Made by a program: the position numbers and the translations under genes. This document shows positions 1-64,000 of a DNA stretch of 64,000 nt, piece by piece. Source of the DNA: a virus; the IMG/VR virus record IMGVR_UViG_3300042934_000426, positions 1 to 64,000 of that record; one strand, written 5' to 3'. How positions within the stretch are numbered: the stretch's first letter is position 1; each line of letters opens with the position of its first letter. The notes below the pieces were generated by a model. The model was not told where the DNA came from. It saw nothing but the letters and a program-made list of their open reading frames with translations, and did no database searches.

Positions 1-16
1 GATTTCGCTCATGTTC

Positions 17-286
17 TCACCCCTTTATGAATGACATAATTTCACCGAAGCCTGTTAGCTTTGTAGCTTGCTTAATCGGTTGTAATTCTTCTGTGATTAC
101 AATAGTTGGCACGCTCATAACGTCGTATAGTTCGGTGTATTGCTTATGGATATTACTGTTGCTCTCGCTGTCTGCGTTGATTTCTAGCACTTCGAAGCCG
201 TTTGCTTCTGCATACTCATTTACTTGTGGTGAGGTAATTTTACAATACGTACAGGTTGGTGTGCTAAATTTTAATATTCGTTTCAT
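17..286 (-). CDS. Thioredoxin/glutaredoxin-like protein
   Basis: KFSTPTCTYC (CxxC) and VMSVPT cis-Pro motif in 89 aa. Confidence 0.85.
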   Translation of the reverse strand: MKRILKFSTPTCTYCKITSPQVNEYAEANGFEVLEINADSESNSNIHKQYTELYDVMSVPTIVITEELQPIKQATKLTGFGEIMSFIKG

Positions 287-357
287 CGTCTTACTCCCTT
301 CGGAAATAAAAAAGCTTCAGGGCACTTAGCCCCGAAGCCCCTTTTCGGTTTGTATGA

Positions 358-546
358 TTAATGATTGTCGCGTCCGTGGACGTGTCCACAGTTAGGACAA
401 TGTTTTTCACCTGTTGCGGATTCTCTAGTGGATGTAATCCCTCTAGGGACGGCTTTTACTTTGCATAATGGACACGTTTTAAGCTTTGGACTTGTTGCTT
501 CGTCTACGTGTGTGTACTCTCTCGTTGTACCGATTTGGCTCGCCAT
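358..546 (-). CDS. Small zinc-ribbon protein
   Basis: CPLC...CPNC pairs; GGGGG RBS upstream. Confidence 0.6.
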   Translation of the reverse strand: MASQIGTTREYTHVDEATSPKLKTCPLCKVKAVPRGITSTRESATGEKHCPNCGHVHGRDNH

Positions 547-601
547 AATCGAATACCCCCTTTTGTTTGAAGTTTAGTGAAACTGTCACACCGCTAGCTT
601 C

Positions 602-632
602 ATCATAGCATGACTTTGTTTCGGAAGGTAGT
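602..632 (-). promoter_or_regulatory. Putative phage (late-type) promoter, copy 1
   Basis: Minus strand ACTACCTTCCGAA-N7-CATGCTATGAT, nearly identical to 5125-5155; extended -10 TGnTATGAT. Confidence 0.55.
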
Positions 633-977
633 TTAAGTTTTACTTAAAATCGTCAAATAGCCTGTTGTGACTGTAGAAGGTTCTCCTTCGTTGTCGACTA
701 TTTGTAATTCGTGATAATAGCGCCCGTCCGTTAAGGTTTTCGTGTCTTGGCTTCGAAGGATGACCGTTACTTCCCCTGTGAGTGGGTCAGTGATTTTAAT
801 TTGGTTCGTGTCGGTGCTTGCCTTCGTGACAATCGGTGCGTACCCGTTTTCTCGGTACAGGTACCAATAAACGGTGAAGTTCCGAAGGTCGACTTCTGTT
901 CCGTCTAGCTTCTCAATCGGAATGGTGAATCGTTTCATATCTCCCTTTTTGAGGGTGGCGTTTTGGTTCGTTATCAT
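633..977 (-). CDS. BppU N-terminal-like (Ig-fold) virion/baseplate protein
   Basis: KGDxxxFxI...DL.....ITDPLTGEVTVILRSQDT..L.GRYYHELQI pattern; RBS-supported ATG at 977. Confidence 0.6.
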   Translation of the reverse strand: MITNQNATLKKGDMKRFTIPIEKLDGTEVDLRNFTVYWYLYRENGYAPIVTKASTDTNQIKITDPLTGEVTVILRSQDTKTLTDGRYYHELQIVDNEGEPSTVTTGYLTILSKT

Positions 978-3022
978 AACAGTACCCCCTTCCACGTTGT
1001 ATTCGGGTTGTATACGCCACGGAAGCGTATTTCGATTTGATACAAGCCTTGTAGCTTAATCGAATCATAGCGGTCGACGACTTCGATGATTAATTGACCG
1101 ACAGCTACTAAACCAGCTTCCGAAGTTCCTTCCATTTGGAACGCCTTTCCGAATACGCTGGTGCCTTCGGATAGGGTAAGGTCTGTTCCTTCGAAGCCTA
1201 ATCGATTGCGTAAGGCTCCTGTTGCTTCGGTCGTTGAAGCGCTTTCTGCCTGTAACCCTTTACGATTGAATAAAGGAGCGGGAGGGACTACAGAAGACGT
1301 GATAGAGCTTCCATAGAGGGTGAAGCCTCTACCGATGTCCACCTTGGCTTCGAATAGTGTTTCGCTCTCTCCTTCGAAGGAGCGTAGGCGCTTTAATGTT
1401 ACTTGAGCTTCTGTGTACGTAGACGATTCCCCTTCGAAGCTTTCAAGCCTTCTCTTAAGGGCGCTAGTTGCTTCTGAATGAGTGGTCGATAGTCCTTCTA
1501 GGTCGACACGGTTTACGCCTTGTATACGTAGGTCAGCGGTCGCCTGGGACGTCGTTACATCATTGGCTAGTAACGATAGAGCGGTTCGAATGGTGCCCAG
1601 GACTTCACTTGCGGTTACGCTTTCCCCTTGGAATCCCGTGGTCTTACGAAGCGTTAAGCTGACTTCCGAAGTGGTTACGGAATTTCCGTCTAACGATTTC
1701 AGTCTTTGGAGCTGGGCTGTACTGGCTTCGGAAGCTGTGAGCGATTGCGCTTCGAACGGTACGCTTCGTCGTAGTTGGTCTGTGCTGGCTTCGGAAGCTG
1801 TGAGTGAAGAGCCTTCGAAGCTAACCGCTCCCCCTGTTGATGGAGCTTCTTCGACGAATGTCCCACCTGTTAAGGTCGCATGGTTGCCGTTTCCGCTTTG
1901 GTCTAGGGCGTTACCTTTCGACATATCGTAGTGAGCGACTAGTGACCCATTTAAAAGGAACTTTACATTGTAAATCTCACCCGCTACTCTGAATGAACCT
2001 CCGTTATGTGAAAAGATGGATACATCGTCTGTTGCGATTACCGTAGATTTTAAACGTAAAACGTATTTAGTATCGAAGGGAATGTTAACACTAGCGTTTG
2101 ATTGTAATACCTCATTCACATATATCCCAGTTGCAAATGTGCTACCACCCGACATAATATCTACGCCTGACGTATTCCTGAATAGATAACTACTCGCTGA
2201 ACCCGTTCGCATATCGATATAATAACTGTTATTTACTTGTCTTGTTTTAATAGCCATTATTACTTCGTCGAAGGTAAGGGAAGGTGTTTGTAAATTATCG
2301 TCCACACCATCCATTTGAAGGTAGTACTTCGGTAGTTCTACAAACGTCCCGCCTACTAATGTCGCATGGTTGCCGTTTCCGCTTACGTCCTGGACGGTTC
2401 CCGTAGACATATCATAGTGTGCGACTAAAACACCCGCATTATAGTACTTAATGCTATACAGTTTTCCTGACATTCTTCGACTGTTTGCGTTATCAGCTAG
2501 AATGTGCGTATTATCTGTAATAGCTCTATCAGCGACCAATTTTAAGGTATGACGTTTGTTTAGTGCCATATCCGTAACGTTTGTTTTCTTCACACCATCA
2601 ACGTAGATACCATTACTAAAAATAGAGCCTGTTACGTCGATACTACCGCTTGACCGTGTAAAGTAAGCTCCTGAATCAAAAGGTCTTGCGTCAAAATAGT
2701 ACATACCGTTTACAGGTGTAGGGTGCCAATCCATTACTACTTCGTTAAAAGAGAAGGTTGCACTTGTTAAATTATCGTCTACACCATCCAGTTGAAGGTA
2801 GTACTTCGGTGATTCCCTTACGATAGCTAGCTGGTTTGTGGTGGCTTCGGAAGCTGTCAATGAAGAGCCTTCGAAGCTCACTGCTCCCCCTGTAGGTGGT
2901 GGGCTACTTACACCGAAGACCGTTTGACCGCCTTCGGTTAGGTTACCCACTACGATTCTTCCTTTTTCGTCTATTGAGGTGGTTGCCCACCTACCACGTT
3001 CTGTAATGGGCATGGTGGTCAC
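974..3022 (-). CDS. Fibre/receptor-binding virion protein with two tandem LamG/ConA-like domains and ~20-aa shaft repeats
   Basis: Two copies of PKYYLQ(L/M)DGVDDNL...HYDMSxG...DxSGNGNHATLxGGTFVE, followed by about a dozen FEGxSxTxSEA repeats. Confidence 0.7.
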   Translation of the reverse strand: MTTMPITERGRWATTSIDEKGRIVVGNLTEGGQTVFGVSSPPPTGGAVSFEGSSLTASEATTNQLAIVRESPKYYLQLDGVDDNLTSATFSFNEVVMDWHPTPVNGMYYFDARPFDSGAYFTRSSGSIDVTGSIFSNGIYVDGVKKTNVTDMALNKRHTLKLVADRAITDNTHILADNANSRRMSGKLYSIKYYNAGVLVAHYDMSTGTVQDVSGNGNHATLVGGTFVELPKYYLQMDGVDDNLQTPSLTFDEVIMAIKTRQVNNSYYIDMRTGSASSYLFRNTSGVDIMSGGSTFATGIYVNEVLQSNASVNIPFDTKYVLRLKSTVIATDDVSIFSHNGGSFRVAGEIYNVKFLLNGSLVAHYDMSKGNALDQSGNGNHATLTGGTFVEEAPSTGGAVSFEGSSLTASEASTDQLRRSVPFEAQSLTASEASTAQLQRLKSLDGNSVTTSEVSLTLRKTTGFQGESVTASEVLGTIRTALSLLANDVTTSQATADLRIQGVNRVDLEGLSTTHSEATSALKRRLESFEGESSTYTEAQVTLKRLRSFEGESETLFEAKVDIGRGFTLYGSSITSSVVPPAPLFNRKGLQAESASTTEATGALRNRLGFEGTDLTLSEGTSVFGKAFQMEGTSEAGLVAVGQLIIEVVDRYDSIKLQGLYQIEIRFRGVYNPNTTWKGVLL

Positions 3023-3475
3023 CTACTCCATTGTAATAAAAATAGCGTTTAATTCCTCACTCGTCGTAGCGGTTTCAAGCTGTCGGTGAATCGCTATACG
3101 CTTCGTGTATAAATCCATTTCATGCTTTTCACAATCTCTACTAAACTGTAAAAATTGCGCTCTCGTTAGTTGAACAACCCCGTGAGAACTAGAGCCGATG
3201 GTTACAAACTCTTTATTCGGGTCTAGTGATAGAACATTTGCCCACTTCGTATAGTTAAGCTGGTCTTGTGGACTGTACCCAAAGGTTACTTCTTCCCCTG
3301 TAGACGTGGACACCATCCCTTTTGTGATGGCTTCCTTATACGCTTCCATTAGCTCTCGTTGTTTTCGTTCTTTTAGTTCTTCTATCGATAGACTGGCTTC
3401 GAACGGTTCTTCTTCTACTTCTTCGAAGTATTGCTTCCCTGTAGTAGCGTCCATTACTAATCGTTTACTACTCAT
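3023..3475 (-). CDS. DUF4376-like tail fibre-associated protein
   Basis: ELKERKxxEL...AIxKG...DQLN...ELNAI pattern; paralogous to 63384-64000. Confidence 0.6.
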   Translation of the reverse strand: MSSKRLVMDATTGKQYFEEVEEEPFEASLSIEELKERKQRELMEAYKEAITKGMVSTSTGEEVTFGYSPQDQLNYTKWANVLSLDPNKEFVTIGSSSHGVVQLTRAQFLQFSRDCEKHEMDLYTKRIAIHRQLETATTSEELNAIFITME

Positions 3476-3481
3476 TTTTTA

Positions 3482-4324
3482 TCACCTACCCGCGTCATAA
3501 AATTGAACGATTGTTCCATTTGTCCATGCAACATCAGCGCTACCACCTTGGTAGCCTGTTACAGCCTCAAAGCCTACAATATCATTAATCGAAGCATACA
3601 TGTTTGTTAATGGTTCTACACCTGAATCGGTTACTGTTATATTGTACCCCGCTCTTCGCCCCTCTGCTTTCGCTGATTTGACGACATAAACGAATTTCCC
3701 GTGTGATACATCAATAGTCGTATCGGTTAAAGCGAAGGTAACGGTTCTGTTTCCGTTGCCTGGTTGGGGAATTTCGAATATAGGTAAAAATGCTGACGAT
3801 AGAATAGGTAAACCGTTTAACCCTATGCCCCGTAATTTAGCATACCTGTATCGAAACATTTGGGCGTATCCAATCGTTCTCATTCGCATAATTTTCATAG
3901 GTGGTAAATTCGCCACGTCAAAGTTTATGCCAAACTCGAAATGAAACTTCGTAACGTCTAGATTATTATTATTTTCCAAAGAGGTAGGCGCTACCACTAA
4001 AGCGTTACTTGCTCCGTCGCTTTCTAATATTACTTTACATGAATAGTCGTCTACTCTTGCTAAAGCTAGCCTACCTGAAGCGTTATTCCATTCCTTCGGT
4101 ATGCTTCTAATATCCCGAAGTGGATTGCTAAAATCTTGATAATTAGGGACTACAGTGACGACCTTCTTTGTCGCTATTCCATGTGGTACGCCAAACGTAA
4201 CAATACCTGTTGCCCAATCTGCTGATATGGGTGTGTACACTTCATTGGCGTTATGAACAAACTCATATACCAACGTTCCATACGTGCTTTTGTATACGCC
4301 ACCTTCGAGCCATTCTACACTCAT
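3482..4324 (-). CDS. Putative virion structural protein
   Basis: 280 aa, beta-rich, within the fibre module. Confidence 0.45.
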   Translation of the reverse strand: MSVEWLEGGVYKSTYGTLVYEFVHNANEVYTPISADWATGIVTFGVPHGIATKKVVTVVPNYQDFSNPLRDIRSIPKEWNNASGRLALARVDDYSCKVILESDGASNALVVAPTSLENNNNLDVTKFHFEFGINFDVANLPPMKIMRMRTIGYAQMFRYRYAKLRGIGLNGLPILSSAFLPIFEIPQPGNGNRTVTFALTDTTIDVSHGKFVYVVKSAKAEGRRAGYNITVTDSGVEPLTNMYASINDIVGFEAVTGYQGGSADVAWTNGTIVQFYDAGR

Positions 4325-4332
4325 ACTCTCAC

Positions 4333-4626
4333 CTACTTCGTCTGAATTCCGTCATACCCAATAAGGGTAGCGGTACCCGATGTATTCTTCACTTGAATCC
4401 ATTGTGCGTTCGTTACATGAAAAACTGCTCCTAATCGTGCTCCTTGCGAGCTGTCACCATCAAATTTCAGAAGGTTAGTGCCGTCTGTTTTGTAGAATTC
4501 GACGCTTCCCTGGTTATAGTAGATGTTATGAATGACCCACTCTTCGGAAGCTGAACCTGGTTGAATATCTAGTACACCATTGGGTGCTACTGACGCTATA
4601 CCACTTTTTACGTCCCCTACTGCCAT
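4333..4626 (-). CDS. Putative minor virion protein
   Basis: 97 aa, RBS AAGGAG, within the fibre module. Confidence 0.5.
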   Translation of the reverse strand: MAVGDVKSGIASVAPNGVLDIQPGSASEEWVIHNIYYNQGSVEFYKTDGTNLLKFDGDSSQGARLGAVFHVTNAQWIQVKNTSGTATLIGYDGIQTK

Positions 4627-4681
4627 GTGCCTTCGCTCCTTTCGAAAAAAGACGAAGAGGTTTCCCCTTCGCCTGTTTTGT

Positions 4682-5089
4682 TTACGCTAATTTCAAGCTT
4701 AATGTGTTCGCTCCGAAGGAAGGTGTATCACCTGATAAAACCGCCTTCGGTGTCGTAATCGTCCCCACGACAACCGCATTTCCGTTCGTTAGTGCGTCAT
4801 AGATAACGAAGTGTGTAACCGTTCCCCAATCAGCCGAAGCCTGTGGGAACGTAACGACCGCGCTATTCTTTACTTCGCCAGCCGTCGAAGCGGGGAAGTT
4901 GGTTGTATTACGAACAATCGTCGCCCGTGTGTAGCCCCCGCCTGTCGGCTCTACAATGCCTGTCCCATCATTGTTTGGTGCTGACCCGCCTACATGTAAC
5001 CCTACGTAGAGACTAGCGGGTATCGTCATAGCTGTCGCTCCGAAGAGATAATTTAACACTTCGTTCTCCCATTTACGTGTCATAGACAT
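4682..5089 (-). CDS. Phage fibre/minor tail protein
   Basis: ENEVLNYLF...LYVGL...EPTGGGYTR...TFPxASADWGTVTHFVIYDA, a widespread phage minor structural family. Confidence 0.7.
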   Translation of the reverse strand: MSMTRKWENEVLNYLFGATAMTIPASLYVGLHVGGSAPNNDGTGIVEPTGGGYTRATIVRNTTNFPASTAGEVKNSAVVTFPQASADWGTVTHFVIYDALTNGNAVVVGTITTPKAVLSGDTPSFGANTLSLKLA

Positions 5090-5124
5090 ATGGTAAAAAC
5101 CCCCTTATCAGAATATTCACCATT

Positions 5125-5155
5125 ATCATAACATGTACGCACTTCGGAAGGTAGT
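5125..5155 (-). promoter_or_regulatory. Putative phage (late-type) promoter, copy 2
   Basis: ACTACCTTCCGAA-N7-CATGTTATGAT upstream of the fibre module. Confidence 0.55.
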
Positions 5156-5162
5156 AGGTATT

Positions 5163-5504
5163 TTAGCCGTTGCGTCCGTGTCTTCCCCGCTTCTGACCCT
5201 TTCGAAGGTGCTGGACTTCGGGTTTCTCTTTTTGCTCTTTGCCACGCTTTCGACGCTCCCGCTTCAGCTCTTTACGAAGCTTGATGTTGTTACGCTTTAC
5301 CTTATAGAGCTCTTCTGCCTGGGCTTCTAGCTTCTCCCATAATTCCGTGTGAATGGGAAGCGGATTTTCGGGTGTGTATCGTCTTCCGAAGTATGTTTTA
5401 TCAATCAGGTATTGCTTCCCTGTTTCCAGGTCTTCGATTAAAAAGTCTGCTCCGTTCTCTTTGACGATTTTGACCTTCTCTACCATGACGTATACTTCGT
5501 GCAC
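5163..5504 (-). CDS. Hypothetical protein with basic C-terminus
   Basis: ORF directly downstream of terL. Confidence 0.55.
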   Translation of the reverse strand: MHEVYVMVEKVKIVKENGADFLIEDLETGKQYLIDKTYFGRRYTPENPLPIHTELWEKLEAQAEELYKVKRNNIKLRKELKRERRKRGKEQKEKPEVQHLRKGQKRGRHGRNG

Positions 5505-5543
5505 ACTATCGCCCCCAATAGCTTTTCCACAATTTTCTCACAA

Positions 5544-7376
5544 CTAGTAAAAGAAGTCACTACCTCCGCTGTTCTCCACCTTCCGAAGGGCAATCGTTAG
5601 GTAGTTCATGGCATGCCCAAAGTGGTCGCCACCTGGTAGCGTGCCTACACGTTCTTTGATTAGCTCTTTCTTCGTTTTTTCGTCGGTTTCAATATCTCGT
5701 ACTAGTACCAGGTTGGTCAGGTGCTTAATAAACGTTTCGAAAAGGGGGCTACTAGCGACCCAGGCTGGGATAACGATTTTCCCATCACGAAACATCTTCG
5801 CCATGATTTTGAGTGTAATCGTACGGTCGACGTTAACCTTGTGGTCGTCTTCGTTCCATTGGTCGTCCATGTTACGGTTAATGTCGGTGGATAAACTTGG
5901 ATAGAAGCAAGAGAACACCTTCGAAGGAAAGTCTTGCATAAGCTCCCAATTTCGGTCTTTCCCGTACCCAGCGTCGAATACCCCCCGCTTCGCTTGCCAT
6001 TGCACCAGCTTTTCGCCTGACTTACGGATATGTGGGTTGTCTTTTCTTCCGTCGCTATTCGTGTGGGCTTCGTCTTCTTTGATATCCCATATGTCCATGA
6101 TAATAACCTTTTCAGGGCTGTCAGGGTGACGCATGCCCGCAATCCCCCAGGATTGATTCCCCCAGTCCGTTCCAATGGCAAGGTTCTCCCTTCGAAGGTC
6201 ATACGGGCTCTTTAAGCTAGTGTCCACACAGCGCATAATGTCGCCCCGACTTATCATGACGTTATCCCCTAGGTACGGTCGTCCGATAACGTAGTTCTCA
6301 AAGAGCTGGTCAAGTTTATAGTCTTCTTTCTTTTTCATGAGTTGGGAAGCACTTATCCATGGACAAATAAGCTGACTGATTTGGTAACCTCTTACAGCCG
6401 TTTTGTAGGGGTATAAGGCTCTCCATATCCCTTTGATACGGGTTTCATCACTGATGTAGTTTTCGCACTTCGTACAGATATAGGCGTGGGTGTCGGTCTG
6501 TCTGATACCTGGAACCGATAGATGTAGATTATGGTTCGGAATCCCCCGACTATCGACACTAAGGGTGCGTACGCACTTCGGGAAGTCATGAATGAGCGTG
6601 AACCAATGCCCACAATGCGGGCACTTCATGAACCAATGCTGTTGGTCGCTCTTTTGGAAGCTTTCGTTTACCCCTACGCCAGGAAGTGAAGGCGTGGAGA
6701 TATCTCGTCGCCAGCCGTAAGCGGAAGAGGAAATCGTTTCATTGAAGGCTATCATGACCTTCGGGTGCATACGGTCGATTTCATCAAAGGTTACCTTATC
6801 CACGTCAATCCCTTCCCCCGCCTTCGGGGTGTGACCACTTCGGAAGAATATCCAGCTATCGCCTATCTTACGTAGTCGCACGTTGTCGACGACTTCTTCG
6901 CCTGGTTTCTTTTTGCCTGTCACAGGGTCTAGTCCCATTCGGTCACGCACATAAGGGCTTTCTTTCATAACCTCTTCGATACGGGTTTTACTGAAGTCTG
7001 CTACCTGGTCAAAGGTCGGGAAGACATACGCTTGCTTTGTATACGGGAAGACATCCCCGAACCATAAGGTCTCACGGACTTCGTTTTCCGAAGCCCCACA
7101 TTGTCGGCTCTTTTGGTTTGCCTTGTGTGGGTGCTGGTCGTCTAGTGGCTGTTGCAAGAACTGACGCTGACCACGTAGCCCAATGTTAATCTCCTGGGCG
7201 GTAATCTCATGAGGCTGACGAAGGTCTAATGACCCGTCGCTCATAAGCTGTTCGAAGCGGTAGGGCTTCCCACGAAGCTTCGTGTAATACTGTGCCCATA
7301 TACTCGGACGCTTTTTGATGGAATATTCTAATACCTCTTCGGGTGATAATTCGTGTGTTCGGTGGTGTGACGTCAT
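5544..7376 (-). CDS. terL: Terminase large subunit (GpA/herellevirus-like)
   Basis: Walker A-like KSRQCGASE, Walker B VTFDEID, coupling motif ISTP, CPHC zinc finger, nuclease GTDWG and DHFGHA. Confidence 0.92.
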   Translation of the reverse strand: MTSHHRTHELSPEEVLEYSIKKRPSIWAQYYTKLRGKPYRFEQLMSDGSLDLRQPHEITAQEINIGLRGQRQFLQQPLDDQHPHKANQKSRQCGASENEVRETLWFGDVFPYTKQAYVFPTFDQVADFSKTRIEEVMKESPYVRDRMGLDPVTGKKKPGEEVVDNVRLRKIGDSWIFFRSGHTPKAGEGIDVDKVTFDEIDRMHPKVMIAFNETISSSAYGWRRDISTPSLPGVGVNESFQKSDQQHWFMKCPHCGHWFTLIHDFPKCVRTLSVDSRGIPNHNLHLSVPGIRQTDTHAYICTKCENYISDETRIKGIWRALYPYKTAVRGYQISQLICPWISASQLMKKKEDYKLDQLFENYVIGRPYLGDNVMISRGDIMRCVDTSLKSPYDLRRENLAIGTDWGNQSWGIAGMRHPDSPEKVIIMDIWDIKEDEAHTNSDGRKDNPHIRKSGEKLVQWQAKRGVFDAGYGKDRNWELMQDFPSKVFSCFYPSLSTDINRNMDDQWNEDDHKVNVDRTITLKIMAKMFRDGKIVIPAWVASSPLFETFIKHLTNLVLVRDIETDEKTKKELIKERVGTLPGGDHFGHAMNYLTIALRKVENSGGSDFFY

Positions 7377-7678
7377 AGTCGCTCAATCCTTAGATTTGGT
7401 TTGATTTCCATTAGCGTTACGCCTTTGTATGCCTTATATCGTAGAGCTTCGGAAGCTTGCTGACAATACTTTTCTTTTTTGAATTCCTGTGCCTTTGTGC
7501 TGGCTAAGTCGAAGCCGTTGTTATATGTGTAACTGCATAGCTCTTCGAAGGATGTTTCGTCTAGTGGTGCAATAGGCATGCTGTCTGATACCCCGTCGAA
7601 GCATAGTCCTTTTTTAGCATATGGGTAGTTTCTCGTATTCTCCCATGGTTTAGGAATGTGATTGTGTGCTGTTGCCAT
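7373..7678 (-). CDS. Hypothetical protein
   Basis: RBS GGAGCGGGAG; overlaps terL start. Confidence 0.6.
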   Translation of the reverse strand: MATAHNHIPKPWENTRNYPYAKKGLCFDGVSDSMPIAPLDETSFEELCSYTYNNGFDLASTKAQEFKKEKYCQQASEALRYKAYKGVTLMEIKPNLRIERL

Positions 7679-7921
7679 ATTCTCCCGCTCCTTTTCTTAT
7701 AGTGAAAAACCCGCTACATTAGCGGGCTTCGGTGACATACTCTAACACTAGGTAGCTAGCAAACTGTAGCGCAATCGCTCCTAGTAGTCCGATAGCTTCG
7801 GGTATGCTGGTTTCATATAGTGTATACGTATAGGCTAGGAGGAAAATAGCCGTCGCAATTAGTCCATTTAATAATCGTGTGTTCATTGTTCCCGCTCCTT
7901 TCCCTACTACTCTATGGCGCT

Positions 7922-8155
7922 CTAGGTCAAACTATGCACGCCCGCGCTTATCCCTGGTCGAAGGTGCTTCTTCCTTCGTTCCATTTCTTCAGTTGTTAAG
8001 ACTTCGATAACGTAGTCGATTTTATATCCTTGATGTACTTTCAGGCTGGCTTCGGTTTCGGTTTCTGCTTTAATGGGTAAGAATATTTCCGAATCATTTG
8101 GCATAGAACAATGGCAAAAAAACTTGGTCTTTCCAGTCTTATTAGCGGTTGCCAC
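7922..8155 (-). CDS. Hypothetical protein
   Basis: ORF with GGGGG RBS in the terminase operon. Confidence 0.5.
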   Translation of the reverse strand: MATANKTGKTKFFCHCSMPNDSEIFLPIKAETETEASLKVHQGYKIDYVIEVLTTEEMERRKKHLRPGISAGVHSLT

Positions 8156-8200
8156 CAGCGTACCCCCTACATATAAAGTGGTAGGTAGAGCGTCCCTTCT

Positions 8201-8965
8201 CTACCTCTCACCTGTTAGGCTTCGAATGATATCGTCTGCGATATTGTCGAAGTCTTGCTCTAGCTGTTTCTTCTCTTCTTCGGTCTTGCCCGCTATCATA
8301 TCGTCTACTTTTAACGATACGCTGGCGACTTTGGCGGTCAGGTTCGTTTCCTGGCTGACCTTCGTTTCTTCGACGAATTCGCCTTTATCCTGGGCAATTA
8401 GCTTCGCTCCCGCTTGTAGGGCGGATAGTACGGCTCCCAGGGACTTGTCCGTCAGTTTTACTCCGTCAATCTCTCGAACTAGCTTTTGTAGTAGCACTTC
8501 GTTGACCCTCTGAAGCTTCGCTAGTCGCTCCCTTCGGTTCGCCCATCCTGATTCTAGTACCAGCCCGTCGACGTGCTTTTTGAATTCAGGGTGCTCTAGC
8601 CATACATATATCATCATGCGACTTTTAATGTTTACACCTGGTTGGTCAGGTATTTGTGTGAATGGGATTCCCTGGGCTATGTACTCAGCTACGGCATAGC
8701 GTTCAGCGTTCCATTCCCATACCTTCGGGATATTCGGTGCATACGAAGCGGGTACAGCTACCTCATAGACTTCACCCTTCGAACCTGTCAGTTTTACGGT
8801 TGTGAAGTCCTGTGGCTTTTGGTGGTCGGCTAGATTCGCCTGAAGTGTTTCGTCTTTGTTCTGCTTGATTGGTTGCCTTCGAAGCTTCCCGCCCGCTGGC
8901 TTTGGCTCTTCGGGCTTTACACCCTTTGCCAGCTTGTTAATGCCACGTAGTACGCTCTTCTTCAA
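8201..8965 (-). CDS. terS: Probable terminase small subunit (HTH plus coiled coil)
   Basis: HTH-like VAEYIAQG...SRMMIYVWLEHPEFK; lies upstream of terL; TTG start at 8965 has RBS GAGGGTGA (ORF open to 9061). Confidence 0.6.
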   Translation of the reverse strand: MKKSVLRGINKLAKGVKPEEPKPAGGKLRRQPIKQNKDETLQANLADHQKPQDFTTVKLTGSKGEVYEVAVPASYAPNIPKVWEWNAERYAVAEYIAQGIPFTQIPDQPGVNIKSRMMIYVWLEHPEFKKHVDGLVLESGWANRRERLAKLQRVNEVLLQKLVREIDGVKLTDKSLGAVLSALQAGAKLIAQDKGEFVEETKVSQETNLTAKVASVSLKVDDMIAGKTEEEKKQLEQDFDNIADDIIRSLTGER

Positions 8966-9226
8966 TTCGTCACCCTCTTTCACTCTATATAGCGATTTTT
9001 GAGCTTTCTGTTTAGGTTTGTCTAATGGTAGTTTACCATTTTCATACAGCTTTGTGAACACTTTTGAACAAAAAAGAACAAATAATTGTCATACGTCCGA
9101 TTCCCTAGCATATAATAGTAGGTTTAACTCAAGCCTAGCATAGTCCGAAGGCTTCCGAAGCCTAAAAAAGTCACCTTTTTTATAATACCTATATAGGGTA
9201 TATAATTTTTTATTTTTCTTTAAGAA

Positions 9227-9420
9227 AAATGGGAAATCGCTTATTACGTATCAACTCGTACTGAATACTCGACGTCACAGCACTTTATTTTTTTGAAAAA
9301 TATTTTTTTTATTTTTTTATTTTTTGGAGAAGAAAAAAATAAATTTTTTTCTTAAAAAAATTTTCGTGTGTCACCCCACTATACCGTACCAACTCGTACG
9401 TAATAGGCGATTTCCCATTT
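9227..9420. repeat. Paired-palindrome locus 1 (candidate origin or recombination site)
   Basis: 24-bp outer inverted repeats (9227-9250 and 9397-9420); cores TTATTACGTAT-CAACTC-GTACTGAATAC (9241-9268) and CTATACCGTAC-CAACTC-GTACGTAATAG (9379-9406) flank an A/T tract. Confidence 0.85.
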
Positions 9421-9449
9421 TCGCTCTTTGCTTTAGTACACTAAAGTTA

Positions 9450-9483
9450 CGAACATTTGTACGTATTTTAGAACATTCGTTTG
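9450..9483. promoter_or_regulatory. Two tandem Bacillus LexA (SOS) boxes
   Basis: CGAAC-ATTT-GTACG (9450-9463) and AGAAC-ATTC-GTTTG (9470-9483) vs consensus CGAAC-N4-GTTCG. Confidence 0.6.
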
Positions 9484-9600
9484 GGGGGAGGGGTATACTG
9501 GTTGTTGTCTTTTTATAGAATGATACAATCGAAGGGGCTGTAAAAAGGAAAATAAAGGGGATTTTGGGGTATGACGCTCGGCTATACTTTAGTCATGGAC

Positions 9601-9790
9601 ATAAAAAGACCCCTATCTATTGGCGTCGATAAGGGTCAACCCGAAGTCTTTCGTTTCCATAAAAAGCCTTCGGACGACTGCGTGGATACTGCTATACCAC
9701 TATAGTCGTTAATTGGAGGAATGATAAATGGATGAATTCAGCACCTTTTGAAGTTATCCTTCTATTGGTTACTCACCCATAATATACCAA
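9601..9790 (-). ncRNA. Candidate ~190-nt small RNA
   Basis: SigA-like promoter TTAACA-17-TATAAT (9794-9822), intrinsic terminator at 9601-9637, no convincing ORF between them. Confidence 0.4.
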
Positions 9791-9866
9791 TCCATTATAG
9801 CCTTGTCTATATATTCTGTTAAATACAAATAAAAAAGCCCAGGGCATATGCCCCAGGCTTCGGAAG

Positions 9867-10142
9867 TTAGTCTATTGTATATCTCAAGGAATATCTCTCC
9901 CGCTTCGTTCTGTCTCTTGCTTTATCTCCGAAGGCTACAAATACTTCATTTTCGTTGTTCGGAATCACGACGACTTCCATACCCATGTATTCATATAGGT
10001 CACCGACATTTCCACCTACTAGTAAGCGGACGCTTTGTACCAGTTCAATGTAGGCATATTCGCTTAGTACTAGCACCTTCGGCTCATGTGCTTTCTTTGC
10101 TCGGTATTCGTCTAGCTCCTGAGTAATGATACGCTCTAACAT
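9867..10142 (-). CDS. Hypothetical protein
   Basis: ORF followed by a terminator hairpin (9831-9860). Confidence 0.6.
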   Translation of the reverse strand: MLERIITQELDEYRAKKAHEPKVLVLSEYAYIELVQSVRLLVGGNVGDLYEYMGMEVVVIPNNENEVFVAFGDKARDRTKRERYSLRYTID

Positions 10143-10159
10143 GGTAGCACTTTCCTTTC

Positions 10160-11263
10160 CTATTGATTCGTTCGTTTTCTTAATTTTGTGACAAGCTTAC
10201 CCGCTTTTTCTCTTACTGGGTTTGTAAATTGCTTACTGTGATTGGTTTCTAGAAGGGAAGTAATGATGATTTCAAACTCTTCGATGGTTAGTTCCCCTAC
10301 ATTGACCTTCGGTACTTTATCTACTAAGAGTATTTTTTCTACACTCTCAACTCTAAATAAAGCCGTGTCAACAATCTTCATTCCTTTACCCATTTCTGTG
10401 TTTGCGCTGATTTGTCCCCTATCCTTTGTATCAAAGGCTTGTAAGTACCCTGTTATTTTTAATTTGACCCATGGCTTACCCGCTTCGAAGCCTGTAATCG
10501 TAATAAGCCCTGGGTGGTGGACTTTGGCGTTAATAATACCGACACAAAATCCGTATAGCTGTAAGCCTTCAAGTGGTACGACTACATGGTCTTCGTTGGT
10601 CTTTAATTGTAGGATTCGTTCCGCGAAGGTCGGGATAGCTCTAGCGTCGTCTATCACTTCGAATGTTTCGTTCATGGTTAGTTGAACAATCGTTTCTTTC
10701 AGGTGTATGCTTCCGTTAATCGTGACGTCAATTAGTGTAATCGTTTGCTTCGATTTCATTGGAATTCCTCTCTCCTTCGGTTCAATGGTATAGGTGTTTG
10801 CGGTTGGTGATACAACGATGGGAATAAACCCGAATCGTCTTACATACTCACGTTGCATAGGGTATTTCATTCTCGTATCACCCAGGTACTTCGCCCAGGC
10901 TTCGGGTAATCGTAGTTGAAGGTTATTGAGCTCATTCGTCGTTTTTTGTTGTAGCTCTCCCATCAACGCCTGAGTACTACCTTCCCAGGTGTCTTCTTCC
11001 GCTTCCTTATATTCTACATGCCAGCCGTTAATATCCACGTCCATGAGTATCGGGATGTCGACCATACGCTCTTCACCTACGACGTCCGCACACCAAAATA
11101 GCGCGCTCTTCATGGCTGGGTATCCCTTGCTTCGGAAGTGCCCACACTTCACTTTTATCTCACTATGCAAACCAGGATTGACCCATATCGTTTTCGCCTT
11201 TCGTGGGTCTTCGATTGCCCACATATCCGCTTCGAATTCGCTTAATTGATTACTTTTACTCAC
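10160..11263 (-). CDS. Hypothetical protein (possible fusion of two genes)
   Basis: 367-aa ORF with an internal RBS plus in-frame ATG near 10759. Confidence 0.6.
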   Translation of the reverse strand: MSKSNQLSEFEADMWAIEDPRKAKTIWVNPGLHSEIKVKCGHFRSKGYPAMKSALFWCADVVGEERMVDIPILMDVDINGWHVEYKEAEEDTWEGSTQALMGELQQKTTNELNNLQLRLPEAWAKYLGDTRMKYPMQREYVRRFGFIPIVVSPTANTYTIEPKERGIPMKSKQTITLIDVTINGSIHLKETIVQLTMNETFEVIDDARAIPTFAERILQLKTNEDHVVVPLEGLQLYGFCVGIINAKVHHPGLITITGFEAGKPWVKLKITGYLQAFDTKDRGQISANTEMGKGMKIVDTALFRVESVEKILLVDKVPKVNVGELTIEEFEIIITSLLETNHSKQFTNPVREKAGKLVTKLRKRTNQ

Positions 11264-11736
11264 CAGCTAATCACTCCTTCGTTTAATTGTACATGCTCTT
11301 GTTCAACTCCCGCTGGGATGTAGCCTACGTGTACCAGCTCCGCTTGTGTCCAGAATCCCTTTGCATAAGCTCCCGCTATTCGTGCCTTTCGCATTTCACT
11401 GGCATAGCCTTGTTGACCGAAGCGTTCCACCTTCGATTCTCGTACACTCTTAATCTTTCGTATCATGTGGTCAGTTTGGTGTTTACTCGCCTTATAGTAG
11501 TAACGGGTAAAGCCGTCACTCACCCGCTTCGGTTCTCCTTTATGACACGTTAACACGTTATACATATACTTCAGGTGCTTTTTCCCTGGATGGTCGCTGA
11601 TTCGAATACTATTGCACACCCCGAAGTCCAGCTTCAGGTAGACGCTGTTTGTGCTGTAGGCGTCATACCGCTGTATCGTAAAGCCTTCGGCTGATAAGTC
11701 ACTTACCAGCCTGTCAGCGATTTGCTCGATACTCAT
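11260..11736 (-). CDS. Conserved phage hypothetical protein
   Basis: STNSVYLKLD...SIRISDH motif. Confidence 0.65.
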   Translation of the reverse strand: MSIEQIADRLVSDLSAEGFTIQRYDAYSTNSVYLKLDFGVCNSIRISDHPGKKHLKYMYNVLTCHKGEPKRVSDGFTRYYYKASKHQTDHMIRKIKSVRESKVERFGQQGYASEMRKARIAGAYAKGFWTQAELVHVGYIPAGVEQEHVQLNEGVISW

Positions 11737-11944
11737 TTATAATCCACCCTTACCAGCTTAATAAGGTCTTCGATAAGCTCATTCAGCTCTTCCTCTCGCT
11801 GATTTAGTACGCCCCTGGCACTCTCCCTTACAAAAGGATTAGATAGTTGTGCCACGGTGTAGTCATAACCTTCCATTCGATTACCCAGCCAGCGAAGCTT
11901 TTCCATTAGTTTATGATTATTTGTATAAATTGGTTTGTCTATGT

Positions 11945-12163
11945 TCATTCCCCATCCTCTTCCATTCCCTGAAGCTCCTGGCGAAGGCTCTTCACATATT
12001 CTTCTCGTACGCTCTTCGGTGCATAGTCTAGTTGAGTTTCCCCACAGCACGGGCATATATCAGGCTCACGATTCGCTTGGGATAGTAACGGAACAATAAA
12101 CCCACAATCCTTTACCTTGCATTGTAAAAAATACCGCATATAAATACTTTTCTCCCAACCCAT
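11945..12163 (-). CDS. Small zinc-finger protein
   Basis: CKVKDC...CPCC. Confidence 0.5.
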   Translation of the reverse strand: MGWEKSIYMRYFLQCKVKDCGFIVPLLSQANREPDICPCCGETQLDYAPKSVREEYVKSLRQELQGMEEDGE

Positions 12164-12407
12164 TACCCTCTCGCCCCCTGTATATTATCAATTAACCAAT
12201 TCAGGTTTTCAGCTATGTTTCCCGCTGGGTTATTCAACATTTCTTCCAGCTCTTTCACAATCTTATCCAATAAAATGTCACGGTCTTTTATGTCCGATTC
12301 GAGCGACTGAATCTTACAATGAGAACACACGCGACTGTCCCACATGTGGGCACGGGTGCAACGCTTACCATTTCGTTGTTCTTCTAATATTTCGTCCCAT
12401 GTTTTCA

Positions 12408-12764
12408 TCAGCTTCGCTCCTTTTTCATCATGAAGAATCCTAGCCACGTTTGACCTTCGGGTGTATTCAGCCAGTCGGTCACCGTCTTCGAACCGTTCGC
12501 TCGCTTAATGATTCCCATACGTTTCATAAGGCTAATCGGAATCATGACCGTCCTGGTTTCTTCCATGCCCAATTCCAGGGTTGTATCGCTTTCAGCCGTT
12601 ACCCTTAGGAAGCTCACTTTTGTTTCAAATAATCCCATGCCAACAAACATGACCTTCGCTTGTATGGTTATGATATCAGGCGTGATTCGATTGAATTCCT
12701 GACGTGCCTTCGCCACCTGTTCTTTTACGGTTGGTTGCCATATGAATGAATAATCTTTTATCAT
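12408..12764 (-). CDS. Hypothetical protein
   Basis: GGAGCTGG RBS. Confidence 0.6.
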   Translation of the reverse strand: MIKDYSFIWQPTVKEQVAKARQEFNRITPDIITIQAKVMFVGMGLFETKVSFLRVTAESDTTLELGMEETRTVMIPISLMKRMGIIKRANGSKTVTDWLNTPEGQTWLGFFMMKKERS

Positions 12765-12776
12765 TTTCCCCAGCTC

Positions 12777-12965
12777 CTATTCCATTGTTTTTAATCGAAT
12801 TCGTACCAGCACCCGAAGGAGCCTAGGCGGTTGTTCGTCAGGGTTCCATCCTTTGCGTACCTTGTACCGAATGACCGCCTTTTTTAGCATATCGTCATAT
12901 AATCCGTAACAAAATAACATGAACATCATTCCGACTATGAGTAGTGCTATCGCTAGTGCTCCCAT
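12777..12965 (-). CDS. Small membrane protein
   Basis: Hydrophobic N-terminus; GGAGCTG RBS. Confidence 0.55.
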   Translation of the reverse strand: MGALAIALLIVGMMFMLFCYGLYDDMLKKAVIRYKVRKGWNPDEQPPRLLRVLVRIRLKTME

Positions 12966-12977
12966 GCTGTCAGCTCC

Positions 12978-14042
12978 TTATTCTCCTAAGTATTCAATGA
13001 TAGCTTCTTCAGGATTGTCGAGATAGCTTCCGATATGCTCTTCAGGAATTCCCTTCGACTTTAAGTACTCCATGCAAGCGTCAAACTCGCTAACGTGTAC
13101 ACATATCGAAGGTAATTCGGAATTACCCACTTTTACCACTCCGTCTAGCATAGCGTCCAGGGCGTTTAGTGTGAGCTTGTGTAGGGTCATACTCTTCGGA
13201 AGTGTAGTTTCATCCACCAGAGGGTCAGGAATCTTCTTCTTCAGGGTCTTTGTGACCACCTTCGGAAGCATTTTGTTTAGGGTCTTCCGTTCTTCCTTCG
13301 CTTGCTGAGTGAATCCCCTGGATGTGGAATTATTCGCCTGTCGTGCCGTGGGTGCGTCGCTCTCTAGTTTAATATGAGCGGGACACCATTCAGGCTCTCC
13401 GTACTTCGCTTTATAACGTACGAAGTTAAAGTAGTCTTCGATAGGTTTTTCTTCGTGCATAGCGACCACCAGGTCTAGAAGCGCTAGCGTGTCGTAATAC
13501 GCGCTATGCGCGTTGTCTAGGGGTATACCCATCTTACGGCACATATCGCCTAATTTATGCGGGAATGGGCTTCTCTCACGGGCAATCGTGAGCGGGTCAA
13601 TCAGGTCGAAGCCTAATTCATCTAAATGATTGTATCGATGGTCATAGATGGTTCCAGGATAATGCTCTTCGTGCACGTCATTTCGACGATACATAGAATC
13701 CAAAAACGATAGGTCAAACAATCCATTATACGCAATCAGGGTGTCATTTCCGAAGAACGTATCTAAAATAGTCAAAACACACGATTCGGTCAAAGGTGCC
13801 CCATTGACATCCGCTGTGGTGTGACCCGTAATTTTGGTGGTAATGGCTGGTAGTTCGCCTTCGTAATACACTAGGCTATTGAACATGGCAACAGGCTGAG
13901 ACTTCCGAACCTTAATCGCGCACACTTCAATAATTCGGTCACTTCGGAAGTTTAATCCAGTTGTTTCGACATCGAAGAAGGTTGCGTTAATTCCTCCGTC
14001 GAAGGTGCGTTGTTTACGTGCTTCGAATAGTTCTGAGTTCAT
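12978..14042 (-). CDS. DEDDh 3'-5' exonuclease (DNA Pol III epsilon-like)
   Basis: FFDVETTG, AYNxxFD, HSAxYD motifs; RBS GGAGGA at the 14042 start. Confidence 0.88.
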   Translation of the reverse strand: MNSELFEARKQRTFDGGINATFFDVETTGLNFRSDRIIEVCAIKVRKSQPVAMFNSLVYYEGELPAITTKITGHTTADVNGAPLTESCVLTILDTFFGNDTLIAYNGLFDLSFLDSMYRRNDVHEEHYPGTIYDHRYNHLDELGFDLIDPLTIARERSPFPHKLGDMCRKMGIPLDNAHSAYYDTLALLDLVVAMHEEKPIEDYFNFVRYKAKYGEPEWCPAHIKLESDAPTARQANNSTSRGFTQQAKEERKTLNKMLPKVVTKTLKKKIPDPLVDETTLPKSMTLHKLTLNALDAMLDGVVKVGNSELPSICVHVSEFDACMEYLKSKGIPEEHIGSYLDNPEEAIIEYLGE

Positions 14043-14044
14043 GA

Positions 14045-14377
14045 TTATTCGTCCTCCTGTACTTCCATAATGTTTACATCTACGTATGCCCCGCACTCCA
14101 TACACTCAAATAATCCCATCGTACCTAAATCCATATCTGCTATGTTTTTACCACATCGGGGACAAAAATTGATATGACCCTCCTCCCATTGCTCTTCCGT
14201 ACATAAAGGCTCGACAAGAAAAGGCGCATAGTCTAGATTTGTACCGACTAACACACTAGTCTTGGCTATCTTAATGGCTTCCTCTTGTGTTACTTCTTTT
14301 GATGTTTCAGCCGTTATCGTAACGGTGTGCCCCTTCGATTGGGCTTTGATTCGATAAATCATTTTTTCTTCGCTCAT
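14045..14377 (-). CDS. Zinc-ribbon protein
   Basis: FCPRCG...CMECG; own SigA-like promoter upstream. Confidence 0.6.
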   Translation of the reverse strand: MSEEKMIYRIKAQSKGHTVTITAETSKEVTQEEAIKIAKTSVLVGTNLDYAPFLVEPLCTEEQWEEGHINFCPRCGKNIADMDLGTMGLFECMECGAYVDVNIMEVQEDE

Positions 14378-14487
14378 ACCATCCAGCTCCTTTTCTCTTT
14401 TTGATATCGTTCATCATTGTTCATAGTATATCACACTTGTTCAATAACATGCAAATAAAAAAGCTGGGCTTTCGCCCAGCCTTTACC

Positions 14488-14730
14488 TTACGGTTGAAAG
14501 ATGTAAGCTAACGTCGCATACCCATACATCAAAGCGAATAGCACGATAGGCGCAAGTATCATAAGCCCTACCATTTCCCACTGGCGAGACTTCGAAGCCT
14601 TTTGGTCTTGAAGCATAAGTGTGTGACGCTCTTCCCGCTCTCTTCGTAATCGGTCGTTCAAACTTTCGTGGTACGTGGCTTCCCTGGCTAATGGTTGTAT
14701 AGTGCGTTCTTTACGGATAATCGTTGGCAT
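14488..14730 (-). CDS. Small membrane protein
   Basis: C-terminal transmembrane segment. Confidence 0.55.
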   Translation of the reverse strand: MPTIIRKERTIQPLAREATYHESLNDRLRREREERHTLMLQDQKASKSRQWEMVGLMILAPIVLFALMYGYATLAYIFQP

Positions 14731-14731
14731 G

Positions 14732-15208
14732 TTAGTTGTGCTCCTTTATCATTCGTATTTGAATGTGTAGTTTTCGTGCCCAATCAATATCGCTCGCTAG
14801 TAAGGCTACGTCTAATAGTTCCGATAAGAATCGAAGGTGTTCTTCGTTTGTATACCCACCGACGAATTCTCGGCTGGACGTAAATTCGAGCTCCTTGTAT
14901 TCCGCTTCGGTTAGTTTCTTCGGGTCAATGACAACAGGTTTACGTGGCTTGCGAACACGTTTGCCCGTGGTCTTGCTGACCATTACGTCTTCGATTTCAA
15001 TACCACTTAGATTACAAGCCCCAGCCAGCCACTCTTCAGTCATTCGTATAGCCGTGTGATAGTCGCCTTTGGCTTTAATCACTGTATTCATAGCCTTCAC
15101 TGTGTGTAATCCGAATTCGGTTTTTAACGCTATCAAAATAGCCCTACACTTACCACACATATTGTATAACTTCGTATCGTTCTTTCCATGACACGCTTCA
15201 CATTGCAT
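14732..15208 (-). CDS. Hypothetical protein (N-terminal zinc finger, C-terminal IDEAL-like motif)
   Basis: CEAC...CGKC; LLDVALLASDIDW. Confidence 0.6.
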   Translation of the reverse strand: MQCEACHGKNDTKLYNMCGKCRAILIALKTEFGLHTVKAMNTVIKAKGDYHTAIRMTEEWLAGACNLSGIEIEDVMVSKTTGKRVRKPRKPVVIDPKKLTEAEYKELEFTSSREFVGGYTNEEHLRFLSELLDVALLASDIDWARKLHIQIRMIKEHN

Positions 15209-15265
15209 GCTTCCAGCTCCTTTTTATTTTATGACCTGGGAGCATAGCCCCCAGGCTTCGGAATG

Positions 15266-15955
15266 TTATAGATTACGGTTACGACGTTCACGCATTAATA
15301 AGGTTAGTTGAGCGTCCAGGTTCATAATTTCGGATTCAATTTCTTCGTCGCTCATAGTCGAATGGTTACGGTCTATTCTTTGGTTAGCCACCAGCCATTT
15401 GTTCACGCCTTGCTCGACCATTTCGTCTATATCACTTACCAGCATGAATTCTCTTGCATGATGAAGGTCAAGAAGGTCTTCGCCTTCTTTTTTCCATTCG
15501 AAGTCAATTTCCAGTTCCCCTTCTTGTGCGTCTTCGAAGTTAATGATGTTGGTCATCGTTTGGCGAATGTCAAAGTTGCTTACGTCTTCAGCCGTGTACT
15601 CACCGTCACGAATCAATTCAACCAGGTAATCTTTCAGGCTGTCAATATCTTCAAACGTACGTCCTGTGTCTTCGACTTTGTATTCGTATTCGTCCGTCGT
15701 GCCTTCGTAGGCGTCGCCAATGTACGGCTCATTTCGATTAAACGTAAAGCGGAAGTGGTCTTGAATGTTCGAGATAACCTCTCCTACCACATTGTATAAC
15801 GCGACGGACTTCTCTTCGAAATCTTTTGGACTGATTCCATTATCAGCCATGTAACCGTCTAGGATGGTCATAATCTCACCAATGTCAGTCCCTATGCCTT
15901 GCACCTTCCCGTCAATCGTCACCATCATTCTACCCCATACTGTTTTCTTTTCCAT
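15266..15955 (-). CDS. Acidic hypothetical early protein
   Basis: 229 aa, very D/E-rich; GGAGCTGG RBS. Confidence 0.7.
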   Translation of the reverse strand: MEKKTVWGRMMVTIDGKVQGIGTDIGEIMTILDGYMADNGISPKDFEEKSVALYNVVGEVISNIQDHFRFTFNRNEPYIGDAYEGTTDEYEYKVEDTGRTFEDIDSLKDYLVELIRDGEYTAEDVSNFDIRQTMTNIINFEDAQEGELEIDFEWKKEGEDLLDLHHAREFMLVSDIDEMVEQGVNKWLVANQRIDRNHSTMSDEEIESEIMNLDAQLTLLMRERRNRNL

Positions 15956-16041
15956 GTTTACCAGCTCCTACTATTTTTCTAGCGGTTTAAGAATCCCGCT
16001 GAATCGGAAACCCTCTTCGAAGGTTCCCTGTTCAACCGTCC
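15956..16041 (-). other. Conserved intergenic RNA hairpin element, copy 1 (RNase III-like site plus 5' hairpin)
   Basis: TTGAA...stem-loop...TTCAG-CGG..CCGCT, A tract, GGAGCTGG; repeated at 16789 and 18992. Confidence 0.55.
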
Positions 16042-16410
16042 TTATGCCTGAAGCACGCGGATATGTGCCCCGTAACCTGGGTCTAACATGACTACGTGAA
16101 CGATAACGTATAACCACTTCAATTCGTTTAATCGGTCATAGTGGTATTGGTCAAAACCTGGAAGGTCTTTTAAGACGTTCACAGTGGTAATGAAGCACAA
16201 TCCCAGCTCTAGTCTTGACGCTTCCCGCTCCCCGAAGACCGCTTCGGCTAGGTTCCGCATACGCCAGCCGTTGAGCGGGTAAGTGGCTTCGTATCTTTGG
16301 TTATGACCATACACAACGCCTTTGCGCTTGCCTTCGGTGTCCCAGGCTTCCTGGAATCCTTCGTCTACTTTCATCATGTGGTACGGGCTCGGCTCAATTA
16401 TTTTAATCAT
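16042..16410 (-). CDS. Hypothetical early protein
   Basis: Directly downstream of promoter cassette 16411-16500. Confidence 0.65.
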   Translation of the reverse strand: MIKIIEPSPYHMMKVDEGFQEAWDTEGKRKGVVYGHNQRYEATYPLNGWRMRNLAEAVFGEREASRLELGLCFITTVNVLKDLPGFDQYHYDRLNELKWLYVIVHVVMLDPGYGAHIRVLQA

Positions 16411-16500
16411 AGTTGTACAGCTCCTTTGAGTTTTGTTTTAGGGAAGGTAGCACCCTTCCCTCATACTTAACATACATACGCCAATTACTTTTCTCTACGC
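16411..16500 (-). promoter_or_regulatory. Repeated promoter-hairpin-RBS cassette
   Basis: GCGTAGAGAAAA..GGCGTATGTATGTTAAGTATGAGGG-hairpin-A tract-GGAGCTG. Confidence 0.8.
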
Positions 16501-16773
16501 TTGCTTTTTGGCGTAGTATTCTTTCACTTGGTTCAAGTGCCAGCGAAGGTCACTTTCCAGGTTATACGATTGAAATACAATACCACCACCGAACCACTTC
16601 GCACGGTACTTTGTAAGCTTCGGAATTCTCCCATAATCAGCCAGCTTAATTCCCAATGATAGGAAATGCACCACATAGCGGGCGTTTCCGTTAACATCAT
16701 AATTAATTTTATGATAGCCGATTTCCTCACCATCTAAGGTAATGTACTTCTTTGGGTATTTTGCGTTTGACAT
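16495..16773 (-). CDS. Hypothetical early protein
   Basis: RBS-supported ATG at 16773; ends GCG TAG inside the next cassette. Confidence 0.7.
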   Translation of the reverse strand: MSNAKYPKKYITLDGEEIGYHKINYDVNGNARYVVHFLSLGIKLADYGRIPKLTKYRAKWFGGGIVFQSYNLESDLRWHLNQVKEYYAKKQA

Positions 16774-16788
16774 ATTGACCAGCTCCAC

Positions 16789-16877
16789 TTCTCTTTTTAT
16801 TTTTAGCGGGATTTAACCGCTGATTTCCGACGCCCTTCGGAACACGATAAGTTCCGAAGAGTGCCAGCCTATCAGGA
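16789..16877 (-). other. Conserved intergenic RNA hairpin element, copy 2
   Basis: CTGAT...ATCAG basal stem (covaries with TTGAA/TTCAG), then AGCGG..CCGCT. Confidence 0.55.
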
Positions 16878-17303
16878 TTAAATACTTGTGATTCCAGGTA
16901 CACCGTGTTTCTTGCAAAGGACTTCGAATTCCCGTGTGGTTAGGTAATAGTACAGGTCGGATTCTTTCGAGCCTGGTTCACCTTTGTACGTTTCACCACA
17001 ATTTTCGAACCAGCCTTTCATGGTTTGGTGAATCGGGTAGTATTCGTATTGTACGCTGAAGCAAGAAGGAAGCCCTAAAATCCAACTCTTAAAAGCTTCG
17101 TAGCGGTTAGGTGTTTGCTTCTGCTCGTATGGGCTATACCAATTTTTGAATTCGTCGATTACGATTTGTAATTGTGTAGTTACCAGGTTTTCTTCCGTTG
17201 TTTGAATATCATACCCGCTTTCGATTTCTGCTTCGTCTAACATGATGTTCATTACGTGCTCCTGTACGAATCCCTTGAATACCTTTTTTGTTGTGATTGC
17301 CAT
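16878..17303 (-). CDS. Hypothetical early protein
   Basis: RBS-supported ATG at 17303. Confidence 0.7.
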   Translation of the reverse strand: MAITTKKVFKGFVQEHVMNIMLDEAEIESGYDIQTTEENLVTTQLQIVIDEFKNWYSPYEQKQTPNRYEAFKSWILGLPSCFSVQYEYYPIHQTMKGWFENCGETYKGEPGSKESDLYYYLTTREFEVLCKKHGVPGITSI

Positions 17304-17383
17304 TTTCAACCAGCTCCTTAGTTTTTGTTTGGGGCTCTCACCCTCATTACTACCATACATACGGCTTTTATTTTTCTCTACGC
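17304..17383 (-). promoter_or_regulatory. Repeated promoter-hairpin-RBS cassette
   Basis: GCGTAGAGAAAAATAAAAGCCGTATGTATGGTAGTAATGAGGG...GGAGCTGG. Confidence 0.8.
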
Positions 17384-17536
17384 TTTGATTTCTTCGACGA
17401 TTTCTTCCGTTTCAGCATTGCGAATCATGATGGTTTTGTTTTCTTCTTCGTAAACCATTTTTGCAACCCGTCGAGCGGTTTCGATGTCCTCAAATGTTCC
17501 CCAGGTATAAACGTATGTGCAAACTCGATATTTCAT
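17378..17536 (-). CDS. Small hypothetical protein (52 aa, not in the ORF track)
   Basis: MKYRVCTYVYTWG...EEIKA*; GGAGCTGG RBS and own promoter. Confidence 0.65.
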   Translation of the reverse strand: MKYRVCTYVYTWGTFEDIETARRVAKMVYEEENKTIMIRNAETEEIVEEIKA

Positions 17537-17617
17537 TGTGACCAGCTCCTTCGTTACTTTTAGTATAACCGATATTGAACAACTTTGAACAACGTAAATC
17601 CTGGAAAAGCCAACGCA

Positions 17618-18016
17618 TTACGCGTCGGCTCTCTCACAGTACATAATACCTATGCTTCCATCCGCTTCGTGCTGACCAATGTAATACTGACCAGGTAAGG
17701 AAGTGTGTTTGTTCAGGTGAACAGCCAGCTCTTCACAAATGATGTCGTACTTCTCGATGACGCGTTCCAATCCGTTTTTAGTCGGTGCGGAAGAGCCTGT
17801 GATTTCTCGGTTAAAAAGTTCGGTCGCAAATTGCCCGTGTGCTCCGCTGACTATATCCATTGCCCATACCGTATACAACCCTTCTTCGTTTGGTTGTTCG
17901 TCTTCGTCACGCAACCAGTTAATAAATCCGCTTACTTGTAAGTCCATGTTCTTTTGTCCTTCTTTTCCAACGTTGACTAGGTACCACTCTTCGATTAATG
18001 TGTTTAATGATTTCAT
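17618..18016 (-). CDS. Hypothetical early protein
   Basis: Start reassigned to the RBS-supported ATG at 18016. Confidence 0.65.
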   Translation of the reverse strand: MKSLNTLIEEWYLVNVGKEGQKNMDLQVSGFINWLRDEDEQPNEEGLYTVWAMDIVSGAHGQFATELFNREITGSSAPTKNGLERVIEKYDIICEELAVHLNKHTSLPGQYYIGQHEADGSIGIMYCERADA

Positions 18017-18019
18017 GTG

Positions 18020-18115
18020 TTCCAGCTCTCCTTTGATTTGTTTTAGGAGCGGGGGCTGATAGCCAGCACGCTCCCTCATACTTACCATACATACGCCTTT
18101 CATTTTCCTCTACGC
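18020..18115 (-). promoter_or_regulatory. Repeated promoter-hairpin-RBS cassette
   Basis: GCGTAGAGGAAAATGAAAGGCGTATGTATGGTAAGTATGAGGGAGC...GCTCC. Confidence 0.8.
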
Positions 18116-18297
18116 TTATTTATTTCCTCTTTACGCTCGGCTCTTGCTATTGCTATTTCTTGTTCTAATTGGAGCTTCACACTTCGAAGCTCCTTTATGT
18201 CAGCCATTCTAGTACGATTGTTGAGCCGATAAGCAATCGAATGGTTAATTGATTCGATTAATAGGTACTTTTGGCTGTTTGTCAATTCCATTACCAT
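18100..18297 (-). CDS. Small coiled-coil hypothetical protein
   Basis: ORF reads into the next cassette's promoter. Confidence 0.55.
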   Translation of the reverse strand: MVMELTNSQKYLLIESINHSIAYRLNNRTRMADIKELRSVKLQLEQEIAIARAERKEEINKRRGK

Positions 18298-18310
18298 TAC
18301 GTCCTTTCGT

Positions 18311-18991
18311 TTAGAAATGCGGGTCATAGTAGCGTCTAGCACTTCCGAAGCTCACTTTTAAATTACAAGGCGTTTTCCACATCCCTAATTTGGTCTTCCG
18401 AACCGTGTGAGTATTACCATTCGGATTTGAAGTGTATTCATATTCAGCCGTTCCGTCGTGCTCTGTGCCTTTGGTGATTTTCCAATCCATAGATTGAATC
18501 GTAACCGTCTTCCCGCTTGGGCTTACTTTAATGACTTCGTACGGGGCACAATCCGAAAGGTAGTAGCCCGTGGCTTTCATACCCACGGTTACGTCATGTG
18601 GTACGCTTCCTTTCTTCGGTGTCATTTCAATCCAGCCTTCCGAAGAATCCCCGAAGTAGTAATATGTGCCATTGATTCGAATAATATCGCTGGTGCTGAT
18701 AGAACGTCCTTTGAATCCGAAGTGAGATTGCATGACTTCCCTGGACTGTCTTTCTGCTGGTGAATTCGTCAGCTCGTAGAATTTCCAAAGTAGGTTCTCA
18801 TTTGTTTCAGGCTTCGTATAGAATAACACCGCACCGTCAATATTGCTTTCACCGAATACCACTTCGTACGCTTTCATATCGTAGGCGTTGCGGTCTTGCC
18901 CAGCGTGCTCTTCCATAAATTCTAGGCTCATAAATCCGTGTTCTCTTGTCATGCCTTGCTTCACTTGGAATACCGTTACTAATGTTGTCAT
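18311..18991 (-). CDS. YodL-like domain protein with an extra C-terminal domain
   Basis: VFQ...FMSLE...YEVVF...FKGRSISTSDII...YYYFGDS.GW matches the YodL-like pattern. Confidence 0.6.
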   Translation of the reverse strand: MTTLVTVFQVKQGMTREHGFMSLEFMEEHAGQDRNAYDMKAYEVVFGESNIDGAVLFYTKPETNENLLWKFYELTNSPAERQSREVMQSHFGFKGRSISTSDIIRINGTYYYFGDSSEGWIEMTPKKGSVPHDVTVGMKATGYYLSDCAPYEVIKVSPSGKTVTIQSMDWKITKGTEHDGTAEYEYTSNPNGNTHTVRKTKLGMWKTPCNLKVSFGSARRYYDPHF

Positions 18992-19075
18992 GTTTACCAG
19001 CTCCTATTTATTTGTTCTAGCGGTTAGTCACCGCTGAATTCCCCGCCTTCCGAAGAAGGCGAAGTGTTCAACCTA
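18992..19075 (-). other. Conserved intergenic RNA hairpin element, copy 3
   Basis: GGTTGAACA...ATTCAGCGG..CCGCTAGAA...GGAGCTGGTAAACATG. Confidence 0.55.
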
Positions 19076-19303
19076 CTAACCTAGAAATCTTACATCCTTC
19101 CATAGTCTTTCTAGTTGCTTAATTTCCTTTTCATCACTAATCCCTACCCAGCGAACTTGAAAGCCGTCTTCACCACCATATTTGAACCAGGTTTTTTCCG
19201 TGTTAATCATTAATGAGTACGTGCCGTCTACCGTTGTCACTTCGAAGCGAATTCCCTTCGGAAGTTTCGTAACCTCTTGAATCACCATTGTATTTTTCAT
19301 CAT
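19076..19303 (-). CDS. Hypothetical early protein
   Basis: Cassette-driven ORF. Confidence 0.65.
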   Translation of the reverse strand: MMKNTMVIQEVTKLPKGIRFEVTTVDGTYSLMINTEKTWFKYGGEDGFQVRWVGISDEKEIKQLERLWKDVRFLG

Positions 19304-19387
19304 TCTAACCAGCTCCTAGTTTTTTATTGGGGGAGCACCCGCTCCCCTCATTACTACCATACATACGACTTTTGTTTTTCTCTACGC
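19304..19387 (-). promoter_or_regulatory. Repeated promoter-hairpin-RBS cassette
   Basis: GCGTAGAGAAAAACAAAAGTCGTATGTATGGTAGTAATGAGGGGAGC..GCTCCCC. Confidence 0.8.
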
Positions 19388-19651
19388 TTCGATGTAGAAG
19401 TGAACCCGATTACCTAATTCGTTGTTACAGTTGTAGTAAGCGTAAGCGTCGATGTCTTCTTGAAACGTTCGGAAGCCTTCGTTGGTGTGTCGGAATCCTT
19501 CGCTAGTGTAGGCACCTCCAAAGCCATTCCCTAACCACATACCGCCAGGTCTTACGTTCGAAGGAAGCATACAGACGACTAAGGATTCCCCTGACTTCAA
19601 TCTCTTTAACTGGGCTCTTACTTGTGACTTCGTTACCTTTTTTAATTCCAT
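19382..19651 (-). CDS. Hypothetical early protein
   Basis: Cassette-driven; ends GCG TAG in the next cassette. Confidence 0.7.
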   Translation of the reverse strand: MELKKVTKSQVRAQLKRLKSGESLVVCMLPSNVRPGGMWLGNGFGGAYTSEGFRHTNEGFRTFQEDIDAYAYYNCNNELGNRVHFYIEA

Positions 19652-19745
19652 GCTTATCCAGCTCCTTTAGTTGTTTTAGGGGAAGCGCTTCGGAAGCCCT
19701 TCCCCTCATACTTACCATACATACGCCTTTTGTTTTTCTCTACGC
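19652..19745 (-). promoter_or_regulatory. Repeated promoter-hairpin-RBS cassette
   Basis: GCGTAGAGAAAAACAAAAGGCGTATGTATGGTAAGTATGAGGGGAAG..CTTCCCCT. Confidence 0.8.
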
Positions 19746-20411
19746 TTCCTTTTGAGCCTTTTGACGCTCTCGGTATAGTCTCGAAGCTTCTCGGCTGATA
19801 CGCTTACGCTCTTCGTCGGTTAATTTGGCTCGGTAGCGATTGGTGCGTTCACGGGCTAGCTTACGCTCATGCGCTACCTTCTCCCGCTTCGCTCGTTCTC
19901 GGTCTGCCTTCTGTTGGTTCGCCTTCTGTGGGTCTGCATAGTAGGCGTCTAGTCCTCGCTGACGTTTGGCTTCTCCGTTAACAACCTTCGTGCTCTGAAT
20001 CCGTACAATATCCGAAGTCATTAAGTCGTGCATTTTAATCGCTTGCACCGTCTTCCGAAGGGTGTAACATGGTAACCATCCGTCTTTAAAGTCAATAAAG
20101 CCCCGCTCTTCTTCCTCTTCGATTCCCGTACCATAGAAGTCATAGGTAATGACCACGCGCTCACGTAGGTTCTTCCAGGCTTCGAGCAATACGTCATAAG
20201 TCACTTCTTTCATGGTGTCTTCCAGCTCTTCACAATAAAGTTCCACTTCGATTCGGGTCACGTCTTCTAATGGCTTAATCATATGGTGAACTAATTGGTT
20301 CACACTTCCGAAGGATTCGATTGTGTCACGGGTGGCGATAACGTGAAGCTCCGTGCCTGTGTTCAGGTGTACTGTGATAGGGTATTCTCTTTCCATCGTT
20401 AATTCCGTCAT
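19740..20411 (-). CDS. Hypothetical protein with basic helical C-terminus
   Basis: GGAGCTGG RBS; ends GCG TAG. Confidence 0.7.
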   Translation of the reverse strand: MTELTMEREYPITVHLNTGTELHVIATRDTIESFGSVNQLVHHMIKPLEDVTRIEVELYCEELEDTMKEVTYDVLLEAWKNLRERVVITYDFYGTGIEEEEERGFIDFKDGWLPCYTLRKTVQAIKMHDLMTSDIVRIQSTKVVNGEAKRQRGLDAYYADPQKANQQKADRERAKREKVAHERKLARERTNRYRAKLTDEERKRISREASRLYRERQKAQKEA

Positions 20412-20500
20412 GCTGACCAGCTCCCTTTGATTTGTTTGTATTGACGGGTGTACCGTTCACATGAGTAGTATATGGGGGCTTTCGCCCCCTGGTGCTTGTG

Positions 20501-20659
20501 CTACCCAAAAATTTTTGTTTTGCCAATGACATACACGTTTTTGATTTGGTCTTTATAGCGCTCATACCAGGCTTCGAAGTCGTTGTTATTCAGGAATACG
20601 TCGGTGCATTTCATATGTTGGTCGTCCATAAAATTGTAGTGGTATTTAACGGTAATCAT
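20501..20659 (-). CDS. Small hypothetical protein
   Basis: RBS-supported ATG at 20659; promoter with TGAACAA boxes. Confidence 0.6.
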   Translation of the reverse strand: MITVKYHYNFMDDQHMKCTDVFLNNNDFEAWYERYKDQIKNVYVIGKTKIFG

Positions 20660-20770
20660 CTGACCAGCTCCCTTGTAGTTGATACCCTTATTATACACAA
20701 CAATGAACAACTTTAAACAACGCAATAAATGGAAAAAGCCCGCAACCCCTGGGGGCTACGGGCTTCGGTG

Positions 20771-21331
20771 TTATTCGGTAATGTAGGTAAATTTTGCTCT
20801 TGTGAATCCTTTGACACCTTTGAGGTTCTTTTCTGCTTGGTCACGTCCGATTCCACCTGTTACCATGCAATCTGTCTTACTCATGATAACACCCACCATT
20901 CCGAATTCTTTCAAGAAGGAAGTAGACTGAGATAAAGCTTTGTCTTTTTTGGCTTGCGGAAGGTCTTTCCAATTCTCGTTCTTTTCTAGTTGCTGTAGCA
21001 CCGTTAATTTTTTTCCCTTCATAACAGACTTTTCTACAAATTGCACCTTTATAGGGTCGTTGTAATTAGGTATACTTCCGAAGGCTGAATCTAATTCAAA
21101 GCTCCCTACCGCTTCAACGACTTGCTTCCATACGTTCATCGGGAAAGTGGCGTTCTTTACGGGCTTCCATTCGTCTTTGATTTTCTTCATCGTGATAACA
21201 TTAACAAATTGCTTACCGTTTAGCTCACATAGTTTTACGACGCGGTTTTCATACTCATTTACTGAAATCACTTTTACCAATGTTTCCATATCCCATGAGA
21301 ATTCTTTCTTTTCTGTTGTTTTCTTTGTCAT
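20771..21331 (-). CDS. PC4/YdbC-like ssDNA-binding domain protein
   Basis: VVKLCELNGKQFVNV....EWKPVKNATFP..VW resembles the PC4 fold. Confidence 0.5.
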   Translation of the reverse strand: MTKKTTEKKEFSWDMETLVKVISVNEYENRVVKLCELNGKQFVNVITMKKIKDEWKPVKNATFPMNVWKQVVEAVGSFELDSAFGSIPNYNDPIKVQFVEKSVMKGKKLTVLQQLEKNENWKDLPQAKKDKALSQSTSFLKEFGMVGVIMSKTDCMVTGGIGRDQAEKNLKGVKGFTRAKFTYITE

Positions 21332-21429
21332 CCTAACCAGCTCCATTTCGTTTTTGTTTTAGAAGCGAAGTCTTATCGACCCCGCTCCTTCATTACTAGC
21401 ATACATACGCCTTTATTTTTTATCTACGC
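21332..21429 (-). promoter_or_regulatory. Repeated promoter-hairpin-RBS cassette
   Basis: GCGTAGATAAAAAATAAAGGCGTATGTATGCTAGTAATGAAGG. Confidence 0.75.
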
Positions 21430-21804
21430 AAAAGATTGGAAACCGCGAACACCAATAATCTTATCATTCTCGTCACGAATAGCTGTTTCATTCGTTAGGG
21501 GGCTTATCACGTCGGGACGCTTCACATGCTTCGCTACAATATAGGACGCAATGTAAATTGTTCCTTCGACAGGTTCAGGAAGCCCATACACATCTTTGTC
21601 TGTTAGCTTCGCTACAGGAATCGCTAACTCTACGCCTGGAATCAATTCTACTGCTAGGGTTGTGCGCTCATGGTTTGATTCCATTCGAGCGATTTGCCCC
21701 GAAGTCTTGAACGTCAACTTCATTCCATTCGTGTCTATCAGTGTGACGTCGTGCGGGCATAGATTATGGAATTTTACACCTTTAAAATTTGTTGTTTCTG
21801 CCAA
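21424..21804 (-). CDS. Conserved viral hypothetical protein (NLxPH family)
   Basis: NLCPHDV...GLPEP..GTIYIAS..VA...RPDVISP...RDE...IIG; TTG start. Confidence 0.65.
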   Translation of the reverse strand: MAETTNFKGVKFHNLCPHDVTLIDTNGMKLTFKTSGQIARMESNHERTTLAVELIPGVELAIPVAKLTDKDVYGLPEPVEGTIYIASYIVAKHVKRPDVISPLTNETAIRDENDKIIGVRGFQSFA

Positions 21805-21892
21805 ACTAACCAGCTCCATTTCTCTTTTTATGTAAGAAAGCCATTGGCTTCCTCATTATTATCATACATACGCTATTTATTTTTCTCTACGG
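21805..21892 (-). promoter_or_regulatory. Repeated promoter-hairpin-RBS cassette
   Basis: CCGTAGAGAAAAATAAATAGCGTATGTATGATAATAATGAGG. Confidence 0.75.
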
Positions 21893-22406
21893 CTTCGAAA
21901 GAGTGGGTCATAAGCTCTCCACGGGCTTCTATAGCCTTTTGATTAGCTTCTTCAGCGGTTTCGTATGCTCCTAAGTAGACACGCTTTTTATTAATACTTA
22001 CGGAAGCCGTATATTTATCTAGTTTTTTGTTGTAGTAAACACCGCGATAACCTGTGCTATTGTTTGTTCGAAGCTTCGTAAGATTCTGATTGTTTTCTCC
22101 CTGGGTACATATACGAAGATTACTTCGCTTGTTGTTTAGTTTATTGCCGTCAATATGGTCAATTACTAGCTCGTCGGGACAACCCATGATTACTCGGTGT
22201 ACTCTGTACTTATTCCTATGAACGTAGTCTTTATCATGCCTACAATAGGTGTTCATAATGACATAGCCACGTTCATCTATTTGCCAGCTAAAGTCAGCTA
22301 TACCAATAATGCCCAGGTCTTGCGTATCAATAATAAATTCGCCCTTCGAAGTTATAATGTAAGTTATATCTCCTTCGATTCTGAATTGATTTCTCATGTG
22401 TAACAC
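21873..22406 (-). CDS. HNH endonuclease with AP2 DNA-binding domain
   Basis: VHRVIM...IDHIDGNKLNNKRSNLR plus STGYRGV...YLGAYETAEEA. Confidence 0.9.
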   Translation of the reverse strand: MLHMRNQFRIEGDITYIITSKGEFIIDTQDLGIIGIADFSWQIDERGYVIMNTYCRHDKDYVHRNKYRVHRVIMGCPDELVIDHIDGNKLNNKRSNLRICTQGENNQNLTKLRTNNSTGYRGVYYNKKLDKYTASVSINKKRVYLGAYETAEEANQKAIEARGELMTHSFEAVEKNK

Positions 22407-22469
22407 TCCCTTCGGTATATATTGTAAATCTTAGCACCACGGTTTGTAAATACTTTTCTCTACGGTGTC

Positions 22470-22496
22470 ACACACGGGCATACGCCCGCATAGAAT
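22470..22496 (+). promoter_or_regulatory. SigK/SigE-type (mother-cell) promoter
   Basis: AC-N17-CATAGAAT vs SigK consensus AC-N16-18-CATAnnnT. Confidence 0.5.
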
Positions 22497-22527
22497 GTAC
22501 GACAATGAAAGGAAAGGGTTGGTAACA

Positions 22528-22758
22528 GTGGAACAATTACCTAAAATGATTAATTGCCGTCTAAAAGCGGACGATAAAGACCTACAAGAAATGTTAGCGA
22601 AGGCTTCGGATAAAACCGCACGTATTAAGGAACTCATTCGAAAAGGATTAGAAGCCGAAGCCCAACCAAAGGTAAAGGAAATCAAAGCGCCTTCGAAGTC
22701 TTACACGTATTACCAGGGGGACATAAAAGTGGCAAAACCGCTTATACTCGTTCCATAA
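22528..22758 (+). CDS. Ribbon-helix-helix (CopG/ParR-like) DNA-binding protein
   Basis: MINCRL...DKDL..ML...[14 protein letters not shown]. Confidence 0.55.
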
Positions 22759-22824
22759 GTAGCTGTAGCCTTATTTTATCACGATTCGTCAAACTTGTCT
22801 TCCATTGTTGGAAGTTATTCACCT

Positions 22825-22853
22825 TTGATATCTTCTTCGAAGCGGGGTATACT
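22825..22853 (+). promoter_or_regulatory. SigA-type promoter of the SASP gene (overlaps a SigF-like -10)
   Basis: TTGATA-17-TATACT; GGGTATACTA also fits the SigF -10. Confidence 0.55.
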
Positions 22854-22913
22854 AAGTTTAAGCAAGCGGGGAACAACACCCAGCTTGACTTACAACCCAA
22901 AGGAGAAGTGATA

Positions 22914-23105
22914 ATGATGGCACGTTCAAACCAATTAATCGTACCTGGTGTAGAAAACGCATTAAACAACATGAAAGCTGAAATTGCTTCCGAATTCGGG
23001 GTACAATTAGGCGCTGACGCTACAGCTCGTCAAAACGGCTCAGTCGGTGGCGAAATGACAAAGCGTTTAGTGGCATTGGCTCAATCTCAATTAGTAGGCA
23101 AATAA
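22914..23105 (+). CDS. ssp: Alpha/beta-type small acid-soluble spore protein
   Basis: [10 protein letters not shown].[21 protein letters not shown], the canonical SASP signature including the GPR cleavage site EIASE. Confidence 0.95.
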
Positions 23106-23106
23106 G

Positions 23107-23208
23107 GTGTGGCGACTACTGGTTATCTACGCGATACCACTAGTGGTTATAATAGTTGCTTTCTTATCTGATAAATTTTCGAAATGGGACGAATCAAATG
23201 GCTCTTAA
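23107..23208 (+). CDS. Small membrane peptide (33 aa, not in the ORF track)
   Basis: MWRLLVIYAIPLVVIIVAFLSDKFSKWDESNGS, directly after ssp. Confidence 0.4.
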   Translation: MWRLLVIYAIPLVVIIVAFLSDKFSKWDESNGS

Positions 23209-23301
23209 CTGAATATACTATGGATACCAGCTCCCGAACATACATGAACGGGATTTTAGCCCCAGGGATTTCCTGGGGCATTTTTTATAGGTGGTGATAG
23301 C

Positions 23302-23658
23302 ATGAACGCTAATGGGCACGCGATTGTTGGATTGGTCTTCGTCGTAAGTGCAAAAGTAATCGCGCCTGAAGTTGTAGGCGCACAGGAATTCGTCTTTACC
23401 CTATTCGGAAGTTTACTTCCTGATATTGACCATACACGAAGTACATTGGGTCGATTCAATCCCTTCGCCCGATGGATGAAGCATAGAGGAAAAACGCACA
23501 CCCTCATAGGCTCTATTTTACTTTGTATGCCGTTTTTGGTCTTCGGTGGACTTCTACCCTTCGGATTCGTTTTACTTGGCTGTGTCAGCCATTTAGTAGG
23601 TGATAAGCTGTATAGTTGGTTACCACGTAAAAAACCCTTCGCCATTCGTCTATGGTAA
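23302..23658 (+). CDS. YdjM-like metal-dependent membrane hydrolase
   Basis: GH...GSLLPDIDH...HRGKTHTL...SHLVGD. Confidence 0.85.
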   Translation: MNANGHAIVGLVFVVSAKVIAPEVVGAQEFVFTLFGSLLPDIDHTRSTLGRFNPFARWMKHRGKTHTLIGSILLCMPFLVFGGLLPFGFVLLGCVSHLVGDKLYSWLPRKKPFAIRLW

Positions 23659-23699
23659 AGGGTTTTTCTTTTACGAAAAATAATTTTTATCGGACACGC

Positions 23700-23726
23700 A
23701 CACATGGGAAGTGTGCCCATAAAATA
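23700..23726 (+). promoter_or_regulatory. SigK-type promoter
   Basis: AC-N16-CATAAAATA, an exact match to the SigK consensus, ~40 bp upstream of 23766. Confidence 0.6.
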
Positions 23727-23765
23727 CAGGGACGATACACCTAAGATACGAAGGAGCTGAGGAAC

Positions 23766-24224
23766 ATGAATCAAATAAAAACAGTAGGCACATTTCGGGA
23801 GATAGCGACACTAGAAAGAATGTGCCCTGAATTAAACTGGTTTGAGTACGAACAATTAATCGAAGGTCGAAGCTTTACCCGCTGGTATGTCAAAAATCGG
23901 AAAGTCATCAATAAGCTTGCTTTAGCCACTCCCGCTTTTGCTATGACGGTGTTCAAAGTATCTCCGATGTTTTTACTAGGAACGCTATTGCCACCGATTG
24001 CCATTCCTGTAGCGGGGTCGTTCTTCGCTGGGCACGGGGTCATTCTTCTTCATATGCTGATTATCGGTTTTTTAACGCTAGTGGTGACGACGTTCTTGAA
24101 GTTCACAGGTCGCGGGGACTTAGCGCCATTAGTTATGTTTGTGGGTGGGGGTGTCATACTCTATGAAACGTTGGGTCTCTTTAAAGCGATATATACGTCC
24201 GTCGCTACTTTTTTCAATATGTGA
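23766..24224 (+). CDS. Membrane protein with C-terminal SpoIIIAC/AD-like domain
   Basis: MLIIGFLTLVVTTFLKFTGRGDLAPLVMFVGGGVILYETLGLFKAIYTSVATFF resembles the SpoIIIAC pattern. Confidence 0.55.
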   Translation: MNQIKTVGTFREIATLERMCPELNWFEYEQLIEGRSFTRWYVKNRKVINKLALATPAFAMTVFKVSPMFLLGTLLPPIAIPVAGSFFAGHGVILLHMLIIGFLTLVVTTFLKFTGRGDLAPLVMFVGGGVILYETLGLFKAIYTSVATFFNM

Positions 24225-24322
24225 AGACGGGGTACAAAACCGCTTCGTTATTGGCATGATTATCGGCTTTTCTGCTATTACTGCCTGGGTACTCTATTTG
24301 ATACGGGAAGGGGTCTTCTAAC

Positions 24323-24526
24323 ATGCACTTAGAAGCATTAATCATTAAATATACGTTGGGCACGATGTTTCTTGTCGTTACCCTGGTCTTCGGGGTTAAA
24401 ATCATTCTCTTACTATCGACGGTGGCAAAGTTGAAGTTAACGAGCTTTATCGGAAGCCTGGCGGGTACGCCCTGGGACGTTATTGCCCGAACCTTCGAAA
24501 CGGTATTTAAAGGAGCGGTGAAGTAA
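24323..24526 (+). CDS. Small membrane protein
   Basis: Hydrophobic 67 aa; stop overlaps the ATPase start. Confidence 0.6.
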   Translation: MHLEALIIKYTLGTMFLVVTLVFGVKIILLLSTVAKLKLTSFIGSLAGTPWDVIARTFETVFKGAVK

Positions 24527-27051
24527 TGTTATTTAAGACCCTCTTTTATCCGTTGAATCGCAAAAAGCTAGATAGAGCTTCCGAAGAAGGGAAGCTCTAT
24601 CAAATTTTCATTGAAAAAGACGCGAAATTCAAGCCCAGCCAGTACAACAACTTTTTTGACAGTATTTACACCACGTATGACCCGAAAAACCCGCACCGCT
24701 GGCTTACCTTCGAATTCCACGGAACGACGAAGGGAATCGCCCTGTATAGCTGGTTATCGGGCGGAATTCCGCAAGGATTCCTTCAATCGAATATCAACAG
24801 CGTCCACCCGTCGGCTGAAACGATTGCCGTCGAAGACCTAGACAAAAAGGATTACGCCAGCTTCGGAAGGTTATATGGTATGGACGTGAGCTGTGCCACG
24901 CTAGAGCTGGACGGTCACTATCTCTTTAATACGTTACAATCGGACGGGGAACGAGTAGGAGCTGACTTAATGGCTTCGCTTTGTGCGTCGCTCGATAACC
25001 TGGACGATAACGAAGAAGTTGGCGTCCAATTTTTATTGCGTCCTGTCCACTTCCGAAGTCTAAACGTTGCCACCGCTCACTTTGAACTATACAAACGCTT
25101 CGGAAGACGACCAGGTAAGCTTCACTATCCATATGCGAAATATAACCCATACTTAGAAGTTCCGAAGGCAATTCTAGGCTCGCTCCAACATGCCATGGTA
25201 GGAAGTGCGGGTAGCCAGGACGTTCATACCACGATGACATCCATACAAAAGAAGCTCGAAGCGGGGGTGTACTTCGATTTGCTGATTCGGATTGTGAGCG
25301 CCCACCCAACACCAGGTCGTGCGAAGCTTCGGCTGGACACGGTGATAAGCTCATTCGCTCCCGCTACCGATAAAAATAGACTTCGACCGTACTCGAATTA
25401 CCAGGATAAGACGAAGAAGCTCGGCAAGTTCACCTACTATAAGGAAACAGGTCGAACGAAGTTTTTGAAGGACTTCGAAGCCCGTCGGATTCACACGTAC
25501 CCGATTGAGAACTACGTCACCCCTCCCGAACTCGCTACCATGCTCCATTTCCCTTCGGCTGACATTCCTGGGGTCATACGGCTTCGAGCGAAGAAAATGG
25601 CGGTGCCTGACGGAATCCATCAATATAACTCGATTGAAGAAGCCTGGAAAGATAAGGCGATTGTTTTCGGGGTCAGTAATTTCAGAGGAAGGCAAAAGTA
25701 CCTCGCGTTCAAGGACATCAAAATGCTTATGCAACATTTGTACTGCATTGGGGGAACAGGGAGCGGAAAAAGCTACTGGTTGAGTTTCATAGCGTTACAG
25801 GTAAGTAGGCACGCGGGGCTGACGTTCTTCGACGTCAAAGGCGACGTGGTGGACGATTTACTTCGCCACCTTCCGAAGAGCGAATGGGATAGGGTCTTCT
25901 ACATCGACTTAAAGAGCGAAGGCTGGTATCTCCCGTTCAATATCCTTCGTCAACCTGGTATGAGCGTCTATAACCTGGCAACGCTGATTGTGTCTACCTT
26001 CATTAAATGCTTCTCGGACGGCTCGATTAAAGAGCATAGTCAGAACGTCCTTCGTCAAGCGCTGATTGCGGTTATCTCAACTGACCCCGAAGGAAGCTTA
26101 CTAGAAGTCTATCGCATGTTCACAGACGAACACTACTTGGATTTGACGATTTCACGGCTCGAAGCACGGAACGAATACCCTGACGTCCTCAACTATTGGA
26201 AGAACATCTTTAAGAATATGAAGGCTTCGGGACGTAAAGGCGAAGCGGGAGCGATTACCAATAAGCTCGCTATGATTACCCAAAACGAGCGCCCCCGCTA
26301 CACCCTAAGTCAGCGAAAGAACGCACTCGACTTCCGTAAGCTCATGGATGAAAAGAAAATCATCCTGGTCAACTTCTCTATGGGTCAGAACGTAGACGAA
26401 ATTCTCATATTCTTCGGAACCCTGTTTACGAACTTTATCAGCCGTGCGACGTTCAGCCGTGACGATACGCACCGTGACAGCCGTGTTCCTCATTTCTTTA
26501 TCGTCGATGAATTCGAAATGTTTATTCACCAGGATTCGGATATGCGAAAATTTCTCGAAATGGCTCGAAGCTACGGGCTGGGGCTGGGGCTAGCCCATCA
26601 GAACATGGCACAAATAACGAATCCCGCTTTGCTCGGCACGATTAAGGATAACACCTTCAGCCAGGTCAGCTTGCTCGTCGGTGACCAATCCGCTCCATCC
26701 GTCGCCAAAATGTTTCCAGGCGTCGAAGCGGAAGACCTCACCAGCATGATAGAGTACACAGGCTTCGCACGATTCAAGAAGCTCTCCCCGAAGCCATTCA
26801 CCTTCGATAGCCTGGATATGACAGAATACTTCGGAAGTGTGAGCTGGGAAGAGGTCGAGAAGTGGAAAGATTCGTTCAAGCGTCAGCACTACAAGCATAT
26901 GCTAGAGATAAAAGAGGATATAGACGAACGCTACCGCACCGTCGAAGCGAATCAGGTTCAAGAAGGGGATTCCCCTTCGGTCAAGAAAGGGAACGCGACG
27001 GGTAAACTAAAAAGGGGGAAATCACATGGAACGATTCATTCACACACGTAA
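24526..27051 (+). CDS. VirD4/TraG-like (HerA-FtsK superfamily) coupling ATPase
   Basis: HLYCIGGTGSGKS (Walker A), FFDVKGD, PFNIL, FFIVDEF (Walker B), ARSYGLGLGLAHQNMAQI. Confidence 0.88.
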   Translation: MLFKTLFYPLNRKKLDRASEEGKLYQIFIEKDAKFKPSQYNNFFDSIYTTYDPKNPHRWLTFEFHGTTKGIALYSWLSGGIPQGFLQSNINSVHPSAETIAVEDLDKKDYASFGRLYGMDVSCATLELDGHYLFNTLQSDGERVGADLMASLCASLDNLDDNEEVGVQFLLRPVHFRSLNVATAHFELYKRFGRRPGKLHYPYAKYNPYLEVPKAILGSLQHAMVGSAGSQDVHTTMTSIQKKLEAGVYFDLLIRIVSAHPTPGRAKLRLDTVISSFAPATDKNRLRPYSNYQDKTKKLGKFTYYKETGRTKFLKDFEARRIHTYPIENYVTPPELATMLHFPSADIPGVIRLRAKKMAVPDGIHQYNSIEEAWKDKAIVFGVSNFRGRQKYLAFKDIKMLMQHLYCIGGTGSGKSYWLSFIALQVSRHAGLTFFDVKGDVVDDLLRHLPKSEWDRVFYIDLKSEGWYLPFNILRQPGMSVYNLATLIVSTFIKCFSDGSIKEHSQNVLRQALIAVISTDPEGSLLEVYRMFTDEHYLDLTISRLEARNEYPDVLNYWKNIFKNMKASGRKGEAGAITNKLAMITQNERPRYTLSQRKNALDFRKLMDEKKIILVNFSMGQNVDEILIFFGTLFTNFISRATFSRDDTHRDSRVPHFFIVDEFEMFIHQDSDMRKFLEMARSYGLGLGLAHQNMAQITNPALLGTIKDNTFSQVSLLVGDQSAPSVAKMFPGVEAEDLTSMIEYTGFARFKKLSPKPFTFDSLDMTEYFGSVSWEEVEKWKDSFKRQHYKHMLEIKEDIDERYRTVEANQVQEGDSPSVKKGNATGKLKRGKSHGTIHSHT

Positions 27052-27931
27052 GATTTCGAAGTTTCGAAGGAAAGAGCTAGGCAACCCTGAAGAGCATTTG
27101 CACGACCTACTTCAGAAGCCGTTTTTGACAAAGCGAGACAAAGAGGTATTGCTGGCGGTTTATTACCATCGTTGCCTAACCACGGAACAAATAGCGGAAA
27201 TCTTTTTCAAGTACAATACGAAGGGAGAAAAGAATAATCAGTCGAATTTAATTGCCCGAAGACGACTTCGGAAGATGTTTGACGCATACCTTTTGGATAG
27301 GTTCTTCGTGGACGTGGGAGAAGGGAACGGTTCCTCTCCCGCTCATGTTATTTTAGATACGATAGGGGCGAAGGTCGTCGCGGGTCTGCTTAACTTGCCT
27401 ATGAGCGATATCAACTGGCGGTATGAAATGAACGAAGCCCGCCTTCCCTACCTAGAGCATATGGTGAAAATCAATCAGTTCTATGTATACCTACTTCGGA
27501 AGGCTCGAAATACGAAGGGCGAAGTCCTGGGCTTCCGAACCGAAAACCACGTCCGCTACGAATTTAAACATTGGAACGAACGAATTATTTTCAACCCTGA
27601 CGCCTACGGGCAATACTGGCAAGGGGACGAAGGCTTTCATTTCTTCCTAGAGCTGGATAATGGCACGATGTCCCCGAAGACCTTCGAAAAGAAGCACCAG
27701 CGCTATAGTGCTTTTTACGATTCAGGCGAATATCGGAAGCATTATGAGAACTTTCCAATTATCCTAACGGTGACGACGACCGAAGAGCGAGCGAAACAAT
27801 TACGGGATATTATTTACAAGCGGGATAATACGGATATGATATGGCTTTTTGCTTCGTGGGATAAAGTGAAGGTGAATCCGACTTCGACTATATGGCTCGG
27901 AAAAGAGAAAGACCCCGTTAGATTACTCTAA
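27026..27931 (+). CDS. Replication-relaxation (Replic_Relax) family protein
   Basis: N-terminal wHTH LTKRDKEVL...LTTEQIA...ARRRLRKM; PDAYG...FFLELDNGT...K..RY. Confidence 0.88.
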   Translation: MERFIHTRKISKFRRKELGNPEEHLHDLLQKPFLTKRDKEVLLAVYYHRCLTTEQIAEIFFKYNTKGEKNNQSNLIARRRLRKMFDAYLLDRFFVDVGEGNGSSPAHVILDTIGAKVVAGLLNLPMSDINWRYEMNEARLPYLEHMVKINQFYVYLLRKARNTKGEVLGFRTENHVRYEFKHWNERIIFNPDAYGQYWQGDEGFHFFLELDNGTMSPKTFEKKHQRYSAFYDSGEYRKHYENFPIILTVTTTEERAKQLRDIIYKRDNTDMIWLFASWDKVKVNPTSTIWLGKEKDPVRLL

Positions 27932-28295
27932 CGGGTTTTTCTCGAATGACGCACTACTCTTTTGCGTGAATTAGGTAATTGCCGTTTGGTCTTAAAGTTA
28001 TTTCCACCTTTGTCCGACCTTTATCCAACAACCTTTTTACTTCTAATAATGCTTCTTCTTGCTTTTTGTTTTGTTCTGACATTAAATTTTTCCTCCTTCG
28101 CAATTTGATTCCATTATTCTTCTTAGTACTTGGGTCTGCTCTCCCGTTCTAGTAAAACGCTATGCTTTCGAACGAGTAATAACAAGTGCTTCAGCTCGGC
28201 TCCTTCGCTTGGGTTCTCCCAATTATACGAAAAGGGCTTTTCCGATTTCTCTAGCAATACAATGGCTCGCTTCATTTCTTCGATAAGTAGTTGTT

Positions 28296-28541
28296 TCATT
28301 TGCGTTTCACCCGCTTCTCTTTACAGATTACGCTAATAGCGGTTACAACGAAGAAGATAGTGACAATGATAATAGCTAAGGCAAGACATCCCCATAAAGG
28401 AGCGGTTACCCACCACCATGACCAATTAATGAATCCCGTAAGTTTCAAGCCGATAAATAGAATGGCTAGTAGTCCTAGAAATCCGATACCTCCACCTGTG
28501 CTGTTATTGCTTTGTCTTTTGTTAGAATAGTAGTTTGTCAT
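28296..28541 (-). CDS. Small membrane protein
   Basis: GGIGFLGLLAILFIGLKLTGFINWSWWWVTAPLW, a common phage membrane family. Confidence 0.7.
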   Translation of the reverse strand: MTNYYSNKRQSNNSTGGGIGFLGLLAILFIGLKLTGFINWSWWWVTAPLWGCLALAIIIVTIFFVVTAISVICKEKRVKRK

Positions 28542-28720
28542 TATTCTCCCGTCCTTTCGATAACAGGTATGCCTACACCACTAAGATAAAGCTCTCTATC
28601 GCCCTTCCAATCGAAGCGGTGGATAGATTGTATTCTTAGTGTTCTGCCGTCTTCTAGTTGTATTTTGTGCCCTATTTCTACAGTAGACCATCTTATTTTC
28701 GCTTTGAATAGTTCTTCCAT
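28541..28720 (-). CDS. Small hypothetical protein (59 aa, not in the ORF track) flanked by 21-bp direct repeats
   Basis: MEELFKAKIRW...PVIERTGE*; TAATG-coupled at both ends. Confidence 0.6.
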   Translation of the reverse strand: MEELFKAKIRWSTVEIGHKIQLEDGRTLRIQSIHRFDWKGDRELYLSGVGIPVIERTGE

Positions 28721-30117
28721 TATTCTCCCGTCCTTTCGATTTTGATAGCTAAACGATACAAGTCTTCTTCGGTCACATCATAGAGCAAAGCTTCAATTAA
28801 TTGCTTCACCGAAGCCCCTGTAGCGTCCATTAGGTTTAATTCGAGCTTCTTTGGTGTTATACGCTTCGGAGGAACGACCACTTCTGCATTAGGTACACAT
28901 TCGGTATCTGATACCCTTAGCCATGTTTTTCTAAAGGCTTTTGCGTCTTCTTCGTCTACGTTTATTTTTAAGGTTTTTATTAGGGGTGTAGTCGGTAACT
29001 TTTCATGAAGCTCTTCGACGCTTATTCCTTTATCATGGGCTTCGATAGTCGCTTCAATGACCTCTTTCGCTATATCTTTCGTGACAATCGGTGTACGGAC
29101 AATTTGGGCTACGTCCTTCGTTACGGCTTTGTCGACCATTTCCTGAAGGTCTATTTTCCCCTTTTTTAACCGCTTGATTTGGCTCGTATACGTACGTACG
29201 GTACCAATGCTTGTCTGCAAGTGGTCAGCCAGTTCTCTTGGTTCCATCGTAGGGTAATGTTCCAGGGCATATCGTACTTTGTCTAACATCGTTTTTCCTT
29301 CTAATTGGATGGGTTTCATAGGGCTACCAGCTCCTTCGTTTTTCTCTATTTCACTTATATGGTAAACGGTGACGGGTGCTTCGTCGATGGATTCTTCTGC
29401 CTGTTCTTCCTGTGGTTTCTTTACAGCCTTAGGAAGCTTAAATATTCCTTCTCCATCAAATTCATGGGCTTCGATTAAACCCTTGGAAAGAGCCAGCTTC
29501 CGAACCTTTTTTCCGACCCGCTTCTCTAAACGGCTTATGTAGCTTTGGCTCAACCCTAATTGGTTGGATAGCTCTAGCTGGGTCAGTTTTCCTTCGTCTT
29601 CGGCTAGCATAAAGTTTTCGAAGATTCGAAATTCTCTATCGGTAAACTTTTCGCGGACAATACCAATTAGCTGACGTATCGTATCTCGTTTCTCTTGTCG
29701 TTCGATATCGTAGCTTGACTTGTCTGTCACCACATCAAGTAAGGTGAGGTCGTTACCATCGAAGTCTACGCTAATCTTGTCCTCTAATAGTGTCACATTT
29801 CGGTGTTTATTCTCCTTCCGAAGTACCATGAGAATTTCGTTGTTCATACAAGTACTAGCGTAGGTAGCAAACTTCCATCCTTTTGTCGGGTCGAACGTAT
29901 TAAAACCTTTCAATAATCCTATACTAGCTATCGAAACTAAATCGTCTTCAGGTAAGCCCGTATTACTGTAGTTTTTCACGATATGACGGGCTAACCCTAA
30001 GTTTTTTCTGAAAATGTTATTCTTAATGTCTTCTTTTCGCTCTAGGTTGGTTTCACTGTAGTAGTCTGCGAATAAGTCTTCGTTCTTCGTCTTTTTCAAG
30101 GTCTGAATACTTATCAC
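28720..30117 (-). CDS. SigE/SigK-like sporulation sigma factor with a ~200-aa C-terminal HTH extension
   Basis: EDDLVSIASIGLLKGFNTFDP..KFATYASTCMNNEILMVLR...DFDGNDLTLLDV; region 4 TQLELSNQLGLSQSYISRLEKR. Confidence 0.9.
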   Translation of the reverse strand: MISIQTLKKTKNEDLFADYYSETNLERKEDIKNNIFRKNLGLARHIVKNYSNTGLPEDDLVSIASIGLLKGFNTFDPTKGWKFATYASTCMNNEILMVLRKENKHRNVTLLEDKISVDFDGNDLTLLDVVTDKSSYDIERQEKRDTIRQLIGIVREKFTDREFRIFENFMLAEDEGKLTQLELSNQLGLSQSYISRLEKRVGKKVRKLALSKGLIEAHEFDGEGIFKLPKAVKKPQEEQAEESIDEAPVTVYHISEIEKNEGAGSPMKPIQLEGKTMLDKVRYALEHYPTMEPRELADHLQTSIGTVRTYTSQIKRLKKGKIDLQEMVDKAVTKDVAQIVRTPIVTKDIAKEVIEATIEAHDKGISVEELHEKLPTTPLIKTLKINVDEEDAKAFRKTWLRVSDTECVPNAEVVVPPKRITPKKLELNLMDATGASVKQLIEALLYDVTEEDLYRLAIKIERTGE

Positions 30118-30154
30118 AGTGTTTCCCCCTGTATTCTGTTTTCTGTTCTCTGAT

Positions 30155-30529
30155 TTAATGTAAGTTCGTTGGCTGATTTTTAATAGGTCGTGTCATAAAC
30201 CATACATGACCGTTTTCGTCGATGTACACGTCTTCTAGGTCAGGATTGAAGTCTTCGCTTTGGATGTCCAGGTCTTCCTGAAGCATTTGATAGATTTCAT
30301 CAACGTGTAGGTTATAGTCTTCTTCCCATTGGCGTATGAGCTCGTCAATCTGCCTCATTCTGCCATTGAGAACGTTTAAGTGTGTTCGAAGGGCTCTTGC
30401 GTATTCTTTATCGATATTACCCGCATAGCGTCCTCCGTGCTCGGCTTGTTGGTCGTTTGCCTTCGTGTCCTGGGTTTCCGTGTCCAGTGGTTTTTTCGAA
30501 AACATATCGACGACTTTACCTTTTTTCAT
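30155..30529 (-). CDS. Hypothetical protein
   Basis: 124-aa ORF with RBS. Confidence 0.6.
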   Translation of the reverse strand: MKKGKVVDMFSKKPLDTETQDTKANDQQAEHGGRYAGNIDKEYARALRTHLNVLNGRMRQIDELIRQWEEDYNLHVDEIYQMLQEDLDIQSEDFNPDLEDVYIDENGHVWFMTRPIKNQPTNLH

Positions 30530-30701
30530 TTAAAACAACCCCCTCTTCGTCCGTTGTGACGCTGAATCCACATTTACACGTACGAGTGAATGTTTCATCT
30601 TCGATAACTAGTGACCCTTCACCCTTGCCTAACAAGTTATTCCCACAGTCAGGACAATTACTGTACTTCTTCATCAGTTTTAAGCTTTTAATCATATTCA
30701 C
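30516..30701 (-). CDS. DUF3797-like zinc-ribbon protein
   Basis: KYSNCPDCGN..LGKGEG.L.IE..TF.RTCKCG. Confidence 0.7.
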   Translation of the reverse strand: MNMIKSLKLMKKYSNCPDCGNNLLGKGEGSLVIEDETFTRTCKCGFSVTTDEEGVVLNEKR

Positions 30702-31009
30702 GACTACCAGCTCCTTTTATTGATGACTTCCCATAATGACAAAAGCAAAAAGAATAATGATACCTAGAAACAGAATAGACAAGTCTTCTTTTTTCTTCAT
30801 ATTTACCAGCTCCTTCGGTTTCTTATCGGATTGCGATATTATTTATTTTTATTTTCTTTAATGACTTTCTCAATAACTTCGATTAATTGTGTACTACCTC
30901 CATCACTCGTATAGTAGCCATCAAAAGCATAATGGAGTTCGTCATATATTTTTTCTGCAAGTTTTTTGTCATTCATTTCCTCACTCTCCTTTTAGTGCGT
31001 AATATGATT

Positions 31010-31627
31010 CTATAGTCGCTTAATAATCGTGACCTTGACCCCATGCGTGCGTCCCCGTTGTAGTAGCGTACGGGTCGAAGCGTTGTCATAAATATCGATG
31101 ATATGTCCATTTACGGCTCCCCCTGTATCATCAGCCCTTCGAATCATTTCGGTTCCGTCAGGGAATTCAATTTTCACCCAGCTATCCAGTGGAATGACCC
31201 TTGGGTCGACCGCTATGGTCACATTGTCCTTTACGAAGCGCCCACTTTTGGTATGACCGTAGTCATTGTACCAGGTGGCTTCGAAGGCGTTACCGACGAC
31301 GGCTACCTCTCGGTAATTCCCGCCACGGCTGACTTGCTTCTTTCGTTGCTCTTCTTTTTCTTTTAATTCCTTGATTTCCGATAGAAGGTTTTCCCTTCGC
31401 TTTTGTAGCGTTTCCACCTGGACGGTAGCTTCTTGGACTTGCTTGGTTAGTTCCTGAATGACCTGGTACTGTGTTTCCATGGCTTCGTCTTTTGCTTCTA
31501 TCGTTGCGGTTAATTCGTCCACTCTGCTTTCGAGCTTCGGAATTTCGGCTAGCTGGAATGTGTTAATGAATATCACGGCTGATAGTGCCGTTATCACACC
31601 CATATAACCTAATTTTCCTGGCTTCAT
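31010..31627 (-). CDS. Membrane-anchored coiled-coil 3D-domain (lytic transglycosylase-like) protein
   Basis: N-terminal TM, coiled coil, IAVDPRVIPL...ADDTGGAVNGHIIDIY. Confidence 0.85.
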   Translation of the reverse strand: MKPGKLGYMGVITALSAVIFINTFQLAEIPKLESRVDELTATIEAKDEAMETQYQVIQELTKQVQEATVQVETLQKRRENLLSEIKELKEKEEQRKKQVSRGGNYREVAVVGNAFEATWYNDYGHTKSGRFVKDNVTIAVDPRVIPLDSWVKIEFPDGTEMIRRADDTGGAVNGHIIDIYDNASTRTLLQRGRTHGVKVTIIKRL

Positions 31628-31886
31628 TGGTACGTCCCCCTAGTGCGATTAGTGTTATGGTAAAGGGACTTCGGAAGTACGAAGTCCCTCTTTAGGTTTT
31701 AGTCTTCTAGCTTGTGTCGCTTCTCTACCCTGGCGTAGTCTACATCGGTAAAGCTGTTGTAATACTTTACTTCTTTTATAATTTCTTCGGACGAAGGGTA
31801 ATGGTTTAATGTTTCGGCTATGACCTCTTCATATTCGAATTGAGAATTTTGACGGCTAACAATAATGACGAAATATTCTTTTACCA

Positions 31887-33383
31887 TTACGCTCTCACCA
31901 CCCGATTCGTATGCTTGCAATGCGTACACTTCTTTGTATTTCCGTTGCCTAGCTTTTGGTACGTGTTTTGCTTCCCACAGTTCACACAGTCAATCGCCTT
32001 CTGATTGTCTTCGGTTAGGTATTCGGTCGCTTCCGTAGGCGCGTCGCCTTTGGCTAGAGCTAAGTCCATTCGAAGCTCCCCACCCGCTCCGAAAAGGTTA
32101 TCAGCGTTTAAAGAGGTGTCTTCGACTTCTTCGTCCGTTTCGATGGTGAAAGGGATGTCAGCTAGGAATTTCGTGTAGTCTAGCGCGCCCATTTCTACTA
32201 GGGTAATGAACCCGTTATAATCAATGCCCGCTGGTACTTTGCGGTTATCCACCACAACTTCCCCGTTATCGTCTTCGAAGACCCATTTGTTTTCTTCAGG
32301 TAGGGCTTCGACTGGCTTTACCGCTCTACCACCGTGTACTTTGCTCCAACAATGGTCGTAGAATTCACAGTAGGTTGGTTTGCTTGTCTTATGACCCCAG
32401 CTACACGGGAATCCGTCAGGCTTATCGGCACAGCGTTCAGGGAATAGTTGGGCGATAGTTGCCTGGTCGCCTTCGGCTTCCGCTTTTTCCAGCGCTTCTT
32501 TGATTGCCCATAGACGGCTGATTCGTGGTACAGCGCCTTCGATAGCTTCACCACCACCGAAGAATCGTTCGCTAGACACCATCACTCGAACGATATCACT
32601 CGCTGGCTTGCCGTGTAAGTCTTCTTCGAAGGTGTACTCTTCGCCTTCGTGCATATCCTTCCACACGATTTGAACTTCTACCGTGTCATTGTTGTCTTTG
32701 GATTCGATAAAGATAGAGCCATAAGGCGTATTGTGCATGTACATGTAGAACATGATTTGGTCGATATACCCGCCAATGTTGCTAACGTCACCTTTGTCCT
32801 TGATAGCCTTGAAGCCCCATGGGTTCATCGTCTTAATGTCTGCTACCATGGTAATCGGTACATAGTCTTCAGCGATATTTCCCTCTTCGTCGAAGATACC
32901 AATGCTATTTGCATAAGCTGGGTCTAGCTCTACGTCAATTTCCCATTGTTCGGTTTCTTCGTTGTACGTCGACCCTACCGTGACCATGTTTAACGCGTGA
33001 GCTCTAACGATATTCATATCAAGCAAGCCGTCATAATGACCCGCCCATTCCCACGGGAATTGAGCTAAGTATTCGTCATCCTTCGAAGACAGGCGTTCCT
33101 CCATGGAGATTAGGACACCCATTTGCTCCCAGGCTGTTTGGTATCGGTCATGAACAAAGTCCCCGTTTTCTAGCTGGCGAAGGTTCTGCGCTGACTTCGA
33201 TTGTTTCGGTAAGTTGTGAGCGAAAAATCCGTAAATGATTTTGCGGTCTTCCATTCCCATTTCCGAAGCTCGGAAGTAGTTCTTCGCTCCTGTGATTCCT
33301 TTCTTATCGGTGTATTGTGCTTTCACGTTTTCGTTGTGTTCCCGCTTTGCGACTTGGAAAACATCCATAGCTTTTGATAACAT
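31887..33383 (-). CDS. Cas4/RecB-like PD-(D/E)xK exonuclease with C-terminal zinc ribbon
   Basis: RASEMG, GDFVH, GHYDGL, ADIKT, QIMFYM, CEFYDHC; CVNC..CTHC. Confidence 0.75.
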   Translation of the reverse strand: MLSKAMDVFQVAKREHNENVKAQYTDKKGITGAKNYFRASEMGMEDRKIIYGFFAHNLPKQSKSAQNLRQLENGDFVHDRYQTAWEQMGVLISMEERLSSKDDEYLAQFPWEWAGHYDGLLDMNIVRAHALNMVTVGSTYNEETEQWEIDVELDPAYANSIGIFDEEGNIAEDYVPITMVADIKTMNPWGFKAIKDKGDVSNIGGYIDQIMFYMYMHNTPYGSIFIESKDNNDTVEVQIVWKDMHEGEEYTFEEDLHGKPASDIVRVMVSSERFFGGGEAIEGAVPRISRLWAIKEALEKAEAEGDQATIAQLFPERCADKPDGFPCSWGHKTSKPTYCEFYDHCWSKVHGGRAVKPVEALPEENKWVFEDDNGEVVVDNRKVPAGIDYNGFITLVEMGALDYTKFLADIPFTIETDEEVEDTSLNADNLFGAGGELRMDLALAKGDAPTEATEYLTEDNQKAIDCVNCGKQNTYQKLGNGNTKKCTHCKHTNRVVRA

Positions 33384-33610
33384 TATTCCCCAGCTCCTTC
33401 AGTATCTTCTTCTTTGGTTTCTTTTACGTCATATACGTCTACGTCGTCTAGTTGGTCTGTGCTATCTAACCAATTTCGCCAATCCATAGCGTTCTCAATG
33501 GCTTCATTTTGCTTACGCTCGGATAGAGCGTCGAATTTCTCTTCGGTCATATCTAGCTCCACTTCAAAGTTCCCACGAAGGGTTATGCTACCTGACACTT
33601 TAATACCCAT
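33383..33610 (-). CDS. Small acidic hypothetical protein
   Basis: RBS-supported ATG at 33610. Confidence 0.6.
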   Translation of the reverse strand: MGIKVSGSITLRGNFEVELDMTEEKFDALSERKQNEAIENAMDWRNWLDSTDQLDDVDVYDVKETKEEDTEGAGE

Positions 33611-33753
33611 GTTTACCAGCTCCCTCTCTTTATTCCGTACGACTTGGTACGTTTTTAATGGTATCATTATGTTTTGCATTTGTCAACAACTTTATACAAG
33701 TGTGAACAAGTTAGTTTAAGGAAAAAGCGGGTGGTTAAACCCGCTTCGGAATA

Positions 33754-34341
33754 CTACTTGTTGGTAGAACCTGAAGCCCCACGCTCCATTCCAGCTCTTC
33801 CAGCGTTCTCGAATCGTAGGATAGGGAGTAGGACGATTTGACCTAAACGCTCGAATCGATTAATATAAACGTCCTCTTTTGTATAGTTATAGAACATAAA
33901 GCCAATGTCCCCGTCATTGTCTTCGTTTCCGTAGTAATCACTTTCCACGACCCCTACCCCATTAGCTAGAAATAATCCTTTTTTCTTCGGAATACTAGAA
34001 CGAATGAATGGGAATAAGCCTTCCTCTTCGCCATTGAATTTCGCCTTGATACCTGTCGGTACGCTTTTGATTTGCCCAGGTGCGATAACAACCTCTTCGG
34101 AAGCGAAGCAATCCGCTCCGACCGCCTTCGGTGTCATATAAGTTGGTACAATTACCACGTCAGCCCCGAATAACTCTTCAACTGTTCCCTGTGCTACGGC
34201 TTCTTCGTATGCCCAATAGTCGACCATAATTTTACCTTCGACGGCTTCTAAGTAGCGTGTCATATCGCTTGTGTGTCCGAATATTGCTTGTTCTAGTCTT
34301 TCTTTTTGCTCTTCGTTGTACTGATTCATTTCTTTAAACAT
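33754..34341 (-). CDS. dut: Trimeric dUTPase
   Basis: AVGAD, RSS, GVVESDYYG, ERLGQ, RGASGST motifs. Confidence 0.92.
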   Translation of the reverse strand: MFKEMNQYNEEQKERLEQAIFGHTSDMTRYLEAVEGKIMVDYWAYEEAVAQGTVEELFGADVVIVPTYMTPKAVGADCFASEEVVIAPGQIKSVPTGIKAKFNGEEEGLFPFIRSSIPKKKGLFLANGVGVVESDYYGNEDNDGDIGFMFYNYTKEDVYINRFERLGQIVLLPILRFENAGRAGMERGASGSTNK

Positions 34342-34425
34342 TTCTCCCAGCTCCTTCAATAGAATAGGGACGGTTTCCCGTCCCTTATTAGTATACATAC
34401 GTTGTTCATTATTGTCTACGGTTGT

Positions 34426-37116
34426 CTAGCGTGTAGGGCAATGACCGCCCTGACATTCTACCATTTCAGCTAATGACATTTCATTATCTTCGAAGTCCCC
34501 TGAAGCCATTAATAGGTTGTAAAGGTCATGTGGCTTCATATGGATTTTCTTGTTCATAGCTTCCCATGTTTCCTTCGAAGTCGGTTCATACGGTGCTTGG
34601 ATATACCCATGACCACTATAAGGCAATAATGAAGTCGATTTGATTCTCATACGGTATTGCTCTAGTTGGTGCTTAATTTTCGGCTTTTCGTCTTCATGGA
34701 ACGTGATGGTGCATGAGACCATGTTGTCAGCCCAATACACGCACATTAAGCTCTGTAAGGCGAATTGCTCTTCGATGGTTACTTCATCCGCACTTCGGAA
34801 GTCTGCATAGTCAGCCGTCGGTGCTTTGAACGGAAATTCGATGACGTGACTTCCTGGATTTTGACTGGCTGGCTCTGTGTAGTACCCAGCTAATTCCACT
34901 AGCTTCAGAAGCGGGTCATTCGATTGTACACGAATTCGACGCTTTCCGTATCGGAAGTAGTGACTGTGAATCCCTGGTGAGATTCCTGATAGCAACGCTA
35001 CTGTCCCTGACGGTTTATTAGTCGTGTCACGTACCGAAGGATTGACCTGGTAGCCCAACGCCTGTGTAAGAAGGGCTGAATATTCAATATCGGACTGAAT
35101 CACTAGCTTATACATGTAGTCGATTTCTTGTAAGAGCTCCTGATTGTACATAGGCTCTAGGCGATATTTATCTTGGTAGCCTTCTTTTGCCAGCTTCCGA
35201 ACCAGGTACTTTCTGCGACGGTTCTCACGGTGACCCTTCTTAATGTGTAGGTCGTTCATAAATACGTAAAGGTCAGCCAGTTTCTCTTCCGAAGGTGGGG
35301 TATTTCCTCTCACAATGTCTACAGGTTTTACGTCTTGGTCTTTCCATAGCTGGTCATGCCATTCGTCTATATCGTAGACTTTCCAGCCTGTGATAGCTCC
35401 TTTACCGAATTTCAGTAACACCCAATCCATCACGCCTGATAAAGATACTCCGATACGACGGTTACGGTTGATGACTTGTGCTGATTGCTCCCAATCGTAC
35501 TTCGTGAACGTGACCCGCTTCGTTAAGTGAACCATGAACGGGATAACCTCTTCGTGCTTGATTCCTAGTCGGTGAGCGACAGGCAAGTGGTACTCGACCA
35601 GGTTACAAGGCTCGCCTGATTCTAGCGGGATTTCCATACAAGGATTACCGCCACGGGCTTTGTCGGTCTTCGCTTTGTAGCCGTCTATGATTCTTCCGAA
35701 GTTCTGCGCTAGGAATCGGTTAAAGATTCCAGGTTCTCCATTCGCTTCGATAGCGGGTGCAATGAACCCGAAGTCGTAGTTTCGTGGGTCGTCAATCACG
35801 ATACTGTTATTCGAAGCCCAACGGTGGTTATTTTGCGCCCATGCCGTTTCGTAGTCTTCGGAAGCTTGCTCGAATGAATACCCTTCAACCATGAGCTCTT
35901 CAACGGTCTTCAGCACAGGTTCGAATTTCTTCGTCTTTTCGTTCTCTACCCATTCCTTCACCACATGACCGACTAATAAGTAGTTTTTCATGTTGGTAAA
36001 CTTCTTGTCTTTATTGCTTCCTAGCGCAACTTCAGCCGTTCTTCTCACGTTACCCGCTACCGTACAACGTCCAGCGTGGTTGTGTAGGTCTGTCGCTAGC
36101 ACCGAATCAATATACCCACCGACACGTTCGTTTAGCTTCTTATTAGCATACCAAAGTAATTCTAATAGGGGAGCACTTCCTGAAGCCGTGCCACCGAAGC
36201 CTTTGATAGGTTTCCCACTTTCACGAATGTCGGATAGGTCAAATTCAATGTCCACCGTCTTTTCGTGTCTGAAGTGCTCGTCGATGGTAACTCCGTAAGA
36301 TTCAGCCCAGCCTTCTCGCTCGTCACCAATCATCATATAGTGACCCCTAGGCACAACAACGCCTGTATTGAAGCTAGCCCCTAATTCAATCGCTTTCGCC
36401 TTGACCTCTTCGAAGTCAGGATGGTCTTCCCGAAGTCGGAAGTAAAGATTCACCTTGTTCCGAACCATCGGAATTTCAGCCACGACGTCTTCTTCAGCGG
36501 AGAAGCCGACGCCCCCGCCCTTCATCGATTGGTCGAATAAGAACACGAACGGGTACGAAGGAAGCTTTTCATTCGGGTCAATTTCCCAATTCTTAAAGAT
36601 TTGGTTGCTTTCCCCGTAGTGCCACGGTCTTGTCTCGACGAACCAGCAATTATTGAAAGCGTCCCCTGTGCGCTCCGCAAACGGTGTACCTGAAATCCAT
36701 AGCCCACGTCCAGGTGGCGTAAAGACTAGATTCCATATGAGGCGGTAGAGCTTCTGTCCGTATTCCTGGGTAACCACAGGGTCGTCAGCTAAGATATTCA
36801 AGTTCCCTTCGACTACTCTTCGAACCACTTCTGTCCACTCTTCTGTACGAATCGAAGTACCATCGGCACGCTCTACCCGTCTAGCATAGGTACGCTTAAA
36901 GGTAAACCAGCCCAGCTCGCCCCAGCCTGGCTCTTTGCCGACGAATTCAGCGATAAAATCATCGTCCAGCTTGAACGGTGCTTTGACCAATACATTTCTG
37001 ACCTTCCGAAGGTCGATTGTTGCATACTCATTGTTGGCTACTTTTTGTGCTACTTGTGCTTCGAAGGGAAGGATATTCCCGATACCCATCGTATTAATGG
37101 TTTGCACGTTTGACAT
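34426..37116 (-). CDS. nrdJ: Class II (adenosylcobalamin-dependent) ribonucleotide reductase
   Basis: PPGRGLW, FNNCWF, GNVRRTAE, NPCMEI..CNL, KPSGT, C-terminal CQGGHCP. Confidence 0.93.
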   Translation of the reverse strand: MSNVQTINTMGIGNILPFEAQVAQKVANNEYATIDLRKVRNVLVKAPFKLDDDFIAEFVGKEPGWGELGWFTFKRTYARRVERADGTSIRTEEWTEVVRRVVEGNLNILADDPVVTQEYGQKLYRLIWNLVFTPPGRGLWISGTPFAERTGDAFNNCWFVETRPWHYGESNQIFKNWEIDPNEKLPSYPFVFLFDQSMKGGGVGFSAEEDVVAEIPMVRNKVNLYFRLREDHPDFEEVKAKAIELGASFNTGVVVPRGHYMMIGDEREGWAESYGVTIDEHFRHEKTVDIEFDLSDIRESGKPIKGFGGTASGSAPLLELLWYANKKLNERVGGYIDSVLATDLHNHAGRCTVAGNVRRTAEVALGSNKDKKFTNMKNYLLVGHVVKEWVENEKTKKFEPVLKTVEELMVEGYSFEQASEDYETAWAQNNHRWASNNSIVIDDPRNYDFGFIAPAIEANGEPGIFNRFLAQNFGRIIDGYKAKTDKARGGNPCMEIPLESGEPCNLVEYHLPVAHRLGIKHEEVIPFMVHLTKRVTFTKYDWEQSAQVINRNRRIGVSLSGVMDWVLLKFGKGAITGWKVYDIDEWHDQLWKDQDVKPVDIVRGNTPPSEEKLADLYVFMNDLHIKKGHRENRRRKYLVRKLAKEGYQDKYRLEPMYNQELLQEIDYMYKLVIQSDIEYSALLTQALGYQVNPSVRDTTNKPSGTVALLSGISPGIHSHYFRYGKRRIRVQSNDPLLKLVELAGYYTEPASQNPGSHVIEFPFKAPTADYADFRSADEVTIEEQFALQSLMCVYWADNMVSCTITFHEDEKPKIKHQLEQYRMRIKSTSLLPYSGHGYIQAPYEPTSKETWEAMNKKIHMKPHDLYNLLMASGDFEDNEMSLAEMVECQGGHCPTR

Positions 37117-37121
37117 GTTTA

Positions 37122-37634
37122 CTACCCCCTGATTAGTGTTTGATATTTAGCGAGCCCGATTCCCACGCTGTCCCATACGTGTGTAGGCTGTCGTTTAAGA
37201 AGCTCTTCAGCTTCGGGAAGTGTATGTTTCACATAATGCTTCACTTGCTCTTTATTCGCCCGCATAACCCCTAGCGCGAGTTTTTTCCATTCGCCATTCT
37301 CATAGACAGTGACTTCGTAGCCCATGCTACGCCCGACCATGCGAAGGTGCTCTGTCAACCATGCCATTTCTTTATAGGTCTTTCCGACGGCTTTTCCTTG
37401 TTCGGTAAAGTCCTCAATGACGACGTGTTCGGGCTTAATGACCGATATAAGCTGACGCATATTGCCTCCGATAATATCAATCCTCTGTCGAACATCCCCG
37501 TCTGCCTTCGAAGTTCGAATGACCCCGAAATGTCTTGTCATTCCTACGGTTTTCCCCTCATAAAGAATAGAGGCGTAGCCACAATTCTCGGTGCCTGGGT
37601 CGAAAGCTAGTATTCGATTCATTCGGTCTTTCAT
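37122..37634 (-). CDS. ruvC: Holliday junction resolvase RuvC
   Basis: ILAFDPG, VVIED, ANKEQV, DSVGIGL. Confidence 0.9.
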   Translation of the reverse strand: MKDRMNRILAFDPGTENCGYASILYEGKTVGMTRHFGVIRTSKADGDVRQRIDIIGGNMRQLISVIKPEHVVIEDFTEQGKAVGKTYKEMAWLTEHLRMVGRSMGYEVTVYENGEWKKLALGVMRANKEQVKHYVKHTLPEAEELLKRQPTHVWDSVGIGLAKYQTLIRG

Positions 37635-37651
37635 GTAACCAGCCCCTCACT

Positions 37652-37712
37652 TGTCGAACCTTGTCGAATATGTTATGATAAAGTCACCAGCCTAGGCTGG
37701 GCTTTTGTCGAA
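37652..37712. promoter_or_regulatory. Three Spo0A boxes (two in tandem)
   Basis: TGTCGAA-cct-TGTCGAA (37652-37668) and TGTCGAA (37706-37712). Confidence 0.6.
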
Positions 37713-37790
37713 AACTTCTTTGTTTAGTTTATAAATATTTTGGTCATACTAGGGATAAGCTAGCATATCCTAGGTAGTGAAGCGAAGGCG

Positions 37791-38426
37791 TCAGGGTTTC
37801 GGAAGCTCCTGACAGGCTACCCCCAGCCGTTGTTTCACGATTTCGAATATCTCTTGTGCGATAGCTTCTTCGTCCCGATTGCCATTAAGAAGCACGTACC
37901 GCTCCGACTTCGAAGTCAAGTGAAGTAAAGCCTTTTTTGCTCGCTGGTAAAACTTATCGTTTTCTAGCTCTAATCGGTCGTTCTTATCGAGCGGACGATG
38001 GGCTGTACCGTCAATGACAAACGTTACATCAGGTAAGAGCGAACCCGTCGTCGCATGATGTAACCGCCATAAAAAAGCGGTTTTCCAACCACGACCCGCT
38101 CCCTGATAGGCTAATGTAGTGTCAAAGTATCGGTCACTAATCACGATTTTGCCTTCCTTTAGCGACGGCTTCAGTACTTCTTTGTAATGCTGGGCACGGT
38201 CGGCTAGGAATAAGAACAACTCAGTAGCCTTCGATAATCGATTGTTCGGATTTTTCAGAATTACTCTGATTTGCTGACCCAGCTTAGTACCCCCTGGCTC
38301 ACAGGTCAACACCACGTCTAAGCCTACGTCCCTAAGTTTAGACGATAATAGGGAAGCCTGTGTAGTCTTCCCTATTCCTTCCTTCGTACTTTCGAAAGTA
38401 ACAAAAAACCCTTTTTTCTTCGCCAT
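37791..38426 (-). CDS. tmk: Thymidylate kinase
   Basis: GIGKTTQ, EPGGT, ELFLFLADRAQH, DRY..TTLAYQG. Confidence 0.93.
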   Translation of the reverse strand: MAKKKGFFVTFESTKEGIGKTTQASLLSSKLRDVGLDVVLTCEPGGTKLGQQIRVILKNPNNRLSKATELFLFLADRAQHYKEVLKPSLKEGKIVISDRYFDTTLAYQGAGRGWKTAFLWRLHHATTGSLLPDVTFVIDGTAHRPLDKNDRLELENDKFYQRAKKALLHLTSKSERYVLLNGNRDEEAIAQEIFEIVKQRLGVACQELPKP

Positions 38427-38466
38427 TCCTCATGACCTCACTTTCGTTTTCTCATTTCCTGGATAC

Positions 38467-39066
38467 CTAATATACATACCCCGAAAAATATTCTCTACGG
38501 ACTTTCGTTAATTTCCGATAAATTAAGTCGTACTGCTTTGCTGTAGGCTTCGGTAGCTCTTCCACATAGTCCGTCATGTGCGCGATTCGCCAGTCAATCG
38601 GTGGCATATTGGCATATGCCACTCGCTCCATTCCCAGGTATTCGCTCTTCCAGTCATAGCTTCGATGAATGTCAGGGAAATACGTGTCGCCTTCGAAGGC
38701 TTCGCCTACGGTGGTGATATAGAACTCTTCAATATACGGAAGGAACGCTTTATAGACTTCGGAACCACCTATTACCCATACGTCTTTTTCAGGGTGTCTA
38801 TTCGCTATCGCTAACACAGGTTCTATACGGTCGAACGTAGGTTCATAGTAGCTTATAGGTAGTCGCTGACGAGATAGTACAACATTATGTCGATTCGGAA
38901 GTGGTTCACATCCCATGCTCTCGAAGGTTTTTCGTCCCATGACTACGGTATGCCCTTCGGTTAGACTTCGGAAGTGCTTACCATCCAGGGGCTTATCGCC
39001 CCATGGCATTTGTCCATTCTTTCCCATGACCCCGTTGGCTCCAATGCACACAATCGCTTTTATCAT
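38467..39066 (-). CDS. folA: Dihydrofolate reductase
   Basis: [37 protein letters not shown]. Confidence 0.93.
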
Positions 39067-39980
39067 GAGCTTTGTTCCCCTTTAATCGCTGGGTATGGGT
39101 CATAGCCTTCTAACTCGAAGTCGCTTCGGGTGAAGCCGTTAATGTCCCGAACGGATGGGTTTAGGTGCATAGTCGGTAAAGGCTTCGGCTCACGGCTGAT
39201 TTGCTCCTTGATTTGGTCTAGGTGGTTGTTATAGATATGAGCGTCCCCGAAGGTGTGGATGAACTCACCAGGCTTCAGTCCGACTACCTGGGCAATCATC
39301 ATCGTAAGCAAGCTATACGAAGCGATATTGTACGGAACGCCTAGGAAAATGTCGGCACTTCGCTGGTAAAGCTGGCAATCAAGATATCCGTCACGTACGT
39401 AAAATTGGAAGAGTACGTGACACGGTGGTAACGCCATATCGTCCAGCTCGCCAGGATTCCAGGCACTTACAAGGTGTCTTCGTCCATCAGGGTCAGCTAC
39501 TAATAATACTATGACCCTAGCAATTTGGTCGATTGTACCCCTATAACCTAGTTTATCGGCAATCGCCCAGCTACGCCATTGGTGACCATAAATATTACCT
39601 AGATTAGCCATCCTAGGGAGGAATTTCGGGTCGAATTCTTTCACCTTCGCCACGAATTCCTTATACGTAAGCCCTTCGTATTCACCTTTGTAGGTTCGTT
39701 GGTAGTACTTGTAAGCGTCCCGATTCCATATATGAATCCCCTTGTCGACTAACGGCTTAATATTGGTTTCGCCACGTAAGAACCATAGAAGCTCTTCGAT
39801 AATGCCGTCTAAACGAACTCCGCTCATATCCTTCGTTGTCATGAGCGGGAAGCCTTCTTGAAGATTGAATCTCATTTGATAACCGAAGACGCTAATTGTC
39901 CCCGTTCCTGTACGGTCGCCCTTCGACAACCCGTTTGCTAGCACATGCTGGCATAATTCTAAGTATTGTTTCATACTCAT
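39063..39980 (-). CDS. thyA: Thymidylate synthase
   Basis: [34 protein letters not shown]. Confidence 0.96.
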
Positions 39981-40064
39981 TTCACCCTTTCGGTCTTTTG
40001 ATTGTACCATGGTTTTTGTTCTTCTACATATGGTGTCTTCGGAAGTCAGACTTGTTAAAATTAC

Positions 40065-40862
40065 TCAAAATGTAGGAGCTAACAAATGGTCTTTGCCTAG
40101 TGCTTGAGCATGCCTTTTAATCCAATCTTTAGACTTATGGAAATACCCCTCTTCGGTGTCTTTTTCGAAACCGATAAAATTCCTATTCGTATTTAAACAG
40201 GCTATACCTATCGTCCCCGCACCACTTACATTATCTAAAATTAAAGACTTTCTACCTTCGGAAGAGTAGGTTTTGATAATTTTTTCATAGAGCTCAATCG
40301 GCTTTTGGGTAGGGTGAAATTTCCTAGCGTCATCATTATTCATAACAGGTATATCCCATACGCTTGTAGGGTAGCGGTCGGTTTGCCCACCACCACTAAC
40401 ACCTTGTTTTGTTTTTCCGTAGTTTGTGCCATCGCTTGTATTTTTTGTGTAACTATTAACAGGGCTATGCCCCGTTGTTTTTTGTGGATTATACACAGGT
40501 AGCTTTTTATAAAATACTAGAATAGCTTCATGGCTTCGAAGGGGCATTTTATTCGCATTTAAAAAGCCTGTGCTTTTATTTTTTTGCCATATAATATCGT
40601 AGCGAAATAATTTAGGATTACTCATAATGAGCATAGACGCAAATGGTTGAGTAGCTGTAAAAACAATTACTCCGTCGTCTTTTATAATCCTCTCGTACTG
40701 CTCCCAAAGTGGTTCAAAGGGGATAATAATATCCCATTTATTCTGCGAAGTCACTCCATAGGGTAAGTCTGCGATAACCAAATCAACAGTCTTATCATCA
40801 ATTAAGCACATACCTTTAGAACCGATACAGTCTTCATTATAAATATTATTTATCTCTAGCAT
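40065..40862 (-). CDS. Orphan N4-C/N6-A DNA methyltransferase (beta class)
   Basis: DLPYG motif IV, HPTQKP, ILDNVSGAGT motif I. Confidence 0.9.
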   Translation of the reverse strand: MLEINNIYNEDCIGSKGMCLIDDKTVDLVIADLPYGVTSQNKWDIIIPFEPLWEQYERIIKDDGVIVFTATQPFASMLIMSNPKLFRYDIIWQKNKSTGFLNANKMPLRSHEAILVFYKKLPVYNPQKTTGHSPVNSYTKNTSDGTNYGKTKQGVSGGGQTDRYPTSVWDIPVMNNDDARKFHPTQKPIELYEKIIKTYSSEGRKSLILDNVSGAGTIGIACLNTNRNFIGFEKDTEEGYFHKSKDWIKRHAQALGKDHLLAPTF

Positions 40863-40914
40863 TACTACCAGCTCCTTTTCTACCCAACTACTAAAATTGT
40901 AGGTTTTGATTCTA

Positions 40915-41619
40915 CTATACCTTTTCGAAGATGATTAAAGCGGAACCGATTGACCGTTCTCTGCCGTCGCTGACTTCGTTAACAATCGTCATGCCTTTAT
41001 CCGTGCGAACCATCATTTCACTAGAACCGCCACCGTCCGCATTAATCGCATTGACACAGCCTAACGCCTTCATAATTTCCGCTGATTCTTTCCCCGTCAC
41101 ACCTGTACTATCCCCGCTTCGACCCTCTACGACAACCAGGACGATATTGCTGTTTGCTTTCTGACCAATAAGCGTTCTCGGATTACGCGTCTTAAAGTGT
41201 GCATAGCGATTCGCCCCTAAAAAGACCGCTTCCCCGTCTACTAATACCGAATAGGACAATGACCCACCCCAAAGAACTTTCTCTTTTAATTCAGGAACCT
41301 GTTTAGCATTTAGCTGGGTAACGACGAAGCGCCCTTTCTTATCCAGGTAACATTCCGCGTTATCTCCGTTCGGATTCCCTTTGGCTTCCCCGTCGAACAT
41401 AACTAGCCCGTTATGCTCCGCGTTGCCTCCAAAATAGCCCAGGTTAATTTTTGCAACTTCTCTGAAGCCCTTTTTCTCCATAGCGGTATGACGAAGAACG
41501 GATAGGCGTTCCAGCTTTCCTGCCGTTCCGAAGCTTATAGCTGACGGATTTTTAATCGGGTTAAATTCATAGACATACACATCACTATTAAACAATCGTT
41601 TCTTATAAAATTTCGGCAT
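40915..41619 (-). CDS. Phosphodiester glycosidase (NAGPA) family protein
   Basis: INLGYF, NPRTLIG, VVEGR, AINADGGGSS. Confidence 0.85.
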   Translation of the reverse strand: MPKFYKKRLFNSDVYVYEFNPIKNPSAISFGTAGKLERLSVLRHTAMEKKGFREVAKINLGYFGGNAEHNGLVMFDGEAKGNPNGDNAECYLDKKGRFVVTQLNAKQVPELKEKVLWGGSLSYSVLVDGEAVFLGANRYAHFKTRNPRTLIGQKANSNIVLVVVEGRSGDSTGVTGKESAEIMKALGCVNAINADGGGSSEMMVRTDKGMTIVNEVSDGRERSIGSALIIFEKV

Positions 41620-41883
41620 TTTTTACTCCCCTTTCGTTGTGCTAATAGCGGATTACGCACTACTTCTTTTTTGAGTATCTTCCGATAGTGAACGCTACCA
41701 CTACAGAAACACCATAAAACCAACCTTCATAACTAATCCCTAAAAACATGTTACTCACCCTTTCTTACTATTTCTGTTTTACATGTTGGACACTTGTACT
41801 CATACTGATTATTAAACTCCTGTCCGCAAAAATCACATTTGTTATCCAATTCCCTCACCTAACTGTTGCGTCATTTGGTTCCA

Positions 41884-42168
41884 TTATTCAAAATGTAAGA
41901 ACTTCTCTTCCCAATCTTCGACGATTAATACGATTCCGAAGTCCAGCTTAAAATAGCGGAAAATCGGTGAATGAGCGGACACTTCCGTCCCTAGTTCGGG
42001 TCGTTGATAGAAACCTTCAATTCGGCTCATATGGGCAATAATATCAGGGTTGATGTGAAGTTCTTTCGGGTAGTTAAGAACGTAATGGTCATACATACGA
42101 CCTAGCGTGTTTAGGTGCTGGAAAAATTCAGTTAACTGTTGTTTGTATTCAGCGTCTTTAATTGCCAT
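41884..42168 (-). CDS. Hypothetical protein
   Basis: 94-aa ORF. Confidence 0.55.
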   Translation of the reverse strand: MAIKDAEYKQQLTEFFQHLNTLGRMYDHYVLNYPKELHINPDIIAHMSRIEGFYQRPELGTEVSAHSPIFRYFKLDFGIVLIVEDWEEKFLHFE

Positions 42169-42528
42169 TTTTTATCACGTTCCCTCTTGCGTGTTCTTCG
42201 TTTAAGTAGTTTATTGCTTGCGAAGCGGTTAGTTCATGCTTTAACATAAATTCCTTACCTTCGACCCATGAATATCCCCATTGTCGAAACCATTGATTTA
42301 ATGTTTTCTTGTCTTCCATACTATTTTCCCCCTCTCCACTTATCTAATAGCATGTGGAAGGTAGCGTTAAACTTCCACATCATAACCCAATTTACTGCCG
42401 TCATAAAAACTAATTGGGGTGTTAGCTCTCCTATAAAAATACCTAATGGTATAACATAGAAGGTACATACTACCACACCGCATATAACGGCTAGCTCTAG
42501 GTATAGCTTCCATTTCGTTAGATTCACA

Positions 42529-42810
42529 CTAGTCTATCCCCCTATATTTTGGGTCATGAACCCAGCCATTTGTACTTCTATATAATTCTACCCCATTCTT
42601 CGGGTCTACGAAAACGTCCTTTTCCGAAATGCCGTGTAATTCCGCTAGCTCGCGCTTTCGAAGCTGGTGGGGAAGTAAGTCGGTCTTCGGAAGTTGTTTA
42701 TCTAGCTCTTCGAACGTCCGCTTTTGGTATTCGTCGGATATATCCCGAACGTAGACGGGGAATCCCGCTACGCTCGGTACACGCTTCTTTCGTTGGTGTA
42801 TGGGTATCAT
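42529..42810 (-). CDS. Hypothetical protein
   Basis: 93-aa ORF with RBS. Confidence 0.5.
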   Translation of the reverse strand: MIPIHQRKKRVPSVAGFPVYVRDISDEYQKRTFEELDKQLPKTDLLPHQLRKRELAELHGISEKDVFVDPKNGVELYRSTNGWVHDPKYRGID

Positions 42811-42996
42811 TCAATACTCACCTTCACTTCCTCCTTCGGAAGGGCTCCGCGAACCTCTCGACTGTGCTTGAAACAGTGGATTCCCTGTACCCATTTTTTC
42901 GGGTCTTTCGGGTCAGGGTAACCTAGGTTCCATCCTGAATGGGTCAGCTCATTACAGATAATACAACGTGTTCGTCTAGCCATTTTTACCAGCTCC

Positions 42997-43515
42997 TTAA
43001 TTTTCTGTGTGGGTCATTAATTTCTTCCTAGTTTCCTTCGCTATTCTTCCAGCTTCTTCAGGGTCTTCGAAGTAACCTAGGTAGTGGCTAACGCCTTTAA
43101 CTGTTACATTTGCTTTCCACTTTCGAAGCCTTTCGTTCCAGCTAACCCCACGAATACCGCTCTTCGTACCTGTAACAGCACCTTTACGGTTCTGTGCATT
43201 TTGACCCCTAGTAACCACTCGAAGGTTGCTCCGTTCATTATTGAATGGATTATGGTCTACATGGTCAACTACTACGTCTTTCCTTCCGTAAGTACCCATT
43301 ATCCATTGGTGAAGACCGTAAACAACCCGTGATTTTCCTGAATAAATCGCACCCCGTATATAGGGCTTACCGTCCGAATACACTATACGCCAGCTATTAG
43401 GCAATTCTTGAACCTTTGGAAGGTCTTCGGTGCTAATGAAGACCTTCTCTTGTTTATCTTTGTACGTTACGTAAATTACTGTGGTATCGCCTAAGACTTC
43501 GAATTCGTTTTTCAT
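42997..43515 (-). CDS. HNH endonuclease with AP2 domain
   Basis: LHQWIM...VDHVDHNPFNNERSNLR; SGIRGVSW...YLGYFEDPEEA. Confidence 0.9.
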   Translation of the reverse strand: MKNEFEVLGDTTVIYVTYKDKQEKVFISTEDLPKVQELPNSWRIVYSDGKPYIRGAIYSGKSRVVYGLHQWIMGTYGRKDVVVDHVDHNPFNNERSNLRVVTRGQNAQNRKGAVTGTKSGIRGVSWNERLRKWKANVTVKGVSHYLGYFEDPEEAGRIAKETRKKLMTHTEN

Positions 43516-43519
43516 AGGG

Positions 43520-46120
43520 CTACCTCACTTCTATATTGGCTTTCTTAAAGAGCGGAATCATATAAGCTATGTCGTCATATGTGACGTCGGTTGCTTCTTT
43601 CTTCTCTTTCTTCGGCTTCACCCATGCTGTACCGTCAGCGTCCCAGCTTACATCTAAGGCATGTTGCCATATCTTACCGACGGCTGGTTCGGCTATGATA
43701 GGTAGAATTTCCGTAAAGCCTTCGAGCGGTGCTTCCATAACCTCTTTTATCCAGCGTGCTCCTTCCGAAGCGTATTCGATTGGACATTCAGCCTGGATTT
43801 CATCGTGGATTTGCATAACCTGTTTGATATACGGTGCTTCCTTGATGGAACGCTTCTTAATCTCCACCATGGCTCTTCGGATGATATCACTTGCTGACCC
43901 CTGAATAGGTGTGTTCATGGCTTTGTTTTCTGCGGACTTCCGAATAAACTCTTTCGGGTGATTAATGTCAGGAATCGGTCTTCGGTTTCCGAAGAGGGTT
44001 TCCACATATCCGTATTCTCTAGCGAAGCTGATTTGACTGTCCGCATACCCTCTAATACCTGGGTAGGTCGCCATGTAGTTGTTGATGAATACTTTCGCTT
44101 CGTCTTTGGTCATACCCATTTGTCGGTCTTTGGATAAGCCGAATTCGGTCATCCCATAGACGATTCCGAAGTTAACTTTTTTGGCACGATATCGATACGG
44201 CTTAAACTTACTCTTTACTTCGTCGATGGTGCATTGTAGCTTGAATACTTCTCTTGCCACTAGGCTATGAAGGTCAATGTTATCGATAAAGGCTTGAATC
44301 ATGTTCTTTTCCTGGGCGAACCAGGCGAGAACCTTTAGCTCAATTTGAGAATAGTCACATCCGATAAAAATGGTTTCTCCGCTCAATTTATGCGTGATAA
44401 TCATAATGTTCGGACGGGTAAAAATGTTCTGCTGGGTATAGTCAGCGGTTAGGTCATAGCTTGGTGCTTCGAAGACCCCTCGAATTCCCATCGGGTCGTT
44501 ATCGGGTCGTGGGATATTCTGCAAATTCGGCTTCTTCGAAGATAGTCGCCACGTACTAACAAGATTGAGCTGGGTGTGCAATTTATTGGTGTCTTTTCGG
44601 CAAAACGGAAGCATACCATTCACATAGGTACTAAGAATTTTGGTGTACTTCGAACGCTCCTTCAGTACTTTCATAAAGGCGCTGTCGCCTTCGTAGCTGT
44701 CGATTATGAGCTCCATATTGTCTTTCCCTGTTCCAGGTATTCCTGTCGTCTTCGAGCGCTCTACGCCCCTTGTATCGACTTGTAGGACGTGGAAGAATAG
44801 CCATGACTTATGCTGAGGACTTCCCCAGGAAAACGGCTTCGGTGTCTTGATTTCTAAGGCTACAGGGTCACCACGCCATTGACCCATTCCGTAAACCCCA
44901 GCGGGTACAATGACGTTACCGTGGTCGTCGACGCCCGCATGGTCTTTCGTAACCTCTCGTAAGGCTTCGTAGAGTTTTTGTTCGATACAGTCGTCTTCCC
45001 AATCTCCCGCTTCGATTTGCTCTTCGGTCATGGTTTCTCTTCCGTATAGCGCACGAAACGCTACCCGCTCCATATCCCGAAGCTTATCGGGATTCACCCG
45101 CCAACCCGCTAACTCAATTTCTCCCAGGGTCATCATAAACGGGACATTCAGCTCGAAGTACACGTCGTCTAAGCCTTCAGCCACTAGAAGCGGGTAACAC
45201 TTTAGATACACACCCAGCCCCCAATCACTGTCGGAACAGGCATAGTCAACGCTATGCTTATCGACGGGCAATTCGTTAAACGTGCGGTAGCGGGATTGTT
45301 TCTTCGTCTTCGGAAGTCCCTTTTTTGCCCCCGACTTGTAGTATTCGCCAGGGATAGGTTCTTCCCATTCGTGCTTTCCAACCGTTTGCTTAAAGGTTTT
45401 AATATTATCTACATGAATCAATCCATGCACCCATCCATCTTTGTCTGCTAATAGAGCTTTTGTGGCGGGCTTTAATCCGACTTCGGTTTCTCCTTCTGCT
45501 CCGACGGTTTCGGGTAAGGCTAGTTGCTTCACCATCACCAACGTACAAATGATTTTTCGGGTCAACGTCTTCGGGAACATATCAATGCCGTGTAATAAGC
45601 TCCATTGGTGCTCGGCTTTGATGTTATGGGCAATGACTAGGATTTCAGGGTCTTCGAGAAGAGGTTTTAAGAACTCTTGCATGATGAAGTCTGTTTCCCA
45701 ATTCGCTCCGTAGCTAGTATGGTTCATAGGGAAGTAAAACGCCTGACCGATTTCCCAGGCTACCGATACCCCTACGATTTCGTGGTCTTGCGGGTCTTGG
45801 GTGTCGTCTTCAGGGTCACCGTTTGTTTCATAGTCGAAGCTAATGATTTTCTTCTTTCGAATTTCCTGAGCTATGGTTCGAAGCTTCGGAAGGTCATTTT
45901 TTCCGACCGCATGATAGCCTCTTCCTGGTAGCTCTACATTTAGTATTTGCTGGACTTCAGCGGTGCTTTCTGCCTGAGCGATTCGTGCCTTCGCTTGCGG
46001 ACTTAACTTCGTTGGGGTCGTGGTTCTACTTGGTGCGATTACTCGCTTCGGCTCTTCCCTCTTCGGAAGTGCCTTTTTCTTTTGGCTTGCTACCTTCTCT
46101 TTGAGCTTCGCTAGGCTCAT
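43520..46120 (-). CDS. polA: Family A DNA polymerase with 3'-5' exonuclease
   Basis: FDYET, HNIKAE, RLSSKKPNLQNIP, DYSQIELK (A), RYRAKKVNFGIVYG (B), QIHDEI (C). Confidence 0.95.
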   Translation of the reverse strand: MSLAKLKEKVASQKKKALPKREEPKRVIAPSRTTTPTKLSPQAKARIAQAESTAEVQQILNVELPGRGYHAVGKNDLPKLRTIAQEIRKKKIISFDYETNGDPEDDTQDPQDHEIVGVSVAWEIGQAFYFPMNHTSYGANWETDFIMQEFLKPLLEDPEILVIAHNIKAEHQWSLLHGIDMFPKTLTRKIICTLVMVKQLALPETVGAEGETEVGLKPATKALLADKDGWVHGLIHVDNIKTFKQTVGKHEWEEPIPGEYYKSGAKKGLPKTKKQSRYRTFNELPVDKHSVDYACSDSDWGLGVYLKCYPLLVAEGLDDVYFELNVPFMMTLGEIELAGWRVNPDKLRDMERVAFRALYGRETMTEEQIEAGDWEDDCIEQKLYEALREVTKDHAGVDDHGNVIVPAGVYGMGQWRGDPVALEIKTPKPFSWGSPQHKSWLFFHVLQVDTRGVERSKTTGIPGTGKDNMELIIDSYEGDSAFMKVLKERSKYTKILSTYVNGMLPFCRKDTNKLHTQLNLVSTWRLSSKKPNLQNIPRPDNDPMGIRGVFEAPSYDLTADYTQQNIFTRPNIMIITHKLSGETIFIGCDYSQIELKVLAWFAQEKNMIQAFIDNIDLHSLVAREVFKLQCTIDEVKSKFKPYRYRAKKVNFGIVYGMTEFGLSKDRQMGMTKDEAKVFINNYMATYPGIRGYADSQISFAREYGYVETLFGNRRPIPDINHPKEFIRKSAENKAMNTPIQGSASDIIRRAMVEIKKRSIKEAPYIKQVMQIHDEIQAECPIEYASEGARWIKEVMEAPLEGFTEILPIIAEPAVGKIWQHALDVSWDADGTAWVKPKKEKKEATDVTYDDIAYMIPLFKKANIEVR

Positions 46121-46321
46121 AGTTACCAGCTCCTATCTAAAATACCGTGGGTGAATGTCCTTTGACTGAAGAGTGTGCAAATTGCCTTCGTCGTCTTCCC
46201 CTATGAATTCTTGCGGTTTATCAGGACTATACCCACTTGGATTTTGTTGCTTAACGGTTACCCATAGACCACTTGCTAATTCCAATCTTACACCGATTTT
46301 TGGTAGCATACTTACCAGCTC

Positions 46322-46699
46322 CTATTCACAAATTCTTTTTAGATACTTTTGGCGTATCTCTTGCATACGTGGCGTCGGAAGGTAGTATTTCTTGGATTCC
46401 CTTCGAATCAGTCCTAGTTGCTGAAATAACTTTAATCGCTTTAAGACGGGCTTATCACTGTAGCCTAGCTCGCCATAAACTTCCTGAGCGGTGACCACAC
46501 CCCTATCGACGATGAAGGTAATGAGCGCCTTCGTCAGGTCTTTGCTTCCCTGTTTATTCGTCGGGTGAAGCACGGTGCGAATGAATAACAGGTCTTGAAT
46601 GGAAAGGGGTTGAATGTCCTTATAGTGACCGCCCCGCTCTTTCCAGCGCTCGACGTCTTTTTGGTAATTCGATAGCACTTCTAACGCTTTTGCGTCCAA
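46322..46699 (-). CDS. Winged-helix DNA-binding protein (candidate binder of the 11-6-11 sites)
   Basis: VTAQEVYGELGYSDKPVLKRLKLFQQLGLIRR..KYYLPT wHTH; own promoter and operator. Confidence 0.7.
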   Translation of the reverse strand: MDAKALEVLSNYQKDVERWKERGGHYKDIQPLSIQDLLFIRTVLHPTNKQGSKDLTKALITFIVDRGVVTAQEVYGELGYSDKPVLKRLKLFQQLGLIRRESKKYYLPTPRMQEIRQKYLKRICE

Positions 46700-46720
46700 T
46701 GTTGACCAGCTCCTTTGTCA

Positions 46721-46781
46721 GAATTCAGTACGACTTCGTACGTTATATGATTAAGTATAACCAACTTTGAACAAATGTCAA
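46721..46781 (-). promoter_or_regulatory. SigA promoter with downstream 11-6-11 operator
   Basis: TTGACA-16-TATACT (46754-46781); ATATAACGTAC-GAAGTC-GTACTGAATTC (46721-46748). Confidence 0.75.
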
Positions 46782-46816
46782 CAAGAAAAGAAGCCCATTT
46801 TCAGGGCTTCCCTTGT

Positions 46817-47035
46817 CTAATTTTGACAGTCCTCACAATTTTCCCATATACCCACAATTTCTAAGGTTTCAGCGTCTACGTACAAGTAGACGTTGCTATC
46901 ACGCCAGCGCCATAGCCCTAAAACCTCATGGTCAGGATGACCTACTTCGTGCCCGCTCCAATCGCTTTCCCAAAAAAGGTCTTGGTGGTCGACCCACGTT
47001 TGACCGCACCCTGGGTGTATTTGTTTTTCTCCCAT
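46817..47035 (-). CDS. Small hypothetical protein
   Basis: GGAGCTGG RBS. Confidence 0.55.
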   Translation of the reverse strand: MGEKQIHPGCGQTWVDHQDLFWESDWSGHEVGHPDHEVLGLWRWRDSNVYLYVDAETLEIVGIWENCEDCQN

Positions 47036-47048
47036 ACTTACCAGCTCC

Positions 47049-50000
47049 TTATGTGTTCAAGTATTCAATGAACTTCGGTAACTTCCGAAGCCCATCACGG
47101 GTACGTTTAATCATGCTATGCTTCGTGAGGATTGCCAGTCGGTCATTCACCTGTTTTCGCTCGAATCCTAACATATCGATAATCTCGGCTGGCTTCAGAA
47201 TATCGTTCTTTCGGAAGAGCTCTAGGATTTCTTCCGATACGGCTACGTTCTCCCCGAAGTCCATGTTTTCAAGGGTTTGGCGAATCTCTTCCGCTTCTTC
47301 TTCGGTCAGCTCGGATTCTTCTTTGCTCTTGGCACTATAAATGTCTAGGCGGGCGTTTTGGTTGTCGTAAATCACTTGGATAAAGTCAGCTACATACTCC
47401 ACATGGTCAGGATTCACAATCACCTTCTCATGCGCTTCGTCGGTTGAATGAAGCAAGCTTGCTAGACTAATAGCCATACGTGCAATCTTCTTCCGAAGGT
47501 CAGACGGCTCTAAAAGCGGAATGTCCTGAGCGTAGCCGTACTTCTCGCCTAACTCGTCAGCCTTCGCTAGAATCTTACGCATAGCGGGCTTCGTAATCTC
47601 AATGTGTTCAGGTTTGCGTGACCACGCCCATAGAATCGAATCCCGAAGAGCTTCGGAAGTGATTAGTTGAACTTCGGGCTTGTCGTATTCCTGATTGAGT
47701 ACCGCCTTCGTGACGTCACCTGACTGAAGGAATATCGCCATATCCAAACGTCTGATATCTGCTGGTGAAGCGAACAACGGTTTTAAGGCTTCTACCCCAT
47801 GCGTGAAGCTCGATAGCGTTCTTGCCTTCGCTGGGTTCGTTAAAAGGATTAATCGGACACGGGCGTTGGTTTCGGTGTTGACCGTACGGTCTACTCGAAG
47901 TACCCCTGTGGTTCTCGCTTCGGTAATCTTACCAAAGTCTTCAGGGTGTAATTCAGAAAATTCGTCGATTGCGATTAGCTTGCGGTCACTAAGCGGGTAT
48001 TTCCCCCAGGTGATGAACCATCGTTCACCCATTTGCTCTAGGCGGTAGACTAATCCTGTACGGGACGTTCCTTCCCCTGACGTCATATTTCCTAGCCCCG
48101 CGAATTCCATAATGTTGCTAACAAGCTGGGTCTTCGCTTGCCCTGAATCTCCGACGAATACCGTTTCCAGCCAGCCACGCTTTTCGAGCTGACCCTGGAA
48201 ATAATAGTTTAAAGCGGAATGGTAGGTTAATAGTACCGCCAGGTGTGGCTCGAAGCGTTCTCGTACCAGGGTCACGTTGTCTACCAGGTCGCCTACTAAC
48301 AGGCTCACTCTATCGTCAATCGTTTCCCCTTCTTGCACCTTGAATACATCTAATCGTTGTCTAGCCTCTTCGGTCATTTCAAACTTTGATATGCTATCCT
48401 CTAACGGCTCTTGCTTTTGGCTCAGAATGGTCGCCATAGCGTTTTTCGGGTGACTATAGACATAACCCTCTAGGTCATAGTGTGTATTCGCCTGTACGTC
48501 ATTTCCGACGGCATACACCTTACGGGTCACGTACTCATTTCCTTCTCCGTCTACTTCCTTCGAAGACCCGTCTTCCCCTTTGACCGTCTTTACACGGTCA
48601 GCCATGGGCACCACTAGGAGCTCGGTGATATTTTCGTGTTCCAGCACTTCGGATTTAACCTTCTTACAGGAAGCTCCTGAATGGTGGAAGAGTATTCCTT
48701 TTAGCTGGGTATCATTTTGGTTGGTGGCTTCGATTAGGAATCGTTCATTTTCATGGAATTCCCGCTCGTATAGCCCACCGAAGTCGTGCATAATACAATC
48801 TTTGTCACAGAACGGTTCATGGCTACATACATAGCGAACCTTCTTTGGCACAATGTAAGGCGTATCCATTTTCCCTGATACCAGGGCGCTAAACGCTACT
48901 TTCTTTCCTGTGAATTCGGCATTAGCTGTCTTCGCTAGGTGCATGTGCTCGGCTGGCTCTTGGTCAATGGCGAAGTCTTCGTGGGCTGGGCATGCACGCC
49001 CCGCACATGGAACGGTTTCATAGTCACGTCCCTTACGCTCTCCTGATAGGCTTCGAATGAAGGCACAACCGAAGTGGTACTTTTGGTCTTCGTACACCGT
49101 TTTAATACACCCAATCGTAGACGCTTGCACTTCCGAAGGAGAAGAGCTAGTGAACGACTTCGGAATCTTTTTGACCCAATCGCACAAAATCTTGACCGTT
49201 TCGCTCATAGGGTAACCAGCGTCTTTATAGTACGAAGCTAGCGCCATTGTCGCTTTGTTACGGTCGCCTGATTTGAGGATTCCACGCTCGATGATAAATT
49301 GAACACATACAGGTACACCTTCCATTTGCTTTAGTACGGTGTCCTTTAGGGTTACACGGTCTGTATAGAGCTTATCAACTTCTTCCCATGCTTCGACTTT
49401 ACTCGCATACCATTCGTGAATGTCTTCGTTCAAATTGTACTCACATTGGTCAGGCGGGTAGAGGTCAGGACGTGGTGACTTTGCCAATCCATTAATGATG
49501 TTCCGAAGGTCGCTTTTCACTTCGTCATGGGTCAGTTCTACTTTGAATAGCCCGCTCTTATAGTGGATGGAATTCACCAGGCGAAGCATGCGACGGGTTC
49601 CGTAAATGGAAGAGGAATCTAAGCTTTTTAGTCCTAGCTGGGTTTCTAAGGTAACCGCGATAAACTTGATAATTCGGTTTAGCTTTTTATGTGGCTGGAT
49701 TCCCATAATCGTCGGATTCGCAATCACATGGAAGCCCTTCGAACCGCTGAAGTACACCCTGATTTCGTCTTCAGTTACCTGAAATCGCTCCGTGAAGTAA
49801 TGAAGAATCTTTACGACGTCACTTCGGCTCATTTCCAGGTTTTTAATCCATACAAAATCAGTACACGCCTGGTCACTGTCCACATAGTCATTAATCGATT
49901 GATTCGTGTCTTTTGATAACGGAATACCCATTTCGTAATTGCGAAGGTGTAATAATAGGTTTTCAGGTAATAGTCCGATTAATTCGTCCGCCTTTACCGC

Positions 50001-50318
50001 TCCCATTTCGACCAGTCCTGGGGCTTCCTGAATAACACCTTCTTTTACTTCCGAAGTAAGACTTCGTGAGCTATCAATATCGAAGAATAACGGCATATAA
50101 AGGAGCTCGGCTTCCCCATCAGGTCTTACCTTGTTACGAAAAGTTTGAATGGTGGAAAATACGTTGTAATTGCCGTATTGTTGCCTGAAGTCTTCCAGCT
50201 TATCCGCTTCGGTGCGGTTCCATTTCGTGTTCACGCCCGTTTGCGGGTTCTTGTGGTAGACGTCCACATAGAGGAAGTCCTCTAGTTTGATTTCGCTTTT
50301 CTTTTTCCCTTTTGCCAT
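47049..50318 (-). CDS. AEP primase / PriCT / MCM-like helicase fusion
   Basis: FFDID and FSGSKGFH (AEP), GDRNKATMALASYY (PriCT), VGDSGQAKTQ, IAIDEF, LLTNP, DIRRLD (MCM-type AAA+). Confidence 0.85.
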   Translation of the reverse strand: MAKGKKKSEIKLEDFLYVDVYHKNPQTGVNTKWNRTEADKLEDFRQQYGNYNVFSTIQTFRNKVRPDGEAELLYMPLFFDIDSSRSLTSEVKEGVIQEAPGLVEMGAVKADELIGLLPENLLLHLRNYEMGIPLSKDTNQSINDYVDSDQACTDFVWIKNLEMSRSDVVKILHYFTERFQVTEDEIRVYFSGSKGFHVIANPTIMGIQPHKKLNRIIKFIAVTLETQLGLKSLDSSSIYGTRRMLRLVNSIHYKSGLFKVELTHDEVKSDLRNIINGLAKSPRPDLYPPDQCEYNLNEDIHEWYASKVEAWEEVDKLYTDRVTLKDTVLKQMEGVPVCVQFIIERGILKSGDRNKATMALASYYKDAGYPMSETVKILCDWVKKIPKSFTSSSPSEVQASTIGCIKTVYEDQKYHFGCAFIRSLSGERKGRDYETVPCAGRACPAHEDFAIDQEPAEHMHLAKTANAEFTGKKVAFSALVSGKMDTPYIVPKKVRYVCSHEPFCDKDCIMHDFGGLYEREFHENERFLIEATNQNDTQLKGILFHHSGASCKKVKSEVLEHENITELLVVPMADRVKTVKGEDGSSKEVDGEGNEYVTRKVYAVGNDVQANTHYDLEGYVYSHPKNAMATILSQKQEPLEDSISKFEMTEEARQRLDVFKVQEGETIDDRVSLLVGDLVDNVTLVRERFEPHLAVLLTYHSALNYYFQGQLEKRGWLETVFVGDSGQAKTQLVSNIMEFAGLGNMTSGEGTSRTGLVYRLEQMGERWFITWGKYPLSDRKLIAIDEFSELHPEDFGKITEARTTGVLRVDRTVNTETNARVRLILLTNPAKARTLSSFTHGVEALKPLFASPADIRRLDMAIFLQSGDVTKAVLNQEYDKPEVQLITSEALRDSILWAWSRKPEHIEITKPAMRKILAKADELGEKYGYAQDIPLLEPSDLRKKIARMAISLASLLHSTDEAHEKVIVNPDHVEYVADFIQVIYDNQNARLDIYSAKSKEESELTEEEAEEIRQTLENMDFGENVAVSEEILELFRKNDILKPAEIIDMLGFERKQVNDRLAILTKHSMIKRTRDGLRKLPKFIEYLNT

Positions 50319-50484
50319 TTCCGTTTCCCCCTGTGAGCCTACTTCCGAAGTAAAGCCTGGGTCGGGTCGCTCCTTATGAGCTTACCTTGCCTTCTTTATC
50401 GCTTCGAAGGGCTCGATTAATAATGAAAAGAATAGACCCCTGAAGAGCGAATCATTCAGGGGTCTTCATTTTGGTTTCGAAGAA

Positions 50485-51135
50485 CTATTCAGCTTCTACT
50501 ACGCCTACGTTTTCAAATTCTACACGGCTATAACGAATTTTCTTGTCGTTACGGTTTTCCTGACGGCTGATTGTCATTTTCGTATAGATTTGGTTGATGG
50601 CGAAGCCCGCTTTGGCTTGTGCTTTTACGTAGTCGATAAAGTTCATAGCGGAAGCGGTCGGAAGCGTCATGATGTACTCAGTCGGCTCACCTTCTTCGCC
50701 TTCTTCGAACCAGCGAATTTCGAATTTCAATTTATATCGGTCGTCTAATTTCGTGTCGCTATTGTTGTACTTATTGTTGTCTTCGTCAAACCATTGATAG
50801 AAGCGTTTTCCGAAGCTTACAACCATTATAATCTCCGTAGCTGTTTCATTGCTTGCTTTGTAAAGGAAGTTTGTTCCGTCGATGGATACGTAATTACCGC
50901 CACCTGTGATATCGTCGATATTATCCAGGATTCCAGCGTTCATAACCGCCATTTGATTCGGGTTGTTGTTTACGGCTGGTGTTGCAGATTGGTTACGTGG
51001 TGCTGGTGTTTGGTTTGTCATGTGATTACCCCCGTTTTGAACTGTTTGCTGATTTGCATGTTGGTCTACGTTACCCGCTGGTACTGAGGTTGTTTGGGCT
51101 TTTGGTGCTCCCCCACGATTTGCTCTTAATGCCAT
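50485..51135 (-). CDS. Putative single-stranded DNA-binding protein
   Basis: Directly upstream of primase-helicase; beta-rich C-terminal part; RBS AGAAAGGTGG at the 51135 start. Confidence 0.5.
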   Translation of the reverse strand: MALRANRGGAPKAQTTSVPAGNVDQHANQQTVQNGGNHMTNQTPAPRNQSATPAVNNNPNQMAVMNAGILDNIDDITGGGNYVSIDGTNFLYKASNETATEIIMVVSFGKRFYQWFDEDNNKYNNSDTKLDDRYKLKFEIRWFEEGEEGEPTEYIMTLPTASAMNFIDYVKAQAKAGFAINQIYTKMTISRQENRNDKKIRYSRVEFENVGVVEAE

Positions 51136-51149
51136 AATGTTTTCCACCT

Positions 51150-51617
51150 TTCTGTCAGCTATCGGCTGAACACTGTAATATGATTTGCGGTAGCCTTCGA
51201 TTTGGTCTACCAAAAGTGATTCGAAGACGCTCGGCACAGTTCCACGTTTAGCTCACTCATTTCGTCAATCCCGCTTAGTGTCTATGCAAGTATCTATTGC
51301 GGGAGAAAGTGAGCGTGTACTGTCTTGCCTTTACGAATTTCCTACCCCTAGGTCGTTCGTTTGCGTGGGGTACTTCGAATCAGCTTTTGCTAGACCGAAG
51401 GGAGCGTCGGTGTAAATCCACCGATACTTTGTTGGTTTGACCCCGCCTATTTCGGTCTACCGAAAAGGGTTCATTACCTGGACTGATTACCAGCTTTGGT
51501 GGGATTTACGGTGTTTACCGTTCAGCCGTACTTTCGCCCGCTTAAAAGGGGTACTATTCAGCCATACTAAGAATTGACCTAACCCGTTATGAACGCCTTT
51601 CGCTAGACCGAAGCGTG
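51150..51617 (-). ncRNA. Candidate large structured RNA (two tandem domains)
   Basis: Stems 51589-51612/51451-51474 and 51373-51399/51201-51226 share TTCGGTCTAGCnAAAG...CTTTTnGGTAGACCnAA; many internal and long-range complementarities. Confidence 0.6.
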
Positions 51618-51896
51618 TTAAGCTTCAAGTCCCTGGCTCTTTAAGAAGTTAGCCAGCCCGCTTTGCGGGAAACGACGTACTTTATGTTTTCCTTCAGGAT
51701 TAATCACCGTATAGGGAATGTTGAAGTCTTCTAGCACCCGATAAAAGGTGTTTCGGCTTTGGCAAGGGAAGCCCTTGCTACTAAGGTAATCCATGGCTTG
51801 TTGCATTGTCAACATTTTATCGTCTACTAGGATTGCTTTTGCTTGCTTTGCTTTCGCCACTTGCCTTCCGCTCCTTTCTTGTTTGAAGTTGTTCAC
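51618..51896 (-). CDS. Excisionase/AlpA-like HTH DNA-binding protein
   Basis: MLTMQQAMDYL....SRNTFYR.....IP.......VRRF...L..FL. Confidence 0.7.
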   Translation of the reverse strand: MNNFKQERSGRQVAKAKQAKAILVDDKMLTMQQAMDYLSSKGFPCQSRNTFYRVLEDFNIPYTVINPEGKHKVRRFPQSGLANFLKSQGLEA

Positions 51897-52094
51897 CGTT
51901 GTTTAACTTTATATTTCTCATTATAGAGGTGTCCTATACGTTTGTCAACAACTTTGAACAAAATTATTTTATCGGTTTAGAGAATGTTTTATGACACGAA
52001 TAGCAAACGTAATCTATTTCTGTATCACCTGGAAAAATAACCAAAAAGTCTGTGTCTGTACTTCCACAGTTAGGGCAACCTACTTTATTAGCTG

Positions 52095-52391
52095 TCACCA
52101 TTGACCCCTTCCTTCGACGTATGTTTTATGCTTCAGGTCTTCGACTTGTGTAGCTGTATGAATCGTCTTCGAGCGGGCGTAGAAGGGATAGAAGCCCTTC
52201 CCCTCTCGTATACGCTCATTTAACGAATCCTTCGCTTGCTCGGTCATATCGTTCCAATCGTCGGATTCCCACACTTCCACCATGACTTCGACTTGCATAA
52301 TCACCACAGCTTTTTTACCCGTACGGGCTGGGGCGACGACTTCCGAAGTGGGAAGGTCGCCCATATCCTTACGTTCGTTCATACTACCCAC
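52095..52391 (-). CDS. Hypothetical protein
   Basis: ORF with RBS. Confidence 0.5.
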   Translation of the reverse strand: MGSMNERKDMGDLPTSEVVAPARTGKKAVVIMQVEVMVEVWESDDWNDMTEQAKDSLNERIREGKGFYPFYARSKTIHTATQVEDLKHKTYVEGRGQW

Positions 52392-52419
52392 CCCTTCAGG
52401 TTTTTCTCGATTGACGGCA

Positions 52420-52620
52420 CTAACTCAATGCTAAAATTACATCATCATATATCAGTTTTAATTCCTCAATTGTTATTCCATCTTTTTCATACTCCTTGAA
52501 TGATTGAACTAATTCAATAGCAATATCGTCTGTTATTTCTCCACTTTTAATTCTCATATCAAGAATTCCCACTTTTGTTTCAAGGTCGTTTTTTAATTGT
52601 TCAATTTCTATTTTGTTCAA
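52420..52620 (-). CDS. Hypothetical protein (AT-rich)
   Basis: TTG start with AAGGA RBS. Confidence 0.45.
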   Translation of the reverse strand: MNKIEIEQLKNDLETKVGILDMRIKSGEITDDIAIELVQSFKEYEKDGITIEELKLIYDDVILALS

Positions 52621-52676
52621 ATTAATCTTCCTTTCTGTTTTTTAGTGCGTAATTTGGTTTCATTACCTACTAGACC

Positions 52677-54461
52677 CTATATCAGGTCTAGTAAGTCTTG
52701 TGGTGAGCTGAAGAGCTTCTTCATCACTACCTCGTCTTCGTCTACGATGGCTTTGAAGAGCTCCCGCTTGTTCTCTAGGATTTCGAGCTTCTTCTCTTCG
52801 TAGCTTCCTTCGGTAATCATGTTAATAGCGGTGACGGCTGACTTCACCCCGTTACGGTGGGCACGGGCATAAATTTGTTCCATCTTTTGCGGGTTGAATA
52901 GCTGGTCATAGCATATCACATATGACCCCATAGAAAGGTCTAGCCCGTAGTTACCAGCGGTGGTCATCAGCACACATTGAATGTCCCCGTTTTGGAATTC
53001 ATTCTGAATCCGTCCTGTTTCGGTCGCTTTCAGTCCACCTTTGATGTAGCCAATTTGCTCCTTCCGAAGTCCTAACTTTTCATTGCTGGTTAGCCATGTG
53101 TAAAGTATGTCTGTCATTTCCTTGTATTGGCTGAACAGGATAAACTTGTGGCGGTGTGGGTCAAGGTCAACAATAATATCGCCTAGGGCGTTCATTTTTC
53201 CGCTTTCTTCAGGTAAGTTCGAATTTTCCATCACCTTCCGAAGTAGGGCTGGTGAATCGCATACTTGCTGAAGGCGGGTAATTTGCGCTAGTGCTTCCAG
53301 GTAGGAAAACTCGCTTCCTTGCTCTTTCGCGATTTCTAGGATTCCGTCTTTTACTTGCTTATACAGTCGTTGTTGTTCCTTCGTCATTTTAACCGAATAG
53401 TTAACCACGGATAGTGGTGGTAGGTCAGGTAGTGCGTCCGCTTTCGACTTCCGAAGCATGATAGGTTCTAGGCGCTTCGTCAGCTCACTAATCATTTGGG
53501 GCTTTGGTGCAACAGGTTTTCCAAAGAAGTCCATTTCTACATAGCGGTCTAGGAACTTGTAGTAAGTACCTAAGATACCAGGTCGGCAAAAATCGGTTAG
53601 TGTCCATAGTTCTTGAATGTTATTTTCAAGCGGTGTTCCTGTTCCCAGGATTTTACGACCCGCTGGTTTCAGCTTCTTAATCAAGTTCTTCGTCGTTTGT
53701 GCCTTCGGGTTCTTAATACGATGGGCTTCGTCTAGGATAACCAACCAGCGTCCATCTACAGGTGGGATAATGTCCATATCCCGAAGGAAGAGCTCATAGT
53801 TCATAATCGTCACATCAGCCCCATATTCGTATTGCTGATATTGCACTTCACGAAGCTTTGCACCTGTCAGCTTCTCCTTCGTACCGTCTTCCCATTCGAC
53901 CGTTTCCCGCTTGTCACCGTCAATCACGACATATTCCAGCGACGTCCATTTTTTGACTTCCTTTTCCCAGGTGGAATACTTCAAAGGTGACGGGCATACC
54001 ACCAATAGATAATCGACTAATCCTTTGTTCTTCCAATCGACGAAGCTCGCTAGCCCCGTGAGTGATTTTCCTAATCCCATATCGAAGGCTAGGATAGCAC
54101 CCTCTCCGTCTTCGAGCGTATCCAGGAACGCCTTCCCTACCGCCTGGTACGGGTAAAGCTCTCCTTTTAATCCTTTGATTTTTCCGCTTACTTTCTTTTC
54201 GTCAATGCTTTTCACGGCTACCGCTTTTTGCTGACGGTCTTTTAAGTCCTTGAATACTTGCTTGACAGCTGGTGCAATTTCTAACGAAGGCATAATACGC
54301 AAAGCGTCTTCGGTTGATTCTAATGGGATTTCCCAGCGTTTCGCTGAACGCTCCCAGGCTGACCCAGGGATTGCACGAATCAAGTCTTTATAGCTGAATG
54401 TCTTTCCAGCGAAATAAAGTGTTTTGCTACTGCCTTCTGATAACTGTAAACTGATTGTCAT
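52677..54461 (-). CDS. SNF2-family helicase
   Basis: LYPYQ, DMGLGKS, ILDEAH, TGTPLEN, FSQY, GLDL, QIYARAHR. Confidence 0.93.
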   Translation of the reverse strand: MTISLQLSEGSSKTLYFAGKTFSYKDLIRAIPGSAWERSAKRWEIPLESTEDALRIMPSLEIAPAVKQVFKDLKDRQQKAVAVKSIDEKKVSGKIKGLKGELYPYQAVGKAFLDTLEDGEGAILAFDMGLGKSLTGLASFVDWKNKGLVDYLLVVCPSPLKYSTWEKEVKKWTSLEYVVIDGDKRETVEWEDGTKEKLTGAKLREVQYQQYEYGADVTIMNYELFLRDMDIIPPVDGRWLVILDEAHRIKNPKAQTTKNLIKKLKPAGRKILGTGTPLENNIQELWTLTDFCRPGILGTYYKFLDRYVEMDFFGKPVAPKPQMISELTKRLEPIMLRKSKADALPDLPPLSVVNYSVKMTKEQQRLYKQVKDGILEIAKEQGSEFSYLEALAQITRLQQVCDSPALLRKVMENSNLPEESGKMNALGDIIVDLDPHRHKFILFSQYKEMTDILYTWLTSNEKLGLRKEQIGYIKGGLKATETGRIQNEFQNGDIQCVLMTTAGNYGLDLSMGSYVICYDQLFNPQKMEQIYARAHRNGVKSAVTAINMITEGSYEEKKLEILENKRELFKAIVDEDEVVMKKLFSSPQDLLDLI

Positions 54462-54470
54462 ATGTGACAC

Positions 54471-54539
54471 GCTCCTTTTGTTTTGGGGGTTCTATCCCCT
54501 CATGATTAACATACATACGCTTTTATTCTTTCTCTACGC
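54471..54539 (-). promoter_or_regulatory. Repeated promoter-hairpin-RBS cassette
   Basis: GCGTAGAGAAAGAATAAAAGCGTATGTATGTTAATCATGAGGGG. Confidence 0.75.
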
Positions 54540-54759
54540 TGGAATAATCCTTCTCTACGATACCCTTCAGGTATTGGTAATAGAAGTTTTTCCAGCCACC
54601 ACGCTTCGGATAAGTAAGCACCGTTATATTGCCCTTCCGAACCACGACTTCCTTTAGTACGGGTTCGGTTCGTATATCGAAGCCAGCGGTTATTAATACC
54701 CGAACACATTCCATTTTGTAGTCGTACCACGTCCAACTAGGCTTCGGCTCCTTAATCAT
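54523..54759 (-). CDS. Hypothetical protein
   Basis: 78-aa ORF ending inside the cassette. Confidence 0.5.
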   Translation of the reverse strand: MIKEPKPSWTWYDYKMECVRVLITAGFDIRTEPVLKEVVVRKGNITVLTYPKRGGWKNFYYQYLKGIVEKDYSSVEKE

Positions 54760-55273
54760 ACTGATTCACCAGGCTTCGGAAGACTACTAGGTGCTTTTTA
54801 TACCGTTCTAATCGCTCTTCTAGGTCTACTTTCTTTTTATTCAATCGATTGTAATATCCTGGTGGTACAGGTGATGGTCTAAAGGTAGTCAAGTTACGTT
54901 CTGTATATTGAATGGATTCTTTACACGCTTCAATTTTGCTTTCTAGGTTACGAATTGCCCATTGTATTGCTTCCTTTTGTTCCCCGTCCAGTCCATAGTT
55001 TATCATGCTTCCCAGCTCCTTTTTGCCTTCTTCCGAAGGTTCTTCAATGGTAATGACTAAAGCATAATCGAAGTCAGGCTTCAATTCGATTTTCTTACCT
55101 GTGTCGATAACGTGTAAAAACTTCTTGCCGTCTTCTTTGACGATTTCACCGTCCCATACGCCATTATCCACACTAAACTTCGTTCCGACGGAAAGCATAT
55201 ACATATCAGTGGTTGTGCCAAAATAACGCCCGTTACTATCGGGTAATTTATATATAAATTTGCTTCTGTCCAT
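54752..55273 (-). CDS. Hypothetical protein (likely two fused genes)
   Basis: Internal in-frame GGAGCTGG-N5-ATG at 55006. Confidence 0.6.
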   Translation of the reverse strand: MDRSKFIYKLPDSNGRYFGTTTDMYMLSVGTKFSVDNGVWDGEIVKEDGKKFLHVIDTGKKIELKPDFDYALVITIEEPSEEGKKELGSMINYGLDGEQKEAIQWAIRNLESKIEACKESIQYTERNLTTFRPSPVPPGYYNRLNKKKVDLEERLERYKKHLVVFRSLVNQYD

Positions 55274-55351
55274 TTCGCCAGCTCCTTTTCACTTAGTATA
55301 CCACAACTTTGACTAAATATGAACAACTTCGTTCAAGTAAAAAGCTGGGTA

Positions 55352-55624
55352 TTAACCCAGCCCGCCTTCGCCATTATAAGGGTTTTCGTCTGTACTTAAT
55401 GGATTATAGGGCAAGACCTCACACCGCCATACATACGTACGGCTGATAAAGCTCATTCCTTGTGACGGTACGACTTCGAAGTCATCATTCTCTTCTAGTA
55501 CGTGGGTCAGTACAAAGCTCGTTGCCGTTTCCTGGGTCAATACCCCTACAATATGTGTCGGCATAAGCGACCCTTCGGTCTGTGGTACTAAGTGCAATCG
55601 CACCCATGTTTCAGGTTGGTTCAT
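55352..55624 (-). CDS. Hypothetical protein
   Basis: GGAGCTG RBS. Confidence 0.6.
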   Translation of the reverse strand: MNQPETWVRLHLVPQTEGSLMPTHIVGVLTQETATSFVLTHVLEENDDFEVVPSQGMSFISRTYVWRCEVLPYNPLSTDENPYNGEGGLG

Positions 55625-55865
55625 TATTTTCAGCTCCTTCGATTATTTTCGGTGACCGTCCTGTTAAGGTCAGCACCCATTCCAGGAAGTCAGGGTCACC
55701 AGGAACTAGGTCAAACCGTTCCTGTACCTTTTTCATTTCCTTTGTGTAGGTTTCACGGTCGATTTCACATAGCTCTAGTTGGCTCGGTATTTCTCCGAAT
55801 AACTCCATCATAAAGACTTCGAAGGCAACTGTCACTCTACTTTTTTCCTCTGTCATAGTCTTCAT
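55611..55865 (-). CDS. Hypothetical protein
   Basis: Translationally coupled ORF. Confidence 0.55.
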   Translation of the reverse strand: MKTMTEEKSRVTVAFEVFMMELFGEIPSQLELCEIDRETYTKEMKKVQERFDLVPGDPDFLEWVLTLTGRSPKIIEGAENNEPT

Positions 55866-56584
55866 TCCTTCCCGAATATACCGTTATCAACGGCAATGTA
55901 AAAATCCTTCGTACTCATAGAACATCCACAGCATTTACGATAACCCGTCCAGGCATGGTAGTGAAAAGGTTGCCAGTCTACGCAATACCCACAATAAAGG
56001 GCTTCTTTATTGCTTGGTTTTGCTTCCACTAGGTTCCGAAGTTTAGCTTCGTCTAGGCGCATTTGAAGCTTCTTCGGTAGAACGCTAGGCTTTAGTAAGG
56101 TGATGAATCGGTCTTCGGAAGCCCCTTTATTCAGGCGCTTGAAAAGGTCTTGCTTCGCCTTGTATGACAGCTCCCTCATTTGGAATACGCTTACTTGCTC
56201 TTCATGCTTCACAGGTTCGTCGGGCGACGTCGTTCTTGTATGAGCTGGTCTAGGTTCGGCTGGTGGATTTGGGCGTTCGCTGGTAACAATAGGCTTCGAA
56301 GCTTCTGTGCTCTTTCTTGCTTCAGGCTTTTGCTTTGGTTCTTGTTTGATAGCTTGCTTGACTTCTTCCTTCTTGCCATTTGCTTTCTTCCCTTCAGTGG
56401 TCTTCGGAAGCTTAACTGGCGGTGCTGGGCGTGCTGGTGTCTTTTTAGTTGCCACGGTAGCGGGTGTTGCGGTCTTCTTTGATTGCACTTCGGAAGTCTT
56501 CGTAGTAGTCGGTTGAGCTGGTGTAGCCGTAGTCCCAGGTACTCTTTTCTTCTTTGCGTTTTTCGTTGCGATTGTCATTGTCAT
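55862..56584 (-). CDS. Lys/Pro/Thr-rich protein with C-terminal zinc finger
   Basis: Low-complexity N-terminus; CGYC...CCGC. Confidence 0.65.
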   Translation of the reverse strand: MTMTIATKNAKKKRVPGTTATPAQPTTTKTSEVQSKKTATPATVATKKTPARPAPPVKLPKTTEGKKANGKKEEVKQAIKQEPKQKPEARKSTEASKPIVTSERPNPPAEPRPAHTRTTSPDEPVKHEEQVSVFQMRELSYKAKQDLFKRLNKGASEDRFITLLKPSVLPKKLQMRLDEAKLRNLVEAKPSNKEALYCGYCVDWQPFHYHAWTGYRKCCGCSMSTKDFYIAVDNGIFGKE

Positions 56585-56740
56585 TTCCCCCATTACATGT
56601 AATCTGATAACTGTTATATGAATCTCGTATGTGTATAGCTGTGTGCTGGTTATGTGAAGGGCTTCGCTCGACAAAAGGAGCGAAGACCCATGACACACAT
56701 TTCAAAAATATCCATCCTACGACTATCCAGAATAGGACTA

Positions 56741-57187
56741 TCATAGTTTCAGCACGGCTTCCTTGAATTCCTTGATAGCCGTCTTAATTTCCCTTCGTTG
56801 GTTCTTCGTCGAAGCGGTATGGTCGTACTCGCTAACGATTTCTTGCTCTACGTCTTCGTACATTTGCCACAGGTAAATAGCGGTACCTCGATAAAGAAAG
56901 ACGAATACGTGGTCTTTGTAGACGATTCGGTGGTTACCTTTCGCATACTCTCCGTGTATCATAGCTTCGTGCATGTTTCTACTTTTCAGCTTCCGAAGAC
57001 CGTCAATATAGACGCTCTTCGGAAATTGGTGGATAAAGCTGACCGCAAGTTTTCGAGCGGTATCAGGTTCTAACAGCTTCAAGAGGTCTTCCCTTTTTGC
57101 TCCATATATTTGAGATAAGTAAACCTGGTAACCACCAGGTTTACTTCGATAACTATTCAACGGTAATAAGCTCCCCATCACGTACAT
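56741..57187 (-). CDS. Hypothetical protein
   Basis: 148-aa ORF. Confidence 0.6.
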   Translation of the reverse strand: MYVMGSLLPLNSYRSKPGGYQVYLSQIYGAKREDLLKLLEPDTARKLAVSFIHQFPKSVYIDGLRKLKSRNMHEAMIHGEYAKGNHRIVYKDHVFVFLYRGTAIYLWQMYEDVEQEIVSEYDHTASTKNQRREIKTAIKEFKEAVLKL

Positions 57188-58478
57188 ACACCCCTTTGTT
57201 AAAGTCGATTTGGTGACGCTTCGCCTGATAGGTAATCGTCGCTGGTGTCTTTCCGAAGTGCTCCGCTACCGCCTTCATGGAACCTAATTCCCGATAAAGC
57301 GTGATAATGTCTTCAGGGTTATCGTGGCTTCGAAGTCTTTGGTTCTTCACTTCTACCGCTACGATTTTTGCCTTCGGCTTCTTTGGTGTTTTTGGTTCTT
57401 CCGTTTTCACTTTTTTCGTCCCCTTCGGCTTCTTTGGTGCTTTAGGCTTTTCTTCCGAAGCTTGCTTTTCTTGCTCTTGTTCGATTTCCTTTACTTCTTC
57501 ATTGTTCACTTCGTCAGGCACGACTTCAGCGGTGTTATAGGCTATCCAATGAGTATACCCCTCTTTGTAAGCGTTATGACCTTTTTGGTACGTCCCTTCT
57601 TGTGCTTCGGTGATAGGCTCAGTCGATGTCCCTTTATGCTCTTCGATAAAGAATTCCTTTTCGTCCTTGGACTTGAATTTTTCGAAGTAGCGATAAGAGG
57701 CGCGCATATTCTTTTCAATCGCGTCTTCTCCTGGCTTCTCGACGTGTGACTGTGTTACCTGAATGACTTTCCCACCCTTCGGTACTTCAATATAAGGGGT
57801 ATCACAAACCATACACACCGCATGAATCTGACGTGTGCACCATACCGTAATACGGTGACCATTCGAAGCCACACAACGACAAATGAACTTACGGTTATAG
57901 CTTTGTGGTTCAGGCATTTTGGCTATATTCCCATAGCATTGAGCGCCTTTTGCGGGAATTCCTACAATTTGCGCGTAATCTTTGAAATCTTTGTTATGCC
58001 AATCTTTCGGGCGCTTCTTTTGGTTCTCTGTCGGTTCTTCACCAGGCTTCGCATATAACACTTCGTCTTGCCATTGGTGAATCATTTCGTGTCGAAGCGT
58101 TTCTAGGATTCGCTCTTCCGTATTTAATACGATGAAGTTTCGGTTAAAGCGAATATGACGCTCAATCCCCATATTATCGGTGCCTGGCGTGTAGTTGCCT
58201 AATGTCTTATTAGAAAGCTTATCAATGGTAATCAGAGGGTAAGATAATTGACCCTTGAAGTATTCTCTATTGTAGTCTTCCCACTTCTTATAAAGAAGCC
58301 CTAAGAATTCATTTTCCTTCGTTAGAAGCCCCATTAGCGCCTTCTTTAGCGTTTCTTGGTCTACTTCGATAATCTCCTGTTCGTCAGGCTTTTGTAGGAT
58401 GGTACCATCCCCTAAGTCCACTTCCACCATATCGACTACTTGTTCGACTTCTTTCTTTTTCCCTTTCGTTTTAGCCAT
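57153..58478 (-). CDS. SprT-like zinc metalloprotease domain protein
   Basis: NREYF.GQL...LG...ETLRHEMIHQWQ...H.KDFK; zinc ribbon; C-terminal HTH-like segment. Confidence 0.8.
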   Translation of the reverse strand: MAKTKGKKKEVEQVVDMVEVDLGDGTILQKPDEQEIIEVDQETLKKALMGLLTKENEFLGLLYKKWEDYNREYFKGQLSYPLITIDKLSNKTLGNYTPGTDNMGIERHIRFNRNFIVLNTEERILETLRHEMIHQWQDEVLYAKPGEEPTENQKKRPKDWHNKDFKDYAQIVGIPAKGAQCYGNIAKMPEPQSYNRKFICRCVASNGHRITVWCTRQIHAVCMVCDTPYIEVPKGGKVIQVTQSHVEKPGEDAIEKNMRASYRYFEKFKSKDEKEFFIEEHKGTSTEPITEAQEGTYQKGHNAYKEGYTHWIAYNTAEVVPDEVNNEEVKEIEQEQEKQASEEKPKAPKKPKGTKKVKTEEPKTPKKPKAKIVAVEVKNQRLRSHDNPEDIITLYRELGSMKAVAEHFGKTPATITYQAKRHQIDFNKGVYVRDGELITVE

Positions 58479-58811
58479 GTTCAGCCAGCTCCTTGTATTT
58501 TATTTTAGGGGGCTTTCGCCCCTTCTAAGTGTAGTATACGCTTCCGAAGTATTTTTTATTCCTTCGTTGCATTTGCTTTAATGAAAGACATAGAACCTTG
58601 TACAACCAATAACGTAGGTAAATGTGACGTGCTACCCTTCGGTTCACGAATAGCCGTTTCAAGTTCTTTTTCTAATTGTTTCCATGCCTTTTCGTAATCG
58701 ACCATATACCCCCACCCCCTCAACTCCGTTTTTGGTTCTAAAATTAGTATACAACAATGAACAACAATTTACAAGCGTAAACATTTACCACCTCCTTTTC
58801 AGGCAAAAAAT

Positions 58812-59000
58812 TTTGGGAAATCGCCTATTACGTATCAACTCGTACGTAATACTCAATGACACACGCTATAGTGTCTATCTGAAAAATTTTTTATTTTTCT
58901 CTCCGCTGATAAAAAATAAAAAAATAAATTTTTGAAAATCAAAACCCTTGTGACACCACTACTACGTACCAACTCGTACGTAATAGAAGGTTTCCCATTT
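58812..59000. repeat. Paired-palindrome locus 2 (candidate origin or recombination site)
   Basis: Cores CTATTACGTAT-CAACTC-GTACGTAATAC (58825-58852) and CTACTACGTAC-CAACTC-GTACGTAATAG (58959-58986); outer GGGAAA/TTTCCC arms; A/T tract between. Confidence 0.85.
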
Positions 59001-59114
59001 CATTTTTGACTTATTAGGTGTTTTTTCTCTTATTTTGTGAATGTTTTCACTTAACAAATAAGGAAATTTTAGGCTATTATTTTCCTAAAATTCCCATCAT
59101 ATACCCCCTAGGGA

Positions 59115-59816
59115 TTACTGTTCGAATACTTCAGCTTGTGACTTCGGAATCCATCTTTCGAATTTTTGATTATTCAGTTTCTTTACAAACTGTTGGCGCA
59201 CCTTCTTTCGTTCTGCCTTCGACATACCTAAGACACCCGCTGGGTCATAGGGAATACCTAACCTATCCGCACACGTCGCACCGAAGCCTGTAACCATGCT
59301 AGCGGGCTCAGTGAGTTGCTTCGAACAACGAGCACAAAAGGTCATATCGGTTAGCATATCTGCATAGCCTTCGACTAACCAGGCTTTTGCGGATTCCGCT
59401 TTGACCTTCCCTGTAATGATACGGCTGTCAATTCCTAGGCTCTTCATAAGGAACGGCTTGATTTTAAGTGTGATGGTCGGGTAGTTACCAGCTTCGGAAG
59501 CCTTCTTCTTTTCTTCGTTTTGCTTCGTCCATTCTTTTTCACGTTCCATACACTTGCGAACCGCATTAGCCATGTTATCTGTGAATACAGCGCCTTCGTC
59601 ATGCTTTGCTTTCATATCCAATAGAAATTGAAACGGTTTTGTTTTCTTCGAAGCTTCTGTTAAGAATGTTCCGAATTCTTCGATTTGTTTTTGGTACGCT
59701 CCATTTAACTTCGCTTTTTCCATATCCTTCGTATAAGCGTCTGTAAGTGCCTTATCTGCCTTTGTAACCTTTTTCGCTACTTCTTCCTTATAAGTTCTTT
59801 TCGCCTTCAATACCAT
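59115..59816 (-). CDS. DUF6011-like zinc-finger protein
   Basis: CARCSKQLTEPAS...GFGATCA. Confidence 0.7.
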   Translation of the reverse strand: MVLKAKRTYKEEVAKKVTKADKALTDAYTKDMEKAKLNGAYQKQIEEFGTFLTEASKKTKPFQFLLDMKAKHDEGAVFTDNMANAVRKCMEREKEWTKQNEEKKKASEAGNYPTITLKIKPFLMKSLGIDSRIITGKVKAESAKAWLVEGYADMLTDMTFCARCSKQLTEPASMVTGFGATCADRLGIPYDPAGVLGMSKAERKKVRQQFVKKLNNQKFERWIPKSQAEVFEQ

Positions 59817-59910
59817 GCTTCCCAGCTCCTTAAAATGGTTTTGTTTTAGGGGAGCTTTAAGGGCTCCCCTCATACTTAACATACATACGTCTTTTGTTTT
59901 GCTCTACAGC
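59817..59910 (-). promoter_or_regulatory. Repeated promoter-hairpin-RBS cassette
   Basis: TGTAGAGCAAAACAAAAGACGTATGTATGTTAAGTATGAGGGGAGC..GCTCCCCT. Confidence 0.8.
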
Positions 59911-60459
59911 TTAGAAGAAGAAGATTCCCAGGTCTTCTCTCCAATACGTGTCGTCCTGGTATGGTGTGAACATTCCTACGGCACGCTCTTTCGCTTCGAT
60001 ACCGCCATTCCACCATAGAATCGTTTGGAAGCCTTTGTACGTTCCCGAAGCGTGTAACATATCCTCTGCCGTGCGACTTAGTGTGCGGACATTCGCTTCA
60101 GCGTCTTCAGTCTTCGTGATTCCGAAGAATGGTTTGTAGTCCATATTGACCAGGTATAAGAAGTAGTCCATAGCGATAGCGTTGTACTGTGCTTTGTGCA
60201 TAAGAGCGATTCGTTGAATATCCATAGTCTTATTCTTTTTACGCTTGTTGTGACCCAGCTCGCTCATTTCACTTCTGATTTCTTGATACAGGTTGTGATT
60301 CTCTTCGATTTGACGCTTGATACGTGTTTCGAATGTTACGACGTTTCCAAAAGCTTCGGTTGTTTCTTGGCGAATCATATCCAGCACTTCGAATGAATGA
60401 ATCCCGTGATTGTTGTTTTGTGTGTCCAGGTTTTTGTAACGTAATGATGTTCTTGTCAT
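59911..60459 (-). CDS. Hypothetical early protein
   Basis: Cassette-driven ORF. Confidence 0.7.
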   Translation of the reverse strand: MTRTSLRYKNLDTQNNNHGIHSFEVLDMIRQETTEAFGNVVTFETRIKRQIEENHNLYQEIRSEMSELGHNKRKKNKTMDIQRIALMHKAQYNAIAMDYFLYLVNMDYKPFFGITKTEDAEANVRTLSRTAEDMLHASGTYKGFQTILWWNGGIEAKERAVGMFTPYQDDTYWREDLGIFFF

Positions 60460-60545
60460 TTTATCCAGCTCCTAGTTTTTATTTTGGGGAGCTTCGGAAG
60501 CTCCCTCATACTTACCATACATACGGCTTTTATTTTCCTCTACGG
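60460..60545 (-). promoter_or_regulatory. Repeated promoter-hairpin-RBS cassette
   Basis: CCGTAGAGGAAAATAAAAGCCGTATGTATGGTAAGTATGAGGGAGC. Confidence 0.8.
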
Positions 60546-60557
60546 TGCTTCGGAAGC

Positions 60558-60890
60558 CTATAAAGTCTTCACGTAGTCTAATCCATAATTGTATACAGTT
60601 ATAAGTCCATTTGTGCGTTTTTGTACCTTCACCATGATACGTTCATTGGTTACATGGATATTGAATAGGTAGCAATGGCTCTTTACGTAAGTTGTAGCAT
60701 AAGCAACGGAAATAATAAGCGTATCGTCTTTCTTTTCCTTTGTAGCCGTACCGTCAACTAAGAAATCGAGTACCGATTGAATCATTTGTTTTACTTCTTC
60801 CTTCGACTGAATCATTTTCCCTACAAATACCTTAATGAATAAGTCGTTTGCCATTTTCATAAAGTGTTTTTCTGTTATTGCTTTCATCAT
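60558..60890 (-). CDS. Hypothetical early protein
   Basis: RBS-supported ATG at 60890. Confidence 0.65.
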   Translation of the reverse strand: MMKAITEKHFMKMANDLFIKVFVGKMIQSKEEVKQMIQSVLDFLVDGTATKEKKDDTLIISVAYATTYVKSHCYLFNIHVTNERIMVKVQKRTNGLITVYNYGLDYVKTL

Positions 60891-60965
60891 AACCAGCTCC
60901 TTTTTTGTTTTAGGGGCTTTCCCCCTCATTATTACCATACATACGTCTTTTATTTTATTCTACGC
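60891..60965 (-). promoter_or_regulatory. Repeated promoter-hairpin-RBS cassette
   Basis: GCGTAGAATAAAATAAAAGACGTATGTATGGTAATAATGAGGGGG. Confidence 0.8.
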
Positions 60966-61066
60966 CCTTCGGAAGTGTATTATCCACGTCAATAAATAGA
61001 AAAAGACCCATGCCTTCAGGGGTGGCATGGGTCTTACAGGGGTATTCGGGTTAGGTTAAGTATAGC

Positions 61067-61420
61067 TTACTTTAACGCGTCTTTCAATGCCTTACCAGGT
61101 TTGAACGCTGGATATTTACCACCAGCAATTTCAAGTTCTTCGCCTGTTTGTGGATTGCGTCCCTTTCTTGCTTGACGCTCACGCACTTCGTACACGCCAT
61201 GACCTATGTAGCGTACTTTATCACCATTTTGAAGAGCACCTAAGATAAGGGACTTCTCAGCGTCTAAGATTTTACCGATAACGCCCTGAGATACTTCGAC
61301 AGGGTGGTCACCCGCTTTTAGTTCTTCCTGAATGGCTTTGACCATATCCTCTTTACCGAAAATCGTTCCTTTTGTTTCGACTACTTCTACAGGTGCTTCT
61401 ACAGCTTTTTTCTTTGCCAT
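61067..61420 (-). CDS. hup: HU-like DNA-binding protein
   Basis: GDKV...[23 protein letters not shown]...[11 protein letters not shown]. Confidence 0.93.
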
Positions 61421-61518
61421 GATTCTTTATCTCCTTTGGGTCTATGCCCATATTGAATTCGGTAGCTCACCAGCTCCGTTAAGGCGACTATATCACTCTC
61501 GGATAAGCTTCGTCAATA

Positions 61519-61563
61519 GAAAAAGCTCCCGAAGCGTATTGGTGGGCTCTTCGGGAGCTTTTT
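61519..61563. terminator. Bidirectional intrinsic terminator
   Basis: AAAAAGCTCCCGAAG...CTTCGGGAGCTTTTT. Confidence 0.7.
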
Positions 61564-61743
61564 CTATTTCTTTTCCTTTTTCGGTTTCATGAAAATACCC
61601 GCAATCGCTATACCCGCTAATGTAAGGTCAGCTATAGCGTTGGTTAATTCCCCAGGTACTTCGTAGCCTGTAGCATGCTTTACTACGACGGCAAGTGCGG
61701 ATATCACAGGAATGAGTAACGCTTTATTGAATGTATGCTTCAT
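61564..61743 (-). CDS. Small holin-like membrane protein (59 aa, not in the ORF track)
   Basis: MKHTFNKALLIPVISALAVVV...LAGIAIAGIFMKPKKEKK*: two TM segments and basic tail, after the endolysin. Confidence 0.65.
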   Translation of the reverse strand: MKHTFNKALLIPVISALAVVVKHATGYEVPGELTNAIADLTLAGIAIAGIFMKPKKEKK

Positions 61744-62498
61744 AGGTTTCGACGCTCCTTTATGACAATAGGTTTATAGCCTTTCGCCTTCAATTCGTCC
61801 TGAAGTCTTTTTGCGTTGTCTTCGTTTTCGTATGCCCCTACTTGAACAAGGAAAACGTACCCTTCCGAAGTGGGCTTTGTAGGTGAAGGTGTCGGCTTCG
61901 GAACGTAGGTCTTCCCAAAAATCTCACATATTGCCTTCGCCAGCTCCACCGCGCACTCACGACGGTACTCGTCCGATAGAAGCCTCTTCACGTCGTCTTG
62001 GTTGTCCATAAAGCCCAGCTCGACAAGAATCGAAACAGGCTTGACGTTCTTTATCATGTAAAGCCATGCCCCAGGTTTTAAACCTCTATCCTTCATTTTA
62101 GTTCCTTGCATAACGTGATGATGAACCACTTGCGCTACCTTTTTCGATAGAGCGGAAGTTTCATAGTAAAGCGTTTCGATACCGCCCGCCTTATCGTTTA
62201 AGATTCCGTCGAAGGCGTTGGCATGGATTTCTACGTGAAGGTGTGCCCCTGATTCATTCACACGCTTCGCACGGGTTTCTAGTGGTACATCTATCTTGTC
62301 GTGGTCAACATCTACATGCTTAATCCCACAACGCTTCAGTTCTTCAGCTAAGTAGTCTTGGACGGCTTCGTTGAACTCTTTTTCTTTCATACGCTGACCA
62401 TTTCGCTGTGGTAGTGGTGGCGTTTCTTTTCCGTTGGTATCGTATCCATGCCCCGCTGAAGACGATACGATTGGTTCAGACACCTGAATAAGTGCCAT
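61740..62498 (-). CDS. Endolysin: Amidase_3 N-acetylmuramoyl-L-alanine amidase plus SPOR domain
   Basis: SAGHG, E..FN, EIHANA, LVELGFMDN; C-terminal VQVGAY....NAKRL..ELKAKGY. Confidence 0.92.
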   Translation of the reverse strand: MALIQVSEPIVSSSAGHGYDTNGKETPPLPQRNGQRMKEKEFNEAVQDYLAEELKRCGIKHVDVDHDKIDVPLETRAKRVNESGAHLHVEIHANAFDGILNDKAGGIETLYYETSALSKKVAQVVHHHVMQGTKMKDRGLKPGAWLYMIKNVKPVSILVELGFMDNQDDVKRLLSDEYRRECAVELAKAICEIFGKTYVPKPTPSPTKPTSEGYVFLVQVGAYENEDNAKRLQDELKAKGYKPIVIKERRNL

Positions 62499-62511
62499 AT
62501 AGGTTGTCCCC

Positions 62512-62814
62512 CTATGCGATAATTTTCTTATGGATTTCACTTACTTTATCATTCGTATCTTTTGCCGTGTCGACACCCTTCCGAAGCGTTTCCATAATTT
62601 CCTTTTGGAATTCGATTTCCCGCTCGGCTTGCTTGGCAAAAACGTCTGACAAACTATTAAAAGCGTCCGTGTTCTTGTTCAGCGAATCGGTGCTGTTTGC
62701 CCATTGTGTCATCACTAGCCTAAAGGCTTGGTAGCCGAAGTAGATAACCGCAATCGCGATTCCTATGCCCCCCAGGTCTTTTGCTAGCTTGAACCACTCG
62801 AAATCAATCGTCAT
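62512..62814 (-). CDS. Holin (BhlA/XhlA-like)
   Basis: N-terminal TM plus coiled coil, directly upstream of the endolysin. Confidence 0.65.
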   Translation of the reverse strand: MTIDFEWFKLAKDLGGIGIAIAVIYFGYQAFRLVMTQWANSTDSLNKNTDAFNSLSDVFAKQAEREIEFQKEIMETLRKGVDTAKDTNDKVSEIHKKIIA

Positions 62815-62860
62815 ACCCCCTGACCCCTTCCTTCCAAAATTCCAGCCCTGATTACTTATT

Positions 62861-63370
62861 CTATTTTACCACCTGGTAACCATTTGAAATAGAGCTAACC
62901 TTCCGAAGGTTATAAACTTGGATAAGTTCATGAGGGTACACGTCCCCTACACCTATTTGTAGCAACCGCTTCACGCCTACTACGTAAAAAATGTAGTCGA
63001 CCACTTCGGAACAATACAATTTGTTTTTCTCTTCGATAAGCGTACGATTGGACTTCCACCAGCTTCGAAGTATTAAACCGACCATTTCTAGGTAGTCGTA
63101 AGCCTTTCCTTCCTGTGTGTAGGCTAGAAGCTCGATATGAAACTGTTGCTTACGGGTTAGCTCGGTGCGGTAGACTTCGAACACTTCCGAAGGCTGTATA
63201 CGTCGTATCTTCGTTTTTGTAAACCGCTGGGCTTCGAGCACAAGCGGTGTTCCGTCAATGTCTTCCCCTATGACTAAGGCTACATGGGTGTAAGATGACT
63301 TCGTGATGTAAGCAATAACCTTAGAAATAAGGGAACGTCCCTTGAAAAAAAGTACGTCCCCTGTTTTCAT
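62861..63370 (-). CDS. Permuted papain-like NlpC/P60 (YiiX/YebB) protein
   Basis: KTGDVLFF, YTHVAL, GKAYD, LYCSEVV. Confidence 0.85.
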   Translation of the reverse strand: MKTGDVLFFKGRSLISKVIAYITKSSYTHVALVIGEDIDGTPLVLEAQRFTKTKIRRIQPSEVFEVYRTELTRKQQFHIELLAYTQEGKAYDYLEMVGLILRSWWKSNRTLIEEKNKLYCSEVVDYIFYVVGVKRLLQIGVGDVYPHELIQVYNLRKVSSISNGYQVVK

Positions 63371-63383
63371 GCTCCTAGCTCCC

Positions 63384-64000
63384 TTACCAATTAATAGCGT
63401 CGACTTTGGCAAAACCGACTGAGGAAGTATCTGATATCAGTGTAACCGCCTGTTTAAGTTGGTCGTATTTGAATAGTTGAGCTTTCTTATGCGCTAATCC
63501 TTCGGAATGAATTTTTAGCCATTCTTCCCGTGTGTGCACGACATAACCAGCGTCTTCGGTTTTCCATGGAACATCGATAATCGAAGGGTCGCTAGTTAGC
63601 TCGTCTTTCTGACCAATAAAGTTAATTTGGTCATCCCGATTGGTTCGGTAGTGGTGACCATTTATCTTCGAAGTGAAGCCTTCTTCGATAGCCAGCTCAC
63701 ACAAGCGTTTTAAGCTGGCGATTTTGATAGCTTTTAAGTTCGCTAGACCTTCCGCTTGCACAATACCTTTATCATAGGTGAACTCAAGCACCCTTTTTTC
63801 AGCATTGATACGATACCCTGTGCATTTCGAGAACTCTTCGTCATAGGCTCCGTAGTCTAGCTCTAGCACGTCAAACGTTCCTTCTGGTTGTTTCGCTAGA
63901 ATCGAATAGGCTTCGATGTCTTGTTCAACGGTTGTTTCTATGACATCACCTTGCATTTTTCCTGTATCCAGGATGATACGCCCTGTGTCTTTCTCAAAAT
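63384..64000 (-). CDS. DUF4376-like tail fibre-associated protein (5'-truncated by the window edge)
   Basis: Frame stays open to the window end; KAIKIASL...AIEEGF...DDQIN...W..HT. Confidence 0.65.
   Translation of the reverse strand, partial: FEKDTGRIILDTGKMQGDVIETTVEQDIEAYSILAKQPEGTFDVLELDYGAYDEEFSKCTGYRINAEKRVLEFTYDKGIVQAEGLANLKAIKIASLKRLCELAIEEGFTSKINGHHYRTNRDDQINFIGQKDELTSDPSIIDVPWKTEDAGYVVHTREEWLKIHSEGLAHKKAQLFKYDQLKQAVTLISDTSSVGFAKVDAINW

Follow-up and report, generated by a model that had tools for sequence, protein, structure and literature searches.

Paired palindromes around A/T-rich centres at two module boundaries of a ~100-kb phage genome: candidate replication origins

From our analysis of a ~104.8 kb phage genome, two loci, A (9227..9420) and B (58812..59000), were found to share one architecture in which a pair of palindromic cores flanks an A/T-rich centre, and every related contig examined keeps a locus of each type in the matching gene-order position. 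We regard these loci as conserved elements that act in cis and consist of an unwinding element between two palindromes; the likeliest although still tentative reading of their function is as origins of phage DNA replication. Both the start of replication at these loci and the identity of the protein that binds them are inferred.

Architecture and genomic setting of the loci

The genome is a circular assembly whose contig ends overlap by 127 bp, and the window (the whole stretch of 64,000 nt that was analysed) holds loci A and B. Both had been described in an initial annotation, and their cores recur far above chance, as ACGTAC-N6-GTACGT with at most one mismatch gave four matches against 0.12 expected, a number that none of 100 shuffles reached. 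Locus A has an A/T centre with a core on either side and an outer arm beyond each core, its left core lying at 9241..9268 (+ strand; inner arm GTAT, spacer CAACTC) and its right core at 9379..9406 (+ strand; inner arm GTAC, spacer CAACTC). Locus B is built in the same way, with cores at 58825..58852 and 58959..58986 (both + strand). The core start-to-start distances of 138 bp in A and 134 bp in B and the placement of all four CAACTC spacers on the + strand agree with the initial annotation, and the ~100 bp of A/T tracts that it had placed between the cores measure 106-110 bp with 73-78% A+T. The outer arms (TGGGAAA... / ...TTTCCCA) had been said to make each locus an inverted repeat; locus A is one over its whole length, and the arms themselves match exactly in A and less perfectly in B. 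Each whole locus is predicted to fold into one long single hairpin (z = -5.9 for B and -6.4 for A relative to shuffles).

The centre of locus A (9284..9363, 93% A+T) is the least stable 80-bp window of this genome, with a dG of -80.6 where the genome averages -108.6 (sd 5.3, 80-bp windows), and is a candidate unwinding element. The centre of locus B (58866..58945) ranks second, and the third rank belongs to a locus C that the earlier count of two had missed. Extending the search to the full genome, as had been proposed, yielded this third locus at genome positions 89185-89368, beyond the 64,000-nt window and with its left core flipped. Two single core-type sites also exist. Compared with the reverse complement of B, locus C is 80% identical overall and about 93% identical in its right ~120 bp; it occurs in this genome only, between two late genes that are contiguous in relatives, where the corresponding junction is 19-56 bp. 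Most likely, locus C is a recent extra copy, and A and B are the ancestral elements at two module boundaries.

Locus A lies 166 bp upstream of a terS-like gene (8201..9061, - strand, 286 aa), which directly follows it and precedes the gene for the terminase large subunit (terL; GpA_ATPase, 5544..7376, - strand, E 1.1e-16). The terS-like assignment, based on a protein-atlas match to the T5 small terminase (0.92) for a protein with no Pfam match and a poor AF2 model, is a lead and not a demonstration. Locus B lies at the junction of late/lysis and early genes; directly 3' of it, in the direction of transcription, are a SigA-type early promoter (TTGTAA-17-TATACT, 58746..58774, - strand) and then the gene for a SprT-like protein (57153..58478, - strand), where the conserved genes of the early block begin. 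Gene content bears out the earlier proposal that A and B bracket an early/replication block, which encodes the SprT-like protein, SNF2, a primase-helicase, a winged-helix (wHTH) protein, PolA, RNR, dUTPase, RuvC, a sigma factor and an exonuclease. Each of the loci has a terminator-like hairpin on one side and the next operon on the other.

Conservation in related phages

We then compared these loci with related phage contigs of ~94-107 kb, including four complete relatives of 43-57% GC with protein identities of only 30-79%. The ~100-kb phages carrying these elements are a new group without a cultured or annotated relative, and the PolA of the clade has less than 30% identity to that of any catalogued phage. 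Loci of both types were present in all relatives: the A-type upstream of the terS-like gene and terL (170-800 bp upstream in the orthologues), and the B-type upstream of the SprT-like first early gene, 45-50 kb away from terS and, as here, followed by SigA-type promoters.

An alignment of 32 core sites from about 12 lineages describes a 9/10-6-9/10 palindrome with a consensus of ~28 bp, AATTAC-GTAC-[CAACTC]-GTAC-GTAATT. The asymmetric spacer is near-invariant (CAACTC in 25/32 sites and ACT in 32/32), arm positions 2-4 and 7-9 are 84-100% complementary, and in one lineage compensatory changes (GGAAC/GTTCC) have altered the two arms of each site. The cores are much better conserved than the intergenic DNA around them. 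Their orientation within a locus varies freely, with seven direct pairs (++ and -- both occur), seven -+ and one +-. Spacing between cores falls at 133-148 and 172-173 bp across loci, without a fixed helical phase, and no 10-11-bp periodicity of A-tracts was found, so that a phased bend or loop is not part of its design. The flanked block of ~105-145 bp is dense in A and T runs, and its centre stays at 55-78% A/T even in genomes of 55-57% GC. These centres again rank among the least stable DNA of their genomes (ranks 1 and 2 in relative G005, 3 and 5 in G001, and 2 in G002).

A candidate binding protein and the case for replication origins

The best candidate for a protein binding the cores is a wHTH protein of 125 aa (46322..46699, - strand), encoded between the MCM-type primase-helicase and PolA and conserved in all relatives. 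Its AF2 model (pLDDT 80.6) has an ArsR/SmtB/MarR-like winged-helix fold of the dimeric-regulator type, and its recognition helix is near-invariant across 78 protein clusters. One of the two single core-type sites (46721..46748, - strand, coding-strand spacer GAAGTC) overlaps the transcription start of the wHTH gene, and in 10 of 12 lineages the wHTH promoter has such a site 11-13 nt beyond its -10 hexamer. From its position the site reads as an operator on the wHTH gene, the pattern expected for an autoregulated initiator. The second single site (33630..33657, - strand, spacer CAAGTC), seen in this genome only, precedes a 75-aa gene and stands 5 nt beyond the -10 hexamer of a TTGACA-17-TACCAT promoter. 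Both single sites are pseudo-palindromes with half-sites ~10 bp apart that overlap a promoter, as is usual for ArsR/MarR-type operators; the paired loci overlap no promoter. Since only two promoters carry the site, its binder does not repress early genes in general.

The helicase presumed to be loaded at these loci is the primase-helicase (47049..50318, - strand, 1089 aa), which has an MCM AAA+ domain, weak PriS/PriL-like matches at its N-terminus and weak wHTH-like matches at its C-terminus; the latter could make this C-terminus an alternative binder of the cores. Of the two alternatives offered by the initial annotation, two replication origins or two recombination sites, the former is indirectly favoured by the pairing of sites at the least stable DNA, by conservation in all relatives and by the operator-like site of the wHTH gene, although with three loci in place of two. 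Specific sites flank an AT-rich segment, and this segment is a local or global minimum of duplex stability in this genome (ranks 1-3) and in three relatives (ranks 1-5). In the mechanism we propose, wHTH dimers would bind both cores, with recognition helices contacting GTAC half-sites 10 bp apart and wings contacting the outer AATT, and the site at its own promoter would give autoregulation. The A/T centre would melt or extrude between the bound sites, and the PriS/PriL-MCM-type primase-helicase would load at the opened centre. One of the two ancestral elements may serve as a late origin or as a fork barrier, a role proposed for SPP1 oriR.

Several observations weigh against replication origins. 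Distances of 12 kb and 37 kb separate the elements from the helicase and wHTH genes, whereas many phage origins lie inside or beside the initiator gene. In four genomes, GC skew (a check suggested in the initial annotation) and AT skew run past every locus without a step or reversal; this test is weak for phages in which all genes share one strand. A symmetric dimer leaves unexplained the near-invariant but freely oriented asymmetric spacer, which is the most unusual feature of the element. The two conserved loci also sit just upstream of operon starts (the early promoter and terS-terL), which would suit a regulatory or packaging role as well.

The arrangement has a precedent in Bacillus phage SPP1, whose two similarly organised origins, oriL and oriR, combine repeats with an AT-rich unwinding element and are both bound by gp38; oriR lies in a late-gene intergenic segment bracketed by transcription signals, and A+T-rich islands are the strongest compositional feature of that genome (PMC6316719). 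As in SPP1, one phage genome here holds repeated initiator-type sites beside an AT-rich element, with one copy intergenic among late genes. However, SPP1 has direct repeats on one side of its unwinding element, oriL inside the initiator gene and a DnaB-type helicase with a loader, whereas the present phage has palindromes on both sides of the centre and an MCM-type helicase; no sequence or protein homology to SPP1 gp38 was found. In the SaPI ori, iterons of opposite direction flank a central AT-rich region and are recognised by a winged-helix domain, and two helicase hexamers are thought to load, one per side (PMC9371898). Sites flanking an AT-rich centre and a winged-helix reader (here a candidate) are thus shared. 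The SaPI iterons are only 5-6 bp, immediately downstream of rep, and their winged-helix domain is part of the self-loading helicase Rep/PriRep, unlike the 28-bp palindromes found here 12-37 kb from the helicase gene, for which a separate 125-aa wHTH protein is the leading candidate binder. Inverted elements flanking an A/T-rich centre, several origins per genome and a helicase of the MCM or SF2 type are also found elsewhere. In archaeal oriC, inverted ORB elements flank the DUE and are served by the Orc1/Cdc6 winged helix and MCM; in herpes simplex oriS/oriL, UL9 boxes flank an A/T spacer, with three origins per genome. These have no sequence relation to the phage loci, and the candidate phage binder is a small ArsR/MarR-like protein without an AAA+ domain.

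Alternative functions

The strongest alternative, which we consider possible but unlikely, is that the loci are regulatory or architectural boundary elements, at which a winged-helix transcription factor on paired sites activates, represses or insulates the early-block and terS-terL promoters, possibly bridging the cores. Where they stand alone, the sites cover transcription starts as classic operators do, with AT-rich outer positions and half-sites spaced by one helical turn as in MarR/ArsR operators, and the wHTH fold is that of such regulators. Locus B lies ~65 bp upstream of the -35 of the early promoter, SigA-type promoters come after the B-type loci of relatives too, and the position of each locus between a terminator-like hairpin and the next operon also suits this role. 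However, the pairs are promoter-free and surround a ~105-bp A/T block with near-invariant asymmetric centres in the cores, unlike MarR/ArsR operators; most early promoters lack a site, core spacing is variable and unphased with no A-tract periodicity, and an operator pair does not require such extreme A/T homopolymer density. Moreover, locus C separates late genes that in relatives do without such an element.

It is improbable that locus A is a cos or pac site recognised by terminase, with the other copies secondary or decoy. Locus A and all its orthologues do lie upstream of the terS-like gene and a GpA-type terL, which is typical of cos phages, and several public contigs from relatives break off within the A/T centre (L085, L093, L097 and the G005 ends). 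Such contig breaks are, however, explained by assembly failure in homopolymer or low-complexity DNA; the two G005 ends share ~85 bp before diverging in the A/T run. Only locus A adjoins terS/terL, while B is conserved far from them, the two or three near-equivalent copies per genome would give sub-genomic units of 49.6, 30.4 and 24.9 kb, and the site is also operator-like on a gene of the replication cluster. More improbable still is a selfish, MITE-like palindromic repeat that spreads within phage genomes without function for the phage. The whole-locus inverted repeat with its strong hairpin potential and the insertion of C as an inverted copy of B in this genome only would fit, but A and B are syntenic across lineages of 30-79% protein identity, no target-site duplication is visible at the flanks, and matches to integrase or resolvase families are absent from the genome.

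Least probable, and very much so, are Xer/dif-like or lox-like sites for excising or inverting genome segments, including the excision of a 49.6-kb circle proposed initially. The cores do resemble dif/Xer, loxP/Cre and FRT/Flp sites in having inverted arms of 9-13 bp around a near-invariant asymmetric spacer of 6-8 bp (here 6 bp), as partner crossover regions require, and in this genome all four cores of A and B point the same way; but a winged-helix dimer would suit the 11-6-11 geometry just as well, the GTAC half-sites being 10 bp apart. The absence of an encoded recombinase, noted earlier for the window, extends to the complete genome (104.95 kb), which gave no match to Phage_integrase (PF00589) or Resolvase (PF00239) at E<=1 with control genomes positive, and which encodes no integrase, resolvase, rolling-circle Rep or ParA; no integrated relative of this phage was found across 185,579 species genomes. 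Spacer orientation is fixed neither within nor among orthologous loci, so no consistent excision or inversion product could be selected, and unlike dif, lox or FRT sites the cores form close pairs around A/T DNA and also sit, operator-like, over promoters.

If the loci are indeed origins, a wider and rather speculative picture, to which we give little weight, is that an uncultured, widespread clade of ~100-kb phages, with Gram-positive and probably spore-forming bacteria as hosts, starts replication in an archaeal/eukaryote-like manner. Each genome would have two or three origins, at which a stand-alone winged-helix protein marks the inverted sites on either side of an unwinding element and loads a fused PriS-PriL-MCM primase-helicase, and CAACTC would be a loading or priming start signal used in either orientation and not a spacer. 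The clade has no cultured relative, yet its wHTH protein spans 78 metagenomic clusters. In essence, the element offers defined, clonable parts (the 28-bp site, the unwinding block of ~105 bp and the candidate binder of 125 aa) for studying how a bacterial virus brings an MCM-type helicase to its DNA and for what reason two or three of these elements are retained at module boundaries.

Position and anatomy of the paired loci

From our analysis of the 64-kb window, the two ~190-bp elements described in the initial annotation were recovered at exactly their reported coordinates (locus A, 9227-9420; locus B, 58812-59000). Each carries two ~28-bp palindromic cores, located at 9241-9268 and 9379-9406 in locus A and at 58825-58852 and 58959-58986 in locus B (core starts 138 and 134 bp apart, respectively), and all four spacers indeed read CAACTC on the plus strand. 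The interiors of both loci are 73-78% A+T, each locus can fold into a single long hairpin (z about -6), and a relaxed core pattern gave four matches against 0.12 expected from shuffled sequences. The window covers the first 64 kb of a 104,950-bp viral contig, whose ends overlap by 127 bp and thus close it into a circle of about 104.8 kb. Loci A and B were thus borne out, but not the count of two, as the full genome holds a third copy outside the window (locus C, 89185-89368) whose left core has a flipped spacer. Against the reverse complement of locus B, locus C shows 80% identity, rising to about 93% over the right ~120 bp. Single core-like sites were found at 33630-33657 and 46721-46748, and in most loci a GTAT-type core is paired with a GTAC-type core.

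Nearly all genes lie on the minus strand. Read along transcription, the lysis/tail-end genes and then a terminator-like hairpin come before locus B, and a SigA-type promoter (58774-58746) stands directly after it, ahead of the early block. This block runs through SprT-like, SNF2, a 1089-aa MCM-type primase-helicase, a 125-aa winged-helix gene (46322-46699, minus strand), PolA, RNR, dUTPase, RuvC, a sigma factor, and an exonuclease; it closes at locus A, and beyond this lie the terS-like gene and then terL, which is GpA-type. The AF2 model of the terS-like protein (pLDDT 51) was too poor for fold search. Locus C has a giant gene (2302 aa) on one side and a late gene of 91 aa on the other. Upstream of locus A by transcription direction, ~450 nt are non-coding (9421-9866, minus strand). 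With a strong TTAACA-17-TATAAT promoter at 9822-9794 and, near 9660 and 9605, two hairpins of terminator type, this stretch is a candidate for a small RNA gene (130-190 nt); Rfam returned no match for it and no known RNA families anywhere in the window.

Other features of this genome were noted alongside. The palindrome CTTCGGAAG occurs in 72 copies against 0.3 expected (e.g., 9150-9165, 61515-61568) and in 17-81 copies in three complete relatives, while CTTCGAAG and TTCGAA are enriched in this genome only. The motif TTGTTCAAAGTTG, or a close variant, sits inside the -35/-10 spacer of SigA-type early promoters (46754-46781, 58746-58774, 33658-33686; family D10 at 17566, 20694, and 51935). All lineages examined keep it, and in relatives it is found also in the promoters that precede terS; a second regulator may bind there, or the motif may mark an unusual promoter class. 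Twelve copies of a 43-62-nt cassette stand ahead of genes (16439-21892, 38456, 54478, 59865, 60484, 60904; minus strand); it resembles a non-canonical promoter joined to a leader hairpin, and the phage sigma factor (28720-30117) may recognise it. Between terL and the portal gene, the 600-5500 region has internal 70-90-nt repeats (families D7, D13, and D15) and several minus-strand ORFs absent from three relatives (974-5504, including a 682-aa ORF at 974-3022). The sole plus-strand island (22400-27931), with genes for an 841-aa VirD4/TraG-like ATPase and for a Replic_Relax protein of 301 aa, is shared with the relative G002 only, at 57-63% identity.

Conservation of cores and A/T centres

No close relative of this phage was found among catalogued phages and genome databases. 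IMG/VR, in turn, yielded complete contigs (94, 102, and 107 kb) as well as fragments. All of them run collinear with this genome; their proteins are 30-79% identical to those here, and their GC content lies between 43% and 57%. When these relatives were searched for the sites, paired loci proved to be conserved in every one examined, at two shared places (upstream of the terS-like and of the SprT-like gene). In three relatives, the place of locus C is taken by a bare junction of 19-56 bp, which marks this copy as a recent insertion. As a search of 185,579 species genomes found no copy of the phage, its lifestyle is likely virulent.

We then derived the anatomy of the core from 32 sites of about 12 lineages, which gave the consensus AATTAC-GTAC-[CAACTC]-GTAC-GTAATT. 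Complementarity between the arms is 84-100% at positions 2-4 and 7-9 and looser at 5-6. Of the 32 sites, 25 have CAACTC as their spacer and none lacks the middle ACT, an invariance which is partly ascertainment since sites were located by a pattern with up to 3 mismatches; as a counterweight, mismatches were permitted anywhere in the pattern and partner sites were placed by position. This asymmetric 6-bp centre is near-invariant though the lineages span 14 points of GC, and its orientation is free: the two cores of a locus are direct in seven cases, -+ in seven, and +- in one, and the arrangement differs between orthologous loci. The distance from core to core is 133-148 bp (172-173 bp in one lineage). 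In the relative L089 (2079-2250), both arms of both cores carry GGAAC/GTTCC around a retained CAACTC centre, which is a two-sided compensatory change.

The centres consist of dense runs of A and T, often as A(n)T(n) blocks, and GC-rich genomes keep A/T-rich centres too. Their A-tracts have no 10-11-bp periodicity, which rules out a phased static bend or loop. By nearest-neighbour stability over all 80-bp windows, the loci are the first, second, and third least stable segments of this genome, the first and second in G005, the third and fifth in G001, and the second in G002.

A candidate core-binding protein

At the promoter of the 125-aa winged-helix gene, the -10 hexamer is followed at a distance of 11-13 nt by the core-type site at 46721-46748. 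Of 12 lineages inspected, 10 share this placement; the remaining two have no separate promoter. The model of this protein (pLDDT 80.6) is similar in fold to winged-helix regulators of the ArsR/SmtB/MarR/CodY type and to AspA, a centromere binder (TM about 0.45-0.5). Across 78 metagenome clusters its recognition helix is almost invariant, matching the conserved GTAC half-sites. These half-sites are 10 bp apart, the normal spacing for a winged-helix dimer, and hence the 11-6-11 layout, taken in the initial annotation as recombinase-type geometry, is not diagnostic of recombinases. We infer that the 125-aa protein binds the cores. For covariation of helix and arm, the nearly invariant helix is set beside a sole altered-arm lineage, L089, represented by one 6-kb contig only; this lineage would make a natural specificity variant for binding studies. 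An alternative binder is the C-terminus of the primase-helicase (47049-50318), which gave weak winged-helix matches; with weak PriS and PriL matches and an MCM AAA+ domain (E 1.6e-13), this replicative protein appears, from its domain matches, to fuse a primase of archaeo-eukaryotic type with MCM and a C-terminal winged-helix-like part.

Possible replication origins and competing explanations

Our tentative preference is to read the loci as replication origins, in which initiator sites flank an unwinding element, with a confidence that falls a little short of even. Two specific sites surround the least stable DNA of the genome, conservation is strict at two positions, a small DNA-binding gene of the replication cluster carries an operator copy, and an extra copy sits among late genes; taken together, these features match such origins. 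GC and AT skew gave no signal at the loci and support neither side. The main rival, which we consider rather improbable, is that the same protein acts at the loci as a transcriptional or architectural boundary element.

The other explanations are minor. A packaging (cos/pac) role fits locus A, but it fits no other locus and conflicts with two to three copies per genome. Several relatives' public contigs do break within an A/T centre (L085, L093, and L097 at their starts; G005 at its ends, which overlap for ~85 bp and then diverge inside the A/T run), but these breaks are probably assembly failures and, less probably, real DNA ends. That the loci are a selfish repeat is likewise a minor possibility. 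Site-specific recombination, the other half of the alternative first proposed, was rejected as very improbable: the absence of a recombinase from the window extends genome-wide, with no match to integrase or resolvase families, and a spacer free to point either way speaks against recombination of any kind. The loci are not the oriT of the Replic_Relax/VirD4-like island (22.4-27.9 kb), as G001 and G005 have the paired loci but lack the island. Also rejected were rolling-circle (HUH) nick hairpins (no Rep_trans/Rep_1 match in the genome; arm position 1 mismatches on either strand), partition centromeres (no ParA match; the sole ParB_N-like signal, at 96874-97110 outside the window (locus L130), is sub-threshold at 21.5 bits and inside a 1109-aa virion-module protein), and restriction-site avoidance (GTAC is not depleted).

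For the origin reading, the closest phage precedent is SPP1, in which two origins of similar build are bound by one protein, and whose oriR lies in a late intergenic segment with a proposed role in fork stalling (PMC6316719). As in the loci here, the sites of the SaPI ori flank an AT centre on both sides; those of SaPI are read by a winged helix (PMC9371898). In essence, the paired loci of this phage and its relatives may be origins of the initiator-plus-DUE type.

Follow-up and report, generated by a model that had tools for sequence, protein, structure and literature searches.

A probable DNA translocation operon with a predicted sigmaK-type promoter and a SpoIIIAC-family membrane protein in a soil phage

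Gene content of the plus-strand block

The window analysed was a 64,000-nt stretch of a soil phage (IMG/VR record IMGVR_UViG_3300042934_000426, positions 1 to 64,000), the complete genome of which (G000) measures 104,950 bp. A single multi-gene plus-strand block was found in the window (22465–27931, +), with a switch of GC and AT skew at the same place; the original prediction of an only plus-strand block holds in this multi-gene sense. The block encodes an RHH-like protein, an alpha/beta-type SASP, a YdjM-like protein, membrane proteins of 152 and 67 aa, an 841-aa ATPase and a Replic_Relax nuclease, and ends at a predicted two-way terminator-like hairpin (27914–27945).

The RHH-like small protein (22528–22758, +) is putatively DNA-binding, of a ParR-like or relaxosome-accessory-like kind. 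Its reading frame is open from 22465, orthologues start near 22528/22546, and the true start is probably one of these two positions. Sequence pattern and conserved orthologues uphold its earlier description as an RHH regulator, to which Pfam and PDB searches added no match. Orthologues in three relatives (L002, L004 and L015) each lie directly 3' of an actin-like (ParM-type) gene.

The SASP gene (22908–23105, +; Pfam SASP E 3e-21) was confirmed and shares ~79% DNA identity over 124 nt with SPbeta sspC. It was not found in four related phage genomes and, by this comparison, is a lineage-specific insert, seen only in the soil phage among the genomes compared. A sigmaA-like promoter (TTGATA-17-TATACT; 22825–22853, +; 10/12 matches) precedes it, with a TATACTA -10 that recurs at the phage's other vegetative-type promoters, and a predicted terminator-like hairpin with a T-run (23259–23289, +) closes the unit. 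Contrary to the earlier proposal, the SASP gene is not part of a SigK-controlled unit. Like SPbeta with its sspC and phages with sporulation sigma factors, the soil phage bears host-like sporulation genes, here a SASP and a sigma factor; its SASP promoter is of vegetative type. The next gene (23302–23658, +) encodes a shortened, 118-aa membrane protein, for which the proposed YdjM likeness was borne out (Pfam E 4.5e-19) over profile positions 1–109 of 176; it is kept in L002, L004, L015 and L016.

Relation to the operon of SPO1 and 0305phi8-36

The cassette is already known as the 'DNA translocation operon' described in 2012 for the Bacillus phages 0305phi8-36 (orf200-207) and SPO1 (gp27.3-29.1) (Pathria et al., 2012; PMC3357382). 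Gene content and order make it very probable that the block at 22465–27931 is the soil phage's version of this operon. Shared features are a VirB4/VirD4-like ATPase without a membrane anchor, the gene of which runs into that of a MOBC-like nuclease, upstream small membrane proteins, an RHH-like protein, an actin-like protein (in the soil phage's relatives) and inversion of the block against its neighbours near a phage sigma gene; in SPO1 the same gene order and strand inversion adjoin the sigma gene gp28. The soil phage differs in its sigmaK-consensus promoter, its SASP insertion and its sequence (~25% identity to SPO1), and in having a SpoIIIAC-family membrane subunit and a YdjM-like protein, neither of which was detected in SPO1.

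Gene order in L002, L004 and L015 is actin-like, RHH, YdjM, membrane protein, small membrane protein, ATPase, nuclease. An HNH-AP2 endonuclease gene occupies the place of the leading ParM-type gene in the soil phage, which, as gene comparison indicates, has lost the actin-like gene and gained a self-contained SASP gene. Deletion of the 0305phi8-36 operon left growth unimpaired, and under laboratory conditions the operon can be dispensed with (Pathria et al., 2012; PMC3357382), which is compatible with any conditional role. SPO1 gp29.1, which opens the homologous block, is classed as an early, non-essential gene (PMC13401047).

Small membrane proteins

The 152-aa membrane protein (23766–24224, +) begins with a soluble region of ~55 aa; a hydrophobic segment and a variable linker follow, and the C-terminus is a highly conserved two-helix hairpin of the SpoIIIAC/AD family. 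Alone it scored 22.3 bits against Pfam SpoIIIAC, just under the cut-off of 24, which distant members of its family cleared at 28.4 and 31.5 bits; SPO1 small membrane proteins, taken as a control, scored 8–15. Profile–profile comparison of the family with SpoIIIAC by hhalign gave 94.1% probability, E 1.3e-7 and a score of 43.7, against 11.5 ± 2.1 (maximum 18.2) for 80 column shuffles. Given the distance from the shuffles and the scores of the family members, these profile comparisons identify the predicted SpoIIIAC likeness of the C-terminus as specific homology, of which hydrophobic composition is not the cause. The alignment of the hairpin with SpoIIIAC/SpoIIIAD spans 52 columns and takes in the loop motif LK-x2-G-[KR]-G-[DE]-x-A, and an upstream mother-cell-type promoter is common to the phage gene and to these subunits of the SpoIIIA-SpoIIQ mother cell-forespore channel. 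Unlike them, the phage protein has an N-terminal domain and one more hydrophobic segment in addition to the hairpin, and it is encoded not together with SpoIIIAA in a spoIIIA operon but in a phage operon, beside a VirB4/VirD4-type ATPase.

The 67-aa membrane protein (24323–24526, +) is encoded with its stop codon overlapping the ATPase start (TAATG). An orthologue was found in L005 (E 1e-8), and ORFs of 63–79 aa occupy the same position in L002, L004 and L015. The small membrane proteins foreseen at this place are therefore conserved in part: for a 60-aa ORF overlapping the 152-aa gene (24139–24321), the orthologue search returned none.

ATPase and nuclease

The 841-aa product (24526–27051, +) was assigned by Pfam and NCBIfam to the soluble VirB4/VirD4-family P-loop ATPases (T4SS-DNA_transf, 29.8 bits; cut-off 20.1). 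It lacks a hydrophobic N-terminus; a ~360-aa N-terminal domain precedes the C-terminal motor, which contains a helical insert. Identity to SPO1 gp27.4 is 24.7% (E 3e-16). In the structure model (pLDDT 84.5), the motor matched the VirB4 C-terminal domain (Z 29.1), TrwB (Z 27.6), the DndH C-domain (Z 27.6), HerA of the Sir2-HerA and DUF4297-HerA defence complexes (Z about 19–21) and FtsK (Z about 18). Like the chromosome pumps SpoIIIE/FtsK, the ATPase falls within the broad FtsK-HerA superfamily, but FtsK is more distant than VirB4/VirD4. As modelled, the C-terminal fold fits VirB4 and VirD4 equally; the predicted ATPase is present, and may be a coupling ATPase or a VirB4-like one.

Small hairpin membrane proteins directly before a ~800-aa two-domain soluble ATPase are also found in the VirB3-VirB4 inner-membrane core of T4SS, and the best full-length Foldseek matches of the phage ATPase were R388 TrwK/VirB4. 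Pfam VirB4 families, however, were undetected, the N-terminal domain match was weak (Z 7.5, Foldseek E 9.6e-4, low-confidence model) and the soil phage is without VirB6, VirB8 and VirB1 equivalents. The lack of VirB4 and mating-pair genes, originally noted for the window, was extended to the complete genome and four relatives, in which AAA_10, VirB4 (CagE_TrbE_VirB) and TrbL/VirB6 were not found.

The Replic_Relax (MOBC-type) nuclease gene (27026–27931, +; Pfam E 2e-27) overlaps the ATPase gene by 26 nt, as had been read from the sequence. Its PD-(D/E)XK set is intact (E173, P191-D192, E209-x-D211, K223) and invariant in an alignment of relatives and SPO1 gp27.3 (E 1.6e-15 to the soil phage protein), and it matched the PHROG 'replication initiation by nicking' (E 3.5e-29). 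The family has been tied to CloDF13 MobC by profile searches, with an N-terminal helix-turn-helix domain reported (Pathria et al., 2012; PMC3357382).

The MOBC mobilisation modules CloDF13 MobB/MobC and pAD1 TraX likewise combine a nickase of restriction-endonuclease fold with a gene for a VirD4-family ATPase. As a mobB/mobC-like module, the cassette would give phage DNA to a plasmid or ICE conjugation channel, or pass it directly between touching cells, and the phage would spread without particles (the biofilm idea of 2012). The MobC link of the nuclease (PMC3357382), the VirB4/VirD4-family gene directly upstream of it and the lack of mating-pair genes in the phage itself agree with such a role. 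The ATPase, however, lacks the transmembrane anchor of coupling proteins, bears a 360-aa soluble N-terminal domain instead and is accompanied by conserved membrane proteins of its own; its carrier is a 105-kb phage of lytic type for which no oriT or helper channel is known, and 100-kb linear genomes with terminal repeats fit single-strand transfer poorly. Mobilisation also accounts for neither the SpoIIIAC-family subunit nor the sigmaK-type promoter described below. We hold it to be improbable.

The DndH and HerA matches, the nuclease encoded alongside and the dispensability of the operon in the laboratory (PMC3357382) would also suit an exclusion or defence device, in which a membrane-held HerA/DndH-like ATPase and the PD-(D/E)XK nuclease attack or expel competing phage or plasmid DNA. 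Against this stand the relaxase-type Replic_Relax family of the nuclease, its reported helix-turn-helix (Pathria et al., 2012; PMC3357382) and the partition-type actin-like and RHH pair that accompanies the cassette, and we consider a defence role very improbable.

Promoters and sigma factor

The sigmaK consensus was searched as AC-N16/17-CATA-N3-TA. Two SigK-consensus promoters had been proposed. One, P2 (AC-N16-CATAAAATA; 23700–23726, +), is a predicted promoter with the exact consensus and a conserved GATACACC box 7 nt after the motif. The other, P1 (AC-N17-CATAGAATG; 22470–22497, +), a candidate upstream of the RHH-like gene, has an imperfect sigmaK -10 without the final A of the consensus and reads equally as a weak sigmaA site (GTCACA-18-TAGAAT). 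A further consensus site, AC-N17-CATATACTA followed by GGTACACC (20466–20493, −), lies upstream of a 223-aa ORF (19740–20411). The full motif occurs four times in the 105-kb genome, P2 included (Markov expectation 5.5 ± 2.6), and two of these sites, P2 and 20466–20493, are usable (intergenic and correctly oriented). The phage's abundant promoter class differs from the sigmaK type.

In operon regulatory DNA the motif was present in five of six related phages (G000, L002, L004, L005 and L015), with 0.002–0.011 occurrences expected per 120 nt in each of the five; in the sixth, the high-GC relative L016, neither the motif nor a SpoIIIAC-like protein was found. For the orthologues of the 152-aa gene in L002, L005 and L015 the motif lies ≤140 nt upstream; in L004 it precedes the operon head. 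By these predictions, membrane protein, ATPase and nickase form one unit, the start of which is a mother-cell sigmaK-type promoter that is kept in relatives.

The SigE/K-like sigma factor placed 0.8 kb away was found 789 nt from the block (28720–30117, −; NCBIfam SigK 1.8e-44, SigE 1.3e-43). Some 18 N-terminal profile positions are missing (the pro-sequence is absent), a C-terminal extension of ~250 aa is present, and identity to two Ammoniphilus sigma genes is 42% and 41%. Phage-encoded sporulation sigma factors were reportedly described by Schwartz et al. in 2022; that of the soil phage is of the SigE/SigK (mother-cell) family. The gene was present in two of five related genomes (G000 and G003, both with the motif) and was not found in G004 (the complete genome of L004), L005 or L015; motif retention thus includes a complete genome without the sigma gene. 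The phage sigma may drive P2.

The same cassette could operate outside sporulation, with P2 serving the pro-less phage sigma in ordinary lytic growth and the nickase and ATPase taking part in phage DNA metabolism: they might prime replication at nicks, attach the DNA to the membrane, or act jointly with the actin-like and RHH pair to segregate replicating genomes. The divergent neighbouring sigma gene in two motif-bearing genomes, the position of the SPO1 block beside gp28, the early listing of gp29.1, the PHROGs name of the nuclease family and the resemblance of the relatives' actin-like and RHH proteins to a ParMR partition pair all point this way. Yet the motif is retained in L004, L005 and L015, where no sigma gene was found, and two usable sites genome-wide, with a different abundant class, argue against the P2 type being a general middle or late promoter of the phage. 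Deletion in 0305phi8-36 caused no growth defect (PMC3357382), and lytic growth leaves the SpoIIIAC-family subunit unexplained. We judge this explanation unlikely.

Possible link to sporulation

The best explanation as a whole, with a probability of about 0.38, is a translocation operon with mother-cell-type expression that aids spore carriage. The nickase would bind phage DNA and cut it at a specific site; the ATPase, probably a ring and membrane-held via the small proteins, would pump the nicked DNA across. The cells concerned would be sporulating ones, the sigma factor would be of mother-cell type and come either from the host or, as the pro-less copy, from the phage, and the outcome would be better odds of the phage genome being carried in the spore. 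From anchoring and pumping to timing and destination, these steps, and with them spore loading, are what we infer from the genes and promoter. The chances of mother-cell-type expression are even, and a contribution of the cassette to spore carriage is rather doubtful. Two premises of the spore-loading proposal gained strength, the SpoIIIAC homology and a sigmaK-consensus promoter kept in five of six phages; the separate SASP unit, the sigma gene in two of five genomes and the imperfect SigK site weaken the others. A role of the cassette in bringing phage DNA into spores is testable but unproven.

SigmaK acts late, after engulfment, a hard time for DNA to be imported into the forespore and completed there, and the DNA would have two membranes to cross. 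P2 could also be driven during growth by the SigE/K-like sigma that the phage encodes. Chromosomal homologues of the ATPase (about 25% identity, nearly full length) occur in Saccharibacteria, where a nuclease homologue was not detected; these bacteria are not known as endospore formers, and the homologues count against a sporulation link. The early listing of gp29.1 and the SPO1 membrane proteins, which are not SpoIIIAC-like, indicate that the pump is not tied to sporulation everywhere.

Cultured-phage matches to the ATPase and nuclease were all Bacillus phages, and the nearest bacterial records were the spore formers Ammoniphilus and Brevibacillus. SPO1, which bears the homologous operon, forms virospores, and spore entrapment has been tied to Spo0A boxes and phage-acquired host-derived segregation sequences (PMC12991052). 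Virospore entrapment of lytic Bacillus phages, for which no phage-encoded pump is known, is the proposed biological setting. A YodL-like gene and three clustered Spo0A boxes are also present in the soil phage.

Genome setting and operon layout

The window covers the initial 64 kb of a virus genome that is complete at 104,950 bp, carries direct terminal repeats and was recovered from a soil metagenome. Its phage genes include large terminase, DNA polymerase, primase-helicase and ribonucleotide reductase, and nearly all lie on the minus strand. Gene calls were checked with Pfam, PHROGs and NCBIfam. The original prediction had taken the block at 22465-27931 to be the only plus-strand block, and this was borne out for multi-gene stretches: no other occurs in the window, and both GC and AT skew switch sign there. 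Four of its gene calls (SASP, YdjM-like, VirD4/HerA-kind ATPase and Replic_Relax) were backed by the three databases. The alpha/beta SASP matched PF00269 at 75.5 bits (cut-off 22, E 3e-21) and the shortened YdjM-like membrane protein scored E 4.5e-19; the nuclease gene shares a 26-nt overlap with the ATPase gene. The proposed RHH regulator stood in part: the protein was kept in relatives and has the expected strand-helix-helix pattern, but it had no match in Pfam and nothing significant when its profile was compared with the PDB. Its true start is probably 22528 or 22546. The predicted lack of VirB4 or mating-pair genes was extended from the window to the complete genome and to four related phage genomes, in which the VirB4, AAA_10 and VirB6 families were likewise absent.

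Relationship to the phage DNA translocation operon

A block of this kind was named the 'DNA translocation operon' in SPO1 and 0305phi8-36 (PMC3357382, 2012), and its parts were given as a MOBC-like relaxase, an anchor-less VirD4-like ATPase, membrane proteins and an actin-like protein. Deletion of the operon caused no growth defect, and its authors suggested DNA transfer from cell to cell in biofilms (PMC3357382). The ATPase and nuclease analyzed here matched SPO1 gp27.4 (blastp E 3e-16) and gp27.3 (E 1.6e-15), respectively. SPO1 gp27.3-29.1 and 0305phi8-36 orf200-207 share with the present block an identical order, in which the ATPase gene is followed directly by the overlapping nuclease gene. 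In SPO1, a run of small genes (gp29.1, 27.9-27.5) ends with gp27.4 and gp27.3; the block has the opposite orientation to the genes around it and adjoins gp27 and the sigma gene gp28. Distant homologues of the ATPase and nuclease in cultured phages came from Bacillus phages only (50,697 phage records searched); closer relatives were viral-metagenome loci with 61-72% identical ATPases.

Synteny was read at 6 related loci, with 57 membrane-protein and 45 ATPase relatives known. The gene order in relatives was actin-like (ALP_N + MreB-like_C), RHH-like, YdjM-like, ~150-aa membrane protein, 63-79-aa membrane protein, ATPase and nuclease. Whereas the SPO1/0305phi8-36 operon has an actin-like (MreB/ParM-type) gene, no match to the actin-like gene was obtained anywhere in the present phage's complete genome. 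Because three related phage loci (L002, L004 and L015) have this gene, we take it to be lost here. The position of the relatives' ParM-type first gene is held by an HNH + AP2 homing-endonuclease-like gene (21873-22406, minus strand), which suggests replacement by a mobile endonuclease. The block also differs from a ParMRC partition system, whose actin-like ATPase has no counterpart in this phage and whose RHH fold is unsupported here by Pfam or PDB.

The SASP gene, which has its own promoter (TTGATA-17-TATACT) and terminator, was found in the present phage alone when compared with four related phage genomes, and the neighbouring sigma gene (28720-30117, minus strand) was carried by 2 of 5 genomes. 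Both are therefore cassette accessories and not core; they were dropped from the core argument together with the first 'SigK' site (22470-22497, upstream of the RHH-like gene). The cassette itself is real, conserved and described before, and what is new is the present variant. Two apparent ties of this lineage to mother-cell biology, both at sequence level, are added here: a SpoIIIAC-family subunit and a conserved promoter.

Nuclease and ATPase

The nuclease matched Pfam PF13814 (Replic_Relax) at 96.8 bits (cut-off 25.3, E 2e-27); its profile had no match in the PDB at sequence level. Residues of the PD-(D/E)XK site (E173, PD191-192, E209, D211 and K223) were invariant across relatives and SPO1 gp27.3, so the enzyme is probably active. 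We know of no nic site for phage Replic_Relax or MOBC members.

The 841-aa ATPase scored 29.8 bits on T4SS-DNA_transf (Pfam cut-off 20.1) and E 2e-14 on conju_CD1115; its profile gave P-loop-level matches only when compared with the PDB at sequence level. A confident AlphaFold model (pLDDT 84.5) was built from 23 relatives. The C-terminal motor (residues 359-771) matched the VirB4 C-terminal domain (4ag5; Z 29.1, rmsd 3.0, 336 aligned) and TrwB (Z 27.6, rmsd 4.3, 379 aligned), and also the DndH C-domain (Z 27.6), DotL (25.1) and HerA (24), with FtsK lower (Z ~18). A defence role for the cassette, with which the DndH match could be reconciled, is less likely. With the whole ATPase as Foldseek query, R388 TrwK/VirB4 headed the matches.

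The motor fold is common to the type IV coupling proteins (VirD4/TraG/TrwB), but their N-terminal transmembrane anchor is missing: the N-terminus is charged, not hydrophobic, and the first ~360 aa form a soluble alpha/beta domain in the model. A lack of transmembrane anchor was likewise noted for 0305phi8-36 orf201 (PMC3357382). VirB4, too, has a soluble N-terminal domain; the VirB4 sequence families (CagE_TrbE_VirB and AAA_10, Pfam) gave no match. Folded alone, the N-terminal domain was poorly modelled (pLDDT 53); its top Foldseek match was TrwK (E 9.6e-4), similarity to VirB4 was weak (VIA Z 7.5 over 226 residues), and middling matches to BBE-like oxidase domains (Z 8-10) were also obtained. 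Since the modelled fold fits both VirB4 and TrwB, the anchor is absent and the N-terminal VirB4 match is weak, 'VirB4/VirD4-family' is the honest label. Of the predicted 'VirD4-like coupling ATPase', the TrwB-fold motor and the T4SS-DNA_transf score above cut-off stood; 'coupling protein' is not established, as the VirB4 C-domain fits equally. Mobilisation through a resident conjugation channel would accord with a conjugation-type motor and nuclease in a genome that lacks mating-pair families, and is less likely for an ATPase without a coupling protein's anchor.

Homologues of the ATPase, about 25% identical over nearly its full length and with no nuclease homologue detected, were present in Saccharibacteria chromosomes, so the family is not confined to spore formers. 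Restriction of the cassette to phages of spore formers holds for cultured carriers, all Bacillus phages, but not for the ATPase family. In Saccharibacteria/Patescibacteria MAG contigs (L007-L014; for example L009, 6890-10521), the homologue lies between dnaK and ruvX/dnaA in a conserved chromosomal neighbourhood, and after it come genes for a 400-aa PilM-like actin-fold protein and for a 509-aa protein of no known family. The nearest bacterial copies were in Ammoniphilus and Brevibacillus. On a scaffold of Brevibacillus sp. H7 (L006, 7001-7608), all that remains is residues 384-526 of the ATPase and the N-terminal 53 residues of the nuclease, probably a decayed remnant in a bacterial chromosome.

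Comparison of the 152-aa membrane protein with SpoIIIAC

The 152-aa membrane protein (23766-24224), whose C-terminus had been likened to SpoIIIAC, scored 22.3 bits on Pfam SpoIIIAC (PF06686), under the gathering cut-off of 24. Its orthologues scored 23.0, 24.6, 28.4 and 31.5 bits, so that the distant members (28.4 and 31.5) passed the cut-off, and genuine SpoIIIAC/AD proteins scored 28-77 bits. Because the single-protein score was sub-threshold and control genomes of non-spore formers also gave sub-threshold PF06686 matches, a profile-profile test was built from alignments of the phage family (54 members) and of SpoIIIAC from Bacilli genomes (26 members). The two families aligned by hhalign with 94.1% probability (E 1.3e-7, score 43.7, 52 columns), compared with 87.8% for SpoIIIAC against SpoIIIAD. 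Eighty column-shuffled versions and one reversed version scored 11-18 (shuffle maximum 18.2), and SPO1 small membrane proteins used as controls scored 8-15; neither the 152-aa family nor SpoIIIAC resembled gp29.1 or gp27.5-27.8 of SPO1. The Ammoniphilus copy is named 'SpoIIIAC/SpoIIIAD family' by NCBI, and the ESM Atlas placed the 152-aa protein beside SpoIIIAC clusters. An exhaustive profile search of 1.84 billion proteins returned a small family of 23 representatives; no canonical SpoIIIAC reached significance across the library. Judged by the profile comparison, the homology of the 152-aa hairpin to SpoIIIAC is real, and the predicted resemblance was upheld. In the SpoIIIA-SpoIIQ (A-Q) channel, SpoIIIAC is encoded in the spoIIIA operon, whereas the 152-aa gene lies in a phage operon.

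Promoters and the sigma gene

The B. subtilis sigmaK consensus is AC, 16-17 nt, CATA-N3-TA. Two such promoters had been predicted; the second (P2, 23700-23726, plus strand) was an exact match (AC-N16-CATAAAATA) conserved in relatives, and the first missed the last consensus position and is ambiguous. P2 lies between the YdjM-like gene and the 152-aa gene, 40 nt before the start codon of the latter. In L002, L005 and L015 the identical motif was found no more than 140 nt ahead of the orthologous gene; in L002 and L005 the locus had no other such site on that strand. In L004 it stood at the operon head, before the actin-like gene. The flanking DNA has diverged, and the probability that any one placement arose by chance is roughly 0.002-0.03. 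Four full motifs occurred in the genome compared with 5.5 +/- 2.6 expected, so the motif is not a general or main phage promoter. Two of the four were usable, P2 and a second site (20466-20493, minus strand) that precedes a 223-aa ORF (19740-20411, minus strand) with an acidic N-terminal half, a Lys/Arg-rich C-terminal tail and no family match.

SigE was rejected as a reader of P2: its -35 heptamer, which should stand 14 nt upstream, is absent in the window and L002. SigmaA was also rejected: the -10 is TAAAAT-like, yet the -35 matches at no more than 3 of 6 positions.

The identity of the predicted SigE/K-like sigma was confirmed, with SigK and SigE models scoring equally (about 1e-44); only 2 of 5 genomes carry it. 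The match begins about 18 positions into these models, so the protein lacks a pro-sequence; it has a ~250-aa C-terminal extension. The main rival to a sporulation role is that this pro-less sigma fires P2 in ordinary infection and that the cassette serves phage DNA metabolism. L004, however, is part of a complete genome that has no sigma gene and keeps the motif, an argument that P2-type sites are readable by a mother-cell sigma of the host. In the L002 sigma orthologue (10400-11590, minus strand), the extension holds a second helix-turn-helix (HTH_23, E 4e-10).

Proposed role in sporulating cells

By homology, the nuclease would make a site-specific nick in DNA, and the ring ATPase would move DNA. 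The small membrane proteins, conserved and translationally coupled, would be the obvious anchors for the anchor-less ATPase. Action of the cassette in sporulating cells is pointed to by the mother-cell-type promoter and the SpoIIIAC-family subunit, by the fact that cultured carriers are Bacillus phages only, by the nearest bacterial copies, which belong to Ammoniphilus and Brevibacillus, and by the virospores that SPO1 forms (PMC12991052). Forespore loading, as originally predicted, would be the most specific form of the sporulation idea. Here a lytic-type phage would have a mother-cell-expressed DNA export machine, the SpoIIIAC-family subunit entering or imitating the SpoIIIA-SpoIIQ platform while motor and nickase at the engulfing membrane drive phage DNA into the forespore; we give this a probability of roughly 0.15. 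Real difficulties for it are that sigmaK acts late, that DNA would have to pass two membranes and that SPO1 gp29.1 is listed as an early gene.

How genomes of non-integrating lytic phages enter endospores is an old question. In the summary of PMC12991052, entrapment was tied to two features of phage genomes, Spo0A boxes and segregation sequences of host origin, and a phage-encoded pump was shown in no case. The cassette supplies concrete candidate genes, laboratory-dispensable and, among cultured phages, carried only by those of Bacillus; the homologous operon in tractable SPO1 makes the spore-entry idea testable. Forespore pumping, if true, would give phages a route to 'virospores' that is active and encoded by the virus itself. 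Should the link to sporulation fail, the cassette would still amount to a minimal VirB4/VirD4-plus-nickase machine that has small membrane subunits of its own.

Other sequence features

The abundant phage promoter class differs from the sigmaK motif and consists of GCGTAGAGAAAA, about 12 nt and CGTATGTATG, followed by ATGAGGG. Eight clear copies were located on the minus strand (16042-21819 and 52677-60938), before small ORFs and the helicase gene. Its -35 part resembles the SPO1 late -35 box CGTTAGA, and a variant lies opposite the first 'SigK' site in the 22407-22527 spacer, before the HNH-AP2 gene. The palindrome CTTCCGAAG / CTTCGGAAG recurs throughout the window, in spacers and within genes; a copy in the ATPase gene (24571-24601) is the core of a hairpin with a 12-bp stem. 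Spo0A boxes (TGTCGAA) showed no overall enrichment in the window (13 compared with 9.7 expected); the only local cluster that stands out comprises three perfect boxes within 61 bp (37652-37712), in the spacer upstream of a minus-strand gene (37122-37634). Positions 18311-18991 (minus strand) encode a 226-aa protein with a domain that resembles YodL (27.2 bits in Pfam, cut-off 24). In B. subtilis, YodL modifies cell shape during sporulation, so this may be a further host-like sporulation gene in the phage.

What the first reader, a model, noticed from the sequence alone, without database searches (positions are those of the whole stretch)
46322..46781. A fifth 11-6-11 site is the operator of the wHTH gene between primase-helicase and polymerase, nominating it as the binder
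Seen: on the minus strand, TATAACGTAC-GAAGTC-GTACTGAATT (within 46721-46748) closely matches core A of locus 1 (TATTACGTAT-CAACTC-GTACTGAATA). It lies between a TTGACA-16-TATACT promoter and the RBS of a 125-aa winged-helix protein. Established: plasmid and phage initiators are often wHTH proteins that autorepress through the same site they bind at the origin. Inference: this protein is an autoregulated origin-binding or helicase-loading factor for the MCM-like primase-helicase, which favours the dual-origin model over recombination.
Basis: partly seen in the sequence, partly recalled or inferred. Interest (0 to 1): 0.8.

Follow-up and report, generated by a model that had tools for sequence, protein, structure and literature searches.

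The report
Conserved operator of a phage wHTH gene
A 26-bp palindrome sits on the predicted transcription start of a small winged-helix gene in a ~105-kb soil phage and in its relatives, and the same palindrome flanks A/T-rich cores elsewhere in these genomes, so one protein probably reads all the sites; which protein that is remains unproven.

Summary
At 46722-46747 (minus strand) a GTAC-N6-GTAC palindrome lies between an 11/12 TTGACA-16-TATACT promoter and the RBS/TTG start of a 125-aa protein. That protein folds confidently (pLDDT 94) as a MarR/ArsR/PadR-like winged helix.

- **More sites than reported.** A third paired locus lies outside the window (89.2-89.4 kb).
- **Conserved module.** Terminator, promoter, operator, RBS and wHTH gene recur in 8 lineages (47-91% protein identity). 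In each 17-20-kb locus of a relative this is the only match.
- **Conserved paired loci.** Every related complete genome carries two loci of paired sites about 135-170 bp apart around an A/T-rich core.
- **Co-variation.** In a distant relative (G008) the arms change at the paired loci and at a single site upstream of the wHTH-containing operon alike, so one phage factor reads both classes of site.
- **The binder is not identified.** I put the autoregulating wHTH at about 0.5. The primase-helicase's own C-terminal winged helix, a SaPI Rep-like precedent, is about 0.27.
- **Origin versus recombination.** Recombination is disfavoured, because no recombinase gene was found and spacer orientation is not conserved. 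Origin function is plausible but untested.

This scan flagged the paired loci before on this genome, and similar palindrome/AT-core layouts on other DNA.

The parts
46783..46811 (-). Intrinsic terminator (GGAAGCCC / GGGCUUCU hairpin plus U-tract). It insulates the wHTH promoter from the primase-helicase/orf72 transcript.
   Evidence: dG -18.3, z -4.1. Equivalent hairpin and T-tract lie upstream of all 8 aligned homologue promoters.
46754..46781 (-). Sigma70-type promoter TTGACA-16-TATACT. Its spacer carries the phage-wide TTGTTCAAAGTTG element.
   Evidence: (11/12).
46722..46747 (-). 26-bp palindromic operator (core GTACGA-AG-TCGTAC). It spans roughly +1 to +26 of the predicted transcript.
   Evidence: 0 mismatches to the pattern; 0.03 expected. 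Position conserved in 8 lineages.
46710..46716 (-). Shine-Dalgarno AAAGGAG, part of the clade's recurrent GGAGCTGG ribosome-binding motif.
46322..46699 (-). 125-aa winged-helix protein with a TTG start. Recognition helix is residues 82-94 (SDKPVLKRLK...) and the wing is 98-108 (RRESKKYY).
   Evidence: 35 homologues; invariant S81 D82 P84 R88 E101 Y106; pLDDT 94.
43520..46309 (-). Downstream genes of the same predicted operon: orf58 (46133-46309) and family-A DNA polymerase (43520-46120).
   Evidence: The gaps are only 12 nt each and no terminator was found.
33631..33656 (-). Sixth site, a second operator. It lies 1 nt after the -10 of TTGACA(33686-33681)-17-TACCAT(33663-33658) and before the RBS of a 75-aa acidic ORF. 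That ORF heads an operon with a Cas4-like exonuclease, a 3D-domain hydrolase and a sigma factor.
   Evidence: Relatives G001 and G003 keep the promoter and a GTACGAAC half-site.
9242..9405 (.). Paired locus 1: two sites 138 bp apart around an A/T-tract core.
58826..58985 (.). Paired locus 2: two sites 134 bp apart. It sits about 8.5 kb upstream of the primase-helicase gene and about 50 bp upstream of a TTGTAA-17-TATACT promoter.
47091..47306 (-). C-terminal winged-helix segment (residues about 1005-1076) of the 1089-aa AEP-primase/MCM-like helicase. This is the rival candidate binder.
   Evidence: (phrog_2440).

Best explanation
The palindrome at 46722-46747 is an operator that covers the predicted transcription start of the promoter driving the wHTH gene, orf58 and the DNA polymerase gene. 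The 125-aa protein is a MarR/ArsR-like winged-helix protein. It most likely binds this site as a symmetric dimer. Two recognition helices would sit in successive major grooves on the GTAC half-sites, which are 10 bp apart, and the wings would contact the A/T flanks. Binding would shut off its own promoter, giving negative autoregulation. The same protein would then also occupy the second operator at 33.6 kb (exonuclease/sigma-factor operon) and the paired sites that flank A/T-rich cores at 9.3, 58.9 and 89.3 kb.

Shown: the site, the promoter and terminator context, the fold, the conservation of the module across lineages, and the fact that promoter sites and paired sites form one site class that changes together across lineages.

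Inferred: that this protein is the binder, that it acts as a dimer, that it represses, and what it does at the paired loci. My split for the paired loci is origin marking or helicase recruitment about 45%, and looped transcriptional control of the adjacent promoters about 35%.
For: - Site and context.
- Confident wHTH model with N- and C-terminal helices, as in dimeric MarR/ArsR/PadR regulators.
- Homologues in L001, G001, G002, G003, L008, L009 and L010 keep terminator, promoter, GTAC-N6-(G/A)TAC and RBS. The palindrome starts 11-13 nt after the -10 and is the only match in each 17-20-kb locus held (L008-L010 are contigs of 1.4-2.5 kb).
- Recognition helix and wing are invariant or nearly so across 35 homologues, matching the near-invariant half-site.
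- A second operator sits at an equivalent promoter position.
- In G008 the arms change to AAGGCTAC..GTAGCCTT at both paired loci and at a single site heading the operon that contains the wHTH gene. The wHTH recognition helix also changes there, to HDVPVRKRFD.
- G004 keeps the wHTH DNA-reading residues, yet its only GTAC-type sites are the paired loci.
- phBC6A51 and vB_BboS-125 have a BcMCM-type helicase but no wHTH homologue and no such pairs.
Against: - No binding data exist.
- The primase-helicase carries its own C-terminal winged helix. Its recognition helix is also conserved within the GTAC lineages and also changes in G007 and G008, so co-variation does not separate the two candidates.
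- SaPI Rep and PriRep5 proteins set a direct precedent for a helicase-borne winged helix reading sites on both sides of an A/T-rich core (PMC9371898).
- In G004, G007 and G008 the wHTH gene has no operator of its own.
- Site 6 is a full palindrome only in G000.
Confidence: 0.5

Rival explanations
1. The binder is the primase-helicase itself. Its C-terminal winged helix reads the palindromes, as in self-loading initiator-helicases (SaPI Rep/PriRep5, P4 alpha). The paired loci are origins where it loads. The sites at the two promoters let the initiator throttle the polymerase and exonuclease operons. The 125-aa wHTH is merely one of the regulated genes, with other targets of its own.
For: - AEP primase plus MCM-type AAA+ plus a C-terminal WH in one chain.
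- The layout of site, A/T core, site matches SaPI origins, where WH-read repeats flank an AT-rich centre in opposite orientation (PMC9371898).
- The WH recognition helix is basic and conserved in GTAC lineages, changes in G007 and G008, and is acidic and divergent in phBC6A51 and vB_BboS-125, which lack the motif.
- In G008 the single site heads an operon that also contains the primase-helicase gene.
Against: - Each site is one two-fold palindrome with half-sites 10 bp apart. That is the signature of a small dimeric regulator, not of arrays of short direct iterons for a hexamer.
- In 8 lineages the operator sits after a terminator, downstream of the helicase gene and directly in front of the wHTH gene. 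That is the classical autoregulation layout.
- The paired locus is about 8.5 kb from the helicase gene, not adjacent as in SaPIs.
Confidence: 0.27
2. A different phage or host DNA-binding protein reads the palindromes. The wHTH gene is only a target and has unrelated targets of its own.
For: Much of the genome is unannotated. The genome also encodes sigma factors and an HU/IHF-like protein. A second conserved element, phased TTGTT repeats, lies in the same promoters and needs its own reader.
Against: - The site arms differ between phage lineages (G007, G008), which argues against a conserved host factor.
- No other sequence-specific HTH was found among the 27 neighbouring proteins scanned.
- An operator directly in front of a DNA-binding gene in 8 lineages is most simply autoregulation.
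Confidence: 0.15
3. The palindrome does not act as a protein operator. It would be either a 5'-UTR RNA hairpin (GUACG-AAGU-CGUAC) that affects mRNA stability or translation, or a dif/lox-like 11-6-11 recombination core.
For: The site is predicted to be transcribed and can form a 5-bp stem (reading). The 11-6-11 format resembles Xer and tyrosine-recombinase cores.
Against: - The same sequence recurs in both orientations at the paired loci, where its orientation varies between pairs and lineages.
- No tyrosine or serine recombinase gene was found in the complete genome, although the controls rang.
- The 'spacer' is itself semi-palindromic and is conserved between phages.
- No Rfam match.
Confidence: 0.05

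Closest known systems
Iteron-plasmid initiators RepE (F), RepA (P1, pPS10) and pi (R6K)
   Same: A winged-helix protein binds an inverted-repeat operator at its own promoter to autorepress, and binds related sites at the origin (PMC4980987, plus general knowledge).
   Different: Those proteins have two WH domains (about 250-350 aa), and monomers bind direct-repeat iterons. Here there is one WH in 125 aa, no Rep_3 match, identical palindromes at promoters and paired loci, and a separate MCM-like primase-helicase.
SaPI Rep / PriRep5 self-loading helicases with their ori; phage P4 alpha with ori/crr
   Same: A primase fused to, or next to, an AAA+ helicase of the pre-sensor II insert (MCM-type) clade, with a C-terminal winged helix. 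The ori has an A/T-rich centre with protein sites on both sides in opposite orientation (PMC9371898). P4 has two separated cis regions (general knowledge).
   Different: Their sites are 6-12 short direct iterons next to the rep gene, and no separate wHTH is needed. Here each side is a single 26-bp palindrome, there are 2-3 loci per genome 30-50 kb apart, and a stand-alone wHTH gene carries the same site as its operator.
Archaeal Orc1/Cdc6 with ORB-DUE-ORB origins
   Same: Inverted initiator sites flank an A/T-rich unwinding element, and an MCM-type helicase is loaded there (general knowledge).
   Different: Orc1/Cdc6 is an AAA+ plus WH protein of about 400 aa. The 125-aa protein has no AAA+ module.
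MarR/ArsR/PadR-type autoregulated repressors, and centromere binders TubR and AspA
   Same: Best fold matches, Z 9-10. They are small proteins with helices on both sides of the wHTH, and many bind palindromic operators overlapping their own promoter. TubR and AspA additionally bind repeated cis sites elsewhere on the replicon.
   Different: No Pfam membership at E<=0.01. No ligand-sensing or partition partner gene is evident. The gene context is between primase-helicase and PolA.
BcMCM of Bacillus cereus prophage phBC6A51
   Same: The neighbouring 1089-aa protein is 38% identical over 85% of its length. The primase/MCM fusion was characterised biochemically (PMC2715239, PMC3273815).
   Different: phBC6A51 has no wHTH gene between MCM and PolA and no GTAC-N6-GTAC pairs. 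PMC3273815 describes no origin or loader for BcMCM.

Membership tests
MarR/ArsR/PadR-like winged-helix transcription regulators | Helix-turn-helix plus beta-hairpin wing, with extra N- and C-terminal helices | tested here: met
   AF2 model, pLDDT 94: H50-66, H71-78, H82-94, strands 98-101 and 105-108, H110-124, plus H3-22 and H34-44. VIA Z 9-10.4 to BpsR, MarR, PagR, TubR, CzrA, QsrR and YodB, all tied. Foldseek best E 7e-3.
MarR/ArsR/PadR-like winged-helix transcription regulators | Sequence membership in a curated family (PF01047, PF01022, PF03551, PF13412 and the like) | tested here: not met
   No Pfam or PHROG family at E<=0.01. Only 2 of 36 homologue clusters carry a precomputed PF13412 hit. 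The PDB profile search gives only E~0.1 wHTH hits.
MarR/ArsR/PadR-like winged-helix transcription regulators | Palindromic operator overlapping its own promoter | tested here: met
   Site at about +1 to +26 of the TTGACA-16-TATACT promoter, conserved in 8 lineages. Binding itself was not tested.
MarR/ArsR/PadR-like winged-helix transcription regulators | Functional homodimer | not testable with these tools
   Needs SEC-MALS, crosslinking or a solved structure.
Iteron-plasmid Rep initiators (Rep_3: RepE, RepA, pi) | Two tandem WH domains (WH1 and WH2) and a Rep_3 signature | tested here: not met
   125 aa with a single WH. No Pfam hit.
Orc1/Cdc6 initiators | AAA+ ATPase module followed by a WH domain | tested here: not met
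   No AAA+ domain. The whole protein is one WH domain with flanking helices.
Self-loading initiator-helicases (SaPI Rep/PriRep5, P4 alpha), considered for the neighbouring 1089-aa protein | Primase plus MCM-clade/SF3-like AAA+ helicase plus C-terminal WH | tested here: met
   PF00493 MCM 1.6e-13. PHROG primase, helicase and phrog_2440 at residues 1005-1076. Weak WH profile hits to CodY and TFIIE.
Self-loading initiator-helicases (SaPI Rep/PriRep5, P4 alpha), considered for the neighbouring 1089-aa protein | The WH specifically binds repeats flanking an A/T-rich ori core | not testable with these tools
   The architecture is present. Co-variation is ambiguous. The structure model of the C-terminus was unusable.
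Tyrosine-recombinase core sites (dif/lox-like 11-6-11) | A cognate recombinase encoded by the element | tested here: not met
   PF00589 and PF00239 give no match in the complete 104,950-bp genome. Controls rang in 14 and 12 of 14 genomes. Host Xer proteins cannot be excluded.
Tyrosine-recombinase core sites (dif/lox-like 11-6-11) | An asymmetric spacer whose relative orientation is functionally fixed | tested here: not met
   Spacer orientation within pairs is direct in G000 loci 1 and 2 and in G004 locus a. It is inverted in G000 locus 3, G001, G002, G003 and G004 locus b. The spacer is semi-palindromic (S-A-n-n-T-S).

The most novel reading that the evidence does not exclude
The stand-alone 125-aa winged-helix protein is the origin-recognition factor of a clade of ~100-kb soil phages. 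It would mark ORB-DUE-ORB-like paired palindromes and recruit the AEP-primase/MCM-like helicase to them. That is an archaeal-style split between origin binder and MCM helicase, found in a bacterial virus. Through the same site it would also autoregulate and gate the DNA-polymerase and exonuclease/sigma-factor operons. Two or three such origins per genome would bracket the early and replication region.
Probability: 0.22. Interest if true: 0.75.

Novelty: new variant of a known kind. Interest (0 to 1): 0.52.

Why it matters
The BcMCM paper read here (PMC3273815) describes no origin and no loader for BcMCM-type primase-helicases, the bacterial-virus relatives of archaeal and eukaryotic MCM. This phage clade offers a defined 26-bp site, two candidate readers and a conserved site / A-T core / site locus. 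The question of who brings an MCM-like helicase to DNA in a phage therefore becomes testable with a handful of EMSAs and reporter constructs. If the answer is instead ordinary autoregulation plus looped promoter control, the result is a new, unannotated family of phage wHTH repressors with a known operator.

Tried and rejected
- **Distant-homologue loci.** The alignment of distant homologues was too diverse for the search for related loci. Single-protein scans for P0039, P0040 and P0043 found nothing. The genome-contig scan found no prophage copy.
- **Known phages.** blastn and tblastn of the region and of the wHTH against the phage collection gave no match.
- **Homodimer job** (complex prediction): no verdict. 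It is not used as evidence either way.
- **Primase-helicase C-terminus structure**: pLDDT 41, unusable, so no fold comparison with SaPI Rep or P4 alpha WH domains was possible.
- **Fold searches of the wHTH.** Rep, Orc1/Cdc6 or RTP did not appear among the top rows. Absence from those lists excludes nothing.
- **GC skew** follows the coding strand and gives no origin signal.
- **Sequencing runs.** One soil-metagenome DNA run holds the phage, kept as contigs, and no RNA holder is listed. Read laying was not run because contigs cannot show ends or starts.
- **De novo paired-palindrome finder.** It recovered the known pairs only in G000, G002 and G003, so its blank for phBC6A51 and vB_BboS-125 is weak. 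The phBC6A51 gap upstream of the MCM operon looks coding, not origin-like.
- **Co-variation between half-site and recognition helix.** Both WH candidates change in G007 and G008, so this is uninformative.
- **Pair-pattern scan of IMG/VR**. About 13 of the 80 listed loci are true pairs by PWM. All belong to the same phage clade, so no lineage with pairs but without the wHTH could be identified.
- **Rfam:** no family matches in 45900-47200.

Full report
**Setting.** The window is the first 64 kb of a complete 104,950-bp virus record with direct terminal repeats, 45% G+C. The one sequencing run that holds it is a soil metagenome. Nearly all genes run on the minus strand.

The finding lies between a 1089-aa AEP-primase/MCM-like helicase (47049-50318) and a family-A DNA polymerase (43520-46120). 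The helicase matches PF00493 at 1.6e-13 and phrog_18685 at 5e-230. It is 38% identical to the BcMCM of prophage phBC6A51.

**Observation.** Reading the minus strand gives this order:
- a strong hairpin terminator at 46811-46789 with a U-tract
- TTGACA at 46781-46776, a 16-nt spacer, and TATACT at 46759-46754 (11/12, the only sigma70-like hit in 1.2 kb)
- six bases, then the 26-bp site at 46747-46722
- AAAGGAG at 46716-46710, then a TTG start at 46699

The 26-bp pattern occurs at six places in the window against 0.03 expected.

It begins one base after the -10 of a TTGACA-17-TACCAT promoter and ends just before the RBS of a 75-aa acidic ORF. That ORF heads an operon with a Cas4-like exonuclease, a 3D-domain hydrolase and a 465-aa sigma factor.

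The whole genome holds eight sites. Three are paired loci (9242/9380, 58826/58960, 89196/89330), and two are single promoter sites.

The nominal 6-bp spacer is semi-palindromic (S-A-n-n-T-S). Site 5 has a perfect GTACGA-AG-TCGTAC core. The element is therefore better described as a continuous 22-26-bp palindrome than as 11-6-11.

**The protein.** No Pfam or PHROG family matches. Thirty-six close homologues exist in metagenomes and 22 more distant ones in the representative library. None is in the INPHARED phage collection.

The alignment shows an invariant or nearly invariant recognition helix (S81 D82 K83 P84 V85 L86 R88 K90) and wing (R99 R100 E101 K103 K104 Y106).

AlphaFold2 gives pLDDT 94. 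The model is a canonical wHTH with two N-terminal helices and one C-terminal helix. The nearest solved folds are MarR, ArsR/SmtB, PadR, HxlR-type regulators and the centromere binders TubR and AspA. All are tied at Z 9-10. Foldseek is weak. The ESM Atlas gives IclR/MarR/BlaI/TrmB-like neighbours. The protein is thus a regulator-type winged helix.

**Conservation of the module.** I recovered loci for homologues from IMG/VR and JGI metagenomes. In eight lineages (G000, L001, G001, G002, G003, L008, L009, L010; 47-91% identity to the window's protein) the same order recurs: terminator hairpin and T-tract, -35, a conserved TTGTTCAAAGTTG spacer, -10, then 11-13 nt, GTAC-N6-(G/A)TAC, RBS and gene. 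In each 17-20-kb locus of a relative (L001, L003, L004, L006) that site is the only match to the core pattern; L008-L010 are contigs of 1.4-2.5 kb.

Three lineages have the gene fused into the upstream operon, without a promoter or site of its own: G004/L007, G007/L032 and G008/L070.

Synteny of primase-helicase, wHTH and PolA holds in all seven genomes.

**Paired loci in relatives.** A PWM scan of the full genomes finds two paired loci in each of G001-G004, 42-52 kb apart. Sites within a pair are 133-172 bp apart around a roughly 70-80% A+T core. G007 has one pair, with GTAAG half-sites; that record is 83% complete. A pattern scan of IMG/VR adds further contigs of the same clade.

The orientation of the slightly asymmetric centre varies between pairs and between lineages. 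In G000, one site of locus 3 is the exact reverse complement of its locus-2 counterpart. This fits gene conversion between palindromic arms and argues against a directional function.

**Co-variation.** G008 has 60% G+C, a wHTH 37% identical and a primase-helicase 47% identical. It has no GTAC sites above control level. It does have two loci 45 kb apart with the same site / A-T core / site layout (about 140 bp). Their arms are AAGGCTAC..GTAGCCTT and the centre CAACTC/CAGTTG is retained. It also has one single site of this new type at 37354-37375, in the intergenic gap that heads the operon 299-aa / primase-helicase / 108-aa / wHTH / PolA.

Promoter-type and paired-type sites therefore change together. 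One phage-encoded factor reads both.

This does not say which factor. The wHTH recognition helix changes (SDKPVLKRLK to HDVPVRKRFD). The helix of the primase-helicase C-terminal WH changes as well (ERKQVNDRL to ERQEVTQVI), and both also differ in G007.

**Who binds.**

For the wHTH:
- An operator directly in front of a small DNA-binding gene, behind a terminator, in eight lineages.
- Two-fold symmetric sites with half-sites one helical turn apart, which is the geometry of dimeric MarR/ArsR-type proteins (inference from established structures).
- Conserved DNA-reading residues in G004, whose only GTAC-type sites are the paired loci.
- Absence of both the gene and the motif from BcMCM-type phages phBC6A51 and vB_BboS-125.

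For the primase-helicase:
- SaPI Rep and PriRep5 are self-loading helicases of the pre-sensor II insert (MCM-type) AAA+ clade. Their C-terminal winged helix reads repeats on both sides of an A/T-rich ori centre (PMC9371898).
- The WH here is basic and conserved. In phBC6A51 and vB_BboS-125 it is acidic and divergent.

I could not break the tie. My odds are wHTH 0.5, primase-helicase WH 0.27, another factor 0.15, and a non-operator role 0.05.

**What the paired loci are.** Recombination is disfavoured. There is no tyrosine or serine recombinase in a complete genome. Spacer orientation is not conserved. The same site also serves as a promoter operator.

An origin role is plausible, given the layout, the position upstream of the replication module and the conservation, with SaPI, P4 and archaeal parallels. 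It is untested. GC skew is uninformative.

Each locus also lies about 50-180 bp upstream of a promoter of the TTGTTCA class, and the phage encodes an HU/IHF-like protein. Looped transcriptional control of those promoters is therefore a live alternative. I put origin at about 45%, transcriptional control at about 35% and other roles at 20%.

**Comparison and novelty.** The logic resembles RepE, RepA and pi, which autorepress at an inverted repeat and bind related sites at the origin (PMC4980987). It also resembles ParR- and TubR-type autoregulated cis-site binders. The protein is not a member of Rep_3 or Orc1/Cdc6, because it has a single 125-aa WH and no AAA+ module. The helicase next door fits the SaPI Rep/P4 alpha class by architecture.

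PMC3273815 describes no origin or loader for BcMCM. I rate this a new variant of a known kind. It is real, conserved and experimentally tractable, but its key claim, the identity of the binder and origin function, is unproven.

**Earlier scan notes.** The scan had already noted the paired loci on this genome (e1-6026583, e1-6026602). It had also noted palindrome/AT-core layouts read by helicase WH domains on other DNA (e1-3159753, e1-137126). The latter raised my weight on the helicase rival and led me to PMC9371898, which I read myself.

Noticed in passing
G000 89196-89355 (outside the window); compare window 58826-58985: There is a third paired locus. Its right half is nearly identical to locus 2 but inverted in the genome. 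One of its 26-bp sites is the exact reverse complement of the locus-2 counterpart within otherwise collinear flanks. This suggests gene conversion between palindromic arms.
   Followed up: partly
window 46761-46785, 33696-33710, 58751-58765, 17579-17593, 20697-20721, 51888-51962 and others: A second recurrent promoter element, GTTGTTCAnnnTTGT (phased TTGTT/AAGTTGT repeats about 10-11 bp apart), gives 24 matches against 7.5 expected. It lies inside the -35/-10 spacer of the wHTH promoter and upstream of the -35 of the exonuclease-operon promoter. It is conserved in all relatives. Its reader is unknown.
   Followed up: partly
window-wide; for example 46707-46714, 33614-33621, 46313-46320: The ribosome-binding motif is GGAGCTGG rather than GGAGGTG. 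G000 has 42 copies on the coding strand, 35 of them 3-8 nt before a start codon, and no GGAGGTGA. The motif is also frequent in G001, G003 and G004. It is either a systematic mismatch to a canonical anti-SD or a hint about the host's 16S tail.
   Followed up: partly
window 61067-61420 (-): An HU/IHF-like protein (PF00216, 3e-22) is encoded about 2 kb upstream of paired locus 2. It could bend the A/T-rich cores.
   Followed up: no
window 28720-30117 (-) and 31887-33383 (-): A 465-aa sigma-70-family factor and a 498-aa Cas4-domain exonuclease lie in the operon headed by the sixth site. The exonuclease and its promoter are conserved in all relatives.
   Followed up: partly
G008 54100-54300 and 99150-99300 (L073, L075): Next to each G008 paired locus lies a (GATA/TATC)n-like microsatellite island of 16-21% G+C in a 60% G+C genome. 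It is preceded by a conserved TTCTG[GA]CACAC box that recalls the GTGACAC boxes inside the G000-clade loci.
   Followed up: no
window 50485-51237 (-): The 250-aa protein just upstream of the primase-helicase has a Q/N-rich, probably disordered N-terminal half. Its C-terminal domain resembles viral Pam3_Gp34-like clusters. Proteins of unknown function and similar size precede the MCM gene in phBC6A51, vB_BboS-125 and G008. It may be a replication accessory protein.
   Followed up: partly
window 9420-9835: About 400 nt between paired locus 1 and a strong terminator (9861-9834) lack a long ORF. Their function is unknown.
   Followed up: no

Follow-up and report, generated by a model that had tools for sequence, protein, structure and literature searches.

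The IMG/VR record IMGVR_UViG_3300042934_000426 is a complete 104,950-bp virus genome with direct terminal repeats, and the stretch analysed here, its first 64 kb, is referred to as the window. Nearly all genes of the window are borne on the minus strand, where a SNF2 helicase gene and several small ORFs are followed by a promoter, a gene for an HTH-like protein, a 482-nt spacer, the gene for a 216-residue protein (p216) and a primase-helicase gene. The spacer contains two tandem hairpin modules, which we call A and B. The features of the locus, in the direction of these genes, are as follows.

51920..51948, minus strand: promoter ahead of the HTH gene, a perfect TTGACA-17-TATAAT
51618..51860, minus strand: gene for an 80-residue HTH-like protein that opens the operon (HTH_17 matched weakly, E = 0.07, below cut-off)
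51136-51617, minus strand: 482-nt spacer from the HTH gene to the p216 gene
51451..51612, minus strand: hairpin module A, 162 nt (MFE fold, repeat and pattern searches, covariance model 126 bits)
51586-51612 with 51451-51477, minus strand: closing helix of module A, with G51603 opposite G51460 and an interior of ~92-108 nt
51406..51425, minus strand: small 7-bp hairpin in the 51-nt linker between modules A and B (MFE fold)
51201..51399, minus strand: hairpin module B, 199 nt (MFE fold, repeat and pattern searches, covariance model 101 bits)
51373-51399 with 51201-51226, minus strand: closing helix of module B, with G51390 opposite G51210, one bulged C and an interior of ~127-146 nt
51136..51200, minus strand: leader of 65 nt, 35% A, weakly folded, with a small hairpin
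51144-51150, minus strand: Shine-Dalgarno sequence AAGGTGG of p216
50485..51135, minus strand: gene for p216, 216 residues, with a disordered N-terminus and an OB-fold-like C-domain
47049..50318, minus strand: gene for a 1089-residue AEP primase / MCM-like helicase fusion, next after p216 in the operon

The nearest named relatives of the primase-helicase, at 38% identity, are those of the Bacillus phages vB_BboS-125 and phBC6A51. Neither the primase nor the HTH protein had relatives in the bacterial and archaeal genome collection, and blastn against GenBank phages gave no DNA match. No gene for RNase III, Ro/TROVE, a reverse transcriptase or a canonical SSB was found in the phage genome. The gene that follows the spacer had been labelled ssb in the original prediction, a label that stands only in part. 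p216 has no Pfam match and no PDB sequence match, and PF00436 (SSB) was matched nowhere in the 105-kb genome; what remains of the label is the likeness of the modelled C-terminal domain to OB-fold ssDNA binders. The p216 family is rare, with 38 representatives (50% clustering) in 1.8 billion proteins. An earlier model from 8 sequences was unusable (pLDDT 46), and in the model from a 28-sequence alignment residues 80-216 were placed at pLDDT above 90. The closest likeness of this model is to the recombination directionality factor gp3 of PhiC31 (Z 8.0 over 133 residues), followed by a long list of OB-fold ssDNA binders at Z 4-5, with T4 gp32 at Z 4.9 and RB69 gp32 at Z 4.3; as a sign of ssDNA binding these scores are suggestive only. 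A Foldseek search of the model against the PDB returned nothing below E 0.05. p216 probably serves as a replication accessory or as a non-canonical ssDNA-binding protein. A start at 51135, rather than at 51237, is indicated by the MALxA N-terminus, which is conserved in eight relatives. A coding extension from the GTG at 51237 was rejected in view of this conservation from 51135 and of non-triplet indels upstream. The family is characterised by a conserved N-terminus, MALxAxRP, by a linker of low complexity that is rich in Q/A/P and varies greatly in length, by the OB-fold-like C-domain, and by a short acidic tip at the C-terminal end.

The promoter at 51920..51948 is the sole promoter-like site on the minus strand within 50900-52300. 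We found neither a terminator nor a promoter between the HTH gene and p216, and the hairpins are therefore predicted to lie inside a polycistronic RNA. An upstream word, TTGTTCAAAGTTGTTGA, is conserved in this phage and in three of the related lineages described below (L007, L008 and L050). The promoter is also bracketed by an 18-nt inverted repeat (51879-51896 and 51944-51961; TTGTTCAAAGTTGTTGAC and its complement), the upstream copy of which is kept in the same three lineages. This repeat has the appearance of an operator pair, through which the HTH protein may regulate its own gene.

Both closing stems described in the original prediction were recovered by the repeat search, the pattern search and the MFE fold at the coordinates listed above, each with the same G.G mismatch, and the internal and cross-domain complementary words that it named are all in place. 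The two helices are ~27 bp each and have their first 16 nt in common: both start TTCGGTCTAGC and finish GGTAGACC(G/A)AA, with G opposite G at position 10. Beyond position 16 the helices diverge in sequence, each still self-complementary. The fold of the spacer on the sense strand has an energy of -164 kcal/mol (z = -5.2); for the opposite strand z is about the same, at -4.9. The 11-mer half-site TTYGGTCTASC has exactly four occurrences in the window, each of them at this locus, and is absent from the rest of the genome.

Scans of viral and metagenome contigs, guided by protein matches, yielded eight further lineages in which HTH gene, spacer, p216 and primase come in the same order. Each of their spacers has one such hairpin, never two, giving together with modules A and B a set of ten hairpins from nine phage lineages. 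Since the relatives have no linker, the small linker hairpin is not conserved elsewhere. The hairpins of the relatives are listed by length.

L007: hairpin of 222 nt
L029: hairpin of 183 nt
L014: hairpin of 137 nt
L008: hairpin of 128 nt
L025: hairpin of 112 nt
L019: hairpin of 95 nt
L017: hairpin of 93 nt
L050: plain hairpin of ~56 nt with a 14-nt loop

The stem measures 21-28 bp in all ten hairpins, that is, always at least about two helical turns, and has a conserved base of the form 5'-TTC(N)G(Y)CTAG-C... paired with ...G-G-TAG(R)C(N)GAA-3'. The G.G mismatch lies about one helical turn above the base and is kept in eight of the ten; L007 and L029 have G-C there. Above the conserved base the arms of different lineages share no sequence yet stay paired, and the interiors, which range from 14 to 166 nt, are not alignable across lineages. 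The relatives are likewise uncultured phages, and in them the gene beyond the hairpin encodes 207-240 residues. In most relatives the hairpin comes after the HTH stop codon. Its 3' end lies 54-109 nt from the p216 start codon in all lineages, even with the HTH gene up to 600 nt away, and the leader that follows it is 28-41% A and weakly folded in all nine. In lineage L019 the hairpin is separated from the HTH gene by two tRNA genes on the sense strand (L019:1253-1353 and 1672-1747), one a tRNA-Ile(TAT) and the other a 101-nt tRNA match (37 bits) with a ~30-nt insertion that was not called by ARAGORN; further structured sequence is present at 1500-1670. The spacer of L019 is therefore transcribed and processed in the sense direction, and its hairpin remains close to p216 despite the tRNA insertion.

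A pattern search found one locus in each of the complete genomes G000, G001 and G002, with a variant carrying a 4-nt insertion in G003. A covariance model built from eight hairpins also gave one locus per genome; covariance model R1 missed L025 and L050, in which the stem has an insertion or deletion, so that its lack of further copies covers close variants only. Scanning viral contigs with a 16-mer arm returned five single, partnerless chance matches, and a two-arm pattern scan of the viral collection (gap 60-90) returned the known relatives and L039/L040 only. The latter two lie within coding sequence without extended pairing and were taken as chance matches. The hairpin is absent from the distant Bacillus phages, including vB_BboS-125. 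In this phage the gene order is the same, with 21 nt separating the HTH gene from the p216 homologue, and the element is therefore dispensable for this gene set.

The original prediction had proposed collecting homologues and looking for covariation; homologues exist, and the stem covaries strongly. Counted over a 25-bp helix in eight hairpins, standard pairs fill 87.5% of the cells, as against 30-55% with the 3' partner slid by 1-3 columns. Changes on both sides were seen in 15 of the 25 pairs, and none of 500 shuffles reached any of the five covariation measures. Examples are helix position 4, which is G-C, A-U or C-G among the hairpins, positions 8-9, where UA/AU is replaced by CG/GC in L014, and positions 12 and 13, with three Watson-Crick types each. 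This pattern of substitution indicates that the stem pairing is under selection. The inner halves of the arms cannot be aligned yet are paired, and the loop ranges from 14 to 166 nt, which argues that it is the pairing that is selected and not two separate DNA sites. Two independent half-sites in duplex DNA are thereby excluded as the main explanation. The locus had also been open to a reading as four dsDNA operator half-sites, bound by the HTH protein or by the winged-helix C-terminus of the primase-helicase, given the conserved 11-nt word in four copies, the adjoining HTH gene and the match of that C-terminus to a transcription-regulator PHROG. However, the complementarity runs 10-17 nt past the half-site with compensatory changes, the spacing of the half-sites varies from 14 to 166 bp, left and right half-sites consistently differ at position 10, and a better operator-like inverted repeat brackets the promoter. 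We consider operators of this kind very improbable, the covariation having largely refuted them. With respect to strand, the stems contain 6 G.U and 5 A.C wobbles, showing no sense-strand preference, and the sense fold is more stable than the antisense fold in six of the ten hairpins and less stable in four. The orientation of the genes makes sense RNA the only species that must exist.

That the spacer is non-coding and structured, as originally predicted, is borne out, and the mismatch-bearing stem proves to be a conserved covarying unit, in keeping with the suggestion of a repeated protein-binding or processing site. The idea of a single ornate two-domain RNA of ~470 nt is not supported, as the relatives have one hairpin each, the interiors cannot be aligned and the element of L050 is a plain hairpin of ~56 nt. 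The inner stem of module A resembles the single modules of L029 and L007, to which module A is orthologous; module B is orthologous to the single module of L008, with a CCCC...GGGG hairpin in common. This phage therefore combines two module types that are found singly elsewhere. The B-type interior of this phage is in part conserved in L008, and the A-type interiors of three lineages gave no convincing alignment or covariation. With the interior unconserved and one hairpin per relative, the sequence comparison identifies the hairpin stem as the conserved unit, which is here duplicated with two unrelated apical insertions. Complementary 6-mers outside the closing stems number 30, compared with 14.2 +/- 4.7 in shuffles, and none of 300 shuffles reached this count. 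For the 8-mers behind the claim of cross-domain tertiary contacts the excess is marginal (4 compared with 0.8, a count reached in 10 of 300 shuffles). Such contacts are at or near chance, and no relative has two domains.

The abundance of 6-mers in the interiors, together with MFE folds that have well-formed internal hairpins, raises the question of whether the stem serves what it encloses. The stem may be a release signal, a stalk for release and recognition, and the variable interiors of up to 166 nt may be small, lineage-specific phage RNAs; the spacer would then be a cassette site for stable RNAs that are excised and act in trans. Release of this kind has a precedent in the scRNA of B. subtilis, which RNase III frees by cutting either side of a long stem (PMC1935012), and both the partly conserved B-type interior and the gain of tRNA genes in the L019 spacer are consistent with it. 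However, the loop is 14 nt in L050 and ~23-40 nt in L019, and the stem therefore works without cargo. The failure of the A-type interiors to align or covary and the lack of an Rfam match for the interiors also speak against it, and we regard this reading as unlikely. If it were true, the cargo would be none, 40, 90, 130 or 166 nt depending on lineage, with two stalks in this phage and tRNAs alongside in L019, and the cargoes would act in host takeover or against host defences.

An Rfam search, also proposed in the original prediction, leaves its description of the element as undescribed standing as far as Rfam is concerned. None of the families of Rfam 15 (ROOL, GOLLD, 6S, Y RNA, pRNA, tmRNA, introns and others) reached its gathering score in the whole window or in the eight related loci, and only chance rows, far below threshold, were returned at E up to 10. 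The L019 hairpin matched generic miRNA-precursor models only, at one third of their cut-offs, and the module interiors matched no Rfam family. Several other known classes of element were considered and rejected. A Y RNA of a Ro RNP is ruled out by the absence of PF05731 from the complete phage genome, where controls were matched, and by the lack of an Rfam match. Like the YrlA-type Y RNAs of bacteria and phages, the element has an end-to-end long stem, a conserved lower helix with a defect, a variable top and tandem copies; it differs in having no match to an Rfam Y RNA (E up to 10), no Ro/TROVE gene in the phage and no tRNA-like domain, and in its predicted place within an mRNA. A retron msr-msd is rejected on the absence of PF00078 from the genome and on the neighbours, which are an HTH protein and an OB-fold protein. 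The single locus per complete genome, syntenic in all lineages, rules out a MITE or dispersed palindromic repeat. An integron attC site would have its core words in the opposite order and a cassette context, which is lacking, and an intrinsic terminator is rejected for want of a U tract after any of the ten stems. A separate locus of the window, 61515-61568, is a perfect 20-bp inverted repeat with a 14-nt loop and flanking A/T runs, and is probably a bidirectional intrinsic terminator.

A theta-type origin was likewise rejected at the hairpin locus, where there is no AT-rich unwinding region and the sole repeats are the four arms. GC content is 0.47-0.48 in both modules, above the mean of a genome in which it ranges from 0.40 to 0.48. 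Two loci elsewhere in the window, 9226-9421 and 58814-58997, are similar to each other, with inverted repeats of 38-42 nt, AT-rich cores of ~110 nt and the shared words TACGTAATAG, CAACTCGTACG and GATTTCCCA, and are far more origin-like than the hairpin locus. The hairpin might nevertheless act in replication as single-stranded DNA, as a priming or helicase-loading signal for the AEP-primase/MCM helicase, the single strand being supplied by the displaced strand of an R-loop at the strong promoter or by the lagging-strand template. An element that occurs once per genome, within the replication module and immediately ahead of the primase-helicase operon, would be well placed for such a signal, and the lack of strand bias in wobble pairs and fold energy is what pairing in DNA would be expected to show. 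A conserved mismatch, which the hairpin has, is a typical feature of ssDNA signals, plasmid single-strand origins among them. Those origins are also imperfect hairpins of 100-200 nt beside replication genes. In contrast, the present element belongs to a 105-kb dsDNA phage with its own replisome, has no known priming role and has better origin candidates elsewhere. Duplex DNA does not extrude hairpins that have 100-nt loops, the GC content of 48% leaves no stretch for unwinding, and the related replisome of vB_BboS-125 works without the hairpin. We therefore think a role as a DNA signal unlikely.

Our preferred explanation, to which we assign a probability of about 0.5, is that p216 and the primase-helicase are under the control of a cis-acting RNA hairpin, which would serve as a site of processing or stability of the RNase III type or be recognised by a protein. 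Bacterial RNase III needs about two helical turns of duplex. A continuous helix of at least ~20 bp, as expected of an RNase III substrate, is present in all ten hairpins, and this stem length has been maintained in every lineage while the loop has varied widely. A single internal mismatch has been kept along with it in eight of the ten, the two-sided pair changes preserve the helix, and the ten hairpins of nine lineages occupy the same syntenic place, at a steady distance from the p216 start and at one locus per genome. Also consistent with a site in RNA are the single promoter upstream of the HTH gene, with none between the genes, and the sense-strand tRNA genes that share the L019 spacer. 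Under the proposed mechanism the sense transcript would carry the hairpin as a cis-acting site of double-stranded RNA, which host RNase III would cut or a sequence-specific protein would hold. The message of the HTH regulator would thereby be separated from that of the replication genes, and the downstream mRNA would receive a defined, structured 5' end setting its stability or translation. We infer RNA, not ssDNA, to be the active form, cleavage or binding to take place, and expression to be affected.

There is precedent for processing of this kind. In T7 and Bacillus phage SP82 targets, internal loops limit cleavage to one strand (PMC1935012). B. subtilis RNase III is an enzyme of narrow specificity with Bacillus phage early mRNAs among its known targets (PMC4838370, references 19 and 20 therein). 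The hairpins described here resemble the RNase III sites of phages (the T7 R sites, the lambda N leader and the SP82 sites for Bs-RNase III) in being intercistronic and below a strong early promoter, in having a stem of at least two turns with an internal mismatch or loop kept, and in having presumed hosts of the Bacillota type, as SP82 does. They differ in that the lower stem is conserved in sequence, a single locus is present per genome and not one at every gene junction, the apex takes unrelated insertions of 14-166 nt, a tandem duplication has occurred and cleavage is only predicted. Several observations count against a processing site. No such hairpin is found elsewhere in the phage, unlike the punctuation of whole operons in T7; the same gene order exists in vB_BboS-125 with a 21-nt gap and no hairpin; wobble counts and fold energies give no preference for the sense strand; and RNase III alone leaves the sequence conservation of the first 11 stem positions unexplained. 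Conserved as it is in sequence, the lower stem may also, or instead, be contacted by a specific protein.

One candidate for such a protein is p216 itself. By analogy with the autogenous operator of T4 gene 32, the OB-fold p216 might nucleate on the hairpin and spread over the A-rich leader onto its own ribosome-binding site, so that its synthesis is shut off once free ssDNA has been saturated. The two systems share a structured element followed by an unstructured A-rich leader before the gene of an OB-fold-like replication protein, an arrangement seen here in all nine lineages. The likeness of the p216 C-domain to T4 gp32, RB69 gp32 and PhiC31 gp3, the lack of a canonical SSB in the genome, and the sequence conservation and fixed mismatch, which would suit a specific protein contact, also favour it. 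However, fold scores of Z 4-8 are within the range commonly seen with the comparison tool, and p216 is no gp32 homologue by sequence, so that binding is putative. The gene 32 operator is a pseudoknot and not a 25-bp helix, OB-fold SSBs bind single strands and not duplexes, and vB_BboS-125 has a p216 homologue without the hairpin. An operator of the gene 32 type is in our judgement improbable.

With this hairpin the few cis elements known from replication operons of Bacillota-type phages gain a well-supported structured motif, not catalogued before, that covaries strongly and keeps a fixed mismatch. The 56-nt hairpin of L050 is a natural minimal form and, with the natural variants that have large apices, makes a clean test system for asking which features are read by a Gram-positive RNase III of narrow specificity or by an RNA-binding protein of the phage. 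The locus also carries a caution, in that long tandem hairpins with variable interiors should not be taken for one ornate RNA.

Two smaller structures lie at either end of the element. In most lineages the last HTH codons, or a short upstream word, could pair with the first bases of the 5' arm (L025:1545-1585, L014:1655-1685 and 51613-51630 of the window), as in the arrangement GGCUGAGCC-GGAA-GGUUCAGCC of L014, giving a possible alternative small hairpin that would compete with the base of the long stem. The small leader hairpin at 51158-51172, a little upstream of the Shine-Dalgarno sequence of p216, has a conserved ATAGC loop word; it reads GTTCAGCCGATAGCTGAC here and GTTCAGCACATAGCGAAC in L008 (3134-3155), and its 5' half is similar to what relatives have as the 5' arm of the long stem (GTTCAGCCTAGC).
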